DNA of 52,471 bases from Candidatus Delongbacteria bacterium (GCA_016937995.1 JAFGVM010000061.1:1-52471), one strand, 5' to 3'; numbered from the stretch's first letter, positions 1 through 52,471 are shown. Made by a program: numbers and translations. Notes: a model not told the origin generated them from the sequence alone.

Positions 1-6
1 AACGTG

Positions 7-80
7 TGGCAAAACGCCATATGGCGGTTTGCTGTCCAGTTCGTGCGTAAGAAAGTTGGCAAAACGCCATATGGCGTTTT
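7..80. repeat. Two direct copies of a REP-like palindrome (TGGCAAAACGCCATATGGCG), 50 bp apart
   Basis: Identical 20-mer at 7-26 and 57-76 containing the palindrome CGCCATATGGCG; the second copy extends to AAAACGCCATATGGCGTTTT. Confidence 0.8.
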
Positions 81-269
81 TTTCTACTGTGTCAGCATAT
101 TTTATAATTTTTTAATCACTACATTGTAGTGAAAATTATTGACTTCTGCAAGTGGAATTAAATTAGAATTTAGAAATCAGAAATTTGAGTAAGAAAAAAA
201 TGTCATAAACCGTCATAATTATGTCTTAAATAGCAGGAATTCCATAGCTGTTCAGCTACAAATTATTTT

Positions 270-285
270 TGGCACACAAGTTGCA
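270..285 (+). promoter_or_regulatory. Sigma54 (-24/-12) promoter of clpB
   Basis: TGGCAC-ACAAG-TTGCA is an exact match to TGGCAC-N5-TTGCW, about 90 bp upstream of the clpB ATG. Confidence 0.75.
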
Positions 286-295
286 ATAATAAAAA

Positions 296-363
296 GTTGT
301 GAGTCTCGGGTCTCGGGTTGTGAGTTGACCCAAAACTCAAGACTCAAGACCCATGACCCAAAA
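296..363 (+). repeat. Heptamer tandem/inverted repeat hairpin in the clpB 5' UTR
   Basis: Units GAGTCTC GGGTCTC GGGTTGT GAGTTGA followed by complementary-type units CCCAAAA CTCAAGA CTCAAGA CCCATGA CCCAAAA. Confidence 0.75.
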
Positions 364-377
364 TAAAGGAGAAAACT

Positions 378-2933
378 ATGAACAGTGAAAATATGACGAT
401 TAAAGTGCAGGAGTATCTGAATGAATCAGTTAAAACAGCGAAAGAATATAATGCTGCTGAAGTAACCGAGCTTCATTTCTTTGAAAAAATACTTCAGGAA
501 GAAAATATTATCACAACTCTGATAAAAAGGATAGGAGTTGATATATCTATTATAGCTGGTAAAGTTCAGACTGAGCTATCAAAACTGGCAAAAGTTAATT
601 CTGTTGCTACAAGTCTATATCTTTCATCTCAATTCAATAATATTCTTGAATCATCTTCTAAGCTGGCAGAGAAAATGGGGGATGAGTATGTAAGTTTAGA
701 GCATATTTTTCTTTCAATACTATCTGAGAAAAAAAGCAGTCTGTACAAAATTTTTAAGGATCTTAATATAGATCATGATACAGTTCTTAAACTTTTAAAA
801 TCAGTAAGAGGAAATCAAAAAGTTAAAGATTCTGATCCTGAAGCGAAATATGAAGTATTAAAGAAATATACCAGAGACTTAAATGAATTAGCTGAAAAAG
901 AAAAGCTTGATCCTGTGATAGGCAGAGATACAGAGATCAGGAGAGTTTTACAGATATTGACAAGAAGAACAAAAAACAACCCTGTATTGATCGGAGAACC
1001 GGGTACAGGTAAAACCGCTATTGCAGAAGGTATCGCTCACAGAATAATAAGAAAAGATGTGCCTGATAATCTTAAGGATAAGAGGATCATCGCATTGGAC
1101 CTTGCAGCTTTGATAGCCGGTGCAAAGTTCAGAGGTGAATTTGAAGAAAGACTGAAAGCTGTATTAAAGGAAGTTGAAGCTTCAGAAGGAAAACTCATAT
1201 TATTTATTGATGAGCTACACACATTAGTTGGTGCAGGTGCAGCTCAGGGGTCTATGGATGCATCAAATATGCTCAAACCTGCATTGGCAAGAGGAGAGAT
1301 AAAGGTAATAGGTGCAACAACAGTTTCAGAGTATCGGAAGTATATTGAAAAGGATGCTGCTTTTGAAAGAAGATTTCAACCTGTTATGATCGATGAACCT
1401 TCTATAGAGGACACAATATCTATATTAAGAGGAATAAAGGATAAATATGAAGTTCATCACGGTGTAAGGATCGCTGACAGTGCCCTGATATCTGCAGCAA
1501 AATTGTCGGCTAGATATATTTCAGACAGGTTTTTACCTGATAAAGCAATTGATCTTATTGATGAATCAGCTGCAAAATTGAAACTTGAAATAGAATCAAT
1601 GCCTGAAGAAATTGAGATCATACAAAGAAAGATCATTCAGCTGGAGATAGAGAAACAAGCGGTAAGCAAAGAAAAAGACAAAAGATCTAAGGACAGATAT
1701 GAACATATTAAGGAAGAGATAGCGAATCTTAAAGCTGAAGCTGATGAATTGAAAGTTCACTGGGAACAGGAAAAGAAATTTATCTCTGTTATTAGAGAGG
1801 GTACAAAGAAGATAGATGATCTTAAGAATGAGGAATCTATTGCAGAAAGGAACGGAGAGCTTGAAAAAGTTTCAAAATTGAGATATCAGGAGATACCGAA
1901 GATCAAGAAAACCATCGATGAAGCTACTGAAAATCTTGAAAAGTTTCAATCCGGTAAAAAAATGTTAAGAGAAGAGATCGGAGAGAATGAGATCGCTGAA
2001 ATTATATCAAGATGGACTCATATCCCTGTGAATAAACTTCTTGAAAGTGAGAAAGATAAACTCTTGAAAATGGAAGAACTTCTTACTTTGAGAGTAAAGG
2101 GTCAGGAAGAAGCTGTTCAGACAGTTTCGGAAGCTCTAAGAAGGAACCGGGCAGGTCTTCAGGACCCTAACAGACCGATCGCATCATTTATATTCCTCGG
2201 CTCGACAGGCGTGGGTAAAACTGAATTAGCTAAAGCTCTGGCTGAATTTATGTTCGACAGTGATGAGGCTATGGTAAGAATAGATATGAGTGAGTATATG
2301 GAATCTCATTCTGTAAGCAGGTTGATCGGTCCTCCTCCGGGATATGTCGGATATGATGAAGGAGGTCAATTGACAGATGCTGTCAGAAAAAAGCCGTTCT
2401 CTATAGTCCTATTTGATGAGATCGAAAAAGCTCATCCTCAGGTTTTCAATATTTTACTGCAGGTACTGGATGATGGGAGATTGACAGATAACAAAGGAAG
2501 AACTGTTAATTTTAAAAATACCATAATAATAATGACATCTAACTTAGGTTCAGAACTTTTTGCTAATATTGATTCAGTCACCGATGAGAAAAAAAAGGAA
2601 CTTGAAAAACTGATCAAAGGTCATTTAAAGCCTGAATTTGTGAACAGGCTTGATGATATCATTGTTTTCAATAAGTTGAACAGGGATATTATTTATGAAA
2701 TAGCTGAGAGATTGCTCAGTGATGTAAACAGGAGACTTGCTGACAGAGATATCAAAATAACTATAGATGAAGAATCAAAGAAATTGTTAGCTGAGAAGGG
2801 ATATGACAGCACATACGGGGCAAGACCTCTTAAAAGGCTCATAGAAAAAACTGTACTGAATAATCTTTCTGTGAAAATACTGAAAGGTGATGTACGTGAG
2901 GGGCAAATAGTAAACCTAATAGATCTGATCTAA
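378..2933 (+). CDS. clpB: ATP-dependent chaperone ClpB
   Basis: Clp N-domain, two AAA+ modules ([28 protein letters not shown]), long coiled-coil M domain, GYVGY and YGARPL motifs; SD AAGGAG. Confidence 0.97.
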
Positions 2934-3038
2934 TATCTAAGTAATTCGGGTAAATTGAAGAAAAATATGAGGAACAATCTTAATTTGAAAATTGTATAAT
3001 TTCGGAATTGATAATAAAAATCAACAAAGGAGTTCAAA

Positions 3039-4535
3039 ATGAAAATTCTAAAAAATCTTACCATGGTAATAATATTTATTATGCTTGGTGTTTTATTGAC
3101 GGCAAAGTTTGATCTAACTGATGATGTTTCTGCGGGAATCTCAACTAATGACAATGTGTACAGTGATGAAAACGGTCACAGTAAATTTGCAGTTATAGCA
3201 AAATCGGTTATGCCGGCAGTAGTAAATATTAAGGTTGAAAGAAGTTTTGAATACAATTATACATCTCCATTTGACAGATTTTTTAATTCCGATCCTTTTC
3301 TGGATGATTTTTTTGGAGGGCGGAGAGCTCAACCTAGACAAAAAACAAAAAAGCAGATACAAAAAGCCGAAGGGTCCGGATTCGTTTATTCAACCGATGG
3401 TTATATAATGACAAATAATCATGTTGTTGAAAAGGCTGATAAAATAGTTGTGAGATTTAGTAATGGTGATGAGGTAGAGGCAAAAATAATCGGTACGGAT
3501 CCTGAAACCGATCTTGCAGTAATTAAAGTTGATAAGGAATTTAACAAGGAAAATATTCTTGAATTGGGAGATTCCGATGAACTGTGGGTCGGTGACTGGG
3601 TAATAGCAATAGGTTCTCCTTACAGTCTTGAAAAAACCGTAACAGTCGGAGTAGTAAGTGCAAAAGACAGATCAGGTCTGGGAATAATGGGTGGTCCGGT
3701 ATTCCAGGATTTTATACAAACAGATGCTGCTATTAATCCGGGTAACAGTGGAGGACCTTTATTGAACATCAGTGGAAAGGTGATAGGTATCAATGCAGCT
3801 GTAAATTCTCAAGCTCAGGGTATAGGATTTGCGATTCCGATTAACCTTGCCAGAAAGATAACAACAAATCTGAAAGATGACGGTATAGTTAAAAGAGCTT
3901 ATCTGGGAATACTTCCTAAAGATATTTCAAATGGAGAAAAAGAGATACTTGGATTGAATGAAGATCAAAACGGCATACTGGTAGCAACTGTTGAAAAAGA
4001 TACACCGGCTGAAGAATCAGGTCTTCAGGCTGATGATATTATTATAGAGATGAATGGTAAACCTATAGAGACTCTGGATAAGTTCAGATTCGAACTTGCT
4101 GCTTTTAAACCGGGAGAAAAGATCAAATTTTTGGTATTGAGAGATGGAAAAGAAAAATCCTTCAGTGTAAAACTTGGAGACAGAAGTGAATTACTCGGAT
4201 TGAATAAGGATGACGGTGATAATTCAGAAAAAAATGAAAGTGAGGATTTGTTAGGTCTTTCTTTGCAAAATGTTGATGACCAGATAAAAGATAAGTATAA
4301 ATTAAGAATCGATAATGGTGTCATTGTTACTAATGTGGATGATAACTCACAATTATATGGAAAGTTAACAGCCGGTGATGTTGTCACTAAAGTAATAATT
4401 GCAGGTATACAATATAAGATAGATTCGATAAAAGACTTTAAAAAAGTGGCAAAAATAATAAAAGATAAAAATGTAAATTATATAATAAAGTACTTGAGAA
4501 ACGGAAGAAAAGAGTATATACTGATAAAGCAATAA
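3039..4535 (+). CDS. degP: DegP/HtrA (Do-family) serine protease with two PDZ domains
   Basis: N-terminal signal/anchor, TNNHVV, DLAVIK, TDAAINPGNSGGPL catalytic motifs, two C-terminal PDZ-like domains. Confidence 0.93.
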   Translation: MKILKNLTMVIIFIMLGVLLTAKFDLTDDVSAGISTNDNVYSDENGHSKFAVIAKSVMPAVVNIKVERSFEYNYTSPFDRFFNSDPFLDDFFGGRRAQPRQKTKKQIQKAEGSGFVYSTDGYIMTNNHVVEKADKIVVRFSNGDEVEAKIIGTDPETDLAVIKVDKEFNKENILELGDSDELWVGDWVIAIGSPYSLEKTVTVGVVSAKDRSGLGIMGGPVFQDFIQTDAAINPGNSGGPLLNISGKVIGINAAVNSQAQGIGFAIPINLARKITTNLKDDGIVKRAYLGILPKDISNGEKEILGLNEDQNGILVATVEKDTPAEESGLQADDIIIEMNGKPIETLDKFRFELAAFKPGEKIKFLVLRDGKEKSFSVKLGDRSELLGLNKDDGDNSEKNESEDLLGLSLQNVDDQIKDKYKLRIDNGVIVTNVDDNSQLYGKLTAGDVVTKVIIAGIQYKIDSIKDFKKVAKIIKDKNVNYIIKYLRNGRKEYILIKQ

Positions 4536-4571
4536 ATTATTGCCTACCATAAATCAGTAGAGGAATGCTCT

Positions 4572-5432
4572 GTGTCAAAAAATAACGGACTTGGTAAGAC
4601 CAGTCATCTTTTGGACAAGTATTTACAGGAGATCGGCAGAGAAGATCTGATCTCTGCCGAAGAAGAAGTGATTCTTGCTCAAAAAATGAAAATTGGCGGT
4701 AAGCAGGGAGAGATGGCTTTAGAGAAGATGGTCAGAGCCAACTTGAGATTTGTAGTTTCAGTTGCAAAACAGTATCAGAGTCAGGGTTTAAGTTTAAGTG
4801 ATCTGATAAATGAAGGAAATATGGGACTGATAAAAGCTGCAAAAAGGTTTGACGAAACTAAAGGTTTTAAATTTATTTCTTATGCAGTTTGGTGGATCAG
4901 ACAGGCAATTTTACAAGCCTTAGCTGAGCAGTCAAGAGTTGTAAGGTTGCCACTTAACAAGGTCGGAGCTTTGAATAAGATCAGTAAGATAAAAGCTGAT
5001 CTTGAGAAAAAGTATGAACGGGAACCAACATCTGAAGAGATAGCTCAGGCACTTGAGACAACGGAGTTAGAGATCAGTGACACTTTGAAGATCTCAGGGA
5101 AGCATTTATCGATCGATGCCCAGTTCAATGATACTGATGATAATACTTTACTCGATATTTTGAAAGATGACAAAGAACCTCTGCCTGATAAAGAATTGTT
5201 CGATGATTCTTTGAAAGAGGAGATCGAGAGTGCTTTGGATTCGCTCACAGTAAGAGAGAGAGAAGTTATTGTTCTGTATTTTGGTATTGGTCAGGACAAT
5301 TCGATGACTTTAGAGGAAATAGGAATGAAATTCGGACTTACAAGAGAAAGGGTGCGACAGATAAAAGAAAAAGCGATTAGAAGATTGAGGCATGCTTCTA
5401 GATCAAAAATGTTAAGGGATTATTTGGGATAA
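4572..5432 (+). CDS. RpoD/SigA-family sigma-70 factor, short form lacking region 1.1
   Basis: [37 protein letters not shown]...LTRERVRQI motifs; 286 aa; GTG start after AGAGGA. Confidence 0.93.
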
Positions 5433-5452
5433 TAAACATAGGATGAGTAATT

Positions 5453-5710
5453 ATGGAAGAGAAAAAAACAAAAAAGAAAGTAGATATGGTGACAGTTATT
5501 TCTGTTATTCTGGTTACAACAATAATTTGTTTATTCAATTCATGGCTATACTACAACAAAAGGATCGAAAATATTAAAAAGAATAATGAAGTAAAGTCAA
5601 GGGTACTTAAAACTACTATAGAGCAGCTTAATAAAAAGAATCAGGACCTTCAGTTAACTCTGGATAAACTGAATGCCGATGTTCAAAAAGCTCTGGAAGA
5701 GAATCAATAA
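5453..5710 (+). CDS. Small membrane-anchored coiled-coil protein
   Basis: Basic N-terminus, one hydrophobic helix, heptad-like C-terminus; AGGA SD; follows the sigma gene by 20 bp. Confidence 0.65.
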   Translation: MEEKKTKKKVDMVTVISVILVTTIICLFNSWLYYNKRIENIKKNNEVKSRVLKTTIEQLNKKNQDLQLTLDKLNADVQKALEENQ

Positions 5711-6420
5711 GTAATTATGTCTTCGAGCATTATGTTCATATTTGGGGAGAAATCTTTTCGATCAGGATTTTCTTTATAAAAGAATGTGTGGTCGTTACCA
5801 TCCATATCAGAGAATTTGAGAATAATACTTTCCAGATAGAAGTTTTCGTTAAGCCGGTCTTTTTTACCGGCTTTTTTATTATAAATGTGATCCCCTGTTA
5901 ATGGTAACCCAAGATCAGCAAGCATAACTCTGATCTGATGCATACGACCGGTAATAAGCCTTACAAGAATATTATATCTGTCCTTTTTGTTATCGGTCGG
6001 TTCAATACATAAAATATCAAGAAATGAAGGTTTCCCACCACTTCTTACAATTACTGCTTTATTTCCATCTACCTTTAAAAATCGTTTATGTGTTCCCTGT
6101 AAAGTACCGATCTCTTTGTTATGGTTATCAATGCAGGCAACATAATATTTTTGAAAATTGATACTTTTGATCTGCTCGTTATAGAAAGCTATTGACTCAC
6201 TGTTCAATGCAACTAATAATAATCCTGATGTGATCCTGTCCAATCTGTGTGGGAAATACAATTCATTCACTCCGAGATGTTCTTTAAGCATGCTTTCTAA
6301 AGAAGAACCCTTTACATCATCACTGAGCTGCGTAGCTATACCCGATGGTTTGAAGACAACTATCTCATTTTCAGTTTGATGCAGTATTTTTATTTTGTTT
6401 TTTTGCATTTTCATTCTCAT
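5704..6420 (-). CDS. RluA-family RNA pseudouridine synthase
   Basis: KPSG, HRLDRITSG (catalytic Asp) and TGRMHQIRV motifs. Exact start uncertain (three nearby Met). Confidence 0.88.
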   Translation of the reverse strand: MRMKMQKNKIKILHQTENEIVVFKPSGIATQLSDDVKGSSLESMLKEHLGVNELYFPHRLDRITSGLLLVALNSESIAFYNEQIKSINFQKYYVACIDNHNKEIGTLQGTHKRFLKVDGNKAVIVRSGGKPSFLDILCIEPTDNKKDRYNILVRLITGRMHQIRVMLADLGLPLTGDHIYNKKAGKKDRLNENFYLESIILKFSDMDGNDHTFFYKENPDRKDFSPNMNIMLEDIITY

Positions 6421-6438
6421 TTACATAAGCAGGGATAA

Positions 6439-6510
6439 TGTCATATTCGGACTTGATCCGGATATCTACAACAATAGATATAGATCCCCGTGTCAAGCAC
6501 GAGGATGACA
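6439..6510. repeat. TGTCA...TGACA bipartite palindromic element
   Basis: TGTCATATTCGGACTTGATCCGGATATCT ... AGATCCCCGTGTCAAGCACGAGGATGACA; the arms are imperfect inverted repeats and each has an internal hairpin. Confidence 0.8.
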
Positions 6511-6520
6511 GCAAATATTA

Positions 6521-7537
6521 TTAAAACAGGCGGTTCTTCCATGTTTCAGGTGTCTTTTCGTTTATTATTTCAAGGTCAAGATGATATTTGAAGGGTTTTA
6601 CACCTCTTTGTTTTATATGATCTATCATACTTTGAAGACCGTCTTTAAGTTTTATCTTAGGGTCATAATTGAACATATTACGGGCTTTATCTGCAGAACA
6701 ATTTGCTAATAGGACTTCCTGAGGTCTTGATCTCTTATATAAAGGTTCAAGTTTGAAATCTAATAGACCGGCAATTGTTTGTGCAAGTTGATTAATTGAA
6801 ATAAATTCGTCATCAGGGCCAATATTTATAACTTCTCCAACGGCTTCATTCTCAAAGGCTAACCGATATAAAATATCTATATCATCCTGAATAAAGCTGA
6901 AACACCGTTTTTGTTCACCGTCACCATAGATTATCGGCTGCCGTCCCTGAAGCATCAGGTTTATCATGATGCTTGCCACATTTCTGTAAGGGTCATCATA
7001 TTTTTGTCTGGGACCGATGATATTATGCGGTACGGCAATTACATATTCCATACCGTGAATATCACATAGATTTTTCAGGAACAACTCGGTAGAATGTTTC
7101 CCGATACCGTACGGATCCTGAGGTGAAGGTGTCATATCTTCTGTAAATGGAACGAATTCCTGTGTTCCGTACCTCGCCATAGAGGAACAGAAAACAAATC
7201 GTTTTGCTTTATTCGCAATGGCTGCAGTGATCAGTGAAACAGATGACTGAACAATATTCTTAGTTATAAAGAAGGGGCTGAATACACTTAGTCCTTCATA
7301 GGCAGTAGCTGCACAATGAAAAATGATGTCACAGTCTCTGGTGATCTTGACTATAGAATTATGAAAGTTGAGATCATACTGGTAGAATTCCACTTCAGAA
7401 GGTACGTTATCAAGGTAACCTCCGAGAAGATTATCACAACCGACAACTTTGTAACCGTCAGATATGAATCTATCTGCCAAATGACTTCCAAGGAAGCCAG
7501 CTACTCCGCTGATGAATATTTTAGGTTTCTTTTTCAT
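6521..7537 (-). CDS. NAD-dependent epimerase/dehydratase (extended SDR)
   Basis: GVAGFLG Rossmann motif, SS, YGIGK catalytic motif, GDGEQKRCF. Confidence 0.9.
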   Translation of the reverse strand: MKKKPKIFISGVAGFLGSHLADRFISDGYKVVGCDNLLGGYLDNVPSEVEFYQYDLNFHNSIVKITRDCDIIFHCAATAYEGLSVFSPFFITKNIVQSSVSLITAAIANKAKRFVFCSSMARYGTQEFVPFTEDMTPSPQDPYGIGKHSTELFLKNLCDIHGMEYVIAVPHNIIGPRQKYDDPYRNVASIMINLMLQGRQPIIYGDGEQKRCFSFIQDDIDILYRLAFENEAVGEVINIGPDDEFISINQLAQTIAGLLDFKLEPLYKRSRPQEVLLANCSADKARNMFNYDPKIKLKDGLQSMIDHIKQRGVKPFKYHLDLEIINEKTPETWKNRLF

Positions 7538-7548
7538 AGTGCCTCTTC

Positions 7549-7613
7549 TGTCATTGCGGTCTCCGATCCGGAATCTAATCCCGATTTATCGGGAGAATCA
7601 AGTTCAGAATGAC
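7549..7613. repeat. TGTCA...TGAC palindromic element with nested TCCCGATTTATCGGGA
   Basis: TGTCATTGCGGTCTCCGATCCGGAATCT, then the 16-bp palindrome at 7579-7594, then GAATCAAGTTCAGAATGAC. Confidence 0.75.
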
Positions 7614-7617
7614 GGGT

Positions 7618-8646
7618 TTAGATAACTTCTAATCTTAATATTTTCTTCCTGATACTCGCAAGTCTTGGTATTTCCATCATTTTCGGATAATCTTTTTCAA
7701 CCATGGACAGATAGCTTTTATACCAGAAAAGGAAATCTTCATGCTCCATATAATTCTTCAGTCCTTTTTTATTGAAATACCAGGGTTTAAATCCGGAGTA
7801 ATGACATCCGCAAAGATACTTCAATCCGGGATATCCGTTGAATGAACTGAATTTTATATCAATACTTTTCCACTGTCCCGACCATCTGATAGTGAAATAC
7901 TGCATGTCTGGCCATTTGAAAAGATCTCCGACAAGTTTTTTTATCTCAGGTCGTTCAACATCTTTCACTATACTTTCAAGTTCTTTCTTCGAAGTATCAA
8001 ATACATAGATAGATCCATTCAGTCCAAGATTTGCAACATCATACAGAGGTCTGTCAGTTATTTCTTTAGGAATATCAGCACCGTGAGGAGCATCAGGTTC
8101 ATATCTTTTATGCCAGTTCCATTTGCCTTCATTTTCAATTGACTCAGGATAGACATACTTCCCGTTCTCGTCCCATTCAAGACAATTTGATTTTTTTTCA
8201 TTCAGCATACCTGCAGGAGCTCCGATATTGAAGAGTGAATCATAATGTCTCAATGGATAAACATCTGCATCCAGGATACATATCCTTTCATAGTTCAAAC
8301 CATATCCACCATCAGGACCAAGCAGTAAAGAATTAAGTCTTGTAAACCATAGAGGTCTGTCCTCTCTTCCTTTTCGTTCTTTGTGAGGAACGAATATTCT
8401 TTTCACTCTGATAACATGATCATAGATCATTTTCAAAGGTTTTATAGTTTCTTCATCTATCTCTTCAGTGACCATGCAAACAGTATCAGCCTGTGAATTC
8501 TGTTTTTTCAAACCATAAGCTAATAACAATGTTGAAGCAAGATAGCTGTCATTCATCATCAGGAATGTAACGAAAGCGAACCTTGATGAACCATCAGGTC
8601 GCTTCATGTTTTCTGGTGCTTTGAATTGTGAGAAGAAGTCTTTCAT
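7618..8646 (-). CDS. Glycosyltransferase family 8 (glycogenin-like)
   Basis: AFVTFLMMNDSY, FTRL, LDAD (DxD), LNGS, DMQ, HYSGFKPW motifs. Start moved to 8646 because the ORF-track extension lies inside a repeat. Confidence 0.8.
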   Translation of the reverse strand: MKDFFSQFKAPENMKRPDGSSRFAFVTFLMMNDSYLASTLLLAYGLKKQNSQADTVCMVTEEIDEETIKPLKMIYDHVIRVKRIFVPHKERKGREDRPLWFTRLNSLLLGPDGGYGLNYERICILDADVYPLRHYDSLFNIGAPAGMLNEKKSNCLEWDENGKYVYPESIENEGKWNWHKRYEPDAPHGADIPKEITDRPLYDVANLGLNGSIYVFDTSKKELESIVKDVERPEIKKLVGDLFKWPDMQYFTIRWSGQWKSIDIKFSSFNGYPGLKYLCGCHYSGFKPWYFNKKGLKNYMEHEDFLFWYKSYLSMVEKDYPKMMEIPRLASIRKKILRLEVI

Positions 8647-8666
8647 ATTGTATTTTTGTCTTTTAT

Positions 8667-8757
8667 AAAAGTCACATTGAGTTTGCCTGCTCCGATTCAT
8701 CGGAGAAATGTCAGACTTTTGAAATCAAGTCTTAGTCTTCGATTAACTCAGACTGAC
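8667..8757 (-). repeat. MITE-like element (inverted copy of 40654-40733) with nested CCGATGAATCGG insert
   Basis: Reverse complement begins GTCAGTCTGAGTTAATCGAAGACTAAGAC, nearly identical to 40654-40682, and ends AACTCAATGTGACTTTT. Confidence 0.85.
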
Positions 8758-8763
8758 TTGATT

Positions 8764-9174
8764 TTATCCTATCGATCGTAAGTAATCTTCAAGTATTACC
8801 TGAGCAGCCAGGGCATCTATTCTTTCTTTATTCTTTCCTGTTTTCTGTCCCATTTCGTGAATTATCTGATGGGCTCTTACAGTTGAAAAACTTTCATCGA
8901 AAAGAACTATTTCTAATCCAAGTTCTTTCAACTTCTCTGCAAATTTCTCAACGTGTTCAGTTTTTTTTGTTTTCTGACCATCTAATCCCATAGGGTGACC
9001 AAGAATTATCAATTCCACTTCATTTTCAATGATAATTTTTTTAAGTTCTTTTATAATATTATCATCACCCATATTCTTTATTGTTTTGAAAGGTGATGAA
9101 ATTATCTGCATAGGGTCAGTCATAGCTAAACCTATACGAACTTCACCGTGATCTATTGAAAGTATTCTGGACAT
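8764..9174 (-). CDS. ruvX: RuvX/YqgF RNase H-fold nuclease (pre-16S rRNA processing)
   Basis: ILSIDHGEVRIGLA, DESFST, IDALAAQVILEDYL. Confidence 0.92.
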   Translation of the reverse strand: MSRILSIDHGEVRIGLAMTDPMQIISSPFKTIKNMGDDNIIKELKKIIIENEVELIILGHPMGLDGQKTKKTEHVEKFAEKLKELGLEIVLFDESFSTVRAHQIIHEMGQKTGKNKERIDALAAQVILEDYLRSIG

Positions 9175-9231
9175 TTTGTTTTCTAAGTTTATTAATACAA
9201 GCGGAATATATTAAAAAAAGACATTTTTTAC

Positions 9232-9318
9232 AACATCCAATATTCAACAAGGAATGTTCAATATCCAAGGGGTTGTGTCAACTACACCCGAAAAAGACGC
9301 GATAAATCGCATCTGTAC
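9232..9318 (+). repeat. Composite intergenic repeat (AATATCCAA-type motif, degenerate GGGG..CCC hairpin, AGACGCG hairpin)
   Basis: AACATCCAATATTCAACAAGGAATGTTCAATATCCAAG, then GGGTTGTGTCAACTACACCC, then AGACGCGATAAATCGCATCT. Confidence 0.7.
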
Positions 9319-9428
9319 GGAAAGTATACGATTTATTTTTGTTGATTAATTCAAGAATTATTGCTACTTTAGAAGTGAGTTATTATATAAAAAAGATTTT
9401 TTATTCTACAAATATTTCGGAGGCTAGC

Positions 9429-11531
9429 ATGAAAAAGACATTGTTTATTCTTGTTTTAATCTTTATTGTATTGCTACATTCACAAAAGAAAATACTCATA
9501 GATAATATTCATGGAGCTGATTTTATTGGAGATGTCGGGAATGAGAATAGTGTAATAGATTTTTACAGTGTATTCCCTGATGATGATCTAACTATTCTAA
9601 CACCTGACAGTTTACCTTTTGACAACATTTTGATTGAAGAGACAATTTCTAGTATTTCAGAGAAAACTTACATAGTTGATCTGCCTGACGGATATTATCC
9701 TGAAACACCTCACTGCCTTTATGTTTATGCAAAATGTTCATCAGAAGATTTTTGGACAAGAGCAAAGGGTATTGTGAGAAATCCAGCCAGTGATATTGTC
9801 GCAGAATTGTTTGAAGGTTCAGGTCATGTTGATGTTGCGTGTGGTCTAGGATGGTTAGTTGAACTTGAATTAGATTCCCTACTTTCTTATGACATAAAAA
9901 TTGGTTACGGTAAATTGTTGTTTGATTCACAAGGTGTTTTAGGTAAATACGACCTAATTGATTATGATATTGTAATAAGAATTAAAGATAATTGTTATTA
10001 CGCTATTGAAGGCAATCCTCCATTATACGAAAACTATGATCTGATAGCGATTGGAAATGCTTTATCAAATGGACTCTCATTTATCAATACTGACCATTAT
10101 TCAGCCTCTATGGCAGACAAACCATTCATTCATTTTTATTCTAATGAAGATACCCAAATTGATATAAATATTGAATTCCCCGGTAATTATACATTACTAT
10201 CTTCAAACCCCCAATTAATCATGAATAAGAGTGAACAGGTAATAAATTCGCTGTGGAAAGATCATAAATTAAATGAAAAAAGTGACAATGAAATAATTTA
10301 CGAAGGGAGTTTTAAAAATAAACTCAATTTTATAGACTTTGAATTTTTTGGAGATCAAGTTACTGTTAAAAATAGATTGAATAATAATATTGACGACCTT
10401 TTTATTTTAAAATATGAATCTGAAAACCAATATAGATTTATGAATATCAGTGAAATGCAACCATTTGCTACTGAAGAGATCTCGGAATGGGAGTATCTCA
10501 ATACAGATCAGGTTCTGAAAAGAATTAAACAAATTTTTTACGAAAGAGGGATAAAAGAAGGGTTATTAAATGAAGAGATCGATCATTTAGTGAATGATTT
10601 TCACTGGATTGAAAGTTTGCTTTACCGGGCAAGAATAAATAAAGATGAATATTTCGGATTCTACCATTTTGGAAAAGAAGTTTATGATAAATTAATTGGT
10701 TTTAAAAGTAATCCGTACCCAGAAGAACTTAATAGGACTATGTGGGTTATGCTTTCATTTATCAAAGATAGAGATTCTGAACCTATTATCACTTTAGACA
10801 GAGAAGCTACAAAAAATCGAATAAAAGCAGGATTGAAAGTTAATGAATATGGAATTGTTGATGAATATTATACGAATAGCTATTTTACAAGTGAGAATGA
10901 TCTTTTCGGTATAGATATTTATACATATGCATATTATTGGTATACTGATTATCTGTACTTTTATAACAATCCAATTGCATTACAGATTGCACATGAACAA
11001 ACATACAATTACTCACTTCAAGGTTTCTACCATTATAATTATCCTGATTATCAAAATTCAGGAATATTATACCGTGATGGGTATGAAGAATATCCTGTAG
11101 TTTATGGCAAAATTATAAATGATAATGGGCAATTAGTTGTTATTGGCACATCATATTTCTTTAAGAGTGGAAATACTCTTGGGAACGCTTTCTTGAATAA
11201 TATAATTACAGAGCTTGTTGACAACAGGATTCTTACAGGGATAGACAATGAACGATTAATAATTGACAATTATGAACTGCACCAAAACTACCCGAATCCA
11301 TTTAATCCTGAGACTACGATCAGTTATTCTCTGCAAAATAATGCTCAAGTGAGTTTGAAAGTATTTAACATTGCAGGTAAGGAAGTTTGTAATTTAGTAG
11401 ACCAGAAGCAGAATAAAGGTTTGCATAAAGTAAATTTTAATGGTTCAGAACTTACAAGTGGAATGTATTTATATAGATTAAGTATTGATGGAAAAGTGGT
11501 ACAAAGTAGAAAAATGATGTTACTGAAATAA
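9429..11531 (+). CDS. Secreted protein with T9SS type-A-like C-terminal sorting domain
   Basis: Signal peptide MKKTLFILVLIFIVLLHS after GGAGG; C-terminus LHQNYPNPFNPETTISYSL...SGMYLYRL...KMMLLK. Confidence 0.85.
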   Translation: MKKTLFILVLIFIVLLHSQKKILIDNIHGADFIGDVGNENSVIDFYSVFPDDDLTILTPDSLPFDNILIEETISSISEKTYIVDLPDGYYPETPHCLYVYAKCSSEDFWTRAKGIVRNPASDIVAELFEGSGHVDVACGLGWLVELELDSLLSYDIKIGYGKLLFDSQGVLGKYDLIDYDIVIRIKDNCYYAIEGNPPLYENYDLIAIGNALSNGLSFINTDHYSASMADKPFIHFYSNEDTQIDINIEFPGNYTLLSSNPQLIMNKSEQVINSLWKDHKLNEKSDNEIIYEGSFKNKLNFIDFEFFGDQVTVKNRLNNNIDDLFILKYESENQYRFMNISEMQPFATEEISEWEYLNTDQVLKRIKQIFYERGIKEGLLNEEIDHLVNDFHWIESLLYRARINKDEYFGFYHFGKEVYDKLIGFKSNPYPEELNRTMWVMLSFIKDRDSEPIITLDREATKNRIKAGLKVNEYGIVDEYYTNSYFTSENDLFGIDIYTYAYYWYTDYLYFYNNPIALQIAHEQTYNYSLQGFYHYNYPDYQNSGILYRDGYEEYPVVYGKIINDNGQLVVIGTSYFFKSGNTLGNAFLNNIITELVDNRILTGIDNERLIIDNYELHQNYPNPFNPETTISYSLQNNAQVSLKVFNIAGKEVCNLVDQKQNKGLHKVNFNGSELTSGMYLYRLSIDGKVVQSRKMMLLK

Positions 11532-11555
11532 ATCGCATCTATACCTGAAGGATTT

Positions 11556-11581
11556 AGGCGGTCAGATGACCGTCTTTTTTT
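11556..11581 (+). terminator. Rho-independent terminator
   Basis: AGGCGGTCA-GA-TGACCGTCT followed by a T-tract, 25 bp after the stop. Confidence 0.8.
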
Positions 11582-11670
11582 ATTGTTTTACAATTGATTA
11601 TAGTCTTATAAATTCTTATTAATGTGTAAGTAATATAAAAGAAGCAAAAAGATATTTTAACCGGAGACAT

Positions 11671-14364
11671 TTGATGTCAAAGAAACTTTTTCTAATAGAT
11701 GGATATGCATTGATATACAGAGCATTCTTTGCATTCGGAACAAAACCGTTAATTACAAAAGAAGGATTCAATGTTAGTGCATTATATGGTTTTTTCAACT
11801 CGCTTTTCACATTAATAGAAAAAGAAGATCCTGAATATATGGCGATAGTACTTGATACAAAAGCGCCAACATTCAGGCATAAAATATATCCTCAGTACAA
11901 GGCTACCAGAGAAAAAATGCCGGAAGAATTAAGTAATCAGATCCCTCTTCTCTATGAAATAATTGAAGCAACAAATATCACTACTATTTTCAAAGATGGT
12001 TTTGAGGCGGATGATCTGATAGGTGTAATAGCAAAACAGGCATCAGAGGAAGGATTTGAAACTTACATTTATTCTTCGGATAAAGACCTTGCCCAATTAG
12101 TGACTGAGAATGTGTTCCTCTATGACCCAAAAGAAATATCTGTTCTGGACCGCGAAGGAATTAAAAAGAAATTCGAACTTTATCCTGAACAGATAATAGA
12201 TTTTTTATCTCTGATGGGAGATAACTCCGATAATATTCCCGGTGTTCCAAAGATAGGGAAGAAGACCGCGATAAAACTGCTACTGGAATTTGGGACTTTG
12301 GAAAATATTTACGAAAATCTGGATAATATCAAAGGCAATGCAATAAGAGAATCGCTGGAGAATAATAGACATTTAGCAGATCTGTCTAAGAAACTTGTAA
12401 CAATAGACACGACCATAGAAATTGATATTGATATTGAAGATACTCATGTAAAGACTCACGATTATGAAAAATTATCCGATTACTTTTTCAAGCTAAATAT
12501 GAAAAAACTTCTGAGATATCTCGAAGAATACAAGGGAGTTGAAACTAAACTGGAAAAAGTTCTAGAATATGATCCTGAAGTTCAGAAATATACTGAGATA
12601 AAAAGCAAAGAAGAGATAGAAGAATTGATAAAAGAGGTAAAAACTAAAAAAAAGTTATCAGTTTTTGCTGAACTGACAGGAAATAATCCATTGGATTTCA
12701 GAATAAAAGGACTGGCAATCTCTACAAAAGAAAATGAAGTGTCATATATAAAAAGTATAGAAAATACCAATAATGAAAGTCAATTAAGCTTATTTCAAGA
12801 AAAAGTAGACAGCATTGAAGATACTCTGTTACTGCTGAAACCTCTTTTCGAGAATCAGAATATTAAATTTATAGGCTATAATTTAAAACCGATGATCCAT
12901 GCTTTGTATAATCACGGTATATCATTTGACGGAAAGATATTTGATCTTCTAATAGCGGACTATATAATGTACTCATCGAACTTCAATCATAGTTTATCTG
13001 CAAGAATATATAAGCTTTTGAACTATAAGATGATCGACCCTAGATCAGATTCTTACAGTGAAGATATCAAAAGTTGTGAAAGAGCTGAGCTGTTGTTCAG
13101 GCTATACTTCAGATCAAAAGAAAAATTTGTCATTGAAAAGGAATTACACTCGGTTTTCGCAGATATAGAAATACCATTAGTTCCAGTTTTAATAGAAGCT
13201 GAGAGAAATGGAATAATCGTTGACCGTGACTATCTGCAGAACATGTCCAATGAGATCAAAGAAGAAACAAAAAAGATAGAGGTCGGTATTTATGAACTAT
13301 CAGGAGAGAAATTCAACATTGATTCTCCAAAGCAGTTAAGTGAAGTTCTTTTTGAAAAATTAAACTTCAAGCATGGCAGGAAAGGAAAAAGTGGAACCTA
13401 TTCCACTGATCAAAGTGTTCTCTCAAAGCTTGCCTCAGAGGGAAATGTAATCGCAGAACATTTATTGAAATACAGAGAGCTGACAAAGTTAAATAACACT
13501 TATGCTGAGGGATTGTTAAAATATATCAACGATAGTACAGGCAGGATACACACTTCATATTTACAATACGTTGTATCTACAGGAAGATTATCCTCGGTGA
13601 ATCCTAATCTTCAGAATATTCCGATCAAGAATGAAGAAGGTGAAAAGATCAGAAAAGCATTCAAGTGTAAAAAAGGATATAAATTGCTGGCAGCCGATTA
13701 TTCACAAATAGAGTTACGTATACTTGCCCATTTCTGCGGAGATGAAAATTTGATCGAAGCTTTCAATAATAACATTGATATTCACACTGCTACAGCGTCA
13801 AAGTTATTTAATGTGCCTTTAGAAGATGTTGATAAAGAGTTAAGATCAAAAGCAAAGACAGCAAATTTCGCTGTACTTTACGGTAAATCGAAATTCGGTC
13901 TCAGTGAGGACATGAATATAAGCTATGAAGAAGCTTCTGAGTTCATTGATAATTATTTTTCTCAGTTCATAAAGATAAAAGAATACATCGACGATACTAT
14001 CGTATATCTTAAGCAGAACGGTTATGTTAAAACACTTTTCGGACGGAAAAGAGAATTCCCGGAAGCCAGATCTTCAGATAAAAATGTTCTTAATGCTGCG
14101 AATAGAGCTGCAGTGAACGCTCCTATTCAGGGTACCTCAGCAGATATAATCAAGATAGCAATGATAGAAATTCATAAAAAGATCGCAAAATTTAGTGCCA
14201 GGATGTTACTGCAGGTCCATGATGAATTAATATTTGAAGTTAAAGAAGAAGAGATCGAGTCATTTTCATTGTTCGTGAAGGATATCATGGAAAATGTTAC
14301 CAAACTTCGTGTACCGTTAACTGTCAACATTGGAGTGGGAGATAATTGGCTCGAAGCACATTAG
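11671..14364 (+). CDS. polA: DNA polymerase I
   Basis: 5'-3' exonuclease (LIDG, EADD, DKDL, GDNSDNIPGV) and polymerase motifs TGRLSS, ADYSQIELR, QGTSADIIK, LQVHDEL. Confidence 0.97.
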   Translation: MMSKKLFLIDGYALIYRAFFAFGTKPLITKEGFNVSALYGFFNSLFTLIEKEDPEYMAIVLDTKAPTFRHKIYPQYKATREKMPEELSNQIPLLYEIIEATNITTIFKDGFEADDLIGVIAKQASEEGFETYIYSSDKDLAQLVTENVFLYDPKEISVLDREGIKKKFELYPEQIIDFLSLMGDNSDNIPGVPKIGKKTAIKLLLEFGTLENIYENLDNIKGNAIRESLENNRHLADLSKKLVTIDTTIEIDIDIEDTHVKTHDYEKLSDYFFKLNMKKLLRYLEEYKGVETKLEKVLEYDPEVQKYTEIKSKEEIEELIKEVKTKKKLSVFAELTGNNPLDFRIKGLAISTKENEVSYIKSIENTNNESQLSLFQEKVDSIEDTLLLLKPLFENQNIKFIGYNLKPMIHALYNHGISFDGKIFDLLIADYIMYSSNFNHSLSARIYKLLNYKMIDPRSDSYSEDIKSCERAELLFRLYFRSKEKFVIEKELHSVFADIEIPLVPVLIEAERNGIIVDRDYLQNMSNEIKEETKKIEVGIYELSGEKFNIDSPKQLSEVLFEKLNFKHGRKGKSGTYSTDQSVLSKLASEGNVIAEHLLKYRELTKLNNTYAEGLLKYINDSTGRIHTSYLQYVVSTGRLSSVNPNLQNIPIKNEEGEKIRKAFKCKKGYKLLAADYSQIELRILAHFCGDENLIEAFNNNIDIHTATASKLFNVPLEDVDKELRSKAKTANFAVLYGKSKFGLSEDMNISYEEASEFIDNYFSQFIKIKEYIDDTIVYLKQNGYVKTLFGRKREFPEARSSDKNVLNAANRAAVNAPIQGTSADIIKIAMIEIHKKIAKFSARMLLQVHDELIFEVKEEEIESFSLFVKDIMENVTKLRVPLTVNIGVGDNWLEAH

Positions 14365-14456
14365 AATATCCAATGATGAAGATCAATTCCGTAAAGACGT
14401 GATTTATCACGTCTCTATTTATGCCTCGATTCCCGTGTCTAGCACGAGAATGACTA
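14364..14456 (+). repeat. Composite intergenic repeat cassette after polA
   Basis: GAATATCCAATGATGAAG, then GTAAAGACGTGATTTATCACGTCTCTA, then GATTCCCGTGTCTAGCACGAGAATGACTA. Confidence 0.8.
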
Positions 14457-14478
14457 AAAGAAATACAAGGACGAAATT

Positions 14479-17400
14479 ATGTTATCAAAATACTTACCGG
14501 CACATTTTACTGAGATCTATAGTGAGATCAGGAAAAAAAAATTCGTAAGGAAGAACGGTAGTGTAATGTTCGCAGACATTTCAGGTTTTACTAATATGAG
14601 TGAAAAACTTACTTCAAAAGGTAAGGAAGGTAGCGAAGAAATCTCAAGGATCATCAATGAAGTTTTTGAGAAACTGATCACAATTGTCAGTTCATCTGGA
14701 GGATCGGTATATAAATTCGGTGGTGATGCGATAACTGTATTTTTTCCGGATAGTATTGAGAAGAAAATTGTATTAGATACTGCTATAGAAATGCAGAAAT
14801 CTATAGATGAATTTTCAAATATCAAAACAATAGCAGGTATTTTTTCTTTAAAAATGAAAATAGGTCTGGCTTATGGCAGTTCTCTGATCGGTCAACTCGG
14901 AAAGGAGAGTAAAGGATATTTTCTAGTAGGAGGAACACTTGACACTGCCTGTGATTGCGAGCACAGTGCGATCCAGGGTGATATTGTTGTCACCAAAGAA
15001 TTCTTCGGTATTTTAGAAAAAAGCAATTACGAGAAAGTTAAGAAATTTTACAAAGTGAATTATAACTTAAAAACTTCTACGGGGATAAAACTTAAAAAAA
15101 TAAAAAGAACACAGGCAAAATGGCACAATGAATTTATCCATGAAGTGTTAGTTAATAGAGAAATGTCAGGTGGTGGTACCAAGTCCGGAGAATTGAGGAA
15201 TTGTACAGTGGTATTCCTCAATTTCACAGGTGTAGAATATGGAAATAAATTCAACTATGATTCACTTAACAGTTTTTATACTTTAGCGGTATCCACAGTA
15301 GGCAAATATAATGGTTTTATAAATAAGATCGACATGGGGGATAAAGGAAATAAGCTGATAATCCTGTTTGGCGCTCCGGTCTCAACCGAGAAGAACGAGG
15401 AATATGCCTTAAGAGCTATGGAAGAACTAAGAAATCTATGCCCAGAAGAGATAGATGTTAGGATCGGAATTAATGCCGGAAATATATATTTCGGTGTCAT
15501 CGGAGCTTCTCATAGAAGAGAGTTCACTGTTATGGGGAATGCTGTTAACTTAAGTGCCAGACTAATGGCTTCCGCTGATAAAAACGAGATAATAATTTCA
15601 TCACCGATTTGCAAGAAAGTTCCTGAGATTGAAATAGAGAATACAAGAAAACTTAAACTAAAAGGTGTGAAAGAATTATTTGAAGTATCATCTTTTAATC
15701 GTATTTTGGAAACGAGGAAGAGTAAAAGATTTAAATTGATCGGCAGAGAAAAGGAACAGAAGCAGTATAATGATGTTATTGACAAAGGAAAAGCTTTCCT
15801 GATCAATATCAAAGCAGAAGCAGGATTAGGTAAGTCAGTTCTTGTAAATAAATTTTTTGAAGATAGAATAAAGAAATGTAAATGTTATCTTGTCAACTGC
15901 CTAAGTTATACAAAAAATAATTCATTTTATGTAGTTAAAGAATTTATCTCAATATTCTCAGGAATTAAAATATTTGATGATCAAAATACAAAATTGTTAA
16001 AATTAAAGTTGCTGTTAAAAAAAATTGGAGAAGAAGAGATTACTGACCTATATGCTTCTTTTCTTTCCTGGAAAGATTTTGAGGGAAATAGAGCTGATCC
16101 GGGATTAAAAGATTTTTTTAAGGATGTCACAACAACAATTTTCTATAAACTTATTAATGACGAAAAAGTATCACTTTTTGTCGAAGATACTCACTGGATG
16201 GATTCCGCATCAGTTGATTTTTTTAAGACGCTTTTAAGTATATTTGATAAAAAGGTTAATGCTGGACAGCTTCATTTTGTTTTCAGACCTGATAGTCAGA
16301 TGGTGCAGTTTGAGGAAAATGAAAATGCATTCACAATAAATTTGGACAATCTTGAATATAATGACGGGAAGGAATTTCTTTTACAAAAGTTTAATTTAGC
16401 ATCTATATCTAAAAGAATTTATGATCAGATATATTTGAAGACAAAGGGGAATCCTTTTTTTATTGAGGAAATAATGCTTTCTCTGAAAAATGACGGTAAC
16501 TTTATTGAAATTTCAGAGAGGTCTGATGAAGTAAAGATCAAAGACATGTATATGTCTGAAAGAGACAGAGAATTAGCTATTCTTGAAAAACAGGATGTTA
16601 AGTATAAGCTTAAACCTTCGGTAAAATCAATAAATATACCTGATAACGTAAATGATATGGTACTTGCAAGAATCGACAAACTTGATGAGAATAGCAAGAC
16701 TATCTTAAAGATATCATCAGTGATCGGAAGAGTATTTCAATTTGATATATTAAAGCAATTGCAAAATCTTAAGGAAATAGCAGAGAAACTTAATATCAAA
16801 GACAGTCTATTTGATCTTACTAAATTCGATCTAACACTTTTTGAGGAGACAAGTGAGAATGAATATCTCTTCAAACATGCAATTACACAAGAAGTTGCCT
16901 ACGAAACGCTGTTATTTTCGATGAGAAGAAAATTCCATTCAAGTATTGCAAAGCTTTACGAAGAGAATTATAAAGGGAATATAGCTGATGCTTACGAACT
17001 TTTAGCTTATCATTACAAACATACAAACGATAAAGATAAAGCAAAATACTATCTGTTAAAGTCAGCAGTCTCAGCTAAAAATAAATTTTCTTACAAAGAA
17101 GCATTTGGTTATTTAAAAGAATACAGAAAGTATAAAATGACTCAAGAAGATAAAGCAGAGAGTTATTTTTACGATATAGAGATGTACACCTTATTGGAGA
17201 AAAATAAAAAAGGAATGCAAATATGTGACAAATTAATACAAAAATTTCAAGAAGGAACTGTATATAATCAAAAAGCCAAAATAAAGAGGATAAATCTTTT
17301 AAGAAAAAATGCAGAATATGAAAATGGGATCAAAGAATATGAAAAATTAGGATATTTTTTAAATCCAGATCTTGAGATAGAAGCAACAATTGAAAATCTG

Positions 17401-18381
17401 CTTTGCAAAATTTGGCAACGAAAAAATGAAAATTTGGATAAGTATATTTTAAAGCTCGATAAAATGATCCAAAAGTCCGAAATAGAACGATTTAGAGTTA
17501 ATTTACTTGAAGTGAAAGGTTTAAGCTTATTTTATTCTAGAGAATTTAATAAGGCTATAAAATTGTATAAATCATTGGTGAAGATAACAGATAATTTGAA
17601 ATTATATAATGAAAAATTTATGGCTTTACAAAATATCGCATCTTCTTATGGTCAATTAGGGAATCTTGAAAAAGCTTCCGAATATTATGAAAAAGTATTT
17701 TTGGAAGCTAAGAAAATTCACAATTTCAGACTTATTATGCGAGCAACTGACGGACTTGCTAAAATCTGTTATGTTAAAGGTGATTTTAAAAATGCAGAGA
17801 AATACATTAATGATGGCATTAAACTTACAGATCGAACAGGTAAAATTAAAATTAAAGAATTATTGCTTGAAAGTCTCAGCAATATTAGACTTGCACAAGG
17901 AAGATATGACAATGTTTTAAAAATCTGTGAAGAAAGAGAAGAACTTGCTCGAAAATTCAGTGATGATACTAGACTGGCAATAATATGGGATATTAAAGGT
18001 GATACGATCTATAAAAAAGGTCAGTTTAAGAAAGCTTTAAAGATATATAAGGATAATTTAGCTTTTTCAAAAAAGATCAACTATGCTGTAGGAATAGGAC
18101 ATTCATACGGAAATATAGCTAATTGTTATGCTGAATTAGGGAATATTGATGAGAGTATTGATTATTATAAGAAACAGATCGAATACTCTAAAGAGCATAA
18201 TGATATTTTCTCTGAAGGTAAAGCCATGTTCAATCTGGCGTATACATATTACGAGGACCTTAAAGATATTGTGGTTGCAAGAGAGGCTTTTCAAATTGCA
18301 AGGGACATTTTTGAAAAAATCGGGTTTAAATCAGGTTTGGACCAGGCAATTGAAATGCTTAATACAATTGATAAGGAATAA
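14479..18381 (+). CDS. Class III nucleotidyl cyclase (tandem domains) with STAND/AAA ATPase and TPR repeats
   Basis: FADISGFT and GGDA in domain 1; KIDMGDKG and GNAVNLSARL in domain 2; Walker A AEAGLGKS, Walker B LFVEDTHWMD, GNPFF, YLFKH; TPR-like C-terminus. Confidence 0.88.
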   Translation: MLSKYLPAHFTEIYSEIRKKKFVRKNGSVMFADISGFTNMSEKLTSKGKEGSEEISRIINEVFEKLITIVSSSGGSVYKFGGDAITVFFPDSIEKKIVLDTAIEMQKSIDEFSNIKTIAGIFSLKMKIGLAYGSSLIGQLGKESKGYFLVGGTLDTACDCEHSAIQGDIVVTKEFFGILEKSNYEKVKKFYKVNYNLKTSTGIKLKKIKRTQAKWHNEFIHEVLVNREMSGGGTKSGELRNCTVVFLNFTGVEYGNKFNYDSLNSFYTLAVSTVGKYNGFINKIDMGDKGNKLIILFGAPVSTEKNEEYALRAMEELRNLCPEEIDVRIGINAGNIYFGVIGASHRREFTVMGNAVNLSARLMASADKNEIIISSPICKKVPEIEIENTRKLKLKGVKELFEVSSFNRILETRKSKRFKLIGREKEQKQYNDVIDKGKAFLINIKAEAGLGKSVLVNKFFEDRIKKCKCYLVNCLSYTKNNSFYVVKEFISIFSGIKIFDDQNTKLLKLKLLLKKIGEEEITDLYASFLSWKDFEGNRADPGLKDFFKDVTTTIFYKLINDEKVSLFVEDTHWMDSASVDFFKTLLSIFDKKVNAGQLHFVFRPDSQMVQFEENENAFTINLDNLEYNDGKEFLLQKFNLASISKRIYDQIYLKTKGNPFFIEEIMLSLKNDGNFIEISERSDEVKIKDMYMSERDRELAILEKQDVKYKLKPSVKSINIPDNVNDMVLARIDKLDENSKTILKISSVIGRVFQFDILKQLQNLKEIAEKLNIKDSLFDLTKFDLTLFEETSENEYLFKHAITQEVAYETLLFSMRRKFHSSIAKLYEENYKGNIADAYELLAYHYKHTNDKDKAKYYLLKSAVSAKNKFSYKEAFGYLKEYRKYKMTQEDKAESYFYDIEMYTLLEKNKKGMQICDKLIQKFQEGTVYNQKAKIKRINLLRKNAEYENGIKEYEKLGYFLNPDLEIEATIENLLCKIWQRKNENLDKYILKLDKMIQKSEIERFRVNLLEVKGLSLFYSREFNKAIKLYKSLVKITDNLKLYNEKFMALQNIASSYGQLGNLEKASEYYEKVFLEAKKIHNFRLIMRATDGLAKICYVKGDFKNAEKYINDGIKLTDRTGKIKIKELLLESLSNIRLAQGRYDNVLKICEEREELARKFSDDTRLAIIWDIKGDTIYKKGQFKKALKIYKDNLAFSKKINYAVGIGHSYGNIANCYAELGNIDESIDYYKKQIEYSKEHNDIFSEGKAMFNLAYTYYEDLKDIVVAREAFQIARDIFEKIGFKSGLDQAIEMLNTIDKE

Positions 18382-18504
18382 TTGATTACGCTGATCATAA
18401 TTTTCTTACAATGGATTCTTGTTATAAAAATAAATAGAACTTTTAGACAAAAAATTAGTAAATTGTATACTGTTATACAACAATTTAAACATAAGGAAAA
18501 AATA

Positions 18505-19017
18505 ATGAAATTGACCAACATTTTAATTATCAGTATACTGAGCACATTTTTGATCACAGGCTGTACACTTACCCCAACTATCAATCCAGGCAAAGTTACA
18601 GATGATGCTGATATGAAAAAAGTTGAAATTCCAACAGTTGAAACGGATTACAAACCAAAACTTGATAAAAATATAGCTAAAGAAAAAGCAATATTAGCCA
18701 ATTCATATATCCTTGATAAAGTTCAGGTATCTAAAAAGAAAAACGGGATACTCATCAGATTCAAGTACGACGGAGAAGATCCTAAAGAAAATATTTCTAC
18801 ATTCTTTAGTGGTGACAGATTTTTCAATATAACTTTTTTTAAAGGTAAATTCAGTTCAAATATAAAAAACAGTCTTTATAATGGATCTATAATTCAGAAT
18901 TTGCAATTCTTTGAATTCGAAGAATCAGTTCAAGTTACAGTAAGACTGAAAGATGATCACAAATCCACTTTTATCCAGACAGATGATGAATATATTACTA
19001 TCTCAGTGTTCAGTTAA
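18505..19017 (+). CDS. Lipoprotein of unknown function (possibly AMIN-like beta domain)
   Basis: Lipobox LITG-C; SD AAGGA supports the start at 18505 rather than 18382. Confidence 0.7.
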   Translation: MKLTNILIISILSTFLITGCTLTPTINPGKVTDDADMKKVEIPTVETDYKPKLDKNIAKEKAILANSYILDKVQVSKKKNGILIRFKYDGEDPKENISTFFSGDRFFNITFFKGKFSSNIKNSLYNGSIIQNLQFFEFEESVQVTVRLKDDHKSTFIQTDDEYITISVFS

Positions 19018-19033
19018 CAATGGTTAAGGAATA

Positions 19034-20440
19034 ATGAAAAAAAAACTGATAATATTTTTAATAGTTCTATTTGCTTATTTGAGTTTAAATGGCAATACTA
19101 CGAAAAAGTATGAAAAATATGACAGTATTGCGACCCATTACCTTCTCAATGCCCTTATGTTTGAAGAATTTACTGATTTTGAAAGAGCTATCATTAATTA
19201 TGAAACAGCTTACAACCAGAGTAATTCGAGCACATTTCTGATAAATAAGGCAGTGGATGAATATTATCTGGGAAATGATGAAAATGCACTAAAGATATTT
19301 GAAGATATTGATGATATGCCAAAGCATTTATTGAAATATAGATATTATCAATATATTATGAGTAGTTCTGTCAGAAATGAAAATATCAGCAAGGAAGCGC
19401 TTAATGACCTGATAAAATTATATTCCGAAAAAGATTCAAAAAGTAAAATAAAGGAGGGGATGTTCCTCCTTGAAAAATTACTGAGTAATTATAAAAAATA
19501 TAACAAAGCTTCATATTTTGAACTTTTTCTAAAGAATGCTTTACTTAGAGATATTTCACAGGTGCACAGAGAGTTTTTCTCTGCTGTATTATTTAAGTTT
19601 TATTCAAGTGTTGAAGTAAATAATGAAAAAGTTATAAATTATGTGGACAGTCTCCTTGAAAACTATAAAGAGAGTGATTATAATCAGCTGGTATTTGTGT
19701 ACGATGAATTGATAGCTACAAAAAGATTGGAACTTGCGGAGAAAGTGCATGATGTTTTAAACAAAGTAAGATATTTGGATCCCGAGTATTATATTTTTAG
19801 TTACACAATGGAAAAAGCTAAGGGGAATTCAAAGAAAACCAGAAAGATAATCAGTTCTGCCCAGGATAGTTATCCGGGTGTCTATTTTGAACTGATGTCA
19901 CTTCAGCAGTTCGTAAATGATAAGGAATTTAAGAACGCTAACATAGTTTATAATAATTTAGTGGCTGAACATCCAGAAGACAAGAACATTTACTATAGAT
20001 ATATTATGTCATTGATTGAAAACGATCAAATAGATAAAGCAATTGAAATTTACGAAACAGCGATTAATAAATTTCCTGAAGAAATATCTATGAGGAACAA
20101 TTATGCATATCTTTTGGTTGAGCATAATAAAGATATCGAAAAAGCATTAGAATTATCAAATTATGCTGTTGAAAAAGAGCCTGAAAATATTTCTTTCCTT
20201 GATACTTTAGCATGGATATATTTCATAAAAGGTGATTATATAAATGCTGAAATTTATATTGATAAAGCTTTTGATCAGTCCGGAGTGCTGGCAGACCCCA
20301 ATTCAATGGAATTATTCGATCATTATAAAAAGATAAAGACAAAATTAATAAAGTATGATGATATTCAAAAGATAAAAATAAACGAACTGACTATAGCTTT
20401 GAATGAGTGCATTACTTCAGCAATGAATCTATTAAAATGA
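19034..20440 (+). CDS. Exported tetratricopeptide-repeat protein
   Basis: Signal peptide; NNYAYLL...LDTLAWIYF TPR signature near the C-terminus. Confidence 0.8.
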   Translation: MKKKLIIFLIVLFAYLSLNGNTTKKYEKYDSIATHYLLNALMFEEFTDFERAIINYETAYNQSNSSTFLINKAVDEYYLGNDENALKIFEDIDDMPKHLLKYRYYQYIMSSSVRNENISKEALNDLIKLYSEKDSKSKIKEGMFLLEKLLSNYKKYNKASYFELFLKNALLRDISQVHREFFSAVLFKFYSSVEVNNEKVINYVDSLLENYKESDYNQLVFVYDELIATKRLELAEKVHDVLNKVRYLDPEYYIFSYTMEKAKGNSKKTRKIISSAQDSYPGVYFELMSLQQFVNDKEFKNANIVYNNLVAEHPEDKNIYYRYIMSLIENDQIDKAIEIYETAINKFPEEISMRNNYAYLLVEHNKDIEKALELSNYAVEKEPENISFLDTLAWIYFIKGDYINAEIYIDKAFDQSGVLADPNSMELFDHYKKIKTKLIKYDDIQKIKINELTIALNECITSAMNLLK

Positions 20441-21180
20441 GACTGATAAAAATAAAATATATGATACTCCTAGTATCGTTCTTTTTCAGTGGATGTATGT
20501 TGTCTTTCGGGGTTAAAGAATTTGATACACAGTCTGTTGATATGGAAGTTGTTAAAAACCGGGTCAAGAAAAATTACAGTAATCTGAATTCACTGGTTTC
20601 AGGCTTTGAATTTTCATATACTACTACCACAGACAGATTACAGTCGAGTGGTTTTTTGTACTTTACCGGTGATGATACTTTATATCTTGAGATAAATGGT
20701 GCTGTCGGAGAGACAGAGGCAGTATTGTTTCTTACCAAAGATTCAGTTAAAGCAGTGAATTATATACAAAAACTTAATATCAGTGATACTTCTGATGATA
20801 ATAGTTTTAACAGGATAACAGGAATAAATATAACCGCTGAAAAGTTCAAAGAATCTTTATACGGGTATGAAAAAATTACTCCGGATGTTTCTATAATAAG
20901 AAGAGATGAGCTTCATATAGAATTGAAAAAGATCATCAGTGATTTCGAACATAAAATTATCAAATTGAATAAGAATCTGCTTATTGAAGAGATAGACGAA
21001 TATATGAATAACATCATACAGATGAAAAAGCAGTATGACTATTTTTATGATCAGGATGGAATAATAATACCTAAAAGGATCAGGATTAGAACATATGACC
21101 CTAACACAAAGCTGACAATATTTTATAACAGAATTAATATAAATGAAAACTATTTAATCGATTTCAGGATGAGTGAATGA
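20437..21180 (+). CDS. DUF4292-like lipoprotein (LolA/LolB-like fold predicted)
   Basis: Lipobox FSG-C; beta-rich; ATGA overlap with the upstream TPR gene, a pairing typical of FCB genomes. Confidence 0.6.
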   Translation: MRLIKIKYMILLVSFFFSGCMLSFGVKEFDTQSVDMEVVKNRVKKNYSNLNSLVSGFEFSYTTTTDRLQSSGFLYFTGDDTLYLEINGAVGETEAVLFLTKDSVKAVNYIQKLNISDTSDDNSFNRITGINITAEKFKESLYGYEKITPDVSIIRRDELHIELKKIISDFEHKIIKLNKNLLIEEIDEYMNNIIQMKKQYDYFYDQDGIIIPKRIRIRTYDPNTKLTIFYNRININENYLIDFRMSE

Positions 21181-22730
21181 ATAATATCCTCTGGGTAGAT
21201 GACGAGATACAACTGCTAAAACCTCATATCCTCTATTTGGAGAAAAAAGGTTTTAAAATGACGACTGCAACAAACGGTTATGATGCTGTGAAATTGGTTG
21301 AAGAACAACATTTTGATCTTGTTGTACTTGATGAAATGATGATAGGAATGGATGGTCTGGAAACATTGGAAAAGTTAAAGGTCGTAGATGAGGAAATTAA
21401 AGCTATCATGTTAACAAAATCTGAGGAGGAAGGTATTTTCCTTCAGGCCGTAGGAAACATGATCAATGATTATTTAACAAAACCTGTTACCCCGCTTCAA
21501 CTTTACCTTACAATTCGAAAAAATTTAGAAAGAGAGAATTTAATTTCAGAGAACTTATCGAAAAAATATATTAAGGATTACAATATTTTGAGAGGAATGA
21601 TCGATTCAACAAACAGCTACGAAGATTGGATCGGGATAAACGAAAAGATTTCTTATTGGGGAATTAAATTAGACGAGATAAATGATGAAAACCTGATCTC
21701 GACATTTAACGATCTTAAATCTGATGCAAATAAGATATTTGGAGATTTTATCCAGAGTAATTACAAGAACTGGATAGACGGTGAAAGTGAGAGACCCGTT
21801 TTCTCAGTTAACATTATTGATAAATATATTATCCCCGATCTTGAAAAACAACAGCTCGCACTCATAGTTATTGATTGTTTTCCTTTCGATCAGATGACTA
21901 TGATCGAGGATACTTTGAAAAACAGTTTTTCAATCATCAAAGATTCTTATTATTCGATCCTTCCTACTTCAACTGAATTTGCCCGGAATGCTATTTTCTC
22001 AGGATTATTTCCCGATGAAATAGAAAAACGTCACACAGATGTTTATTTCGATAATTACGAGGATGATGATAGTAATAACAGGAATGAGGATATTTTACTT
22101 GAAAGACAACTACTGGCAAAGGGTTATGATCTTGGCAAGAAACTGAAGTACTTTAAAATGTACAAAGTTGATGAATTTGCAAAATTTGAAAGCAGGATAG
22201 GTGAATTAAAGGATTCCAGTTTAGTATCAATAGTTGTTAACATGGTTGATTTTTTAATACACGATAAAAAGAAGGATGAGCTGATCAATGAAATGATGGA
22301 TAGTGAAAGTTCATACAGAGCAACTATTAAAAACTGGTTTATCAATTCTCATCTCAATAAGATAATCGAAAAACTGGGAGATCTTGGATTTAAAATAATT
22401 ATTACAACAGATCATGGTGCAAAATTAATAAATAAATTTACAAAAGTGAAAGGTGATGGAAGGTCCAGCAGCGGATTAAGAATGAAATATGGCAAAAACC
22501 TTTCAACCTCGAATAAGAAGCAAACATTTTTCTGGCAAAAACCGTCTGATTATAAAATGCCGAGTTTTTTTGAAGGAAAGAATATAATTCTTGCAAAAGA
22601 AGATCATTGTTTTGTTTTTGAAAAGGGATTAAGTGATTTCTATTCCAAGATAAAAAATACATATCAGCATGGTGGAGTAAGTTTGGATGAGATAATATTA
22701 CCGGTATTGATATTGACAAAAAAAGTGTAA
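21177..22730 (+). CDS. porX: PorX-like response regulator with PglZ/alkaline-phosphatase-superfamily domain
   Basis: Receiver WVDDE, VLDEMM, LTKP; PglZ motifs VIDC, LPTST..RNAIFSG, TTDHG, YQHGG. Confidence 0.82.
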   Translation: MNNILWVDDEIQLLKPHILYLEKKGFKMTTATNGYDAVKLVEEQHFDLVVLDEMMIGMDGLETLEKLKVVDEEIKAIMLTKSEEEGIFLQAVGNMINDYLTKPVTPLQLYLTIRKNLERENLISENLSKKYIKDYNILRGMIDSTNSYEDWIGINEKISYWGIKLDEINDENLISTFNDLKSDANKIFGDFIQSNYKNWIDGESERPVFSVNIIDKYIIPDLEKQQLALIVIDCFPFDQMTMIEDTLKNSFSIIKDSYYSILPTSTEFARNAIFSGLFPDEIEKRHTDVYFDNYEDDDSNNRNEDILLERQLLAKGYDLGKKLKYFKMYKVDEFAKFESRIGELKDSSLVSIVVNMVDFLIHDKKKDELINEMMDSESSYRATIKNWFINSHLNKIIEKLGDLGFKIIITTDHGAKLINKFTKVKGDGRSSSGLRMKYGKNLSTSNKKQTFFWQKPSDYKMPSFFEGKNIILAKEDHCFVFEKGLSDFYSKIKNTYQHGGVSLDEIILPVLILTKKV

Positions 22731-22745
22731 AAGATAGTTGAGAGT

Positions 22746-22833
22746 GTAGGGGACGCCCAACGATCGACCCCGAAACTGATTAACAAACATAAAAATAGAT
22801 CCCCGTGTGCCCGATGAATCGGGAAGGATGACA
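22746..22833 (+). repeat. Degenerate GTAGGGG REP plus AGATCCCCG...GGATGACA element with nested CCCGATGAATCGGG
   Basis: 22797-22833 matches 6482-6510 at both ends but carries the 14-bp palindrome at 22810-22823. Confidence 0.75.
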
Positions 22834-22854
22834 AAATATAAAGAGGAGAATAAT

Positions 22855-23868
22855 ATGGCAATTAATATTAAGAAGATCGCTGAGATAATAGATGCGGAAA
22901 TCATTAATCACAAAGATATAGAAATAAAAAATGTTAATAAAATCGATGAAGCTGTTGAGTTTGATATTTCCTTTCTGCATAATGAAAAATATTTTTCTCA
23001 TATCAGGACTACAAAAGCATCAGCGGTAATAGTTCCCAGAGATTTTACTACAGATGTGGATATAATTTTATTAAGAGTTAAAGACCCGTATGTTTCTTTT
23101 GTTAAAATAATGTATGAGTTCTATCCTGTCGAGCCGGTAGCAAAACCCGGAATAGACAAAATGACATCCATAGATGAAACTGCTGTAATAGGTGTAAATC
23201 CTTCTATAAATCCGTTTGTATTCATTGGGAAAAATACAAAGATCGGTATAAACGCTCAAATACAGTCAAATGTTACGATCGGTTCGAATGTTAAAATCGG
23301 CGATAATGTAATAATATATTCAAATGTTTCTATCAGAGAAGGTTGTATTATCGGAGATAATGTGATACTTCAGAATGGAGCAATAATCGGTAGTGACGGT
23401 TTTGGTTTTGCTCCGGGGCAGGGAACATATGAAAAGATTCCTCAGGTTGGAAATGTTATTCTTGAAGATAATGTGGAAGTTGGAGCAAATACAGTTATTG
23501 ACAGGTCAACAATGGGTTCTACTATTATTCGTAAAGGCACTAAACTTGATAACCTGATCCAGATTGGTCATAATGTCGAGATCGGGAAGGATGTTGTAAT
23601 AGCAGGCCAGACAGGTATTGCCGGAAGTACTAAGATCGGAGATAATTGTATGATAAGTGGACAGGTCGGATTTGTCGGTCATCTAAATGTCGGTAAAGGT
23701 GTTATGATCGGTGCTCAGGCTGGTATAGTTGGTAACATCAAAGATGGTAGTGTTATTACAGGTACACCTGCTAGAGATCTAAGAAAAATGAGAAAAATTG
23801 ATGCTGCACTTGGTAGACTGCCTGATCTGATATATAAAGTAAGAGAGCTTGAAAAAAAACTGAAGTAG
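22855..23868 (+). CDS. lpxD: UDP-3-O-acylglucosamine N-acyltransferase
   Basis: Hexapeptide repeats, [31 protein letters not shown] supports the start at 22855. Confidence 0.95.
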
Positions 23869-23893
23869 AGAAGTTGTAGTACTACGTCTCTAC
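23865..23893. repeat. GTAGAG...CTCTAC REP-like palindrome between convergent genes
   Basis: GTAGAGAAGTTGTAGTACTACGTCTCTAC; its GTAG includes the lpxD TAG stop. Confidence 0.7.
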
Positions 23894-23895
23894 AT

Positions 23896-24312
23896 TTATT
23901 CGCCGATGATCTTTACGAGTACCCGTTTACGGCGTTTGCCATCAAATTCTCCATAGAATATTCTTTCCCATGGACCAAAGTCTAGTTGTCCTTTTGTGAT
24001 CGCACAAACAACTTCACGGCCCATGATCTGTCTTTTCATGTGTGCGTCAGCATTATCTTCAAAACCATTATGTCTATATTGGGAATGGGGTTTTTCAGGA
24101 GCAAGCTTCTCCAACCAAACTTCGTAATCGTGGTGAAGTCCAGATTCGTCATCATTGATAAAAACCGAAGCTGTAATATGCATTGCGTTTACAAGAACAA
24201 ATCCTTCTTTGATCCCGCTTTCATCTATGCAGTTCTCTACATCAGTTGTTATATTGATAAATTCTCTTCTCTGTGTAGTATTGAACCATAGTTCTTTTCT
24301 GTATGACTTCAT
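23896..24312 (-). CDS. yjbQ: YjbQ/UPF0047 family protein
   Basis: [24 protein letters not shown] motifs; 138 aa. Confidence 0.88.
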
Positions 24313-24383
24313 ATTCTTTCCTCTTTTGATCCACAGTTTTAAACCTTTTGTTATCTGAGTTTAGCCCCGCTGCGATAACTAAT

Positions 24384-25484
24384 TTAGTCATCAAGGTCCA
24401 TAAGCCAATTCACCGACAAGCTGTAAGAATTTATATTATCGTAATCAACATAACCGGAATTATTGCTTTCAGGATATTTCATATTGGAATAATCAAATTT
24501 AATATTCAAAGGAATTTTACCTTCATAAAATCTGAACAGAGGGATGTATATCCCAAAACCGTAAGTAAACTCTTCAATGTATTCAAACTCTTTATATGTA
24601 TCTCCAGATATAATATCAGTTACAGTTTCATCATTGTCGTTTACCCTGTCCCAGTAATATCCGCATCTTAAAGCCAGGATTTCAGCAATATGTAATTCGG
24701 ATCCGAATTTTAATCCTGAATGGTAATCAGAGTCCCACTGTTTCTGATATTCACCTGTGAAAGTAATTAAGACAGTATTTATGTGAGGAATCATAGTACC
24801 TACTCTTGGAATAAACGAAAAATTAACACCGGTATTCATTATTCTTGGCAGTTTAGAATCTCCAATATCTCCTGAAAAAAGATTTATAAATGAAATTCCA
24901 ATGCTTGTCCTTTGCCTGAAATTTCTATTTCTTGAAACACCTACGATCTGTCTTATACCAATATCCAGATCATAACCCTTTTCAGTGTCATCCAACAGGA
25001 TACCGTTCTCTGTATTCGTACTCACATACTTTCCACTTAAACCAAGACTGAAAGCACGATTTGGATTAAAAGATATCGTAATCTTATAATCATTACTTTC
25101 GGATGCTAGATATCTTCCATCTGGATAAAGAATTGAAACTGTTTCGAACGCATCTCCGGAATAATTATAAAAACTAAATCCAAATGAAAATTTTTTAAAA
25201 TGGTATCCAATTCCCAGAAAAGAGAATTGTGAATCATCTAAAAAAGAGTATGGTGAGACTATTGAGGAAGAAACGGTAACTCCATTTATGTTCGAAATAA
25301 GTGCCGGATTATAGAACACTGAGAACATTCCATCAGGAACTGAGACTCCACATCTACCCATAGACTCTATCTTTGTACTTGGTTGTCTATCTACATATAG
25401 CATATCAAAGAATTCGTTAGCAGTTTTATCCTGTGATAAAAGTATTGTGTTTAAAATTATTAGTGCAAAAATGATTTTTTTCAT
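24384..25484 (-). CDS. PorV/FadL-like outer-membrane beta-barrel protein
   Basis: Signal peptide; SMGRCGVS...SVFYNPA plug motif; amphipathic strands; LALRCGY. Confidence 0.7.
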   Translation of the reverse strand: MKKIIFALIILNTILLSQDKTANEFFDMLYVDRQPSTKIESMGRCGVSVPDGMFSVFYNPALISNINGVTVSSSIVSPYSFLDDSQFSFLGIGYHFKKFSFGFSFYNYSGDAFETVSILYPDGRYLASESNDYKITISFNPNRAFSLGLSGKYVSTNTENGILLDDTEKGYDLDIGIRQIVGVSRNRNFRQRTSIGISFINLFSGDIGDSKLPRIMNTGVNFSFIPRVGTMIPHINTVLITFTGEYQKQWDSDYHSGLKFGSELHIAEILALRCGYYWDRVNDNDETVTDIISGDTYKEFEYIEEFTYGFGIYIPLFRFYEGKIPLNIKFDYSNMKYPESNNSGYVDYDNINSYSLSVNWLMDLDD

Positions 25485-25507
25485 TTATCAATTCCTTGTT
25501 TATTTTT

Positions 25508-25570
25508 GACCCTGAAATAAATTCAGGGTGACAACTTTTTGCATGAGATGCGCAAATTAGACGTCTTTAC
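25508..25570 (-). repeat. GTAAAGACG REP plus TGTCACCCTGAA...TTCAGGGTC element
   Basis: The minus strand reads GTAAAGACGTCTAATTTGCGCATCTC ... TGTCACCCTGAATTTATTTCAGGGTC directly after the hydrolase stop codon. Confidence 0.75.
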
Positions 25571-26353
25571 TTAAAATAGATCCAGAGCCGAATCTTCCAG
25601 ATTGAAAACATCATCCGAATTGTAATATATTATTCCGGGTTTAAAAACATAGAGATGTTTTTCAACTATGCCTAATTCATCCAGTACCCATCCTCCACCA
25701 AATATTTTACGGCCTTCAGAGTTGTCTAATCCATTTATCATAAAAGTTCTTTTTCCGATCATCTGTATTCTTTCTCTGTATCTTTCGAATTCCTCTTCCC
25801 ACCAGTAAGCTTTGAATTTAGGATATGAATCTCTCAACATAGGATAGATCAAATAGTCGGCATCAGTGTTCCTGGCCTGTTTAACTATATCATCATCGAA
25901 CAGGTCACCGCAAAGAAGTATCGTAAAAGTGCCTATAGTCGTATCGATCCTTTTCAATTCGGTTCCATGTCCGTAAAAGTTGGGACTAACTGCAGGACCA
26001 TGCCAGCCTCTGGAGATCCTTCTGTAAGTATCAACCGTAATACTTTTACTGTGTATAACTATGCAGGAATCATAGATCTTCCCATCATACAGTTCCAGAA
26101 AACCTAAAACAACGATTATATTAAGTTCACGTGCCAGTTCTCTGACTGTCAATATCTCAGTTGAACGTATTGTAAGAGCAAGTTTTATATCATGTTCTGG
26201 ATCATCATTATTTCTGAGACCTGTAATACTATCTTCTGGGAATATGATCATATCAGCTTTGTTTGAGGCAGCTACTCTTATAAGTTGAAGTATGGTCTTA
26301 ATATTTTTTTGAATGTTTGTCCCGATCTCAAAATTTGCCAAAGCGATCTTCAT
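25571..26353 (-). CDS. Carbon-nitrogen hydrolase (nitrilase superfamily)
   Basis: MKIALA, ADMIIFPE, YDS, YRR, LLCGD; SD AAGGA supports the start at 26353. Confidence 0.85.
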   Translation of the reverse strand: MKIALANFEIGTNIQKNIKTILQLIRVAASNKADMIIFPEDSITGLRNNDDPEHDIKLALTIRSTEILTVRELARELNIIVVLGFLELYDGKIYDSCIVIHSKSITVDTYRRISRGWHGPAVSPNFYGHGTELKRIDTTIGTFTILLCGDLFDDDIVKQARNTDADYLIYPMLRDSYPKFKAYWWEEEFERYRERIQMIGKRTFMINGLDNSEGRKIFGGGWVLDELGIVEKHLYVFKPGIIYYNSDDVFNLEDSALDLF

Positions 26354-26595
26354 TTTTAATTCCTTGAATAATTTTCGGAACTCATTACTACGTTCCGTAC
26401 ATAAATATAATTTGAAATAATTCTTTAGGCAAAAGTAAAAGTGAAAATAATTAGAAATGATGGATTTCAGCATTTAAAATGTGCATTTCATATATCATAT
26501 AATACTTTCTATATAAAATTTCAGGTATGTCGAGATATTTGTTATTAAATTGAAAATGACATGAAGAAACAATTTAAATCAAAAAGGAGCTTATT

Positions 26596-27696
26596 ATGAA
26601 AAAAATTATATCTATTGTGATCATTGTGATCTTGTTTACAGGCTGTAACAATTCCACAACTGCTACATATACCGTTGAGAACAAAGATGGTATAGAAGTA
26701 ATTAAAAATGATAATATTCCGGCAGACCCGGATTATAAGATCAAAATGAGATTATCTGCTGACCTGAATTTTGATGAGATAAGTCAGAAAGATACATCTA
26801 ATGCAGTTCAATTGAATAATATTGAATTGGATCAGTATGGCAACATGTATGTGCTTGATGCGAGAAAATCAAAGATCCATAAATTTGATAAATACGGGAA
26901 AAGACTTGTAACATTTGGAGAAAGAGGGCAGGGGCCGGGAGAATTCATTGGTGCCGGATTCTTTGTTGTATGGCACGATACAGTTTATGTGCCGTTCAAT
27001 CAGCAGTTCAAAATATTAAAATTTGATACGGATGGAAACTTTATAACTGATAAAAGATATGAAGATCCAAGGGATTTTCCTCGTGCATTCTGGAAAACAA
27101 GAAATTTCGTGACTGGCATCAGTATGATCCCGCTTCCTGAAGAAGGGGAGGCTGTTTTTAAGAGGAATCTGAATCTTTTCAATGATAAATTTAATAAATT
27201 GAAAACATTTATGGAAGACAGAGTAGATTTTGGGACAAATATATTTGATCTTAATCTTGTAAGAAATCCATGTGTTGCAGTTTCAAGTGACAGCCTGGTA
27301 TATCTTCCAAGATACAGCTATAATGATTATATCATTGATGTATACGATTTTTATGGTAATAAGAGGCAGGTCATCAAAAAGAAATACAGAAAGATAGCTT
27401 TTACAGAAAATGAAATCAGTCAGTTTCAGGTTTTTTTAGACAGGAATGGTCTCACTGCAAAAGGTAAATTTAAGAACTCAATTACTTTGATCTCAATGGA
27501 TAAATATGACAGGTTATGGGTCCTTGCTGCACAACCGGAATCAGAGAAACGTAAATTGTATGATATCTTTGAAAAAGGTATTTATATCAACACTGTGGAA
27601 ATTGAGGCTGACAGTACTGATATTGTAGATTTTGTGGAGAATAAGCTGGTTGCTTTTGATGCGGTTAATAATAAGATGAAGTATTATGACTATTAA
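26596..27696 (+). CDS. Lipoprotein, 6-bladed beta-propeller (NHL/TolB-like)
   Basis: Lipobox LFTG-C; GNMYVLD, FGERGQGPGEF, DKYDRLWV blades. Confidence 0.8.
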   Translation: MKKIISIVIIVILFTGCNNSTTATYTVENKDGIEVIKNDNIPADPDYKIKMRLSADLNFDEISQKDTSNAVQLNNIELDQYGNMYVLDARKSKIHKFDKYGKRLVTFGERGQGPGEFIGAGFFVVWHDTVYVPFNQQFKILKFDTDGNFITDKRYEDPRDFPRAFWKTRNFVTGISMIPLPEEGEAVFKRNLNLFNDKFNKLKTFMEDRVDFGTNIFDLNLVRNPCVAVSSDSLVYLPRYSYNDYIIDVYDFYGNKRQVIKKKYRKIAFTENEISQFQVFLDRNGLTAKGKFKNSITLISMDKYDRLWVLAAQPESEKRKLYDIFEKGIYINTVEIEADSTDIVDFVENKLVAFDAVNNKMKYYDY

Positions 27697-27697
27697 T

Positions 27698-27724
27698 AAA
27701 AGCGAGTCTTAAAAGACTCGCTTT
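27698..27724. terminator. Bidirectional terminator hairpin
   Basis: AAAGCGAGTCTT-AA-AAGACTCGCTTT between convergent genes. Confidence 0.8.
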
Positions 27725-27739
27725 ACAGATCTTATTTTT

Positions 27740-28963
27740 CTAGAATGGTTTTCTAACCGAATAGAGTCTACCTATCCTTTCAATATCTGCAGAAGACTGT
27801 ATTGAATAAAATTCATCATAATCATTACCATCTTCAAGAATATTCAATACAGCATTTGCGAAGTATTTCCCTATTTTGATCACTGTAGTTCTTCCAAACA
27901 GCTGATGTTCATAGTAGGGATCTTCCAGGTTACTTTGCATAGTATTCGTAAAAATGATCTCCTTTATTCTTTCACTTCTAAGAAGGTTCTGTGACCTGCC
28001 TGTAAGATGAGCATGAGTTGCGAACATAGTAAAGTTCTCCCCGCCCATTTTTTCAATAACACCGTACATAGAAGCAAAACTTCTGACAATATCGTCACAT
28101 ATGAATTTATCTTTTCCTTCATGCCCTGTATAGTTTTCAGAACATTCAGCTTCTTCAATATTTTTAAGATAACCTGTAACTGGATCACGTTCCTTCTTGA
28201 ATTTAACCCAGCTTATACCTGATAAATTAGGTTCAAGTCTCTGCAGATTCCTCATAATATCAGTTCCCAGCTCTTTTGATCCCTCATCTGTTGAAACAAA
28301 AACTGCTTTACTACCGTCACCTTTGATCCTTCCGCTTGTAAAAAGATAATGTGCCAGTATCGGAGCAATAGGCAGATCGATAAATACTTTAGAACCTTTT
28401 TTTATATCATTAAAATAAACTTCACCAAATGCCTCAATGAGATTTTTTGAGTGAGCATGAACAGTCATGATTTTTGATATACCTTCAGCTTTGAACCTTC
28501 TAGCCAATCTCATAGTAGATAAAGATTTACCGTCATATTTTTTTATATCCTTTTCGGTAAATTTGTTATCTGTTCCGGGTCTTAGATGATTTCCGCTTAG
28601 TCTAACATTCGTCCATATCAAATTAACTTCCTTTGCCCCGTTCTCAACACATAATGATGCAGTATGACAGATTCTTTCTAATAAAACTGAAGGTTCCCAA
28701 TGTTTATGACTGGCAATGAGATAAACGAATTTGCCCTCTAATCTATTTCTGGGTTTATCAGAAAATCCGATCTTACCTTCAAGTAGAAGTTTAGGATCAT
28801 AATCATCATCCTCGTGAAAAAAATGAGCTAATAAACTGTCAACTTTCCAGGGCTGATTCAGTTCTTTACCGATCTTTCTTGCAAATCTGTCTAAAGGTTC
28901 AACAGGTATTATTACTCTGTCAAATGGTTCTATTTTTCCTAACAGGTCCATCGATATCTCCAT
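27740..28963 (-). CDS. Divergent ribose-phosphate pyrophosphokinase (PRPP synthetase)-like protein
   Basis: Remnant motifs in the expected order: GAKEV, MTVHAHS, FVSTDEG, KKER, ICDDIV, ATH, FTNTM. Confidence 0.7.
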   Translation of the reverse strand: MEISMDLLGKIEPFDRVIIPVEPLDRFARKIGKELNQPWKVDSLLAHFFHEDDDYDPKLLLEGKIGFSDKPRNRLEGKFVYLIASHKHWEPSVLLERICHTASLCVENGAKEVNLIWTNVRLSGNHLRPGTDNKFTEKDIKKYDGKSLSTMRLARRFKAEGISKIMTVHAHSKNLIEAFGEVYFNDIKKGSKVFIDLPIAPILAHYLFTSGRIKGDGSKAVFVSTDEGSKELGTDIMRNLQRLEPNLSGISWVKFKKERDPVTGYLKNIEEAECSENYTGHEGKDKFICDDIVRSFASMYGVIEKMGGENFTMFATHAHLTGRSQNLLRSERIKEIIFTNTMQSNLEDPYYEHQLFGRTTVIKIGKYFANAVLNILEDGNDYDEFYSIQSSADIERIGRLYSVRKPF

Positions 28964-29005
28964 AGTACATTAGTTTAAAAGGGACGAGTTAATGAATCGT
29001 TTTTA

Positions 29006-30526
29006 CTAATATGATTTTGCAAAAATAACTCGTTTCTTACTTTCTTTACCGCAAATGATACAGTTTCCGTTTTCTTCTACTGCAGATGAAGGAATATTTC
29101 GGATAGTGACCTTGATCTCTTTAGCCTTTTCCTCACATTCTTTTGATCCACACCAGTGACAATTTGCAAATCCGCCATGAATTTCAGGATTATCTTCATT
29201 CTTTGGAGTAAAAAAATTAACAAATTCAGCATTATCATCAATGTTAAAAGTATTTTCATCCAACAGTTTCTTTGCTTTATTATACAAATTATTCTGAATG
29301 TCATCAAGTGTGTCGATCAAGTTGGATATGAACTCCTCAACACCTATGAAAGTTTTTTTCAATTCAGGTTCATCTCTACGTAAAACTGCAATAGTACCTT
29401 TTTCAAGGTCTTTAGGTCCTATCTCAACCTTTAAAGGAGCACCCTTTTTTATCCAGTACCAGTTTTTTTCTCCGCCTTTGATATCCCTGTCATCGATCTT
29501 TATTACTATCCTTCTTTCGTGGTATCTAAGTTTAGATACTTTTTCATTAATTTCATTGACCACAGCAAATATTTTTTCTCTTTCCTCGTCGTTCTTGTAT
29601 ATTGGTAAAACAACGACGTGTGCTGGTGCAACCCTAGGAGGGATGACCATTCCGTTATCATCAGCATGTGTCATGATCAATGCTCCGATCAATCTGGTAG
29701 ATACACCCCATGATGTAGTCCAGGCAAATTCTTCCTTACCTTCTTTACTCTGAAATTTAATCTTAGATGCTTTTGCGAATTTTTGGCCGAGGAAATGTGA
29801 TGTTCCTGACTGAAGAGCTTTTCTGTCCTGCATCATTGCTTCAATTGAATATGTTGCCAGTGCTCCCGGGAATCTTTCAGATTCAGACTTTTCTCCCTCG
29901 ATCACAGGTATAGCAAGAACTTCCTCAGCGAATTTTTTATAAACATTCAGCATTTTAAAAGTTTCTTCTACAGCTTCCTCTTCAGTCGCATGAACCGTAT
30001 GTCCTTCCTGCCACAAGAACTCTGTGGTCCTCAAGAACAGCCTTGTTCTCATTTCCCAGCGAACAACATTTGCCCACTGATTTATCAGGATAGGAAGATC
30101 TCTATATGAATTAACCCATTTAGCATATGATTCACCAATTATGGTCTCACTTGTAGGTCTGACAACCAGAGGTTCGTCCAGCTTTCCATCTGGTAATAAT
30201 TTACCATCCTCGTTCTGTGTTAATCTATGATGAGTTACTATAGCACATTCTTTTGCAAAACCATCCACATGGTCCGCTTCTTTCTGTAAATAACTTAATG
30301 GAATGAATAGTGGAAAGTATGCATTGGTATGACCTGTTTCCTTGAACATATCATCCAATTCTTTTTGCATATTCTCCCAGATCGTATAACCCCATGGCTT
30401 AATGACCATACAGCCACGAACATCGCTGTTTTCAGCCAGTTCAGCCTCTCTTATCACTTCCAGATACCACTGAGAATAATTTTCCTCTCTTATATTTTGC
30501 ATTGCGGTTCGTTTAAATTTTTCCAT
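29006..30526 (-). CDS. proS: Proline--tRNA ligase (archaeal/eukaryote-like type)
   Basis: [38 protein letters not shown]-terminal Cys cluster and terminal AKSY. Confidence 0.96.
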
Positions 30527-30555
30527 GTATATTACCTTGAGTTATGTTAATTTTT

Positions 30556-30627
30556 ACGAGACGTGAAATCACGTCTTTACGGAATACTTGATATTTGGAT
30601 ATTCCGTGTTGATCATTGAATATTGGA
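30556..30627 (-). repeat. Composite intergenic repeat cassette after guaB
   Basis: Minus strand: CCAATATTCAATGATCAACACGGAATATCCAAATATCAAG-TATTCC-GTAAAGACGTGATTTCACGTCTC; shares ATTCCGTAAAGACGTGATTT exactly with the polA copy. Confidence 0.8.
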
Positions 30628-32082
<1,455 letters not shown>

Positions 32083-32109
32083 TTATCCTTGTGCTATTTA
32101 TATTTTTTA

Positions 32110-32137
32110 ACAAAAAGCCGCCATGAATGGCGGCTTT
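32110..32137 (-). terminator. Terminator hairpin in the guaB 5' leader
   Basis: Minus strand AAAGCCGCCAT-TC-ATGGCGGCTTTTTGTT, about 30 nt before the guaB ATG. Confidence 0.75.
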
Positions 32138-32236
32138 ACAGTTTATATAAGACCTATTATGTACAAGATATGATTATTTTTCCCTACCATTCTAATTTCT
32201 GCTAAGTTCCTGTTCATCTGAATTTTAATTTCGCAA

Positions 32237-32265
32237 AAAATAACATAACGTACAGCTTTTGTCAA
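32237..32265 (-). promoter_or_regulatory. Sigma70-type promoter facing guaB
   Basis: Minus strand TTGACA-17 nt-TATTTT with a TGn extended -10. Confidence 0.65.
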
Positions 32266-32318
32266 GTATATTATAAAGAAAATTAAATGACTTAATTACT
32301 TATTACTTTAATTCAGGT

Positions 32319-34694
32319 TTGCTTAAATTTTATCTAACTGTTATATTTGTATTTATGAAATTTTCAGCCTTATACATATTCCCGGAACTTATAGTGCTTA
32401 CTATAATTCTTAGATTCTCAGTTATTTCTGCTGAGGAAATAAAACAATCTCCAAAAGTGGGACTTGCATTATCAGGTGGAGGGATCAGAGGTATTGCACA
32501 TATCGGAGTTCTCAGAAGGCTTGAGCAGGAGAACATTGAACCGGATATTATTTCGGGTTCAAGTATGGGATCTTTGATCGGTGGACTTTATGCTTTAGGA
32601 TATGACAGTTATGAAATTGAGAAAATTCTAAAAAATATTGAATTGAAAGATCTATTTAACAACAGCCCTGAAAGAGATAAAACAAAAAATTATTTGAAGA
32701 AAATTTCAGACAGGACAAGCATAGAACTGGATCTAACGGATGATGGCATTAAATTACCGAATGCTTTGAACAATGGTCAGGAATTATTGAATGAGTTGAC
32801 AATGTCAGTAAATTCATCTCCTTATCTCAGTAATGATTTTGATAGTTTGAAGTATAAATTGAGAATCGTGTGCTCAGATATTCAAAATGCAAGGAAAGTT
32901 GTTTTTAAAGAAGGTGATATACCAAAAATAATTTTAAGCTCCATGTCTTTTCCAGGACTCTTCAGACCGGTTTCATACAAAGGAATGAAACTTCTGGATG
33001 GTGGATTAACCGACAATATTCCGTCTGATATACTTGAGAATTGTGATGTGATACTAACATCCAATACAACACATGATGCTGATTCAAGTAATGCTGATTA
33101 TAATTTTATAGAGCTGCTTGATAGAATATCACTTACTATGACCGACGATAAAATGAAAAATAATTTGAAGATTTCAGATATCGTTTTCACACCGGACATA
33201 AAAGACATCACACTTGATAATGTAGAAAATATTGATTCCTTAATTGTACTCGGATTTGAATCTGTTGATAAGAAGATAACTGAACTTAATAATTTAGTTA
33301 AGCCCAGAATTGAACTGGATCAAGCACAGTATAATGAACTTGGATTTAAGTACGAAATCTCTGGAAATACTAAATTTTTCCCGAAAGACATTTTAAGTGA
33401 AATTGAAAATACACACTCCCCTCAAAAAGCAAGAATGATAATTTTATCAAAATACAAGAGATCAGGATTATTTTTAGCAGATGTGAAAGTAAATAGAATG
33501 GACGGGCATATTGATCTTGTTATTGACGAAGGTGTTGTTGAAAAGATAAATATTGTAGGTAATAAAAAGACAAGCACCAGCTTTATAAAAGATGAACTCA
33601 GTATCAAGGTCGGAAAAATATTAAGAAGCTCTGATCTGTTAAAAAGCATAGATGCACTGTACGGAACTGATCTATTTTATAATGTTTCTTACAGCATCGA
33701 TAATACCAATAACTGTGTTTGTATAAGTGTGGAGGAAAAACCTTACAACGTACTTAGGATTGGCGCACATTATCAAACCGACAGAGGATATCTGGGTCTT
33801 TTTGAGATAGCAAATAAAAATATGCACGGTAAAAGATCAGAAATGTATTTAAGTTTCTTATACGGAGAAAAATTTAACAGACTGGAATTGTCTTATTACA
33901 ACATTTTTATGAAAAAGTCATCTTTGTTTTATGAATTACTCCCTTATTATCAGGTTGAAGAGAGATATGTTTATGAAGATCATGATATTTTAGACAGTTT
34001 GAAGTTTTATGATAGAAGAGCGGGGGTCAGTATTAATCTGGGGTTCCAGATGTTCAATAATTACCTTGGAGTTGTAGTTGCAAATACAGAGCATTTAAAC
34101 ATTGATGGTGCGATAAATGATGAAATTAAAACATCAATAGGCTTCAATATACTCGCAGATAATCGTGATGATCCTATAGTACCGAGCAAAGGTATATTTC
34201 TGGCAGTAAATTCCTTGAGAGGATGGATGAACAATAATTCTGATATAAACTATCATAAGCTCTGGGGTGAATTAAATTTTTATTCAAACCTGTCAAGAAG
34301 ATTGTTTTTCAGTCTGGGAATAAAAGCAGGTACAGGTGATAACCTTGTGCCGGCAATAGAAAAATATAACATCGGTGGAATGTCAATGATGCCTGGAACC
34401 TTTTACGAGGAATATTCCGCATTACAGTATTTAAGACTGAATGTTGATCAAAATTATCTTTTATACTCTGATTCGATCATGGATCTGTATTATTCTCTTG
34501 ATTATACTTTCAACGGTTTCTGGGACAGACCCGATATTGAATGGGAGAACAGGGATTTTTTGAACTCGTTCTATGTAGGATTGTTAATGAATACTGTGCT
34601 TGGACCTGCAGAGCTTGGATGGGGAATTACAACAGGGAATGCGGAAATTAAAACTAACTCCAAATTCTATCTTTCGATCGGTTATAAACTTTAA
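32319..34694 (+). CDS. Patatin-POTRA-Omp85 barrel protein (PlpD / type Vd-like)
   Basis: LSGGGIRG, GSSMG, DGG patatin motifs; POTRA-like IVGNKKT segment; barrel ending YLSIGYKL. Start uncertain (32319 TTG or 32355 ATG). Confidence 0.85.
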   Translation: MLKFYLTVIFVFMKFSALYIFPELIVLTIILRFSVISAEEIKQSPKVGLALSGGGIRGIAHIGVLRRLEQENIEPDIISGSSMGSLIGGLYALGYDSYEIEKILKNIELKDLFNNSPERDKTKNYLKKISDRTSIELDLTDDGIKLPNALNNGQELLNELTMSVNSSPYLSNDFDSLKYKLRIVCSDIQNARKVVFKEGDIPKIILSSMSFPGLFRPVSYKGMKLLDGGLTDNIPSDILENCDVILTSNTTHDADSSNADYNFIELLDRISLTMTDDKMKNNLKISDIVFTPDIKDITLDNVENIDSLIVLGFESVDKKITELNNLVKPRIELDQAQYNELGFKYEISGNTKFFPKDILSEIENTHSPQKARMIILSKYKRSGLFLADVKVNRMDGHIDLVIDEGVVEKINIVGNKKTSTSFIKDELSIKVGKILRSSDLLKSIDALYGTDLFYNVSYSIDNTNNCVCISVEEKPYNVLRIGAHYQTDRGYLGLFEIANKNMHGKRSEMYLSFLYGEKFNRLELSYYNIFMKKSSLFYELLPYYQVEERYVYEDHDILDSLKFYDRRAGVSINLGFQMFNNYLGVVVANTEHLNIDGAINDEIKTSIGFNILADNRDDPIVPSKGIFLAVNSLRGWMNNNSDINYHKLWGELNFYSNLSRRLFFSLGIKAGTGDNLVPAIEKYNIGGMSMMPGTFYEEYSALQYLRLNVDQNYLLYSDSIMDLYYSLDYTFNGFWDRPDIEWENRDFLNSFYVGLLMNTVLGPAELGWGITTGNAEIKTNSKFYLSIGYKL

Positions 34695-34748
34695 AAAATT
34701 ATAAAATTTAATTACAATTTAACGAATTCATTTCGTATATTAACAATT

Positions 34749-34827
34749 ACCCTGGGGGTGCGTTAAGCTGAGAGAGACGATGTCTCAACCCTTGGAACCT
34801 GATTCGGACAATTCCGACGTAGGGAAG
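34749..34827 (+). ncRNA. TPP riboswitch aptamer
   Basis: GGGGTGC...GCTGAGA...ACCC...AACCTGAT..GGAcAAT.CC..CGTAGGGA signature directly upstream of thiS. Confidence 0.95.
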
Positions 34828-34847
34828 CGGTGAAAATTATTGGACTT

Positions 34848-34875
34848 ATACCGCTTTGTAGCGGTATTTTTTATT
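34848..34875 (+). terminator. TPP riboswitch expression-platform terminator
   Basis: ATACCGC-TTTGTA-GCGGTAT plus T-tract; AAGCGGT (34825-34831) can pair with ACCGCTT (34850-34856) as antiterminator. Confidence 0.85.
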
Positions 34876-34885
34876 TGGAGAATTA

Positions 34886-35083
34886 ATGAAGATCGTAGTA
34901 AATGGAAAAGAAGAAAGTACTGGTTCGAAGACAATATTGGACTTTATTTTAGATAAGGAATTGGAACCTAAGACAATAATAATTGAATATAATCTTAAAA
35001 TCGTAAAAAAGGATTCTTGGGATTCAATTGAACTTCAAGATGGTGATAATCTGGAAATATTGAACTTCGTAGGCGGTGGGTAA
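34886..35083 (+). CDS. thiS: Sulfur carrier protein ThiS
   Basis: 65 aa, VNG start, C-terminal FVGGG. Confidence 0.95.
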   Translation: MKIVVNGKEESTGSKTILDFILDKELEPKTIIIEYNLKIVKKDSWDSIELQDGDNLEILNFVGGG

Positions 35084-35854
35084 ATGAGTGATATATTGAA
35101 ATTAGGAAATAAAGAGTTTTCGAACAGACTTTTAACAGGAACAGGTAAATTTTCTTCAAAGAAGCTTATCACAGAAATGCTTAATGCAAGTGGTTCTGAA
35201 ATGATAACTGTAGCACTAAGAAGAGTTGATTTTGCAGCTGGTAATGAGAATATATTAGAATATATTCCTAAAAATGTAACATTATTACCTAATACATCAG
35301 GTGCCAGAACAGCAGAAGAAGCTGTCAGGATCGCAAGGATCGCCAGAGAAACTGGATGTGGAGATTTTATTAAGATAGAAATAATCACTGACACAAAATA
35401 TTTAATGCCGGATAATGAAGAAACTTTGAAAGCAACAAAGATCTTAGCAGACGAAGGTTTTCTAGTACTTCCGTATGTTATGCCTGATCTAACCTATTCC
35501 TATAAACTTGTAGAAGCCGGTGCGGCAGCAGTAATGCCATTAGGTTCTGCGATAGGTTCTAACCGAGGAATAAGATTAAAAGAGATCATAAGAATATTGA
35601 TTGAAAACATAGATATCCCTATAATCGTAGATGCCGGGATTGGAAGACCATCACAGGCTGCTGAAGCAATGGAAATGGGTGCAGATGCTGTTTTGGTTAA
35701 TACTGCGATCTCTGCTGCAGAAGATCCAGTGTTAATGGGAAGAGCTTTTTCCTTAGCAGTTGAAGCTGGAAGATTAGCATATATTTCAAAATTAGCTGAG
35801 GAAAGCAGGACTGCGAACGCTTCCTCACCGTTAACAGGATTCTTAAGGGAATGA
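35084..35854 (+). CDS. thiG: Thiazole synthase ThiG
   Basis: [43 protein letters not shown]. Confidence 0.96.
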
Positions 35855-35960
35855 ATATCCAACAACCAACACGGAACATCCAATTATGAAGTAGGGGCGT
35901 AATTCATTACGCCCATAAAAAAAAGATTGCCACGGATTTATCAAATCCTCGCAATGACAA
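35853..35960 (+). repeat. Three-part composite repeat cassette (copy 1)
   Basis: GAATATCCAACAACCAACACGGAACATCCAATTATGAA, GTAGGGGCGTAATTCATTACGCCC, AGATTGCCAC-GGATTTATCAAATCC-TCGCAATGACAA. Confidence 0.88.
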
Positions 35961-35971
35961 CAAAGGAAAAC

Positions 35972-37078
35972 ATGTCATTCATAGATTTATTAAAACGATA
36001 CGAAAATTTTAATTTTAAAGAATATATATCAAAGGTCACTTTAGAAAAAGTTGATAATAGTTTGAGGAAAGATAAACTGACAGAGAATGATCTTCTGAAT
36101 CTTCTTTCTCCAGTTGCAGCTGAAAGGATTGAAGAAATGGCTCAGCTTTCTCACAAAAAGACTGTTCAGTATTTTGGAAGAACTATCTCACTTTATATTC
36201 CTTTGTATATCTCAAATTACTGCAGTAACGAATGTACATACTGTGGTTTTCATGCTGGAAACAAAATGAAACGAAGAAAGTTATCTATCGAAGAAATTGA
36301 GATAGAAGCTAAAGAAATTGCAAAAACAGGTATTAAGCATATTCTTGTTCTCACCGGTGAAGCTGAAAAAGTTACTCCGATGGAATATTTGGTCGAAGTA
36401 ATTGAGCTTCTAAAAAAGTATTTCCCTTCGATATCTATAGAGATGTTCCCAATGTCAGTAGAAGATTATACGATATTGAAAGAAGCCGGAGTAGACGGAT
36501 TAACAGTTTATCAGGAAGTATATAACAGAGATATTTACAAAGAAGTGCATACCTTCGGAAGAAAAAGTGATTACGACTTCAGAATTGAAACACCTGAAAG
36601 AGGAGCAAAAGCAGGTTTCAGGCTCGTGAATATCGGTCCTTTATACGGTCTGGGTGAAATTGCTCCCGAGGCTTTTATCACTGCAGTTCATGCAAAATAT
36701 CTTGATGATAAATATCCCGATACAGAGATCGCAGTATCATTTCCAAGGATAAATTCAGCTGAAAATGAATTCAAACAAAAGTACAGACTTGATGACAGAA
36801 CTTTTGTTCAATATATGACGGCTTTCAGATTATTTCTTCCTAGAGTTGGAATAAACATTTCCACCAGAGAAAAAGCAGAATTCAGAGATAATGTTATACC
36901 TTTGGGGGTTACAAGATTTTCTGCAGGATCAAGAACAGAGGTAGGAGGGTATACTGACCATCACATTGATGACGTTCCTCAATTTGATATCTCTGATACA
37001 AGGACAGTTGCTGAGACAGTAAAAGTGATAGAGGAAAGAGGATTTCAGGCAGTAATGAAGGACTGGGAGTTGATTTAA
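35972..37078 (+). CDS. thiH: 2-iminoacetate synthase ThiH (radical SAM)
   Basis: PLYISNYCSNECTYCGF, YQE, STRE, SAGS, QFDISD; start moved to 35972 (SD AAGGA; the upstream extension lies in a repeat). Confidence 0.94.
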   Translation: MSFIDLLKRYENFNFKEYISKVTLEKVDNSLRKDKLTENDLLNLLSPVAAERIEEMAQLSHKKTVQYFGRTISLYIPLYISNYCSNECTYCGFHAGNKMKRRKLSIEEIEIEAKEIAKTGIKHILVLTGEAEKVTPMEYLVEVIELLKKYFPSISIEMFPMSVEDYTILKEAGVDGLTVYQEVYNRDIYKEVHTFGRKSDYDFRIETPERGAKAGFRLVNIGPLYGLGEIAPEAFITAVHAKYLDDKYPDTEIAVSFPRINSAENEFKQKYRLDDRTFVQYMTAFRLFLPRVGINISTREKAEFRDNVIPLGVTRFSAGSRTEVGGYTDHHIDDVPQFDISDTRTVAETVKVIEERGFQAVMKDWELI

Positions 37079-37108
37079 GTATGAGTTATAAGTTATGAGA
37101 TATGAGTT
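37078..37108 (+). repeat. Short heptamer tandem repeat
   Basis: AGTATG AGTTATA AGTTATG AGATATG AGTT directly after the thiH stop. Confidence 0.6.
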
Positions 37109-37142
37109 CGCTGGTTACAACGCTCAAGGTTAAAGGGGAATT

Positions 37143-38174
37143 ATGAATAATACGTATAGAATAATTGATGCGAATATAAATCGAATGGCTGAAGGGATTC
37201 GAGTTCTGGAAGATCATTCAAGATTTATTTCGGAGAATAAAGAGATAAATGAAAAACTCAGAAATATAAGACACAATTCAAGAAAGATACTAATAGAACT
37301 GGACAGTGATCTTATCTCAGCAAGAGAATCTTTGAGTGATAACGGATTGGAAATTTCTGGGAAATCTAAGCTGGATAATAAAACAACTGATAAAGAGCTT
37401 ATAATTTCAAATTTCAAAAGGATCCAGGAAGCTGTAAGAAGTATCGAAGAAAATCTTAAGGTCATTGATGAATATGACAAAGGTAAGCAGTTCGAACAGA
37501 TCAGATTTGAAGTCTATGATATTGAAAAACAGTATTTGTCATCATTGAAATTTCAACTTCCTAAAGGAATTTATGGTCTCACAGCAGAAAAGTATTCCAA
37601 AGGACGATCAAATATTGAAGTTGTAAAAGAAATGATCAAAGGTGGAATCAAGATCATTCAATACAGAGAAAAAGAAGAAGACAGATCCAGGAAAGAAATG
37701 CTTATAGAATGTCTCAAAATAAGAGAGTTGACGAAAGAAAAGAATGTTGTTTTCATAGTTAACGATCATTTGGATATTGCTATTCTTTCAAAGGCGGATG
37801 GAATACACTTAGGTCAGGATGACCTCTCAGTTCAAGAAATCAAAAAAATTAATGGGAACCTGATAATTGGAGTTTCAACCCATACGCCTGAACAAGCTCA
37901 AAAAGCGATTGCAGATGGTGCAGACTATATAGGTGTAGGACCGATATTTAAAACAAGTACAAAGAAGAATGTTTGTGATCCAGTCGGTTTAGAATATTTA
38001 GATTACGTAGTAAAAAATACTGATATTCCTTTTGTAGCTATTGGAGGTATTAAAGAGGATAATATTCATCAGGTGATTGAAAAAGGTGCTAAGAGTATTG
38101 CTTTGGTAACTGAAATCGTTGGATCTTACGATATTGGGGATAAAATCAAAAAATTAAATAATAAATTAAAATAA
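37143..38174 (+). CDS. thiE: Thiamine-phosphate synthase with N-terminal ThiD2-type domain
   Basis: N-terminal [19 protein letters not shown]...[15 protein letters not shown]-terminal QYREK, VND, HLGQDD, STH, GPIF.T.TK, AIGGI. Confidence 0.92.
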
Positions 38175-38188
38175 ATGTGAGAATTAAA

Positions 38189-39475
38189 ATGAATTACACA
38201 ACTCAGATGGACGCAGCATCAAAAGGGATAGTAACTCCTCAGATGAAAGATGTTCTAAAAAGAGAAAGTATCAGTCAGGAGAAACTTTTGCAGCTGATGA
38301 GCGAAGGTAAGATCACATTACCTGCTAATAAGAATCACAAGAATCTAAAAGGTATAGCCATTGGAACAGGATTAATTACCAAAGTTAATGTTAATCTCGG
38401 AGTCTCAGAGGACTGCTTTAATATTGACATGGAAATGAAAAAGGTCAATGCCGCTATTGAAATGAAGACCGATGCGATAATGGATCTGAGTACTTTCGGT
38501 GACACACAGACTTTCAGAAAGAAACTTGTAGAAGTATCACCTGTAATGCTCGGAACAGTACCAATTTATGATACTGTTACTCAATTTAAAGATAAACCGA
38601 TTAAAGATATTACTGTAGATGAATGGTTCGAGATAGCTGAAAGACATGCATCTGACGGTATTGATTTTCTTACGATCCATGCGGGATTGACTAAAGTTGT
38701 TGTAGAGAGAATTAAGAAAAATATGCGTCTGACACATGTAGTAAGTCGTGGTGGTTCTATTTTGATGGAGTGGATGGAAGCAAACAATGCAGAGAATCCG
38801 TTCTACGAATATTTTGACAGATTATTGGATATTTGTGTAAAGTATGATGTTACTATCAGTATCGGTGACGGATTAAGACCAGGTAGTTTAAAGGACAGTA
38901 CAGATGCTCCTCAGATACAGGAATTAATTTTCTTAGGTGAGTTAACAAAACAGGCATGGTCAAGAAAAGTTCAGGTTATGATAGAAGGACCTGGACATGT
39001 TCCTTTGAACGAGATCGTTACGAATATGCAGATACAGAAGAAATTATGTCATGGGGCACCATTTTATGTATTAGGTCCATTGGTTACTGATATTGCTCCG
39101 GGTTATGATCACATTACTTCAGCTATCGGTGGAGCTATTGCCGCTTCGAACGGTGCTGATTTTCTTTGTTATGTTACTCCGGCAGAACATCTTAGACTTC
39201 CAGACCTGAACGATATGAAAGAAGGTATCATAGCATCAAGAATTGCTGCTCACGCTGCTGATATTGCTCTTGGAATTCCGGGTGCAATGGATTGGGATAA
39301 TGCTATGAGTAAAGCAAGACATGATATGGATTGGAAAGCTCAGATAGATCTTGCTATTGATCCGGTTAAAGCAAAGGAATATCGTGAATCTGCGGCACCA
39401 TTGGACGAAGAAGTATGTTCAATGTGCGGTGATTTCTGTGCGATTAAGAGAAGCAACCGTGTGTTGGAAAAATAA
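38189..39475 (+). CDS. thiC: Phosphomethylpyrimidine synthase ThiC
   Basis: [47 protein letters not shown]; operon context. Confidence 0.94.
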
Positions 39476-39483
39476 TTGATAAT

Positions 39484-39550
39484 GTAGGGGCGTATCGCCA
39501 TACGCCCGAACAAATTGTCACCCTGATCCCGATTTATCGGGACAGGGTCT
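39484..39550 (+). repeat. GTAGGGGCG REP plus TGTCACCCTGA element with nested TCCCGATTTATCGGGA
   Basis: GTAGGGGCGTATCGCCATACGCCC (39484-39507); TGTCACCCTGA-TCCCGATTTATCGGGA-CAGGGTCT (39516-39550). Confidence 0.85.
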
Positions 39551-39585
39551 TTCTTTTTAAAATGAAGAAAATATCAAAATAATTC

Positions 39586-39614
39586 TTGCTTTATATTTCT
39601 TAATATACTATATT
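39586..39614 (+). promoter_or_regulatory. Sigma70-type promoter
   Basis: TTGCTT-17 nt-TATATT upstream of the redoxin gene. Confidence 0.5.
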
Positions 39615-39637
39615 GGATAAGTGCTAAATATGGTATA

Positions 39638-40234
39638 ATGAAACAAGGATGGAAAATGAAAAGTATCAAGAATTATACAGAGTTAAAGAGCAACCTGTCA
39701 CTAACAGAGAAAACCTATCTTCTTCTTTACAAGAATGGTTCTGAAATAAGTGATTGTGCATTGAAAAATATTACAAAAGTTTCGAAAGGCATTTCAGGAA
39801 TTACATTTTTGAAGTCTGATGTTTCACAGGTAAAAGATATTCACGGAAAATATAAGATCAGTTCGGTTCCTTCATTGTTATATTTTGAGAAGGGAAAATT
39901 CATTAACGTGATCAAAGGATGCCATGAAGAATCTTTCTTTAACCTTCATTTTACAAATAATGTAGCTGTTGTAAAAAAGAAAGTTGAAGCTGCTCAGAAA
40001 AGAGTTATTGTTTATAGCACTCCAAGTTGTTCATGGTGTACAAAGATCAAAAATTATTTTAAAGAAAAAAATATCAGATATACTGATGTTGATGTTTCAA
40101 AAGATCAGAGAAAGATGGATGAACTGGTTAAAAAAAGTGGACAAATGGGAGTTCCTCAGACTGAGATCGGAAGCACGATCGTTGTAGGATTTGATAAAGC
40201 AAAGATCAACAAATTACTGAATATCTTCCGATAA
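39638..40234 (+). CDS. Thioredoxin-like / glutaredoxin (YruB/NrdH-like) fusion
   Basis: N-domain with SVPSLLYF cis-Pro motif but no CxxC; C-domain YSTPSCSWC, GQMGVP, VGFD. Confidence 0.85.
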   Translation: MKQGWKMKSIKNYTELKSNLSLTEKTYLLLYKNGSEISDCALKNITKVSKGISGITFLKSDVSQVKDIHGKYKISSVPSLLYFEKGKFINVIKGCHEESFFNLHFTNNVAVVKKKVEAAQKRVIVYSTPSCSWCTKIKNYFKEKNIRYTDVDVSKDQRKMDELVKKSGQMGVPQTEIGSTIVVGFDKAKINKLLNIFR

Positions 40235-40342
40235 ATCGGAACAGGCACAACACGGAATAACCAATATCCAAGCAGGGGCGTTATTCATAACGCCCGACTA
40301 AAAAAGATTGCCACTCCCGATAAATCGGGATCGCAATGACAA
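40219..40342 (+). repeat. Three-part composite repeat cassette (copy 2) with two nested CCGATAAATCGG palindromes
   Basis: GAATATC[TTCCGATAAATCGGAACAGGC]ACAACACGGAATAACCAATATCCAA, GCAGGGGCGTTATTCATAACGCCC, AGATTGCCAC[TCCCGATAAATCGGGA]TCGCAATGACAA. Confidence 0.88.
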
Positions 40343-40357
40343 CACAAGGAGAATAAA

Positions 40358-40642
40358 ATGAAAGAGCTAATACCATTAAATGAAAATGTTTTAATTTCAC
40401 CTGAAAAAATTGAAGAGAAGACTGCTGGTGGAATTATTTTACCTGATACTGCTTCAGACGAAAAACCTTTGATAGGAGTTGTGAAAGCTATAGGTAATAT
40501 CGAAAATCTTGAAATATCTATTGGTGATAGAGTTATTTTCAAGAAATATTCCGGCACAGATATTGAGTTCGAGAAGGAAGAATTTGTTGTAGTGCCTTAT
40601 GCTGATATTTTAGTAAAGATCGTTGAGATGGAAGAAATTTAA
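40358..40642 (+). CDS. groES: Co-chaperonin GroES
   Basis: PLNENVLI, mobile loop EKTAGGIILPD, GDRVIFKKYSG; 94 aa. Confidence 0.92.
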   Translation: MKELIPLNENVLISPEKIEEKTAGGIILPDTASDEKPLIGVVKAIGNIENLEISIGDRVIFKKYSGTDIEFEKEEFVVVPYADILVKIVEMEEI

Positions 40643-40653
40643 ATTTTAATAAT

Positions 40654-40733
40654 GTCAGTCTGAGTTTATCGAAGACTAAGACCTTATGGTTTGATCAAGA
40701 GTCTAACACTTCGATGAACTCAGTGTGACTTTT
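40654..40733. mobile_element. MITE-like element with 21-bp imperfect terminal inverted repeats
   Basis: GTCAGTCTGAGTTTATCGAAG versus the reverse complement of CTTCGATGAACTCAGTGTGAC (18/21 match); second copy at 8667-8757. Confidence 0.65.
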
Positions 40734-40748
40734 ATGTTTCCAAATATT

Positions 40749-40774
40749 AAGCCCTGTAATTCGGGGTTTTTTTT
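40749..40774 (+). terminator. Probable terminator after groES
   Basis: AAGCCCTG-TAATT-CGGGGT plus a long T-tract (stem has G-U pairs). Confidence 0.55.
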
Positions 40775-40813
40775 ATTACAAAAAGCCAAAAAATACCTTA
40801 AATTCAATTCATT

Positions 40814-42409
40814 ATGAAAATGAAAGACATAACGGTAAAATATCAGGATCAATTGAAAGTAATTGCATCAGCGATCATTATTGGATTATTCTACCCACCA
40901 ATGAGTAGCAGCTATATTGTATTGTTCTTCCTTGTCCCGTTCATATGTGTGTTGAACAAAAAGGATAGTAATGGTATAGTAAATGGTTTTATTTTCGGTT
41001 TCTTCATTTCTCTTTCTTCATCATACTGGATAATGTCAAATGCAGGAGCTCCTGTCTGGCTCAGGATCGTGAGCGGTATCGGTTTCTTTTCTTTCTCGGG
41101 ATTTTACTATGCAGTAATGGGTGGAGTATTTTCACTGGTCAAGAAAGCTTTTCCAAATAAGGCTATATGGTTTCTGCCGCTAGTATGGGGTGGAATGGAA
41201 CATCTGATGCTCTACAAAGAGTTCGCATTCCCATGGACCCTTCTGGCCAATGCTTTTACTACCAAGATTGAATTTATTCAGATATCAGAATATTTCGGTG
41301 TGATATTTGTTTCAATGACCCTGGTACTTTTCTCAGTCTTAATTTACAGGATATCTGAAAATCTTCGTACATCTAACAAGGATAAAGCTCAGAAAGCTTC
41401 AGTAATTAAATTTGTATCAATTCATGGATTATCACTAGTTGTTCTATTTTCGACAGTCTATCTCTGGGGAAGTTCGCGGTATAAATATTTCTCAGAGAAA
41501 GGTAAAGATCTTCCTGTAGTCAAAGTTGCAATGATACATGCAGGTTTGGATATTGATTATAAATGGCAGAAATCTAATTTCCGAAAGATAGTAGAGGGTC
41601 AGTATGCTCAAACTGATTCAGTAATGATTTTCAAGCCTGATCTTGTCCTTTGGGGAGAAACTAATTTTCCAAAGTATCTGGAAAATTATCCAGGTTCGGT
41701 CAAGAAATTCAAAAAATACAGTATTGATAATGATGTAGATATTTCTACAGGTGCACTCGGATTTAATTATTACGAAGATACAGAAAAAATTGAAAAATTC
41801 AATAGTGTTTTCTTTTTCTCCGGAGATAAAGAATATACCCGTTACGACAAAACAATGCTGGTTCCTTTCGGAGAGGCTTTCCCTTATTCTAACATACTCA
41901 CTTTTCTTAAGGATATTTCTCTCGGTCAGGCAAACTTTGACAGGGGAGATAACAAAGAATTATTCGAGATGAGATCCGGTAATAAATTTATTACAACGAT
42001 CTGCTATGAGGGTATTTTTCCTTACTACAATGCAAGATTCGTTTCTATGGGTGCTGAATTTCTCACAAATGTTTCAAATGATGCCTGGTATGAGAACACG
42101 GATGAAGTTTACCAGCACAGCAGATTCAATATTTTCAGATCCATTGAGAATCGAAGAACCACTGTGAGGTTGGCAAATAAAGCTGAAAGTTCAATTATTT
42201 ATCCATCTGGAAAACAGGAAATATTATTTGACAACGAAGGACCATTTTGCAAAGTAATTGATGTTCCTGTTAATTCAGAACAGACATTTTTCACAAAGAA
42301 CTATAAGATCATTGCAGGATTCATAATAGGATTAAATTTAATGTTGATCGGATGGTCGATTATAATCATAAAGATTAGAAGAAAAAAATATTTAACCACA
42401 GAGAGGTAA
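40814..42409 (+). CDS. lnt: Apolipoprotein N-acyltransferase
   Basis: Multiple TM helices, FPW, WGE, YDK..LVPFGE, ICYE, SNDAW. Confidence 0.93.
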   Translation: MKMKDITVKYQDQLKVIASAIIIGLFYPPMSSSYIVLFFLVPFICVLNKKDSNGIVNGFIFGFFISLSSSYWIMSNAGAPVWLRIVSGIGFFSFSGFYYAVMGGVFSLVKKAFPNKAIWFLPLVWGGMEHLMLYKEFAFPWTLLANAFTTKIEFIQISEYFGVIFVSMTLVLFSVLIYRISENLRTSNKDKAQKASVIKFVSIHGLSLVVLFSTVYLWGSSRYKYFSEKGKDLPVVKVAMIHAGLDIDYKWQKSNFRKIVEGQYAQTDSVMIFKPDLVLWGETNFPKYLENYPGSVKKFKKYSIDNDVDISTGALGFNYYEDTEKIEKFNSVFFFSGDKEYTRYDKTMLVPFGEAFPYSNILTFLKDISLGQANFDRGDNKELFEMRSGNKFITTICYEGIFPYYNARFVSMGAEFLTNVSNDAWYENTDEVYQHSRFNIFRSIENRRTTVRLANKAESSIIYPSGKQEILFDNEGPFCKVIDVPVNSEQTFFTKNYKIIAGFIIGLNLMLIGWSIIIIKIRRKKYLTTER

Positions 42410-42410
42410 T

Positions 42411-42537
42411 GAATTTCCAATATCCACCAAGGAATATTCAATGACGAAGGAGGGGCGAATCAATATTCGCCCGTAGATTGCCACACACCGAAGGTGTTCG
42501 CAATGACAAACAGTAAAGACGCTCCACTTTGCGTATC
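42411..42537 (+). repeat. Three-part composite repeat cassette (copy 3) plus degenerate GTAAAGACG REP
   Basis: GAATTTCCAATATCCACCAAGGAATATTCAATGACGAA, GGAGGGGCGAATCAATATTCGCCC, AGATTGCCAC-ACACCGAAGGTGT-TCGCAATGACAA, GTAAAGACGC...GCGTATC. Confidence 0.88.
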
Positions 42538-42554
42538 ATAAGAAAAGGAAATAA

Positions 42555-43730
42555 ATGAATACAATATTTTTATTAAAATACGGTGAACTCACTTTAAAAG
42601 GTAAGAACAGAAGAGATTTTGAAAATAAAGTGATCAGAAATGCAAAATACGTTCTTAAAGATCATAATATTGAAGTAGAAAAGATCTTTGGAAGATTTGT
42701 TATTAAAACAGATTCTGTGAATGAGGAAGAGATCAAAGAGATCGGTCATAAATTATCAAATTATGTCTTTGGATTAGCCAATGTTTCTATAGGAGTTACT
42801 GTTGATAACGAACTTGACAAGATCAATGAAGTAGCTTTGGAACAGGCGAAGAAATATGTTGACAAATATCATCCGGAAACTTTTAAAATTGAAGTTAGAA
42901 GACCATTCAAGAATATGCCTGGAACATCTACAAAGATAGCTGCTGATATAGGAGCTTATGTATGGAATGCATTACCTGATCTTAAAGTAAAACTTGTTGA
43001 TCCAGATATGACAATAATGGTCGAGATACTTGAGGATTTTACGATAATATCATCAGAGAAATTACAGTGCCTTAAAGGTCTTCCTGTAGGAACTTCAGGG
43101 AAAGTGGGTCTTTTACTTTCTGGTGGTATTGATTCTCCTGTTGCAGGTTATATGGCTCAGAAAAGAGGTTGTTATCTTAACTGCATATATTTCCACTCAC
43201 CACCTCATACTCCTCAAAAGACCAAAGACAAGGTTTTTGCTCTGGCAGAAAAACTAAAGCAATATCAGCAGGGGATCAGAATTTTTACTGTAAATTTTAC
43301 AGAGATTCAGTTAATGCTCAGAAAAACTACAGATATGCAATACTTCGTGCTCCTAGGTCGAAGAATGATGATCAGGATATCAAATGAAATTGCAAAAAGA
43401 TATAAATTTAAAGCTTTCATAACAGGCGAAAATCTTGGTCAGGTATCGAGTCAGACCATAGAGAATCTTCACTGTATGAACATTCTTGCTAAAATACCCA
43501 TCCTGAGACCATTGATCACCTACGATAAAAATGAAACCATGGAAATAGCTCGAAAAATTGGAACATACGAAACTTCCATTTTGCCTTACGATGATTGCTG
43601 CACGTTATTTCTTCCACCAAACCCTAGAACTAAAGCAAAAGTTAGGCAGCTTGAATTTGAAGAGGCAAAATTAGATTTTCAGAGTCTTGTTGATAGGGCT
43701 GTCGAGACTGTTGAAATGGTTGATCTGTAA
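42555..43730 (+). CDS. thiI: tRNA 4-thiouridine synthase ThiI (no rhodanese domain)
   Basis: YGELTLKGKNR, THUMP region, SGGIDS PP-loop, GENLGQVSSQT, DCC. Confidence 0.94.
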   Translation: MNTIFLLKYGELTLKGKNRRDFENKVIRNAKYVLKDHNIEVEKIFGRFVIKTDSVNEEEIKEIGHKLSNYVFGLANVSIGVTVDNELDKINEVALEQAKKYVDKYHPETFKIEVRRPFKNMPGTSTKIAADIGAYVWNALPDLKVKLVDPDMTIMVEILEDFTIISSEKLQCLKGLPVGTSGKVGLLLSGGIDSPVAGYMAQKRGCYLNCIYFHSPPHTPQKTKDKVFALAEKLKQYQQGIRIFTVNFTEIQLMLRKTTDMQYFVLLGRRMMIRISNEIAKRYKFKAFITGENLGQVSSQTIENLHCMNILAKIPILRPLITYDKNETMEIARKIGTYETSILPYDDCCTLFLPPNPRTKAKVRQLEFEEAKLDFQSLVDRAVETVEMVDL

Positions 43731-43734
43731 CTTT

Positions 43735-43929
43735 ATGAACGGAACAGATAGATCAAATATAAAAGAAGGTCTTAAAGTTAATATAGTTTTAAAACAAGAT
43801 CAGAGAAGTGGGAAATTAACTGAAGGGATCGTTAGAGATATTCTTACAAAATCACCTTCTCATCCTCATGGTATCAAAGTAAGATTAGAAAGTGGTGATG
43901 TTGGTCGAGTAAAAGAGATCATATTATGA
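43735..43929 (+). CDS. YwbE/DUF2196 family small protein
   Basis: IVLKQDQRSGKLTEG...HPHGIKVRL...GRV; ATG at 43735. Confidence 0.85.
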   Translation: MNGTDRSNIKEGLKVNIVLKQDQRSGKLTEGIVRDILTKSPSHPHGIKVRLESGDVGRVKEIIL

Positions 43930-44372
43930 AACTTTATATTGATGGGGATGCACTCCCCAATGTGCTTAAACCAATTTTGAATAGAGCAATAGATCGTTTA
44001 AATATCCAAACTATCGTGATTGCAAACAAACCTGTTAATGTTGGTAGATCAAAATATATTGAATATATACTGGTCGGTGCAGGAGCTGATATTGCAGATG
44101 ATAGAATTGTTGAAATGGTTAAGGAAGGGGATCTTGTTATTACAGCAGATATTCCGCTTGCTGACAAGATCATTACGAAGAATGCTCATGCTTTGGATCA
44201 TAGGGGAAAGTTTTTCACGGAGGATAATATTAAACATTATCTTTCGATAAGGAATGTGATGCAGGAATTTCGTGATGTCGGGGTTCAGACACAGGGTCCA
44301 CCACCTTTTAAGCAGAAAGATGCACATGAATTTGCAAATCAGCTGAATAACTTTTTAGCAAAGAATTGTTAG
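43926..44372 (+). CDS. YaiI/YqxD (UPF0178, PIN-like) family protein
   Basis: YIDGDALP, ADD.I, GDLVITADIPLA, GPPPF. Confidence 0.88.
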   Translation: MKLYIDGDALPNVLKPILNRAIDRLNIQTIVIANKPVNVGRSKYIEYILVGAGADIADDRIVEMVKEGDLVITADIPLADKIITKNAHALDHRGKFFTEDNIKHYLSIRNVMQEFRDVGVQTQGPPPFKQKDAHEFANQLNNFLAKNC

Positions 44373-44391
44373 GATAAAAATATATTTTCAC

Positions 44392-44532
44392 GTTACTTTT
44401 ACATGGCAAAAAGTAACCATCCCGATACATCGGGACAAGTCTGCCATTAACACTCCTGGCAGGGTGGGAAGAGACGTAGTCCGTCTACGTCTTTACTAAC
44501 TCACATATCTTTTATCCCGAGAATCAGGACAA
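44392..44532. repeat. Cluster of short palindromes
   Basis: GTTACTTTT/AAAAGTAAC, TCCCGATACATCGGGA (44420-44435), AGACGTAG/CTACGTCT REP (44470-44496), degenerate TCCCGAGAATCAGGA (44515-44529). Confidence 0.7.
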
Positions 44533-44709
44533 ATGGTTTATTTTCCTAAATACAACACATCCAGAGTAAATGCACTAATTGCTTTAATTTGAGGGAATTC
44601 AAATATTTTTAATTTGAATATAATTTTATAACCTTGACAATTTTAATACTAAATGCTTTATTTATCTTTGATTTAAAAAAATGAAATAGTGTTTTTTTTA
44701 AGGTAAGTA

Positions 44710-45591
44710 ATGAGTTTTAAGTACAGAAAGATATTCAGTTTGTTATTTATATGTTTTTTACAGACAATTATAGCATCAAACGATTCTTTAAGTCTACAAT
44801 TAAATGTTCAACATTGGTATGATAATATTGATGGTCAGTTTGAGATCGAAAATATCTCATATGAAACTCAAAAAAGAGAATTTAAAGTTGAGGTAGAATT
44901 AGAAATTTCAAATTCGGATCAAACTACTTTTAGAAACGATCTAACAGGATCATATGAATATGACATCAGTATTGATCCATATGATAAATCTAAAGTTGTA
45001 GATATTGATATTGAAACAAAATATGTGTTTGGTATATCTGATCTATTTAGTAACAAGTTCGATTATTCATCTTATTATCGATATAAGTATGAAAAGAGCA
45101 ACTCCGAATATACTGAAAAGAACAATTTAGACATTGCACCCCTAGGTATTACATATCAGTTTTTCAAGTCAGATGATATTCAAGAGCTGTCAATCAGCTA
45201 TTATCCGGTATATAATTATTATAAATACTATCAGTTGGACGAATATTTTTTATTATTGTCGGCAGAGAGTAAACCCGAAATTGAGCAAATTATACAACAC
45301 AATATAACTTTTAAATTTGAAGCTACATTATTCAAAAATAGAATCGATATTAGTAATGAAACTATCTATAAACATGCTCAACTTTTAACTGATTTTTTCG
45401 GTTTAAATGATGACATAAAGGATGTCTATATAAACAACGAATTTGATATTAGATATAATTTGACAAACAATTTATCGTTGGGTTACAAATATGAATTTAC
45501 TAAAGATGATCGTTTGAATAGAACTCATCATCAACCAAGTACGAATCATACTAATTCGATCACTCTCTTGCTTCAATGGGGAGATGATTAA
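44710..45591 (+). CDS. Probable outer-membrane beta-barrel protein of unknown family
   Basis: Signal peptide; alternating aromatic/polar strands (YDISID, YYRYKYE, LSLGYKYEF); C-terminal ITLLLQW. Confidence 0.6.
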   Translation: MSFKYRKIFSLLFICFLQTIIASNDSLSLQLNVQHWYDNIDGQFEIENISYETQKREFKVEVELEISNSDQTTFRNDLTGSYEYDISIDPYDKSKVVDIDIETKYVFGISDLFSNKFDYSSYYRYKYEKSNSEYTEKNNLDIAPLGITYQFFKSDDIQELSISYYPVYNYYKYYQLDEYFLLLSAESKPEIEQIIQHNITFKFEATLFKNRIDISNETIYKHAQLLTDFFGLNDDIKDVYINNEFDIRYNLTNNLSLGYKYEFTKDDRLNRTHHQPSTNHTNSITLLLQWGDD

Positions 45592-45628
45592 AGCAATATA
45601 TTTCTGGATATTTAAGGGAGGAAAATAA

Positions 45629-46897
45629 ATGAAGTATTTCAAATTTATACTGTTACTACTAGTATTGATATGCAGTATTACAGCTTATTCACAGCCAGGA
45701 ACTAGTAGTCAGGATTTAACTGATACCAGAGAAACCTTAGGTGGAATGGGAGAAGCTATAGAAGGAGAAGCTGCTGAAACAGAAAGTGCTGAAGGTGTTG
45801 TAGAAATTGTAGGAGTAACCTTAGATGATCTTCAACCAATTTCGGGTGCAATAAGTGAAATCTCAGCCGTATTAGCAGAGATGCGCAGAGAGATTGGAGA
45901 ACTTCGAGAAGCTCAACGAGTTGCTAATGCAGCTGATGAAGCTATTGATGCAATTCCTGGAGCTGATGCTGTATCAGCTGGTATGGAACCAGTTATTGGA
46001 GTGCTAGGGACCCTAATACAAGCTGCTGAGGATGTTGTTGATCCTGTGCAGGATACAGTAGCAGAGGGTAAGAGTTTCTTAGAAAAAGTGAAGATAGCAG
46101 GAGAGGTGATTTTAACATTGAATGTGATATATGAAGTAGTTAAAGAAATTCCTCATTGGATCAAAGAGATTGAAAAAAAGATTGAAGATTCGACTTCACA
46201 ATCAAATACTTCATCGGATATTGATTACAAATGTGTAAACGGTAAATTAAAGCAATTTTCCAGAGATTTTATTCCTCTTCTCAAAGCTTCGAATTCAACA
46301 CTAAAAAACTTAAAAGCCCCAACTAAAGAGTTGAATGATCTATTGAAAAGTATTAAACCTGTTGTTTCTGATCTTGAGAATGTGACAAAACCAATTAAAA
46401 AGTTTATGGATGATATGGATCCACTAAAAAAAGAATTGCAGAAATTTGAGAAAGCTCTAAATAAAAAAATATCTTTTAAATTTAAAGTTCAGATACTGAT
46501 GGTAAATAAGACTTTCCACATTCATATTATTAGTGTTAAAGATGCAATGAGAGGTGTATCTCACATCGAGAAAGTTATGAAAGATGAATTAAGTGGGGAA
46601 GTTGTCGAAGCTCTTAAATTATTTGGGATGGAAAAAGCTGCAAAAGAAATAAAAAAGCTAGCAGAAGATCCTTTTAAAGATGCCACAAAACTATTGATAA
46701 AGGAACTTGATAAAGTTAATATCCCTGGTGTAAAGGACTTTTTGCATACACTCAACAAAACAGAAACTTTATTTAATGGTATAGTTACAAATGCTAAAAC
46801 AATTATTCATAATGGAATTCCAGATTTTAACACTAATGAATATAAAGATATAAAATCTCAAGGAATGAAATATTACGAAAGTAAATGTGCAGAATAA
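45629..46897 (+). CDS. Secreted alpha-helical protein of unknown function
   Basis: Strong SD GGGAGG, signal peptide ending AYS, acidic N-half and Lys-rich amphipathic C-half. Confidence 0.75.
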   Translation: MKYFKFILLLLVLICSITAYSQPGTSSQDLTDTRETLGGMGEAIEGEAAETESAEGVVEIVGVTLDDLQPISGAISEISAVLAEMRREIGELREAQRVANAADEAIDAIPGADAVSAGMEPVIGVLGTLIQAAEDVVDPVQDTVAEGKSFLEKVKIAGEVILTLNVIYEVVKEIPHWIKEIEKKIEDSTSQSNTSSDIDYKCVNGKLKQFSRDFIPLLKASNSTLKNLKAPTKELNDLLKSIKPVVSDLENVTKPIKKFMDDMDPLKKELQKFEKALNKKISFKFKVQILMVNKTFHIHIISVKDAMRGVSHIEKVMKDELSGEVVEALKLFGMEKAAKEIKKLAEDPFKDATKLLIKELDKVNIPGVKDFLHTLNKTETLFNGIVTNAKTIIHNGIPDFNTNEYKDIKSQGMKYYESKCAE

Positions 46898-46920
46898 GAA
46901 TTAAATAGTTAAAAAACAGG

Positions 46921-46958
46921 GGATATGCAACCCGAGATAAGATAAGGGTTGTATATCC
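46921..46958. terminator. Hairpin between convergent genes
   Basis: GGATATGCAACCC / GGGTTGTATATCC stem; upstream A-tract gives a U-tail on the minus strand. Confidence 0.55.
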
Positions 46959-46975
46959 TGAATATTCCCAACCCC

Positions 46976-47563
46976 CTACTCCTTCAAAACCATATCAATA
47001 CACATAACAGCAGCAAGAATAAGCAGTCGTATTAGGTTGTCAGGTTGAACATTTTGATCAATACTAAGCATATAATTATCAGCAGAAGTGAACAATTCCT
47101 TCCCAAGACCAGCCCATTTCTTACTGACATGAGCAAATTCCATTTCATCTTTCATGAATTTAAAATCCCAGCTTGTCCACTTTCCTTTCAGAGTACACAA
47201 GAAATTCTCATTAGGATCAAGAACATCAAACTTTCCACCAATAGAAAATAACTTTTGTTTAAAGATCCCTACCAAGTTGTCATTTTCATCTAAAACTTGA
47301 ACTTTAGAAAGAAAAATTGAAATTCCACGCTTAACAGTTAGAACTTTTTCTCCTGATGCAGTTTTTATCTCCACCTCAAAAGGAGTCATACGTTTATAGT
47401 CAGTGAACCTGAGCATTTTAGTGAAAAATCCAAGTTTTTCTTCTCTGCAAACCATTATCATTTCCTGAGTGTAAGGGTCAATAATATCGTAGTTGTTTGC
47501 AGCTTTAAATATTCCCAAATGCTCTTTTACAAAAAATAAATTTCTCTCTAAAATAGAATTCAC
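46976..47563 (-). CDS. Scramblase / LURP-one-related (Tubby C-terminal-like) protein
   Basis: Repeated beta units, SKKWAGLGKELFTSADNY, terminal helix LILAAVMCID. Confidence 0.8.
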   Translation of the reverse strand: MNSILERNLFFVKEHLGIFKAANNYDIIDPYTQEMIMVCREEKLGFFTKMLRFTDYKRMTPFEVEIKTASGEKVLTVKRGISIFLSKVQVLDENDNLVGIFKQKLFSIGGKFDVLDPNENFLCTLKGKWTSWDFKFMKDEMEFAHVSKKWAGLGKELFTSADNYMLSIDQNVQPDNLIRLLILAAVMCIDMVLKE

Positions 47564-47577
47564 GATCTCTCCGTTTA

Positions 47578-48345
47578 TTATTTTCTATGAACAACTGTCC
47601 CTGATGCCTGAGAAGCCGGAGTAACTGTAACTTCACATATCTGTACATGATCTGGTGCCTGAACAGAGTATAATACTATGTCAGCAATATCATCCGCAGT
47701 TAAAGCTTTTAAGCCTTTATAAACATTATCAGCTTTCTTTTTGTCACCGTGAAATCTTACGACACTGAAATTTGTTTCTACCAGACCAGGTTGAACATTT
47801 GTAACTCTTACCGGTGTATCAACAGTATCCATTCTCAAACCGTCACTGATGGCTTTTGCGGCAGCTTTTACACCGCAATATACAGCTCCTTTCGGATAAG
47901 CTGCAACACCTGCAATAGAACCGATATTGACCACATGTCCCTTACTGTTACTTATCATCAAAGGAACTATCGCTTTAGACAGATAAAGTAGACCTTTTAT
48001 ATTTGAATCGATCATTTCATCCCAGTCATCCAAACTCCCATCCTGGAACTTATCAAATCCCAAAGCACCTCCCGCATTGTTAACCAGAACACTGATCTTC
48101 TGCCATTTTTTAGGTAACTCATTTATTACAATTGATACCTTTTTTCTGTCTCTCACATCCAGTTGGTAAGTAAGTATTTCAGTATCATATTTTTTATTTA
48201 TTTTCTCAGCTACTTTAATAAGCTTATCAATATTTCTGCTGCAAAGAATAAGTTTTGCACCTTTTTCTGCAAATTGTTCTGCACATGCCTGACCGATACC
48301 GCTATTTGCTCCGCTTATGAATACTATCTGATTTTTTAATTTCAT
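47578..48345 (-). CDS. Short-chain dehydrogenase (YdfG-like)
   Basis: GANSGIG, LVNNAG, GSIAG, YCGVK, PGLVETNFS.VRF. Confidence 0.9.
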   Translation of the reverse strand: MKLKNQIVFISGANSGIGQACAEQFAEKGAKLILCSRNIDKLIKVAEKINKKYDTEILTYQLDVRDRKKVSIVINELPKKWQKISVLVNNAGGALGFDKFQDGSLDDWDEMIDSNIKGLLYLSKAIVPLMISNSKGHVVNIGSIAGVAAYPKGAVYCGVKAAAKAISDGLRMDTVDTPVRVTNVQPGLVETNFSVVRFHGDKKKADNVYKGLKALTADDIADIVLYSVQAPDHVQICEVTVTPASQASGTVVHRK

Positions 48346-48435
48346 TTTATCCCCCGGTAAAGTTTTGACTACGTATAATTTAGAAAAGCAAAATCACAAA
48401 TTCAATATATATTGTTAAAATATTAATATAGGATA

Positions 48436-48464
48436 TTGACTATTATGTTTCCTAGGTGTATTTT
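48436..48464 (+). promoter_or_regulatory. Sigma70-type promoter of the C25 peptidase gene
   Basis: TTGACT-17 nt-TATTTT; the same arrangement recurs at 52075-52103. Confidence 0.6.
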
Positions 48465-48532
48465 CTACGGTGTGTATTAAAAGCTGAAAGTATGTATAAT
48501 AGAATAGTTAATGTATAAATGTCGGAGAATGT

Positions 48533-51500
48533 ATGTCAAAATTAAAGCTGTACGTATTTGCGTTATTTTTAGTGTTCTCTCTAGTGTTCTCGAAGAAAAT
48601 TAAATTCGAAGATAACTGGGGTTCTCAGGGATTCAATCTTTCAAAATCAGCAACATCAGGGGTCTCAATAACTTATTCGGTCAATGAATTTTCAATGACT
48701 GAAAACTTGATCAATAATGAAATGAAAACCACTGTTCAGCTATCCGGTGTTTTCCTTCCAAATGACGAAGGTGCTCCTGACCTTCCCGGATCAGCCAGAT
48801 ATATCGCGATACCTCAGGGTGCAACAGCAAAATACGTGATCACTGATATGAAAAAGGAAGTTTATCAGAATATTGATCTTGCTCCGGCACCAAATATTCC
48901 GATCGATACCGACAGTTCTCCGATAAGATACGAAGAAAATTCACTAATATATTCTACTAATGCTTATTATCCTGAATCACCCGTAATTCTGTCAAAACCC
49001 TCTAAGATAAGAGGTCTGGACGTTGTTTTGCTTGGAATTACTCCTTTTCAATATAATCCAGTGACCAAGGAGCTGATTGTCTTCAGAGATATTAAGGTTG
49101 ATGTTCAATATGAAGGTGGTAACGGACACTTTGGTGAAGACAGACTTCGAAACAGCGAATGGGATAAAATATTGAAGAATACTGTGATCAACAATTCAGT
49201 TATCGAGGATGTTGAATATCAACACTCCTCAAGTTCAAAAGGTATAGACTACGAGTACATTATAATTTGTCCCGATAATCCAACATTTATTAGTTACGCT
49301 AATCAACTTAAAGATTTCAGAACAAAGCAGGGAATAAGAACAGGAGTGGTTACTATCACTGAAGTTGGAGGCAACACCGAAGCGGCAATTGAAAACTATA
49401 TTAACACTGCTTACAACACATGGACTATTCCACCTTCAGCAGTATTATTACTTGCTGACTACGGACTTGAAGGAACTTCAGATGCTATTTTCTGCCCTAG
49501 GTTCATGGATACTTATTATCCCATGGTCTCTGATAATTTCTATGCGGATGTGGATACTTCTGACGGAAAAGCTCTTCCCGAAATAGTTTTTGGACGTATA
49601 GTTGCTCAGAATGAAGCACAACTCCAGGTAATGATAAGCAAGATAATAAATTACGAGACAAATCCACCTACAAGTTCTTCTTTCTACGCAAATCCTATAA
49701 CTGCTTTGGGCTGGCAAACTGAACGTTGGTTCCAGATATGTTCTGAAGCACTCGGTGGATTTATGAAGAATGAGCTGGGAAAAACACCTGTCAGAATAAA
49801 TGAAGTTTACGAAGGGAATCCAACATCAGATCCATGGTCATCTGCATTAAATACTTCTCAAGTTACAGATTATTTTGGACCATCAGGTAGAGGTTATATA
49901 CCATCAACACCTCAGGAACTGGGATTTTGGACCGGTGGTGATGCTAATGATATCGCAAATGCACTTAACGATGGGGCATTTATTCTTGTCCACAGAGATC
50001 ATGGGATAACTTACGGTTGGGGAGAACCTGCTTTCACAACAACTAATATTGGTATGCTTACTAACACAGATCTTTCTTTTATTTTTTCTATGAACTGCCA
50101 GACAGGAATGTTTGATGATGGTTCTGAAGTATTTTCAGAGAGATTCCATAGATATACATACAATGGTGAGAATGCGGGGGCACTGGGTGTTATAGCTGCT
50201 ACTCACAATTCGTACTCCTTCGTTAATGATGCATTAGCCTGGGGTACATTTGATTACATATATCCTCAATTTATGCCAGATTACGGACCATCACCTTCAA
50301 ATAACGACGAATTTATGCCTGCATTTGCTATGGTGAACGGTAAATATTTCCTTGATTATTCAAGCTGGCCGTCAAATCCTACTGAGAAGGAAGAAACAAA
50401 TTATCTCTTCCATATGCTGGGAGATCCTTATCAGGTCGTTTATTCTGAAGTCCCACAATACCTGACAGTGAACACTCAGGAGATATTTGAAGGTGAAACC
50501 GTTCTCTACGTAACAGCTGATATTGGTGCTAAGATCGCTTTAGTTGCGAATGGTGAAATTTTAGGTACAGGTATAGGCACGGGTGGTGTGACTGGTATAA
50601 CAATTCCACCTCAGCTTTTTGAAACAGAGATAATTCTCACTGTTACAAAGCAAAATTATTTCAGGTACGAAACAATTATTGAGGTTGGTGTTCCTTTGAC
50701 AGATATCGGTGGAGATTTCTCAGTTGATAATCCAAGTATTGATTACGGATATACGACCGTTGGAGCAAGTACAGATCAACAATTCACGATTACAAATTCC
50801 CACTCGATAGATTATCTTATAGGAGATATTACAACTATCCCGGGCTATTCAGTGAATTATGCGGTTAAAGATATTAAGAATACATTACATTATACGATTC
50901 CACCTAGTTCAAGCAGGACATTTGATTTGATCTTTGAGCCTACGGCAGAAGTTGTTTACAATGGTAATATTACTATAACTTCTTCCGATACAGCTCACGC
51001 TACTGAATATATTTCAGTAACAGGTGAAGGCGCATTACCTGACATCAATTTACCTTTAAATACTTCAGCAACGGCGGAACCGGATGCAAATGTAGCGGAT
51101 TCTTTTGAGATACAGAATACAGGTCTATCAGCACTTAGCTATAGTCTAAGTAACGCTTATGTTGGCTTTCTTATTCAGGGAGGTGCTTATACCACCAATG
51201 ATTTCTCATCATTCCCCGGAACAGGATGGACAAACTCAGGCTGGGTAGAAAGTTCAGGAGCTGCAAGAGCAACTGGAAGCGGGGCTACATCTACTTTAAC
51301 ATCACCTGCGTTCGATACTTCAGGAGCGGGAAATCCGGTCTATCTGGAATTTACTCAGAATTATTATGCAAGAACCGGTAGCTGGACAAAAGTCGAGTAT
51401 TATACGGGAAGTGCTTGGGTTGAAGTGTACAATGTGACTTCATCTACAACTTCAGCCCAAAATATTGAACTACCGATAAAATCAGCAACTACTCAGGTAA

Positions 51501-51997
51501 GATTTACAGGTTATACTACAAGATCACAGGGGATGACAGCTTACTGGGATATAGACAATATTGTTGTATCTTCTGAAGAAGTTCCTTTTAACTGGTTGTC
51601 ATTTAACAGTTCAACTACAGGACTTGTATCCGGATCAGGAAGTGACACCATTAATATGACTTACGATGCCACAGGACTTCCAGAAGGGGTTTATCAAGCG
51701 AATATCACCGTTACTTCAGATGATCCTGATGAACCTGCCGAAGTTGTTGCAGTACAGTTTAATGTGATAATTGGAGGACCAGTCGTTCCTTCAGTTCCGG
51801 AAAATATTGTAACCAGCATAACAGGAACAGATCTTGTGATAGACTGGGATGTTTCTGCCAACGCGACAGGTTATGATGTTTACTCATCAGATGATCCTTA
51901 CGGAACATATACATTGGCAGCTTCAGTTGTAACAAATCAGTACACTGTTCCTGCTGATCAGGCAAAACTGTTCTATTATATTGTTGCTAAAAACTAA
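48533..51997 (+). CDS. C25-family (gingipain-like) cysteine peptidase with Ig-like C-terminal domains
   Basis: Signal peptide, propeptide (GAPDLP, PFQYNP), YIII, SDNFY, GRI, HRDHG and MNCQTG catalytic His/Cys, LGDP, then Ig-like/ASH-like repeats (ITSSD, VTSDDPD). Confidence 0.9.
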   Translation: MSKLKLYVFALFLVFSLVFSKKIKFEDNWGSQGFNLSKSATSGVSITYSVNEFSMTENLINNEMKTTVQLSGVFLPNDEGAPDLPGSARYIAIPQGATAKYVITDMKKEVYQNIDLAPAPNIPIDTDSSPIRYEENSLIYSTNAYYPESPVILSKPSKIRGLDVVLLGITPFQYNPVTKELIVFRDIKVDVQYEGGNGHFGEDRLRNSEWDKILKNTVINNSVIEDVEYQHSSSSKGIDYEYIIICPDNPTFISYANQLKDFRTKQGIRTGVVTITEVGGNTEAAIENYINTAYNTWTIPPSAVLLLADYGLEGTSDAIFCPRFMDTYYPMVSDNFYADVDTSDGKALPEIVFGRIVAQNEAQLQVMISKIINYETNPPTSSSFYANPITALGWQTERWFQICSEALGGFMKNELGKTPVRINEVYEGNPTSDPWSSALNTSQVTDYFGPSGRGYIPSTPQELGFWTGGDANDIANALNDGAFILVHRDHGITYGWGEPAFTTTNIGMLTNTDLSFIFSMNCQTGMFDDGSEVFSERFHRYTYNGENAGALGVIAATHNSYSFVNDALAWGTFDYIYPQFMPDYGPSPSNNDEFMPAFAMVNGKYFLDYSSWPSNPTEKEETNYLFHMLGDPYQVVYSEVPQYLTVNTQEIFEGETVLYVTADIGAKIALVANGEILGTGIGTGGVTGITIPPQLFETEIILTVTKQNYFRYETIIEVGVPLTDIGGDFSVDNPSIDYGYTTVGASTDQQFTITNSHSIDYLIGDITTIPGYSVNYAVKDIKNTLHYTIPPSSSRTFDLIFEPTAEVVYNGNITITSSDTAHATEYISVTGEGALPDINLPLNTSATAEPDANVADSFEIQNTGLSALSYSLSNAYVGFLIQGGAYTTNDFSSFPGTGWTNSGWVESSGAARATGSGATSTLTSPAFDTSGAGNPVYLEFTQNYYARTGSWTKVEYYTGSAWVEVYNVTSSTTSAQNIELPIKSATTQVRFTGYTTRSQGMTAYWDIDNIVVSSEEVPFNWLSFNSSTTGLVSGSGSDTINMTYDATGLPEGVYQANITVTSDDPDEPAEVVAVQFNVIIGGPVVPSVPENIVTSITGTDLVIDWDVSANATGYDVYSSDDPYGTYTLAASVVTNQYTVPADQAKLFYYIVAKN

Positions 51998-52018
51998 CGA
52001 CAAATAATTTTCACTGTT

Positions 52019-52044
52019 AAAGCCGGCATCATGCCGGTTTTTTT
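52019..52044 (+). terminator. Rho-independent terminator
   Basis: AGCCGGCAT-C-ATGCCGGTT plus T-tract, about 20 bp after the stop. Confidence 0.85.
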
Positions 52045-52074
52045 AATTATATATGAAAAATGTAATATAATAAT

Positions 52075-52103
52075 TTGACTATCATGTCTTTTTATATTAT
52101 TTT
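52075..52103 (+). promoter_or_regulatory. Sigma70-type promoter of the terminal partial gene
   Basis: TTGACT-17 nt-TATTTT. Confidence 0.6.
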
Positions 52104-52166
52104 ATACTCGTGTGAAATAATGAGAATGAAAAGTAAAATATAACGTAGAAAATGTGGAGGAGAAGT

Positions 52167-52471
52167 ATGAGGAATCTATTAATCGCGGTTTTAGTAATGG
52201 TAGGGATCATGTTCGCGCATGCTCTTAAAGAAGAGGATACATCGAACAGACCGCTGTTCAATCAGGGTACTGTCAAAATCCAGCTCAAAGAATCTGTGAT
52301 GACATCAAAAGATTTTCAAGTAAAAGAGTTCGGAAAAGAATACGTGCAAACAGGGATCTCTTCACTGGATGAGATCGCAATAAAAATTAAAGCTGTTAAT
52401 CCTAGAGTAACACACATTGACGCAAAGAATAAGGAATTGGCTAAAAAACTCGGTCTTGACAGATGGATCAC
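52167..52471 (+). CDS. 5' part of a secreted protein (possibly a subtilase/S8 prodomain), running off the window; absent from the ORF track
   Basis: SD GGAGG; open frame MRNLLIAVLVMVGIMFAHALKEEDTSNRPLFNQGTVKIQLK...TGISSLD...GLDRWI to the window end. Confidence 0.75.
   Translation, partial: MRNLLIAVLVMVGIMFAHALKEEDTSNRPLFNQGTVKIQLKESVMTSKDFQVKEFGKEYVQTGISSLDEIAIKIKAVNPRVTHIDAKNKELAKKLGLDRWI

Follow-up and report, generated by a model that had tools for sequence, protein, structure and literature searches.

A 16-base palindrome, probably a very small mobile DNA unit, in the intergenic repeat mosaics of Candidatus Delongbacteria

The closest precedents for the palindrome described here are the small dispersed repeats (SDRs) of cyanobacteria and nested REPs, with the SDRs taken as they are generally described. 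SDR1–8 of the Nostocaceae (Elhai et al. 2008, Genome Res 18:1484) reportedly measure 21–27 nt. For SDR5, insertion is precise, between the third and fourth nucleotide of HIP1, in the cited excerpts (PMC4390886, PMC5861425). In part of PMC3733652, some REP families are described as insertions into other palindromes, and a dedicated transposase is said to be lacking for CGTC REPs. ISPpu9 of Pseudomonas putida is an insertion sequence that targets REP hairpins (excerpts of PMC8450116 and PMC3733652). Repetitive hairpin and double-hairpin elements of mitochondria invade the intergenic DNA of some lineages and are absent from close relatives, and those of Allomyces lack flanking duplications (PMC2800124, in the portion cited). 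Quasipalindrome correction, a template-switch process acting at inverted repeats, is described, in sections of PMC8794818 and PMC5941160, as both producing and preserving perfect hairpin arms in one step.

The window, i.e., the whole stretch analyzed, is a 52471-nt contig of Candidatus Delongbacteria, with 4140 nt (7.9%) scored as non-coding and 92% as coding. Its spacers are BIME-like mosaics built of small hairpin units. The comparison DNA comprised 80 other loci (1,259,676 nt), including 12 Delongbacteria loci (L001–L012, 152,627 nt) and 26 kb of syntenic DNA from the two nearest relatives (L001 and L002).

Number, distribution and sub-types of the palindrome

A 16-nt palindrome is enriched in the window and specific to this lineage. 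The exact core, CCGATNNATCGG, occurs seven times (matches start at 7581, 8692, 22811, 39529, 40228, 40317, and 44422), whereas shuffled sequences averaged 0.02. The full 16-mer gave six matches with up to two mismatches, where 0.06 were expected, and a third mismatch added a single chance-like match, at 48794 in coding sequence. Each of the seven copies falls inside the non-coding DNA or on its border, none lies within coding sequence, and none was found in the 80 other loci. The intergenic half-sites TCCCGAT/ATCGGGA all fall inside palindromes (9/9), while coding half-sites number seven in about 48 kb on both strands, by estimate near the composition expectation. The eight sites listed in an earlier note on this DNA all exist; the third starts at 22809 rather than 22810, and the eighth is plausibly a decayed copy (Table 1).

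The palindrome has propagated as two sub-types, with variable unit ends and perfect arms. It is perfect over 16 nt in four of the seven copies (7579, 39527, 40315, and 44420); copy 22809 has one mismatch, and in copies 8691 and 40226 the arms are shorter or differ in sequence. The arms are conserved and the central two nucleotides vary (TT, TC, GA, TT, AA, AA, AC). The B-type copies (8691–8704 and 40226–40241) have TCCGAT/ATCGGA arms and a common 7-nt tail, RCAGGCA, which is not host sequence. This symmetric arm difference and the shared tail argue for copying and not convergence. Read on the minus strand, the 8684..8708 unit is TTTC-core-GCAGGCA. The ACAGG/GCAGG tail of the earlier note is real at 8691 (reverse strand) and 40226, whereas at 39527 it is host sequence.

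The units measure 16, 16, 16, 18, 22, and 25 nt. At the 3′ end the longer ones carry additional bases (CA; RCAGGCA) that start like CAGGGT, the 3′ flank of the host-1 copy, the B-type tail CAGGCA matching it over CAGG only; such variable extensions are what one would expect from read-through into the flank of a donor. The sequence flanking the palindrome is different at every site. With seven copies from 52 kb of genome, each regularity, such as the 8-nt loss or the tails, represents five to six events.

Table 1. Palindrome copies, their host repeats and empty paralogs in the window. Hosts are numbered after the five filled/empty pairs.
Position	Strand	Feature	Sequence and context	Host bases replaced
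7579..7594		A-type perfect copy	TCCCGAT TT ATCGGGA	
8684..8708	-	B-type unit	MITE-like hairpin arm; core TCCGAT TC ATCGGA at 8691–8704	8 nt of arm, CATCGAAG (by-eye alignment to empty arm 40701–40729)
22809..22824		A-type, one mismatch	GCCCGAT GA ATCGGGA; in hairpin AGATCCCCGTGT..AGGATGACA (22797–22833)	CAAGCACG
39527..39542		A-type perfect	apex of hairpin 39516–49, minus strand AGACCCTG..CAGGGTGACAA	ATTTATTT
40226..40247	+	B-type unit	TTCCGAT AA ATCGGA + ACAGGCA; 5′ end of composite repeat 40213–40348	CAACAAC
40315..40330		A-type perfect	core of scaffold AGATTGCCAC..TCGCAATGACAA (40305–40342)	
44420..44437	+	A-type perfect + CA	2 nt past hairpin 44392–44417	
44515..44529		plausible degenerate copy	TCCCGAGAATCAGGA, sequence read directly	
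25508..25534	+	host 1, empty paralog	GACCCTGAAATAAATTCAGGGTGACAA; identical to L001 18560–18586	
6482..6510	+	host 2, empty paralog	AGATCCCCGTGTCAAGCACGAGGATGACA; conserved, L001 18583–18630	
35924..35960	+	scaffold of 40305, other perfect-hairpin core	GGATTT ATC AAATCC	
42475..42509	+	scaffold of 40305, third core	ACACC GAA GGTGT	
40654..40729	+	long MITE-like hairpin, empty	paralog of 8671–8757	
40213..40348	+	composite ~110-nt mosaic, two palindromes	AATATCCAA module, GGGGCG hairpin, AGAT..ATGACAA hairpin	
44392..44462	+	conserved non-coding element, host of 44420	hairpin GTTACTTTT..AAAAGTAAC plus GTCTGCCATTAA..CCTGGCAG	

Filled and empty sites in the host repeats

Comparison of filled and empty sites supports the palindrome as a derived, lineage-specific insert and not an ancestral core. 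The five filled/empty pairs proposed within the window all hold: pair 1 is ambiguous against the window's own empty copy, with ATTTAT on both, and clean against the L001 copy, and pair 4 (the MITE arm) was aligned by eye. A further pair is orthologous, as L001 (14172–14241) has AAAGCCT in the place of the 44420 palindrome. The host element there has two palindrome-free copies in L001 (14172 and a paralog at 18124). Since the empty host-1 and host-2 hairpins are conserved in L001, the empty state is ancestral; polarity by orthologous comparison concerns the sites other than 7579, 8691, and 22809.

In agreement with the earlier note, the six aligned sites show no target duplication. Host bases are replaced instead, with 8, 8, 8, 7, and 7 nt lost at five sites and 13–15 nt at the sixth, in one scaffold. 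No clear case of junction microhomology was visible at the palindrome sites, and the empty sites hold unrelated 7-8-mers with no deletion scars. At 40226 the TAA stop of a glutaredoxin-like gene comes from the unit, and the palindrome-encoded ...IFR end is present in 0 of the 15 nearest glutaredoxin clusters.

The hosts had been taken for several unrelated families. Hosts 1–3 in fact form a single superfamily with the frame AGAY-stem-loop-stem-RTGACAA, and hosts 3 and 5 both belong, as modules, to one ~110-nt composite repeat, which aligns with palindrome-free paralogs at 35848–35966 and 42406–42513. Nor is core replacement special to the palindrome: the scaffold of the 40315 copy combines 22 identical flank nt with three unrelated perfect-hairpin cores, alike in fold, so core turnover is general. 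Perfect arms are also seen in 4/4 GGGCG hairpins and 3/4 AGACG hairpins, though their apical stems differ, and the one-step arm perfection by template switching, as excerpted above, would fit such compensated arms.

The idea that the palindrome was written into existing hairpins applies to three of the seven copies, which lie in hairpin interiors. Of the other four, one lies in the MITE arm and one at a stop codon, in a module that is no hairpin; the third follows a hairpin by 2 nt, and the last has a hairpin at its side (copy 7579, 2 nt from the AGAT..CGCAATGACA hairpin at 7549–7576, minus strand). A flank-complementarity test for placement inside hairpins was not significant (p 0.26–0.33); only a post hoc test, on the interiors of the AGAY/RTGACAA superfamily, gave p of about 0.003. 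The earlier reading of a hyper-parasitic mini-element in hairpins is partly supported.

How the palindrome may have spread

We conclude that, in this lineage, the palindrome was copied in trans to six or more independent sites, with 7–8 nt of target lost (13–15 in one scaffold), and that it is probably a very small mobile DNA unit. Our main reading, which we hold at a probability of roughly 0.55, is that it represents the youngest and smallest layer of the BIME-like mosaic in Delongbacteria spacers, a non-autonomous dispersed repeat. The mechanism that we propose for its spread, more tentatively, is short-patch copying, in which an existing palindrome might serve as template while DNA rich in hairpins is replicated or repaired. 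Where synthesis stalls at a hairpin or close to it, a 3′ end, nascent or broken, would switch to an ectopic palindrome copy, copy it to a variable end point and then return to its own template, and intra-hairpin template switching afterwards could keep both arms perfectly complementary. It is not obvious how ectopic template switching would bring one 16-mer alone to seven sites in 37 kb, and the specificity of the spread looks enzymatic, which, like the lack of clear junction microhomology, counts against short-patch copying. Between this model and a RAYT-like transposase, we nevertheless favor the former.

It is possible, but in our judgment unlikely, that a RAYT or IS200/IS605-type Y1 HUH transposase, with its gene elsewhere in the genome, moves the palindrome as a miniature REP-like unit and takes the single-stranded DNA of extruded hairpins as its target. 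That one specific 16-mer has spread points to sequence recognition, the copies in hairpin interiors would fit such a target, and the sites lack target duplication, as is established for insertion by the IS200/IS605 family. GTAG-headed REP-like hairpins are present at 35891, 39484, and 22746 in spacers that also carry the palindrome, and the GTAG type is also found in L001 and L002, so a RAYT-type system may exist in the clade; CGTC-headed hairpins occur in the palindrome's spacers too. Unit ends that vary over 16–25 nt and the loss of 7–8 target nt fit poorly with such an enzyme; to our knowledge, neither belongs to the RAYT/IS200-IS605 mechanism. A search of 47 window ORFs gave no Y1/HUH gene, in agreement with the earlier note, which saw no candidate enzyme in the window, and the ORF with a palindrome copy on each side is weakly GT8/glycogenin-like. 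A GTAG or CGTC head stands next to 0/7 copies, and a perfectly symmetric palindrome is without the asymmetry that RAYT/Y1 enzymes use. REPs nested in other palindromes are on record, but at 20–40 bp they are longer than the palindrome (both from excerpts of PMC3733652).

Improbable is a selected cis-element, in which a dimeric DNA-binding protein would use the palindrome as its operator, or the palindrome would act as a stabilizing or terminating RNA tetraloop hairpin, with copies kept for regulating neighboring genes. The 7-2-7 dyad symmetry is typical for dimer binding sites, conserved arms around a variable center agree with it, and copies 22809, 40315, and 7579 lie 25–45 nt upstream of start codons (for copy 40315, in its scaffold, the distance to the groES start is 27 nt). 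Predicted folding makes two host hairpins stronger once filled (-11.5 vs -7.7; -7.9 vs -5.6 and -5.8 kcal/mol), but one is weakened (-4.6 vs -5.3) and a long MITE hairpin is disrupted. A T-run follows the 39527 hairpin, yet a sense-strand T-run is seen for only 1/7 copies, and the palindrome has no Rfam match. The neighboring genes (epimerase, GT8-like, lpxD, glutaredoxin, groES, and outer-membrane protein) are unrelated in function. Moreover, selection alone cannot build 14 specified bases at seven sites which close relatives have empty or lack altogether, and a copying step would therefore still be needed.

That the palindrome is the ancestral repeat core, lost or overwritten in the "empty" copies, is very unlikely and close to refuted. 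Palindromes are generally deletion-prone, and the core of 7549–7576 (TCCGATCCGGA) could be a collapsed copy; against this, it is in their empty form that host 1, host 2 and the 44392 element are shared with L001, some base for base, no copy at all is present in L001–L012, and the 7-8-mers at empty sites are unrelated and unscarred. Chance or an artefact (assembly or adapter chimera) is hardly credible, even for a contig from a metagenome assembly in which one copy has an arm, TTCCGAT, that may resemble the terminal bases of a common sequencing adapter, since seven copies were reached in 0/100 shuffles, the flanks on both sides run on in synteny with L001 and L002, five copies have a TCCCGAT and not a TTCCGAT arm, and the copies sit at defined positions within repeat paralogs.

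Comparison with known systems

Several known classes were rejected. MITEs have terminal inverted repeats, a 70–300 bp body and a target-site duplication, whereas the palindrome unit is 16–25 nt and comes with loss of target bases and no duplication. A HIP1-like highly iterated palindrome, which would be over-represented in coding regions as well, does not agree with 0/7 copies in the coding DNA of a 92%-coding window, nor an uptake-signal-like motif, whose half-site would be over-represented singly and in pairs, with the half-site distribution. An intrinsic terminator (GC-rich hairpin with a T-run after it on the transcribed strand) was rejected because a T-run follows 39527 only, together with the host stem; the terminator scan flags 44438–44417, on the minus strand only. 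The Rfam search gave nothing relevant at E up to 5 in 35800–44750. Its sole passing match was a TPP riboswitch at 34744–34842.

The mitochondrial hairpin elements, as excerpted, are like the palindrome small, intergenic and lineage-restricted, but they are organellar and longer; nesting in repeats and replacement of target bases are features of the palindrome that the cited part of PMC2800124 does not describe for them. Quasipalindrome correction, as portrayed in the cited sections, acts in cis within one inverted repeat, whereas the spread of the palindrome would need an ectopic template. Insertion sequences of the ISPpu9 type share the entry of mobile DNA into palindromic repeats; they are full elements with a transposase gene, while the insert studied here is 16–25 nt and non-coding.

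REP, BIME and REPIN sequences are, like the palindrome, small extragenic palindromic units in mosaics with other motifs. The palindrome differs in having no GTAG/CGTC tag, in its 16 nt instead of 20–40 bp, in being perfect where REPs are usually imperfect, and in forming no doublets; it is a nested guest and not a host, and no RAYT was seen in the window. The SDRs, in the excerpts cited, too are very short, dispersed, hairpin-forming and nested in other repeats (in their case also in minitransposons), they are confined to one lineage, and no enzyme is known for either. Nesting and filled/empty sites are found here as in SDRs as generally defined, in a smaller unit: SDRs are cyanobacterial and 21–27 nt by the same general description, with one precise target for SDR5, whereas the Delongbacteria palindrome is a perfect 16 nt that enters varied targets and replaces 7–8 nt of them.

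Copies, sub-types and distribution of the palindrome

The 52,471-nt window holds seven occurrences of the 12-nt core CCGATNNATCGG of the palindrome (TCCCGATNNATCGGGA), which start at 7581, 8692, 22811, 39529, 40228, 40317 and 44422. The expected mean in dinucleotide-preserving shuffles is 0.02, and none of 100 shuffles reached seven, so that the copies claimed in the earlier note do exist. Searching the window with the full 16-mer gave six matches at up to two mismatches (0.06 expected), and a single extra match at three mismatches (48794), which is coding and chance-like. The degenerate copy claimed near 44515 is plausible as a decayed copy (44515–44529). All counts come from seven copies on one 52-kb contig. 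All seven are located in non-coding DNA or at gene edges, the non-coding share under our own gene model being 4140 nt (7.9%) of the window.

The half-site TCCCGAT/ATCGGGA is found 16 times in the window, and the nine intergenic occurrences are all within palindromes. The unit is therefore the palindrome and not the half-site, which rules out an uptake-signal-like half-site model. A HIP1-like genome-wide palindrome is ruled out by the lack of copies in coding DNA. Five copies have TCCCGAT arms (22809 with one mismatch), while the two with TCCGAT arms (8691 and 40226) differ symmetrically and share a non-host tail, RCAGGCA. The central dinucleotide varies among the seven copies (TT, TC, GA, TT, AA, AA and AC).

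A role as terminator could be ruled out for six of the seven copies, and a sequencing-adapter chimera was discarded on the grounds of synteny and the different arm seen in five copies. Rfam gave a TPP riboswitch as its sole match and none for the palindrome. The riboswitch (34744–34842, 72.4 bits) precedes a thiS-like ORF, as well as the thiG-thiH-thiE-thiC operon.

Polarity and footprint of the insertions

Comparison loci were gathered by one genome-contig scan with Lnt alignment, giving the two syntenic relatives L001 and L002, 10 more loci from Delongbacteria and 68 from other phyla. The genes of L001 and L002 share 74–83% DNA identity with the window, and the best named relatives of the window Lnt protein (40814–42409) are Candidatus Delongbacteria MAGs (78–80% identity). 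The core is found nowhere in the 1,259,676 nt of these other loci, including 152,627 nt of Delongbacteria DNA, and L001 and L002 are both without the palindrome.

The spacers of the relatives are far shorter than those of the window: ∼10–25 nt (by eye) vs. 162 nt for thiC/grx, ∼10 nt vs. 123 nt for grx/groES, and 0 nt vs. 145 nt for lnt/thiI. The composites with palindromes are therefore gains in the window lineage or losses in both relatives. The groES gene (40358–40642) has no groEL downstream; it is found in the same place in L002 and is missing in L001, where grx is almost directly followed by lnt.

The earlier note had envisaged filled and empty alleles at orthologous sites, and one true pair could be identified. 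The filled side at window 44420 reads ...AAAAAGTAACCA[TCCCGATACATCGGGACA]AGTCTGCCATTAA and the empty side at L001 14172 reads ...AAAAAGTAACCA[AAAGCCT]AGTCTGCCATTAA, with AAAGTCT at the palindrome position in an L001 paralog at 18124. L001 also contains empty host 1 (ACCCTGAAATAAATTCAGGGTGACAA, at 18560, identical over 27 nt) and empty host 2 (CCCCGTGTCAAGCACGAGGATGACAG, at 18596). Copy 40226 provides the stop codon of a glutaredoxin-like gene, whose protein thereby ends in ...LLNIFR, an ending that all 15 nearest protein clusters lack. No empty homolog of the 7579 site was present in the window or in the 12 Delongbacteria loci. Judged from these sequences, the empty state is ancestral and the filled state derived; the reverse polarity, with an ancestral palindrome, is close to excluded, as is an artefact.

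The L001 sites at 14172–14370 and 18124–18320 are two direct repeats of a ∼200-nt non-coding element. They flank a 3.9-kb stretch with six ORFs (DUF6602 in one, no Pfam match in the others) that is missing from the window, which retains only the first ∼70 nt of the element (44392–44462). The element may be a structured RNA or represent island ends.

Replaced segments were found by anchoring on exact flank matches, except for the MITE pair, which was aligned by eye. As previously claimed, host bases are replaced with no target duplication: at the six aligned sites there are no duplications, and 7–8 nt (13–15 nt at one site) are lost. The ends of the unit are inconstant, with inserted lengths of 16–25 nt, and the extra 3′ bases (CA; RCAGGCA) resemble at their start the CAGGGT that flanks the host-1 copy on its 3′ side. 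Inspection by eye for junction microhomology and conserved boundary dinucleotides gave nothing consistent. The 7–8-nt loss, the CA/CAGG read-through and the common apical motif described below are leads from five to seven events and not established rules.

Coordinates and footprints of the palindrome copies, host repeats and syntenic relatives
Feature	Window position	Replaced	Inserted	Remark
Copy in host 1	39527	8 nt	16 nt	compared with L001
Copy in host 2	22809	8 nt	16 nt	
Copy in MITE arm	8691	8 nt	25 nt	
Copy in composite 5′ module	40226	7 nt	22 nt	
Copy at orthologous site	44420	7 nt	18 nt	
Copy in scaffold core	40315	13–15 nt	16 nt	
Scaffold core				GGATTTatcAAATCC
Scaffold core				TCCCGATaaATCGGGA
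Scaffold core				ACACCgaaGGTGT
GTAG-headed GGGGCG hairpins	35891, 39484, 22746			40273 and 42450 without GTAG head
GGGCG hairpins	35895–35914, 39488–39507, 40276–40295, 42453–42472			
CGTC-type AGACG hairpins	9295, 14395, 30559, 44472			
AGAY-stem-loop-stem-RTGACAA family	6482, 14427, 22797, 25508, 35924, 39516 (reverse), 40305, 42475, 7549 (reverse)			
MITE-like hairpin, ∼90 nt	40654–40729; 8671–8757			
AATATCCAA-type module				in spacers
∼110-nt composite	35848–35966, 40213–40348, 42406–42513			AATATCCAA module, REP-like hairpin, AGAT..ATGACAA hairpin; from alignment
Composite variants	14360–14470, 9228–9330, 30540–30632 (minus)			
L001, 21.6 kb	30108–49824			matching region
L002, 4.9 kb	36858–42114			matching region

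Host hairpins and turnover of their cores

The window spacers form a BIME-like mosaic, and its three modules keep one order in the composites at 35848, 40213 and 42406. All six composites are found just upstream of the next gene, co-oriented with it and ending 10–45 nt before its ribosome-binding site. This position resembles the gene-proximal placement of Neisseria REP2, as described in PMC3184786. The mosaic repeats also invade the internal spacers of the thiG-thiH-thiE-thiC operon. A 10-mer, ACGTCTTTAC or its complement, has 4–5 spacer occurrences (14391, 25561, 30571, 44487 and 42512), partly outside complete AGACG hairpins. Upstream of clpB (7–32, 57–80 and 300–360), a long inverted repeat, imperfect and made up of GAGTCTCGGGTC-type units, accompanies two copies of a palindrome around GCCATATGGC.

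The hosts had been described as several unrelated repeat families, which does not hold, since hosts 1–3 have the frame AGAY...RTGACAA in common and hosts 3 and 5 both belong to a single composite. A strict scan for this frame gave 10 matches in the window vs. 1.7 in shuffles, namely five intergenic family members, one MITE arm and four chance-like coding matches; two more instances are found in L001. The scaffold AGATTGCCAC[X]TCGCAATGACAA is present three times in the window with 22 identical flank nt in all three and wholly different cores, each a perfect small hairpin of one folding geometry. One scaffold holding three unrelated cores shows that core replacement is a general property of the AGAY..RTGACAA family. 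Among the cores, only the TCCCGAT palindrome occurs more than once in the window, and only it turns up outside the family. GGATTT..AAATCC and ACACC..GGTGT were rejected as recurrent mini-elements, as each occurs once in the window and in none of the 80 loci.

Perfect arms are kept despite differing apical stems in all four GGGCG hairpins and in three of four AGACG hairpins; the former have one basal stem and four apical stems, with all differences compensated. The palindrome has the apical motif GATWWATC in common with two AGACG hairpins and one core; this motif occurs seven times in intergenic DNA vs. 0.32 expected. In the thiG/thiH spacer, at matching positions upstream of thiH, an AGAT..ATGACAA hairpin is found in both the window (35924–35960) and L001 (5848–5872) with entirely different interiors, which reflects either independent insertions or turnover of the core of one orthologous hairpin. 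Two Nostocales loci, L052 (∼7565–7611) and L076 (∼4560–4609), have a hairpin-like ATTGC...GCAATGACA resembling the scaffold termini, and the scaffold frame may be widespread across phyla.

The proposal that the palindrome is written into existing hairpins stands for three of the seven copies (22809, 39527 and 40315), which are within AGAY..RTGACAA hairpins; superfamily interiors make up ∼4.5% of spacer DNA, giving a post hoc p of ∼0.003 for three of seven copies. It does not extend to the other four: 7579 is 2 nt from such a hairpin, 44420 is 2 nt past another hairpin, 8691 is inside a MITE arm and disrupts the MITE hairpin, and 40226 is in a non-hairpin module. An embracing stem of ≥4 bp within 6 nt was likewise seen for three of the seven copies, which is not significant against a background of 26–29% (p 0.26–0.33). 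Folding showed the palindrome stacking on two hosts and making them more stable (−11.5 vs. −7.7 and −7.9 vs. −5.6 and −5.8 kcal/mol), whereas a third is slightly weakened (−4.6 vs. −5.3 kcal/mol).

Mechanism and relation to known repeats

At six or more sites, a copy of a lineage-specific repeat with variable ends has taken the place of a few target bases, and two sub-types have each propagated. We tentatively favor short-patch copying at stalled or broken hairpin DNA (probability about 0.4). Ectopic template switching or templated repair would copy the palindrome with a variable end point, and template switching within the hairpin would then keep the arms perfect. Such copying would account for the loss of target bases without duplication, for the 16–25-nt units that extend a little way into an apparent donor flank, and for the perfect arms in general. 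Template switching is described as both creating and maintaining hairpins (PMC8794818).

A single-strand enzyme of the RAYT/IS200 type, with its gene outside the window, is the main rival, which we find rather unlikely; it would explain the specificity better than short-patch copying, but is a worse fit to a symmetric untagged 16-mer, to variable ends and to target loss. The window itself encodes Type IX secretion proteins (PorX, PorV/PorQ family, PorU-like) and ordinary housekeeping genes, and the earlier statement that it holds no suitable enzyme agrees with the lack of transposase, HUH, reverse-transcriptase and GIY-YIG matches among 38 ORFs scanned with NCBIfam and nine with Pfam. The only ORF bracketed by two copies (7618–8700, minus) was rejected as the enzyme, being weakly GT8/glycogenin-like (Pfam E 0.022; PDB E ∼1e-3).

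It is similarly doubtful that the perfect 16-nt palindrome is a mobile unit spread by "overwrite," with ∼8 nt excised and the palindrome pasted in, preferring "cassette-holder" hairpins (AGAY-stem-[core]-stem-RTGACAA) with fixed termini and exchanged cores, possibly even at the orthologous thiG/thiH site (35924 vs. L001 5848). If true, it would be smaller than any described mobile DNA and would indicate that an uncultured phylum has a system for exchanging hairpin cores not described so far. An operator or RNA hairpin under selection is improbable and would still need a copying step; against an operator, partition site or nucleoid-protein site speak the nesting in repeats and the density, with seven copies in 37 kb.

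The spread of very small palindromic repeats (REPs without RAYT, CGTC repeats lacking a transposase of their own, cyanobacterial SDRs) is a long-standing question. The window offers an unusually clean natural experiment, with one 16-nt unit and six events, each with empty paralogs or an ortholog, a polarity set by a sister species and a consistent footprint. Together with the GATWWATC motif and the variable 3′ read-through, the footprint could separate enzyme-driven transposition from replication template switching once a complete genome and reads from the population are at hand. The inserts also reshape compact operons, expanding spacers from 0–20 to 120–160 nt and in one case giving a new stop codon.

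Among known systems, Di Nocera et al. (PMC3733652) described the GTAG and CGTC REP super-families, in which some members have inserted into other palindromes and the CGTC type has no transposase of its own. The palindrome departs from the REP definition in tag and size, from the MITE definition in size and duplication, and from a HIP-like definition in distribution. We class it as a very small nested dispersed repeat, a type not described for the Delongbacteria phylum; in a literature search for "Delongbacteria" the term was in no title or abstract among the matches listed. The closest parallel is found in the small dispersed repeats (SDRs) of Nostocaceae, reportedly 21–27 nt in size. They occur nested inside further repeats, with SDR5 placed precisely within HIP1 (PMC5861425 and PMC4390886).
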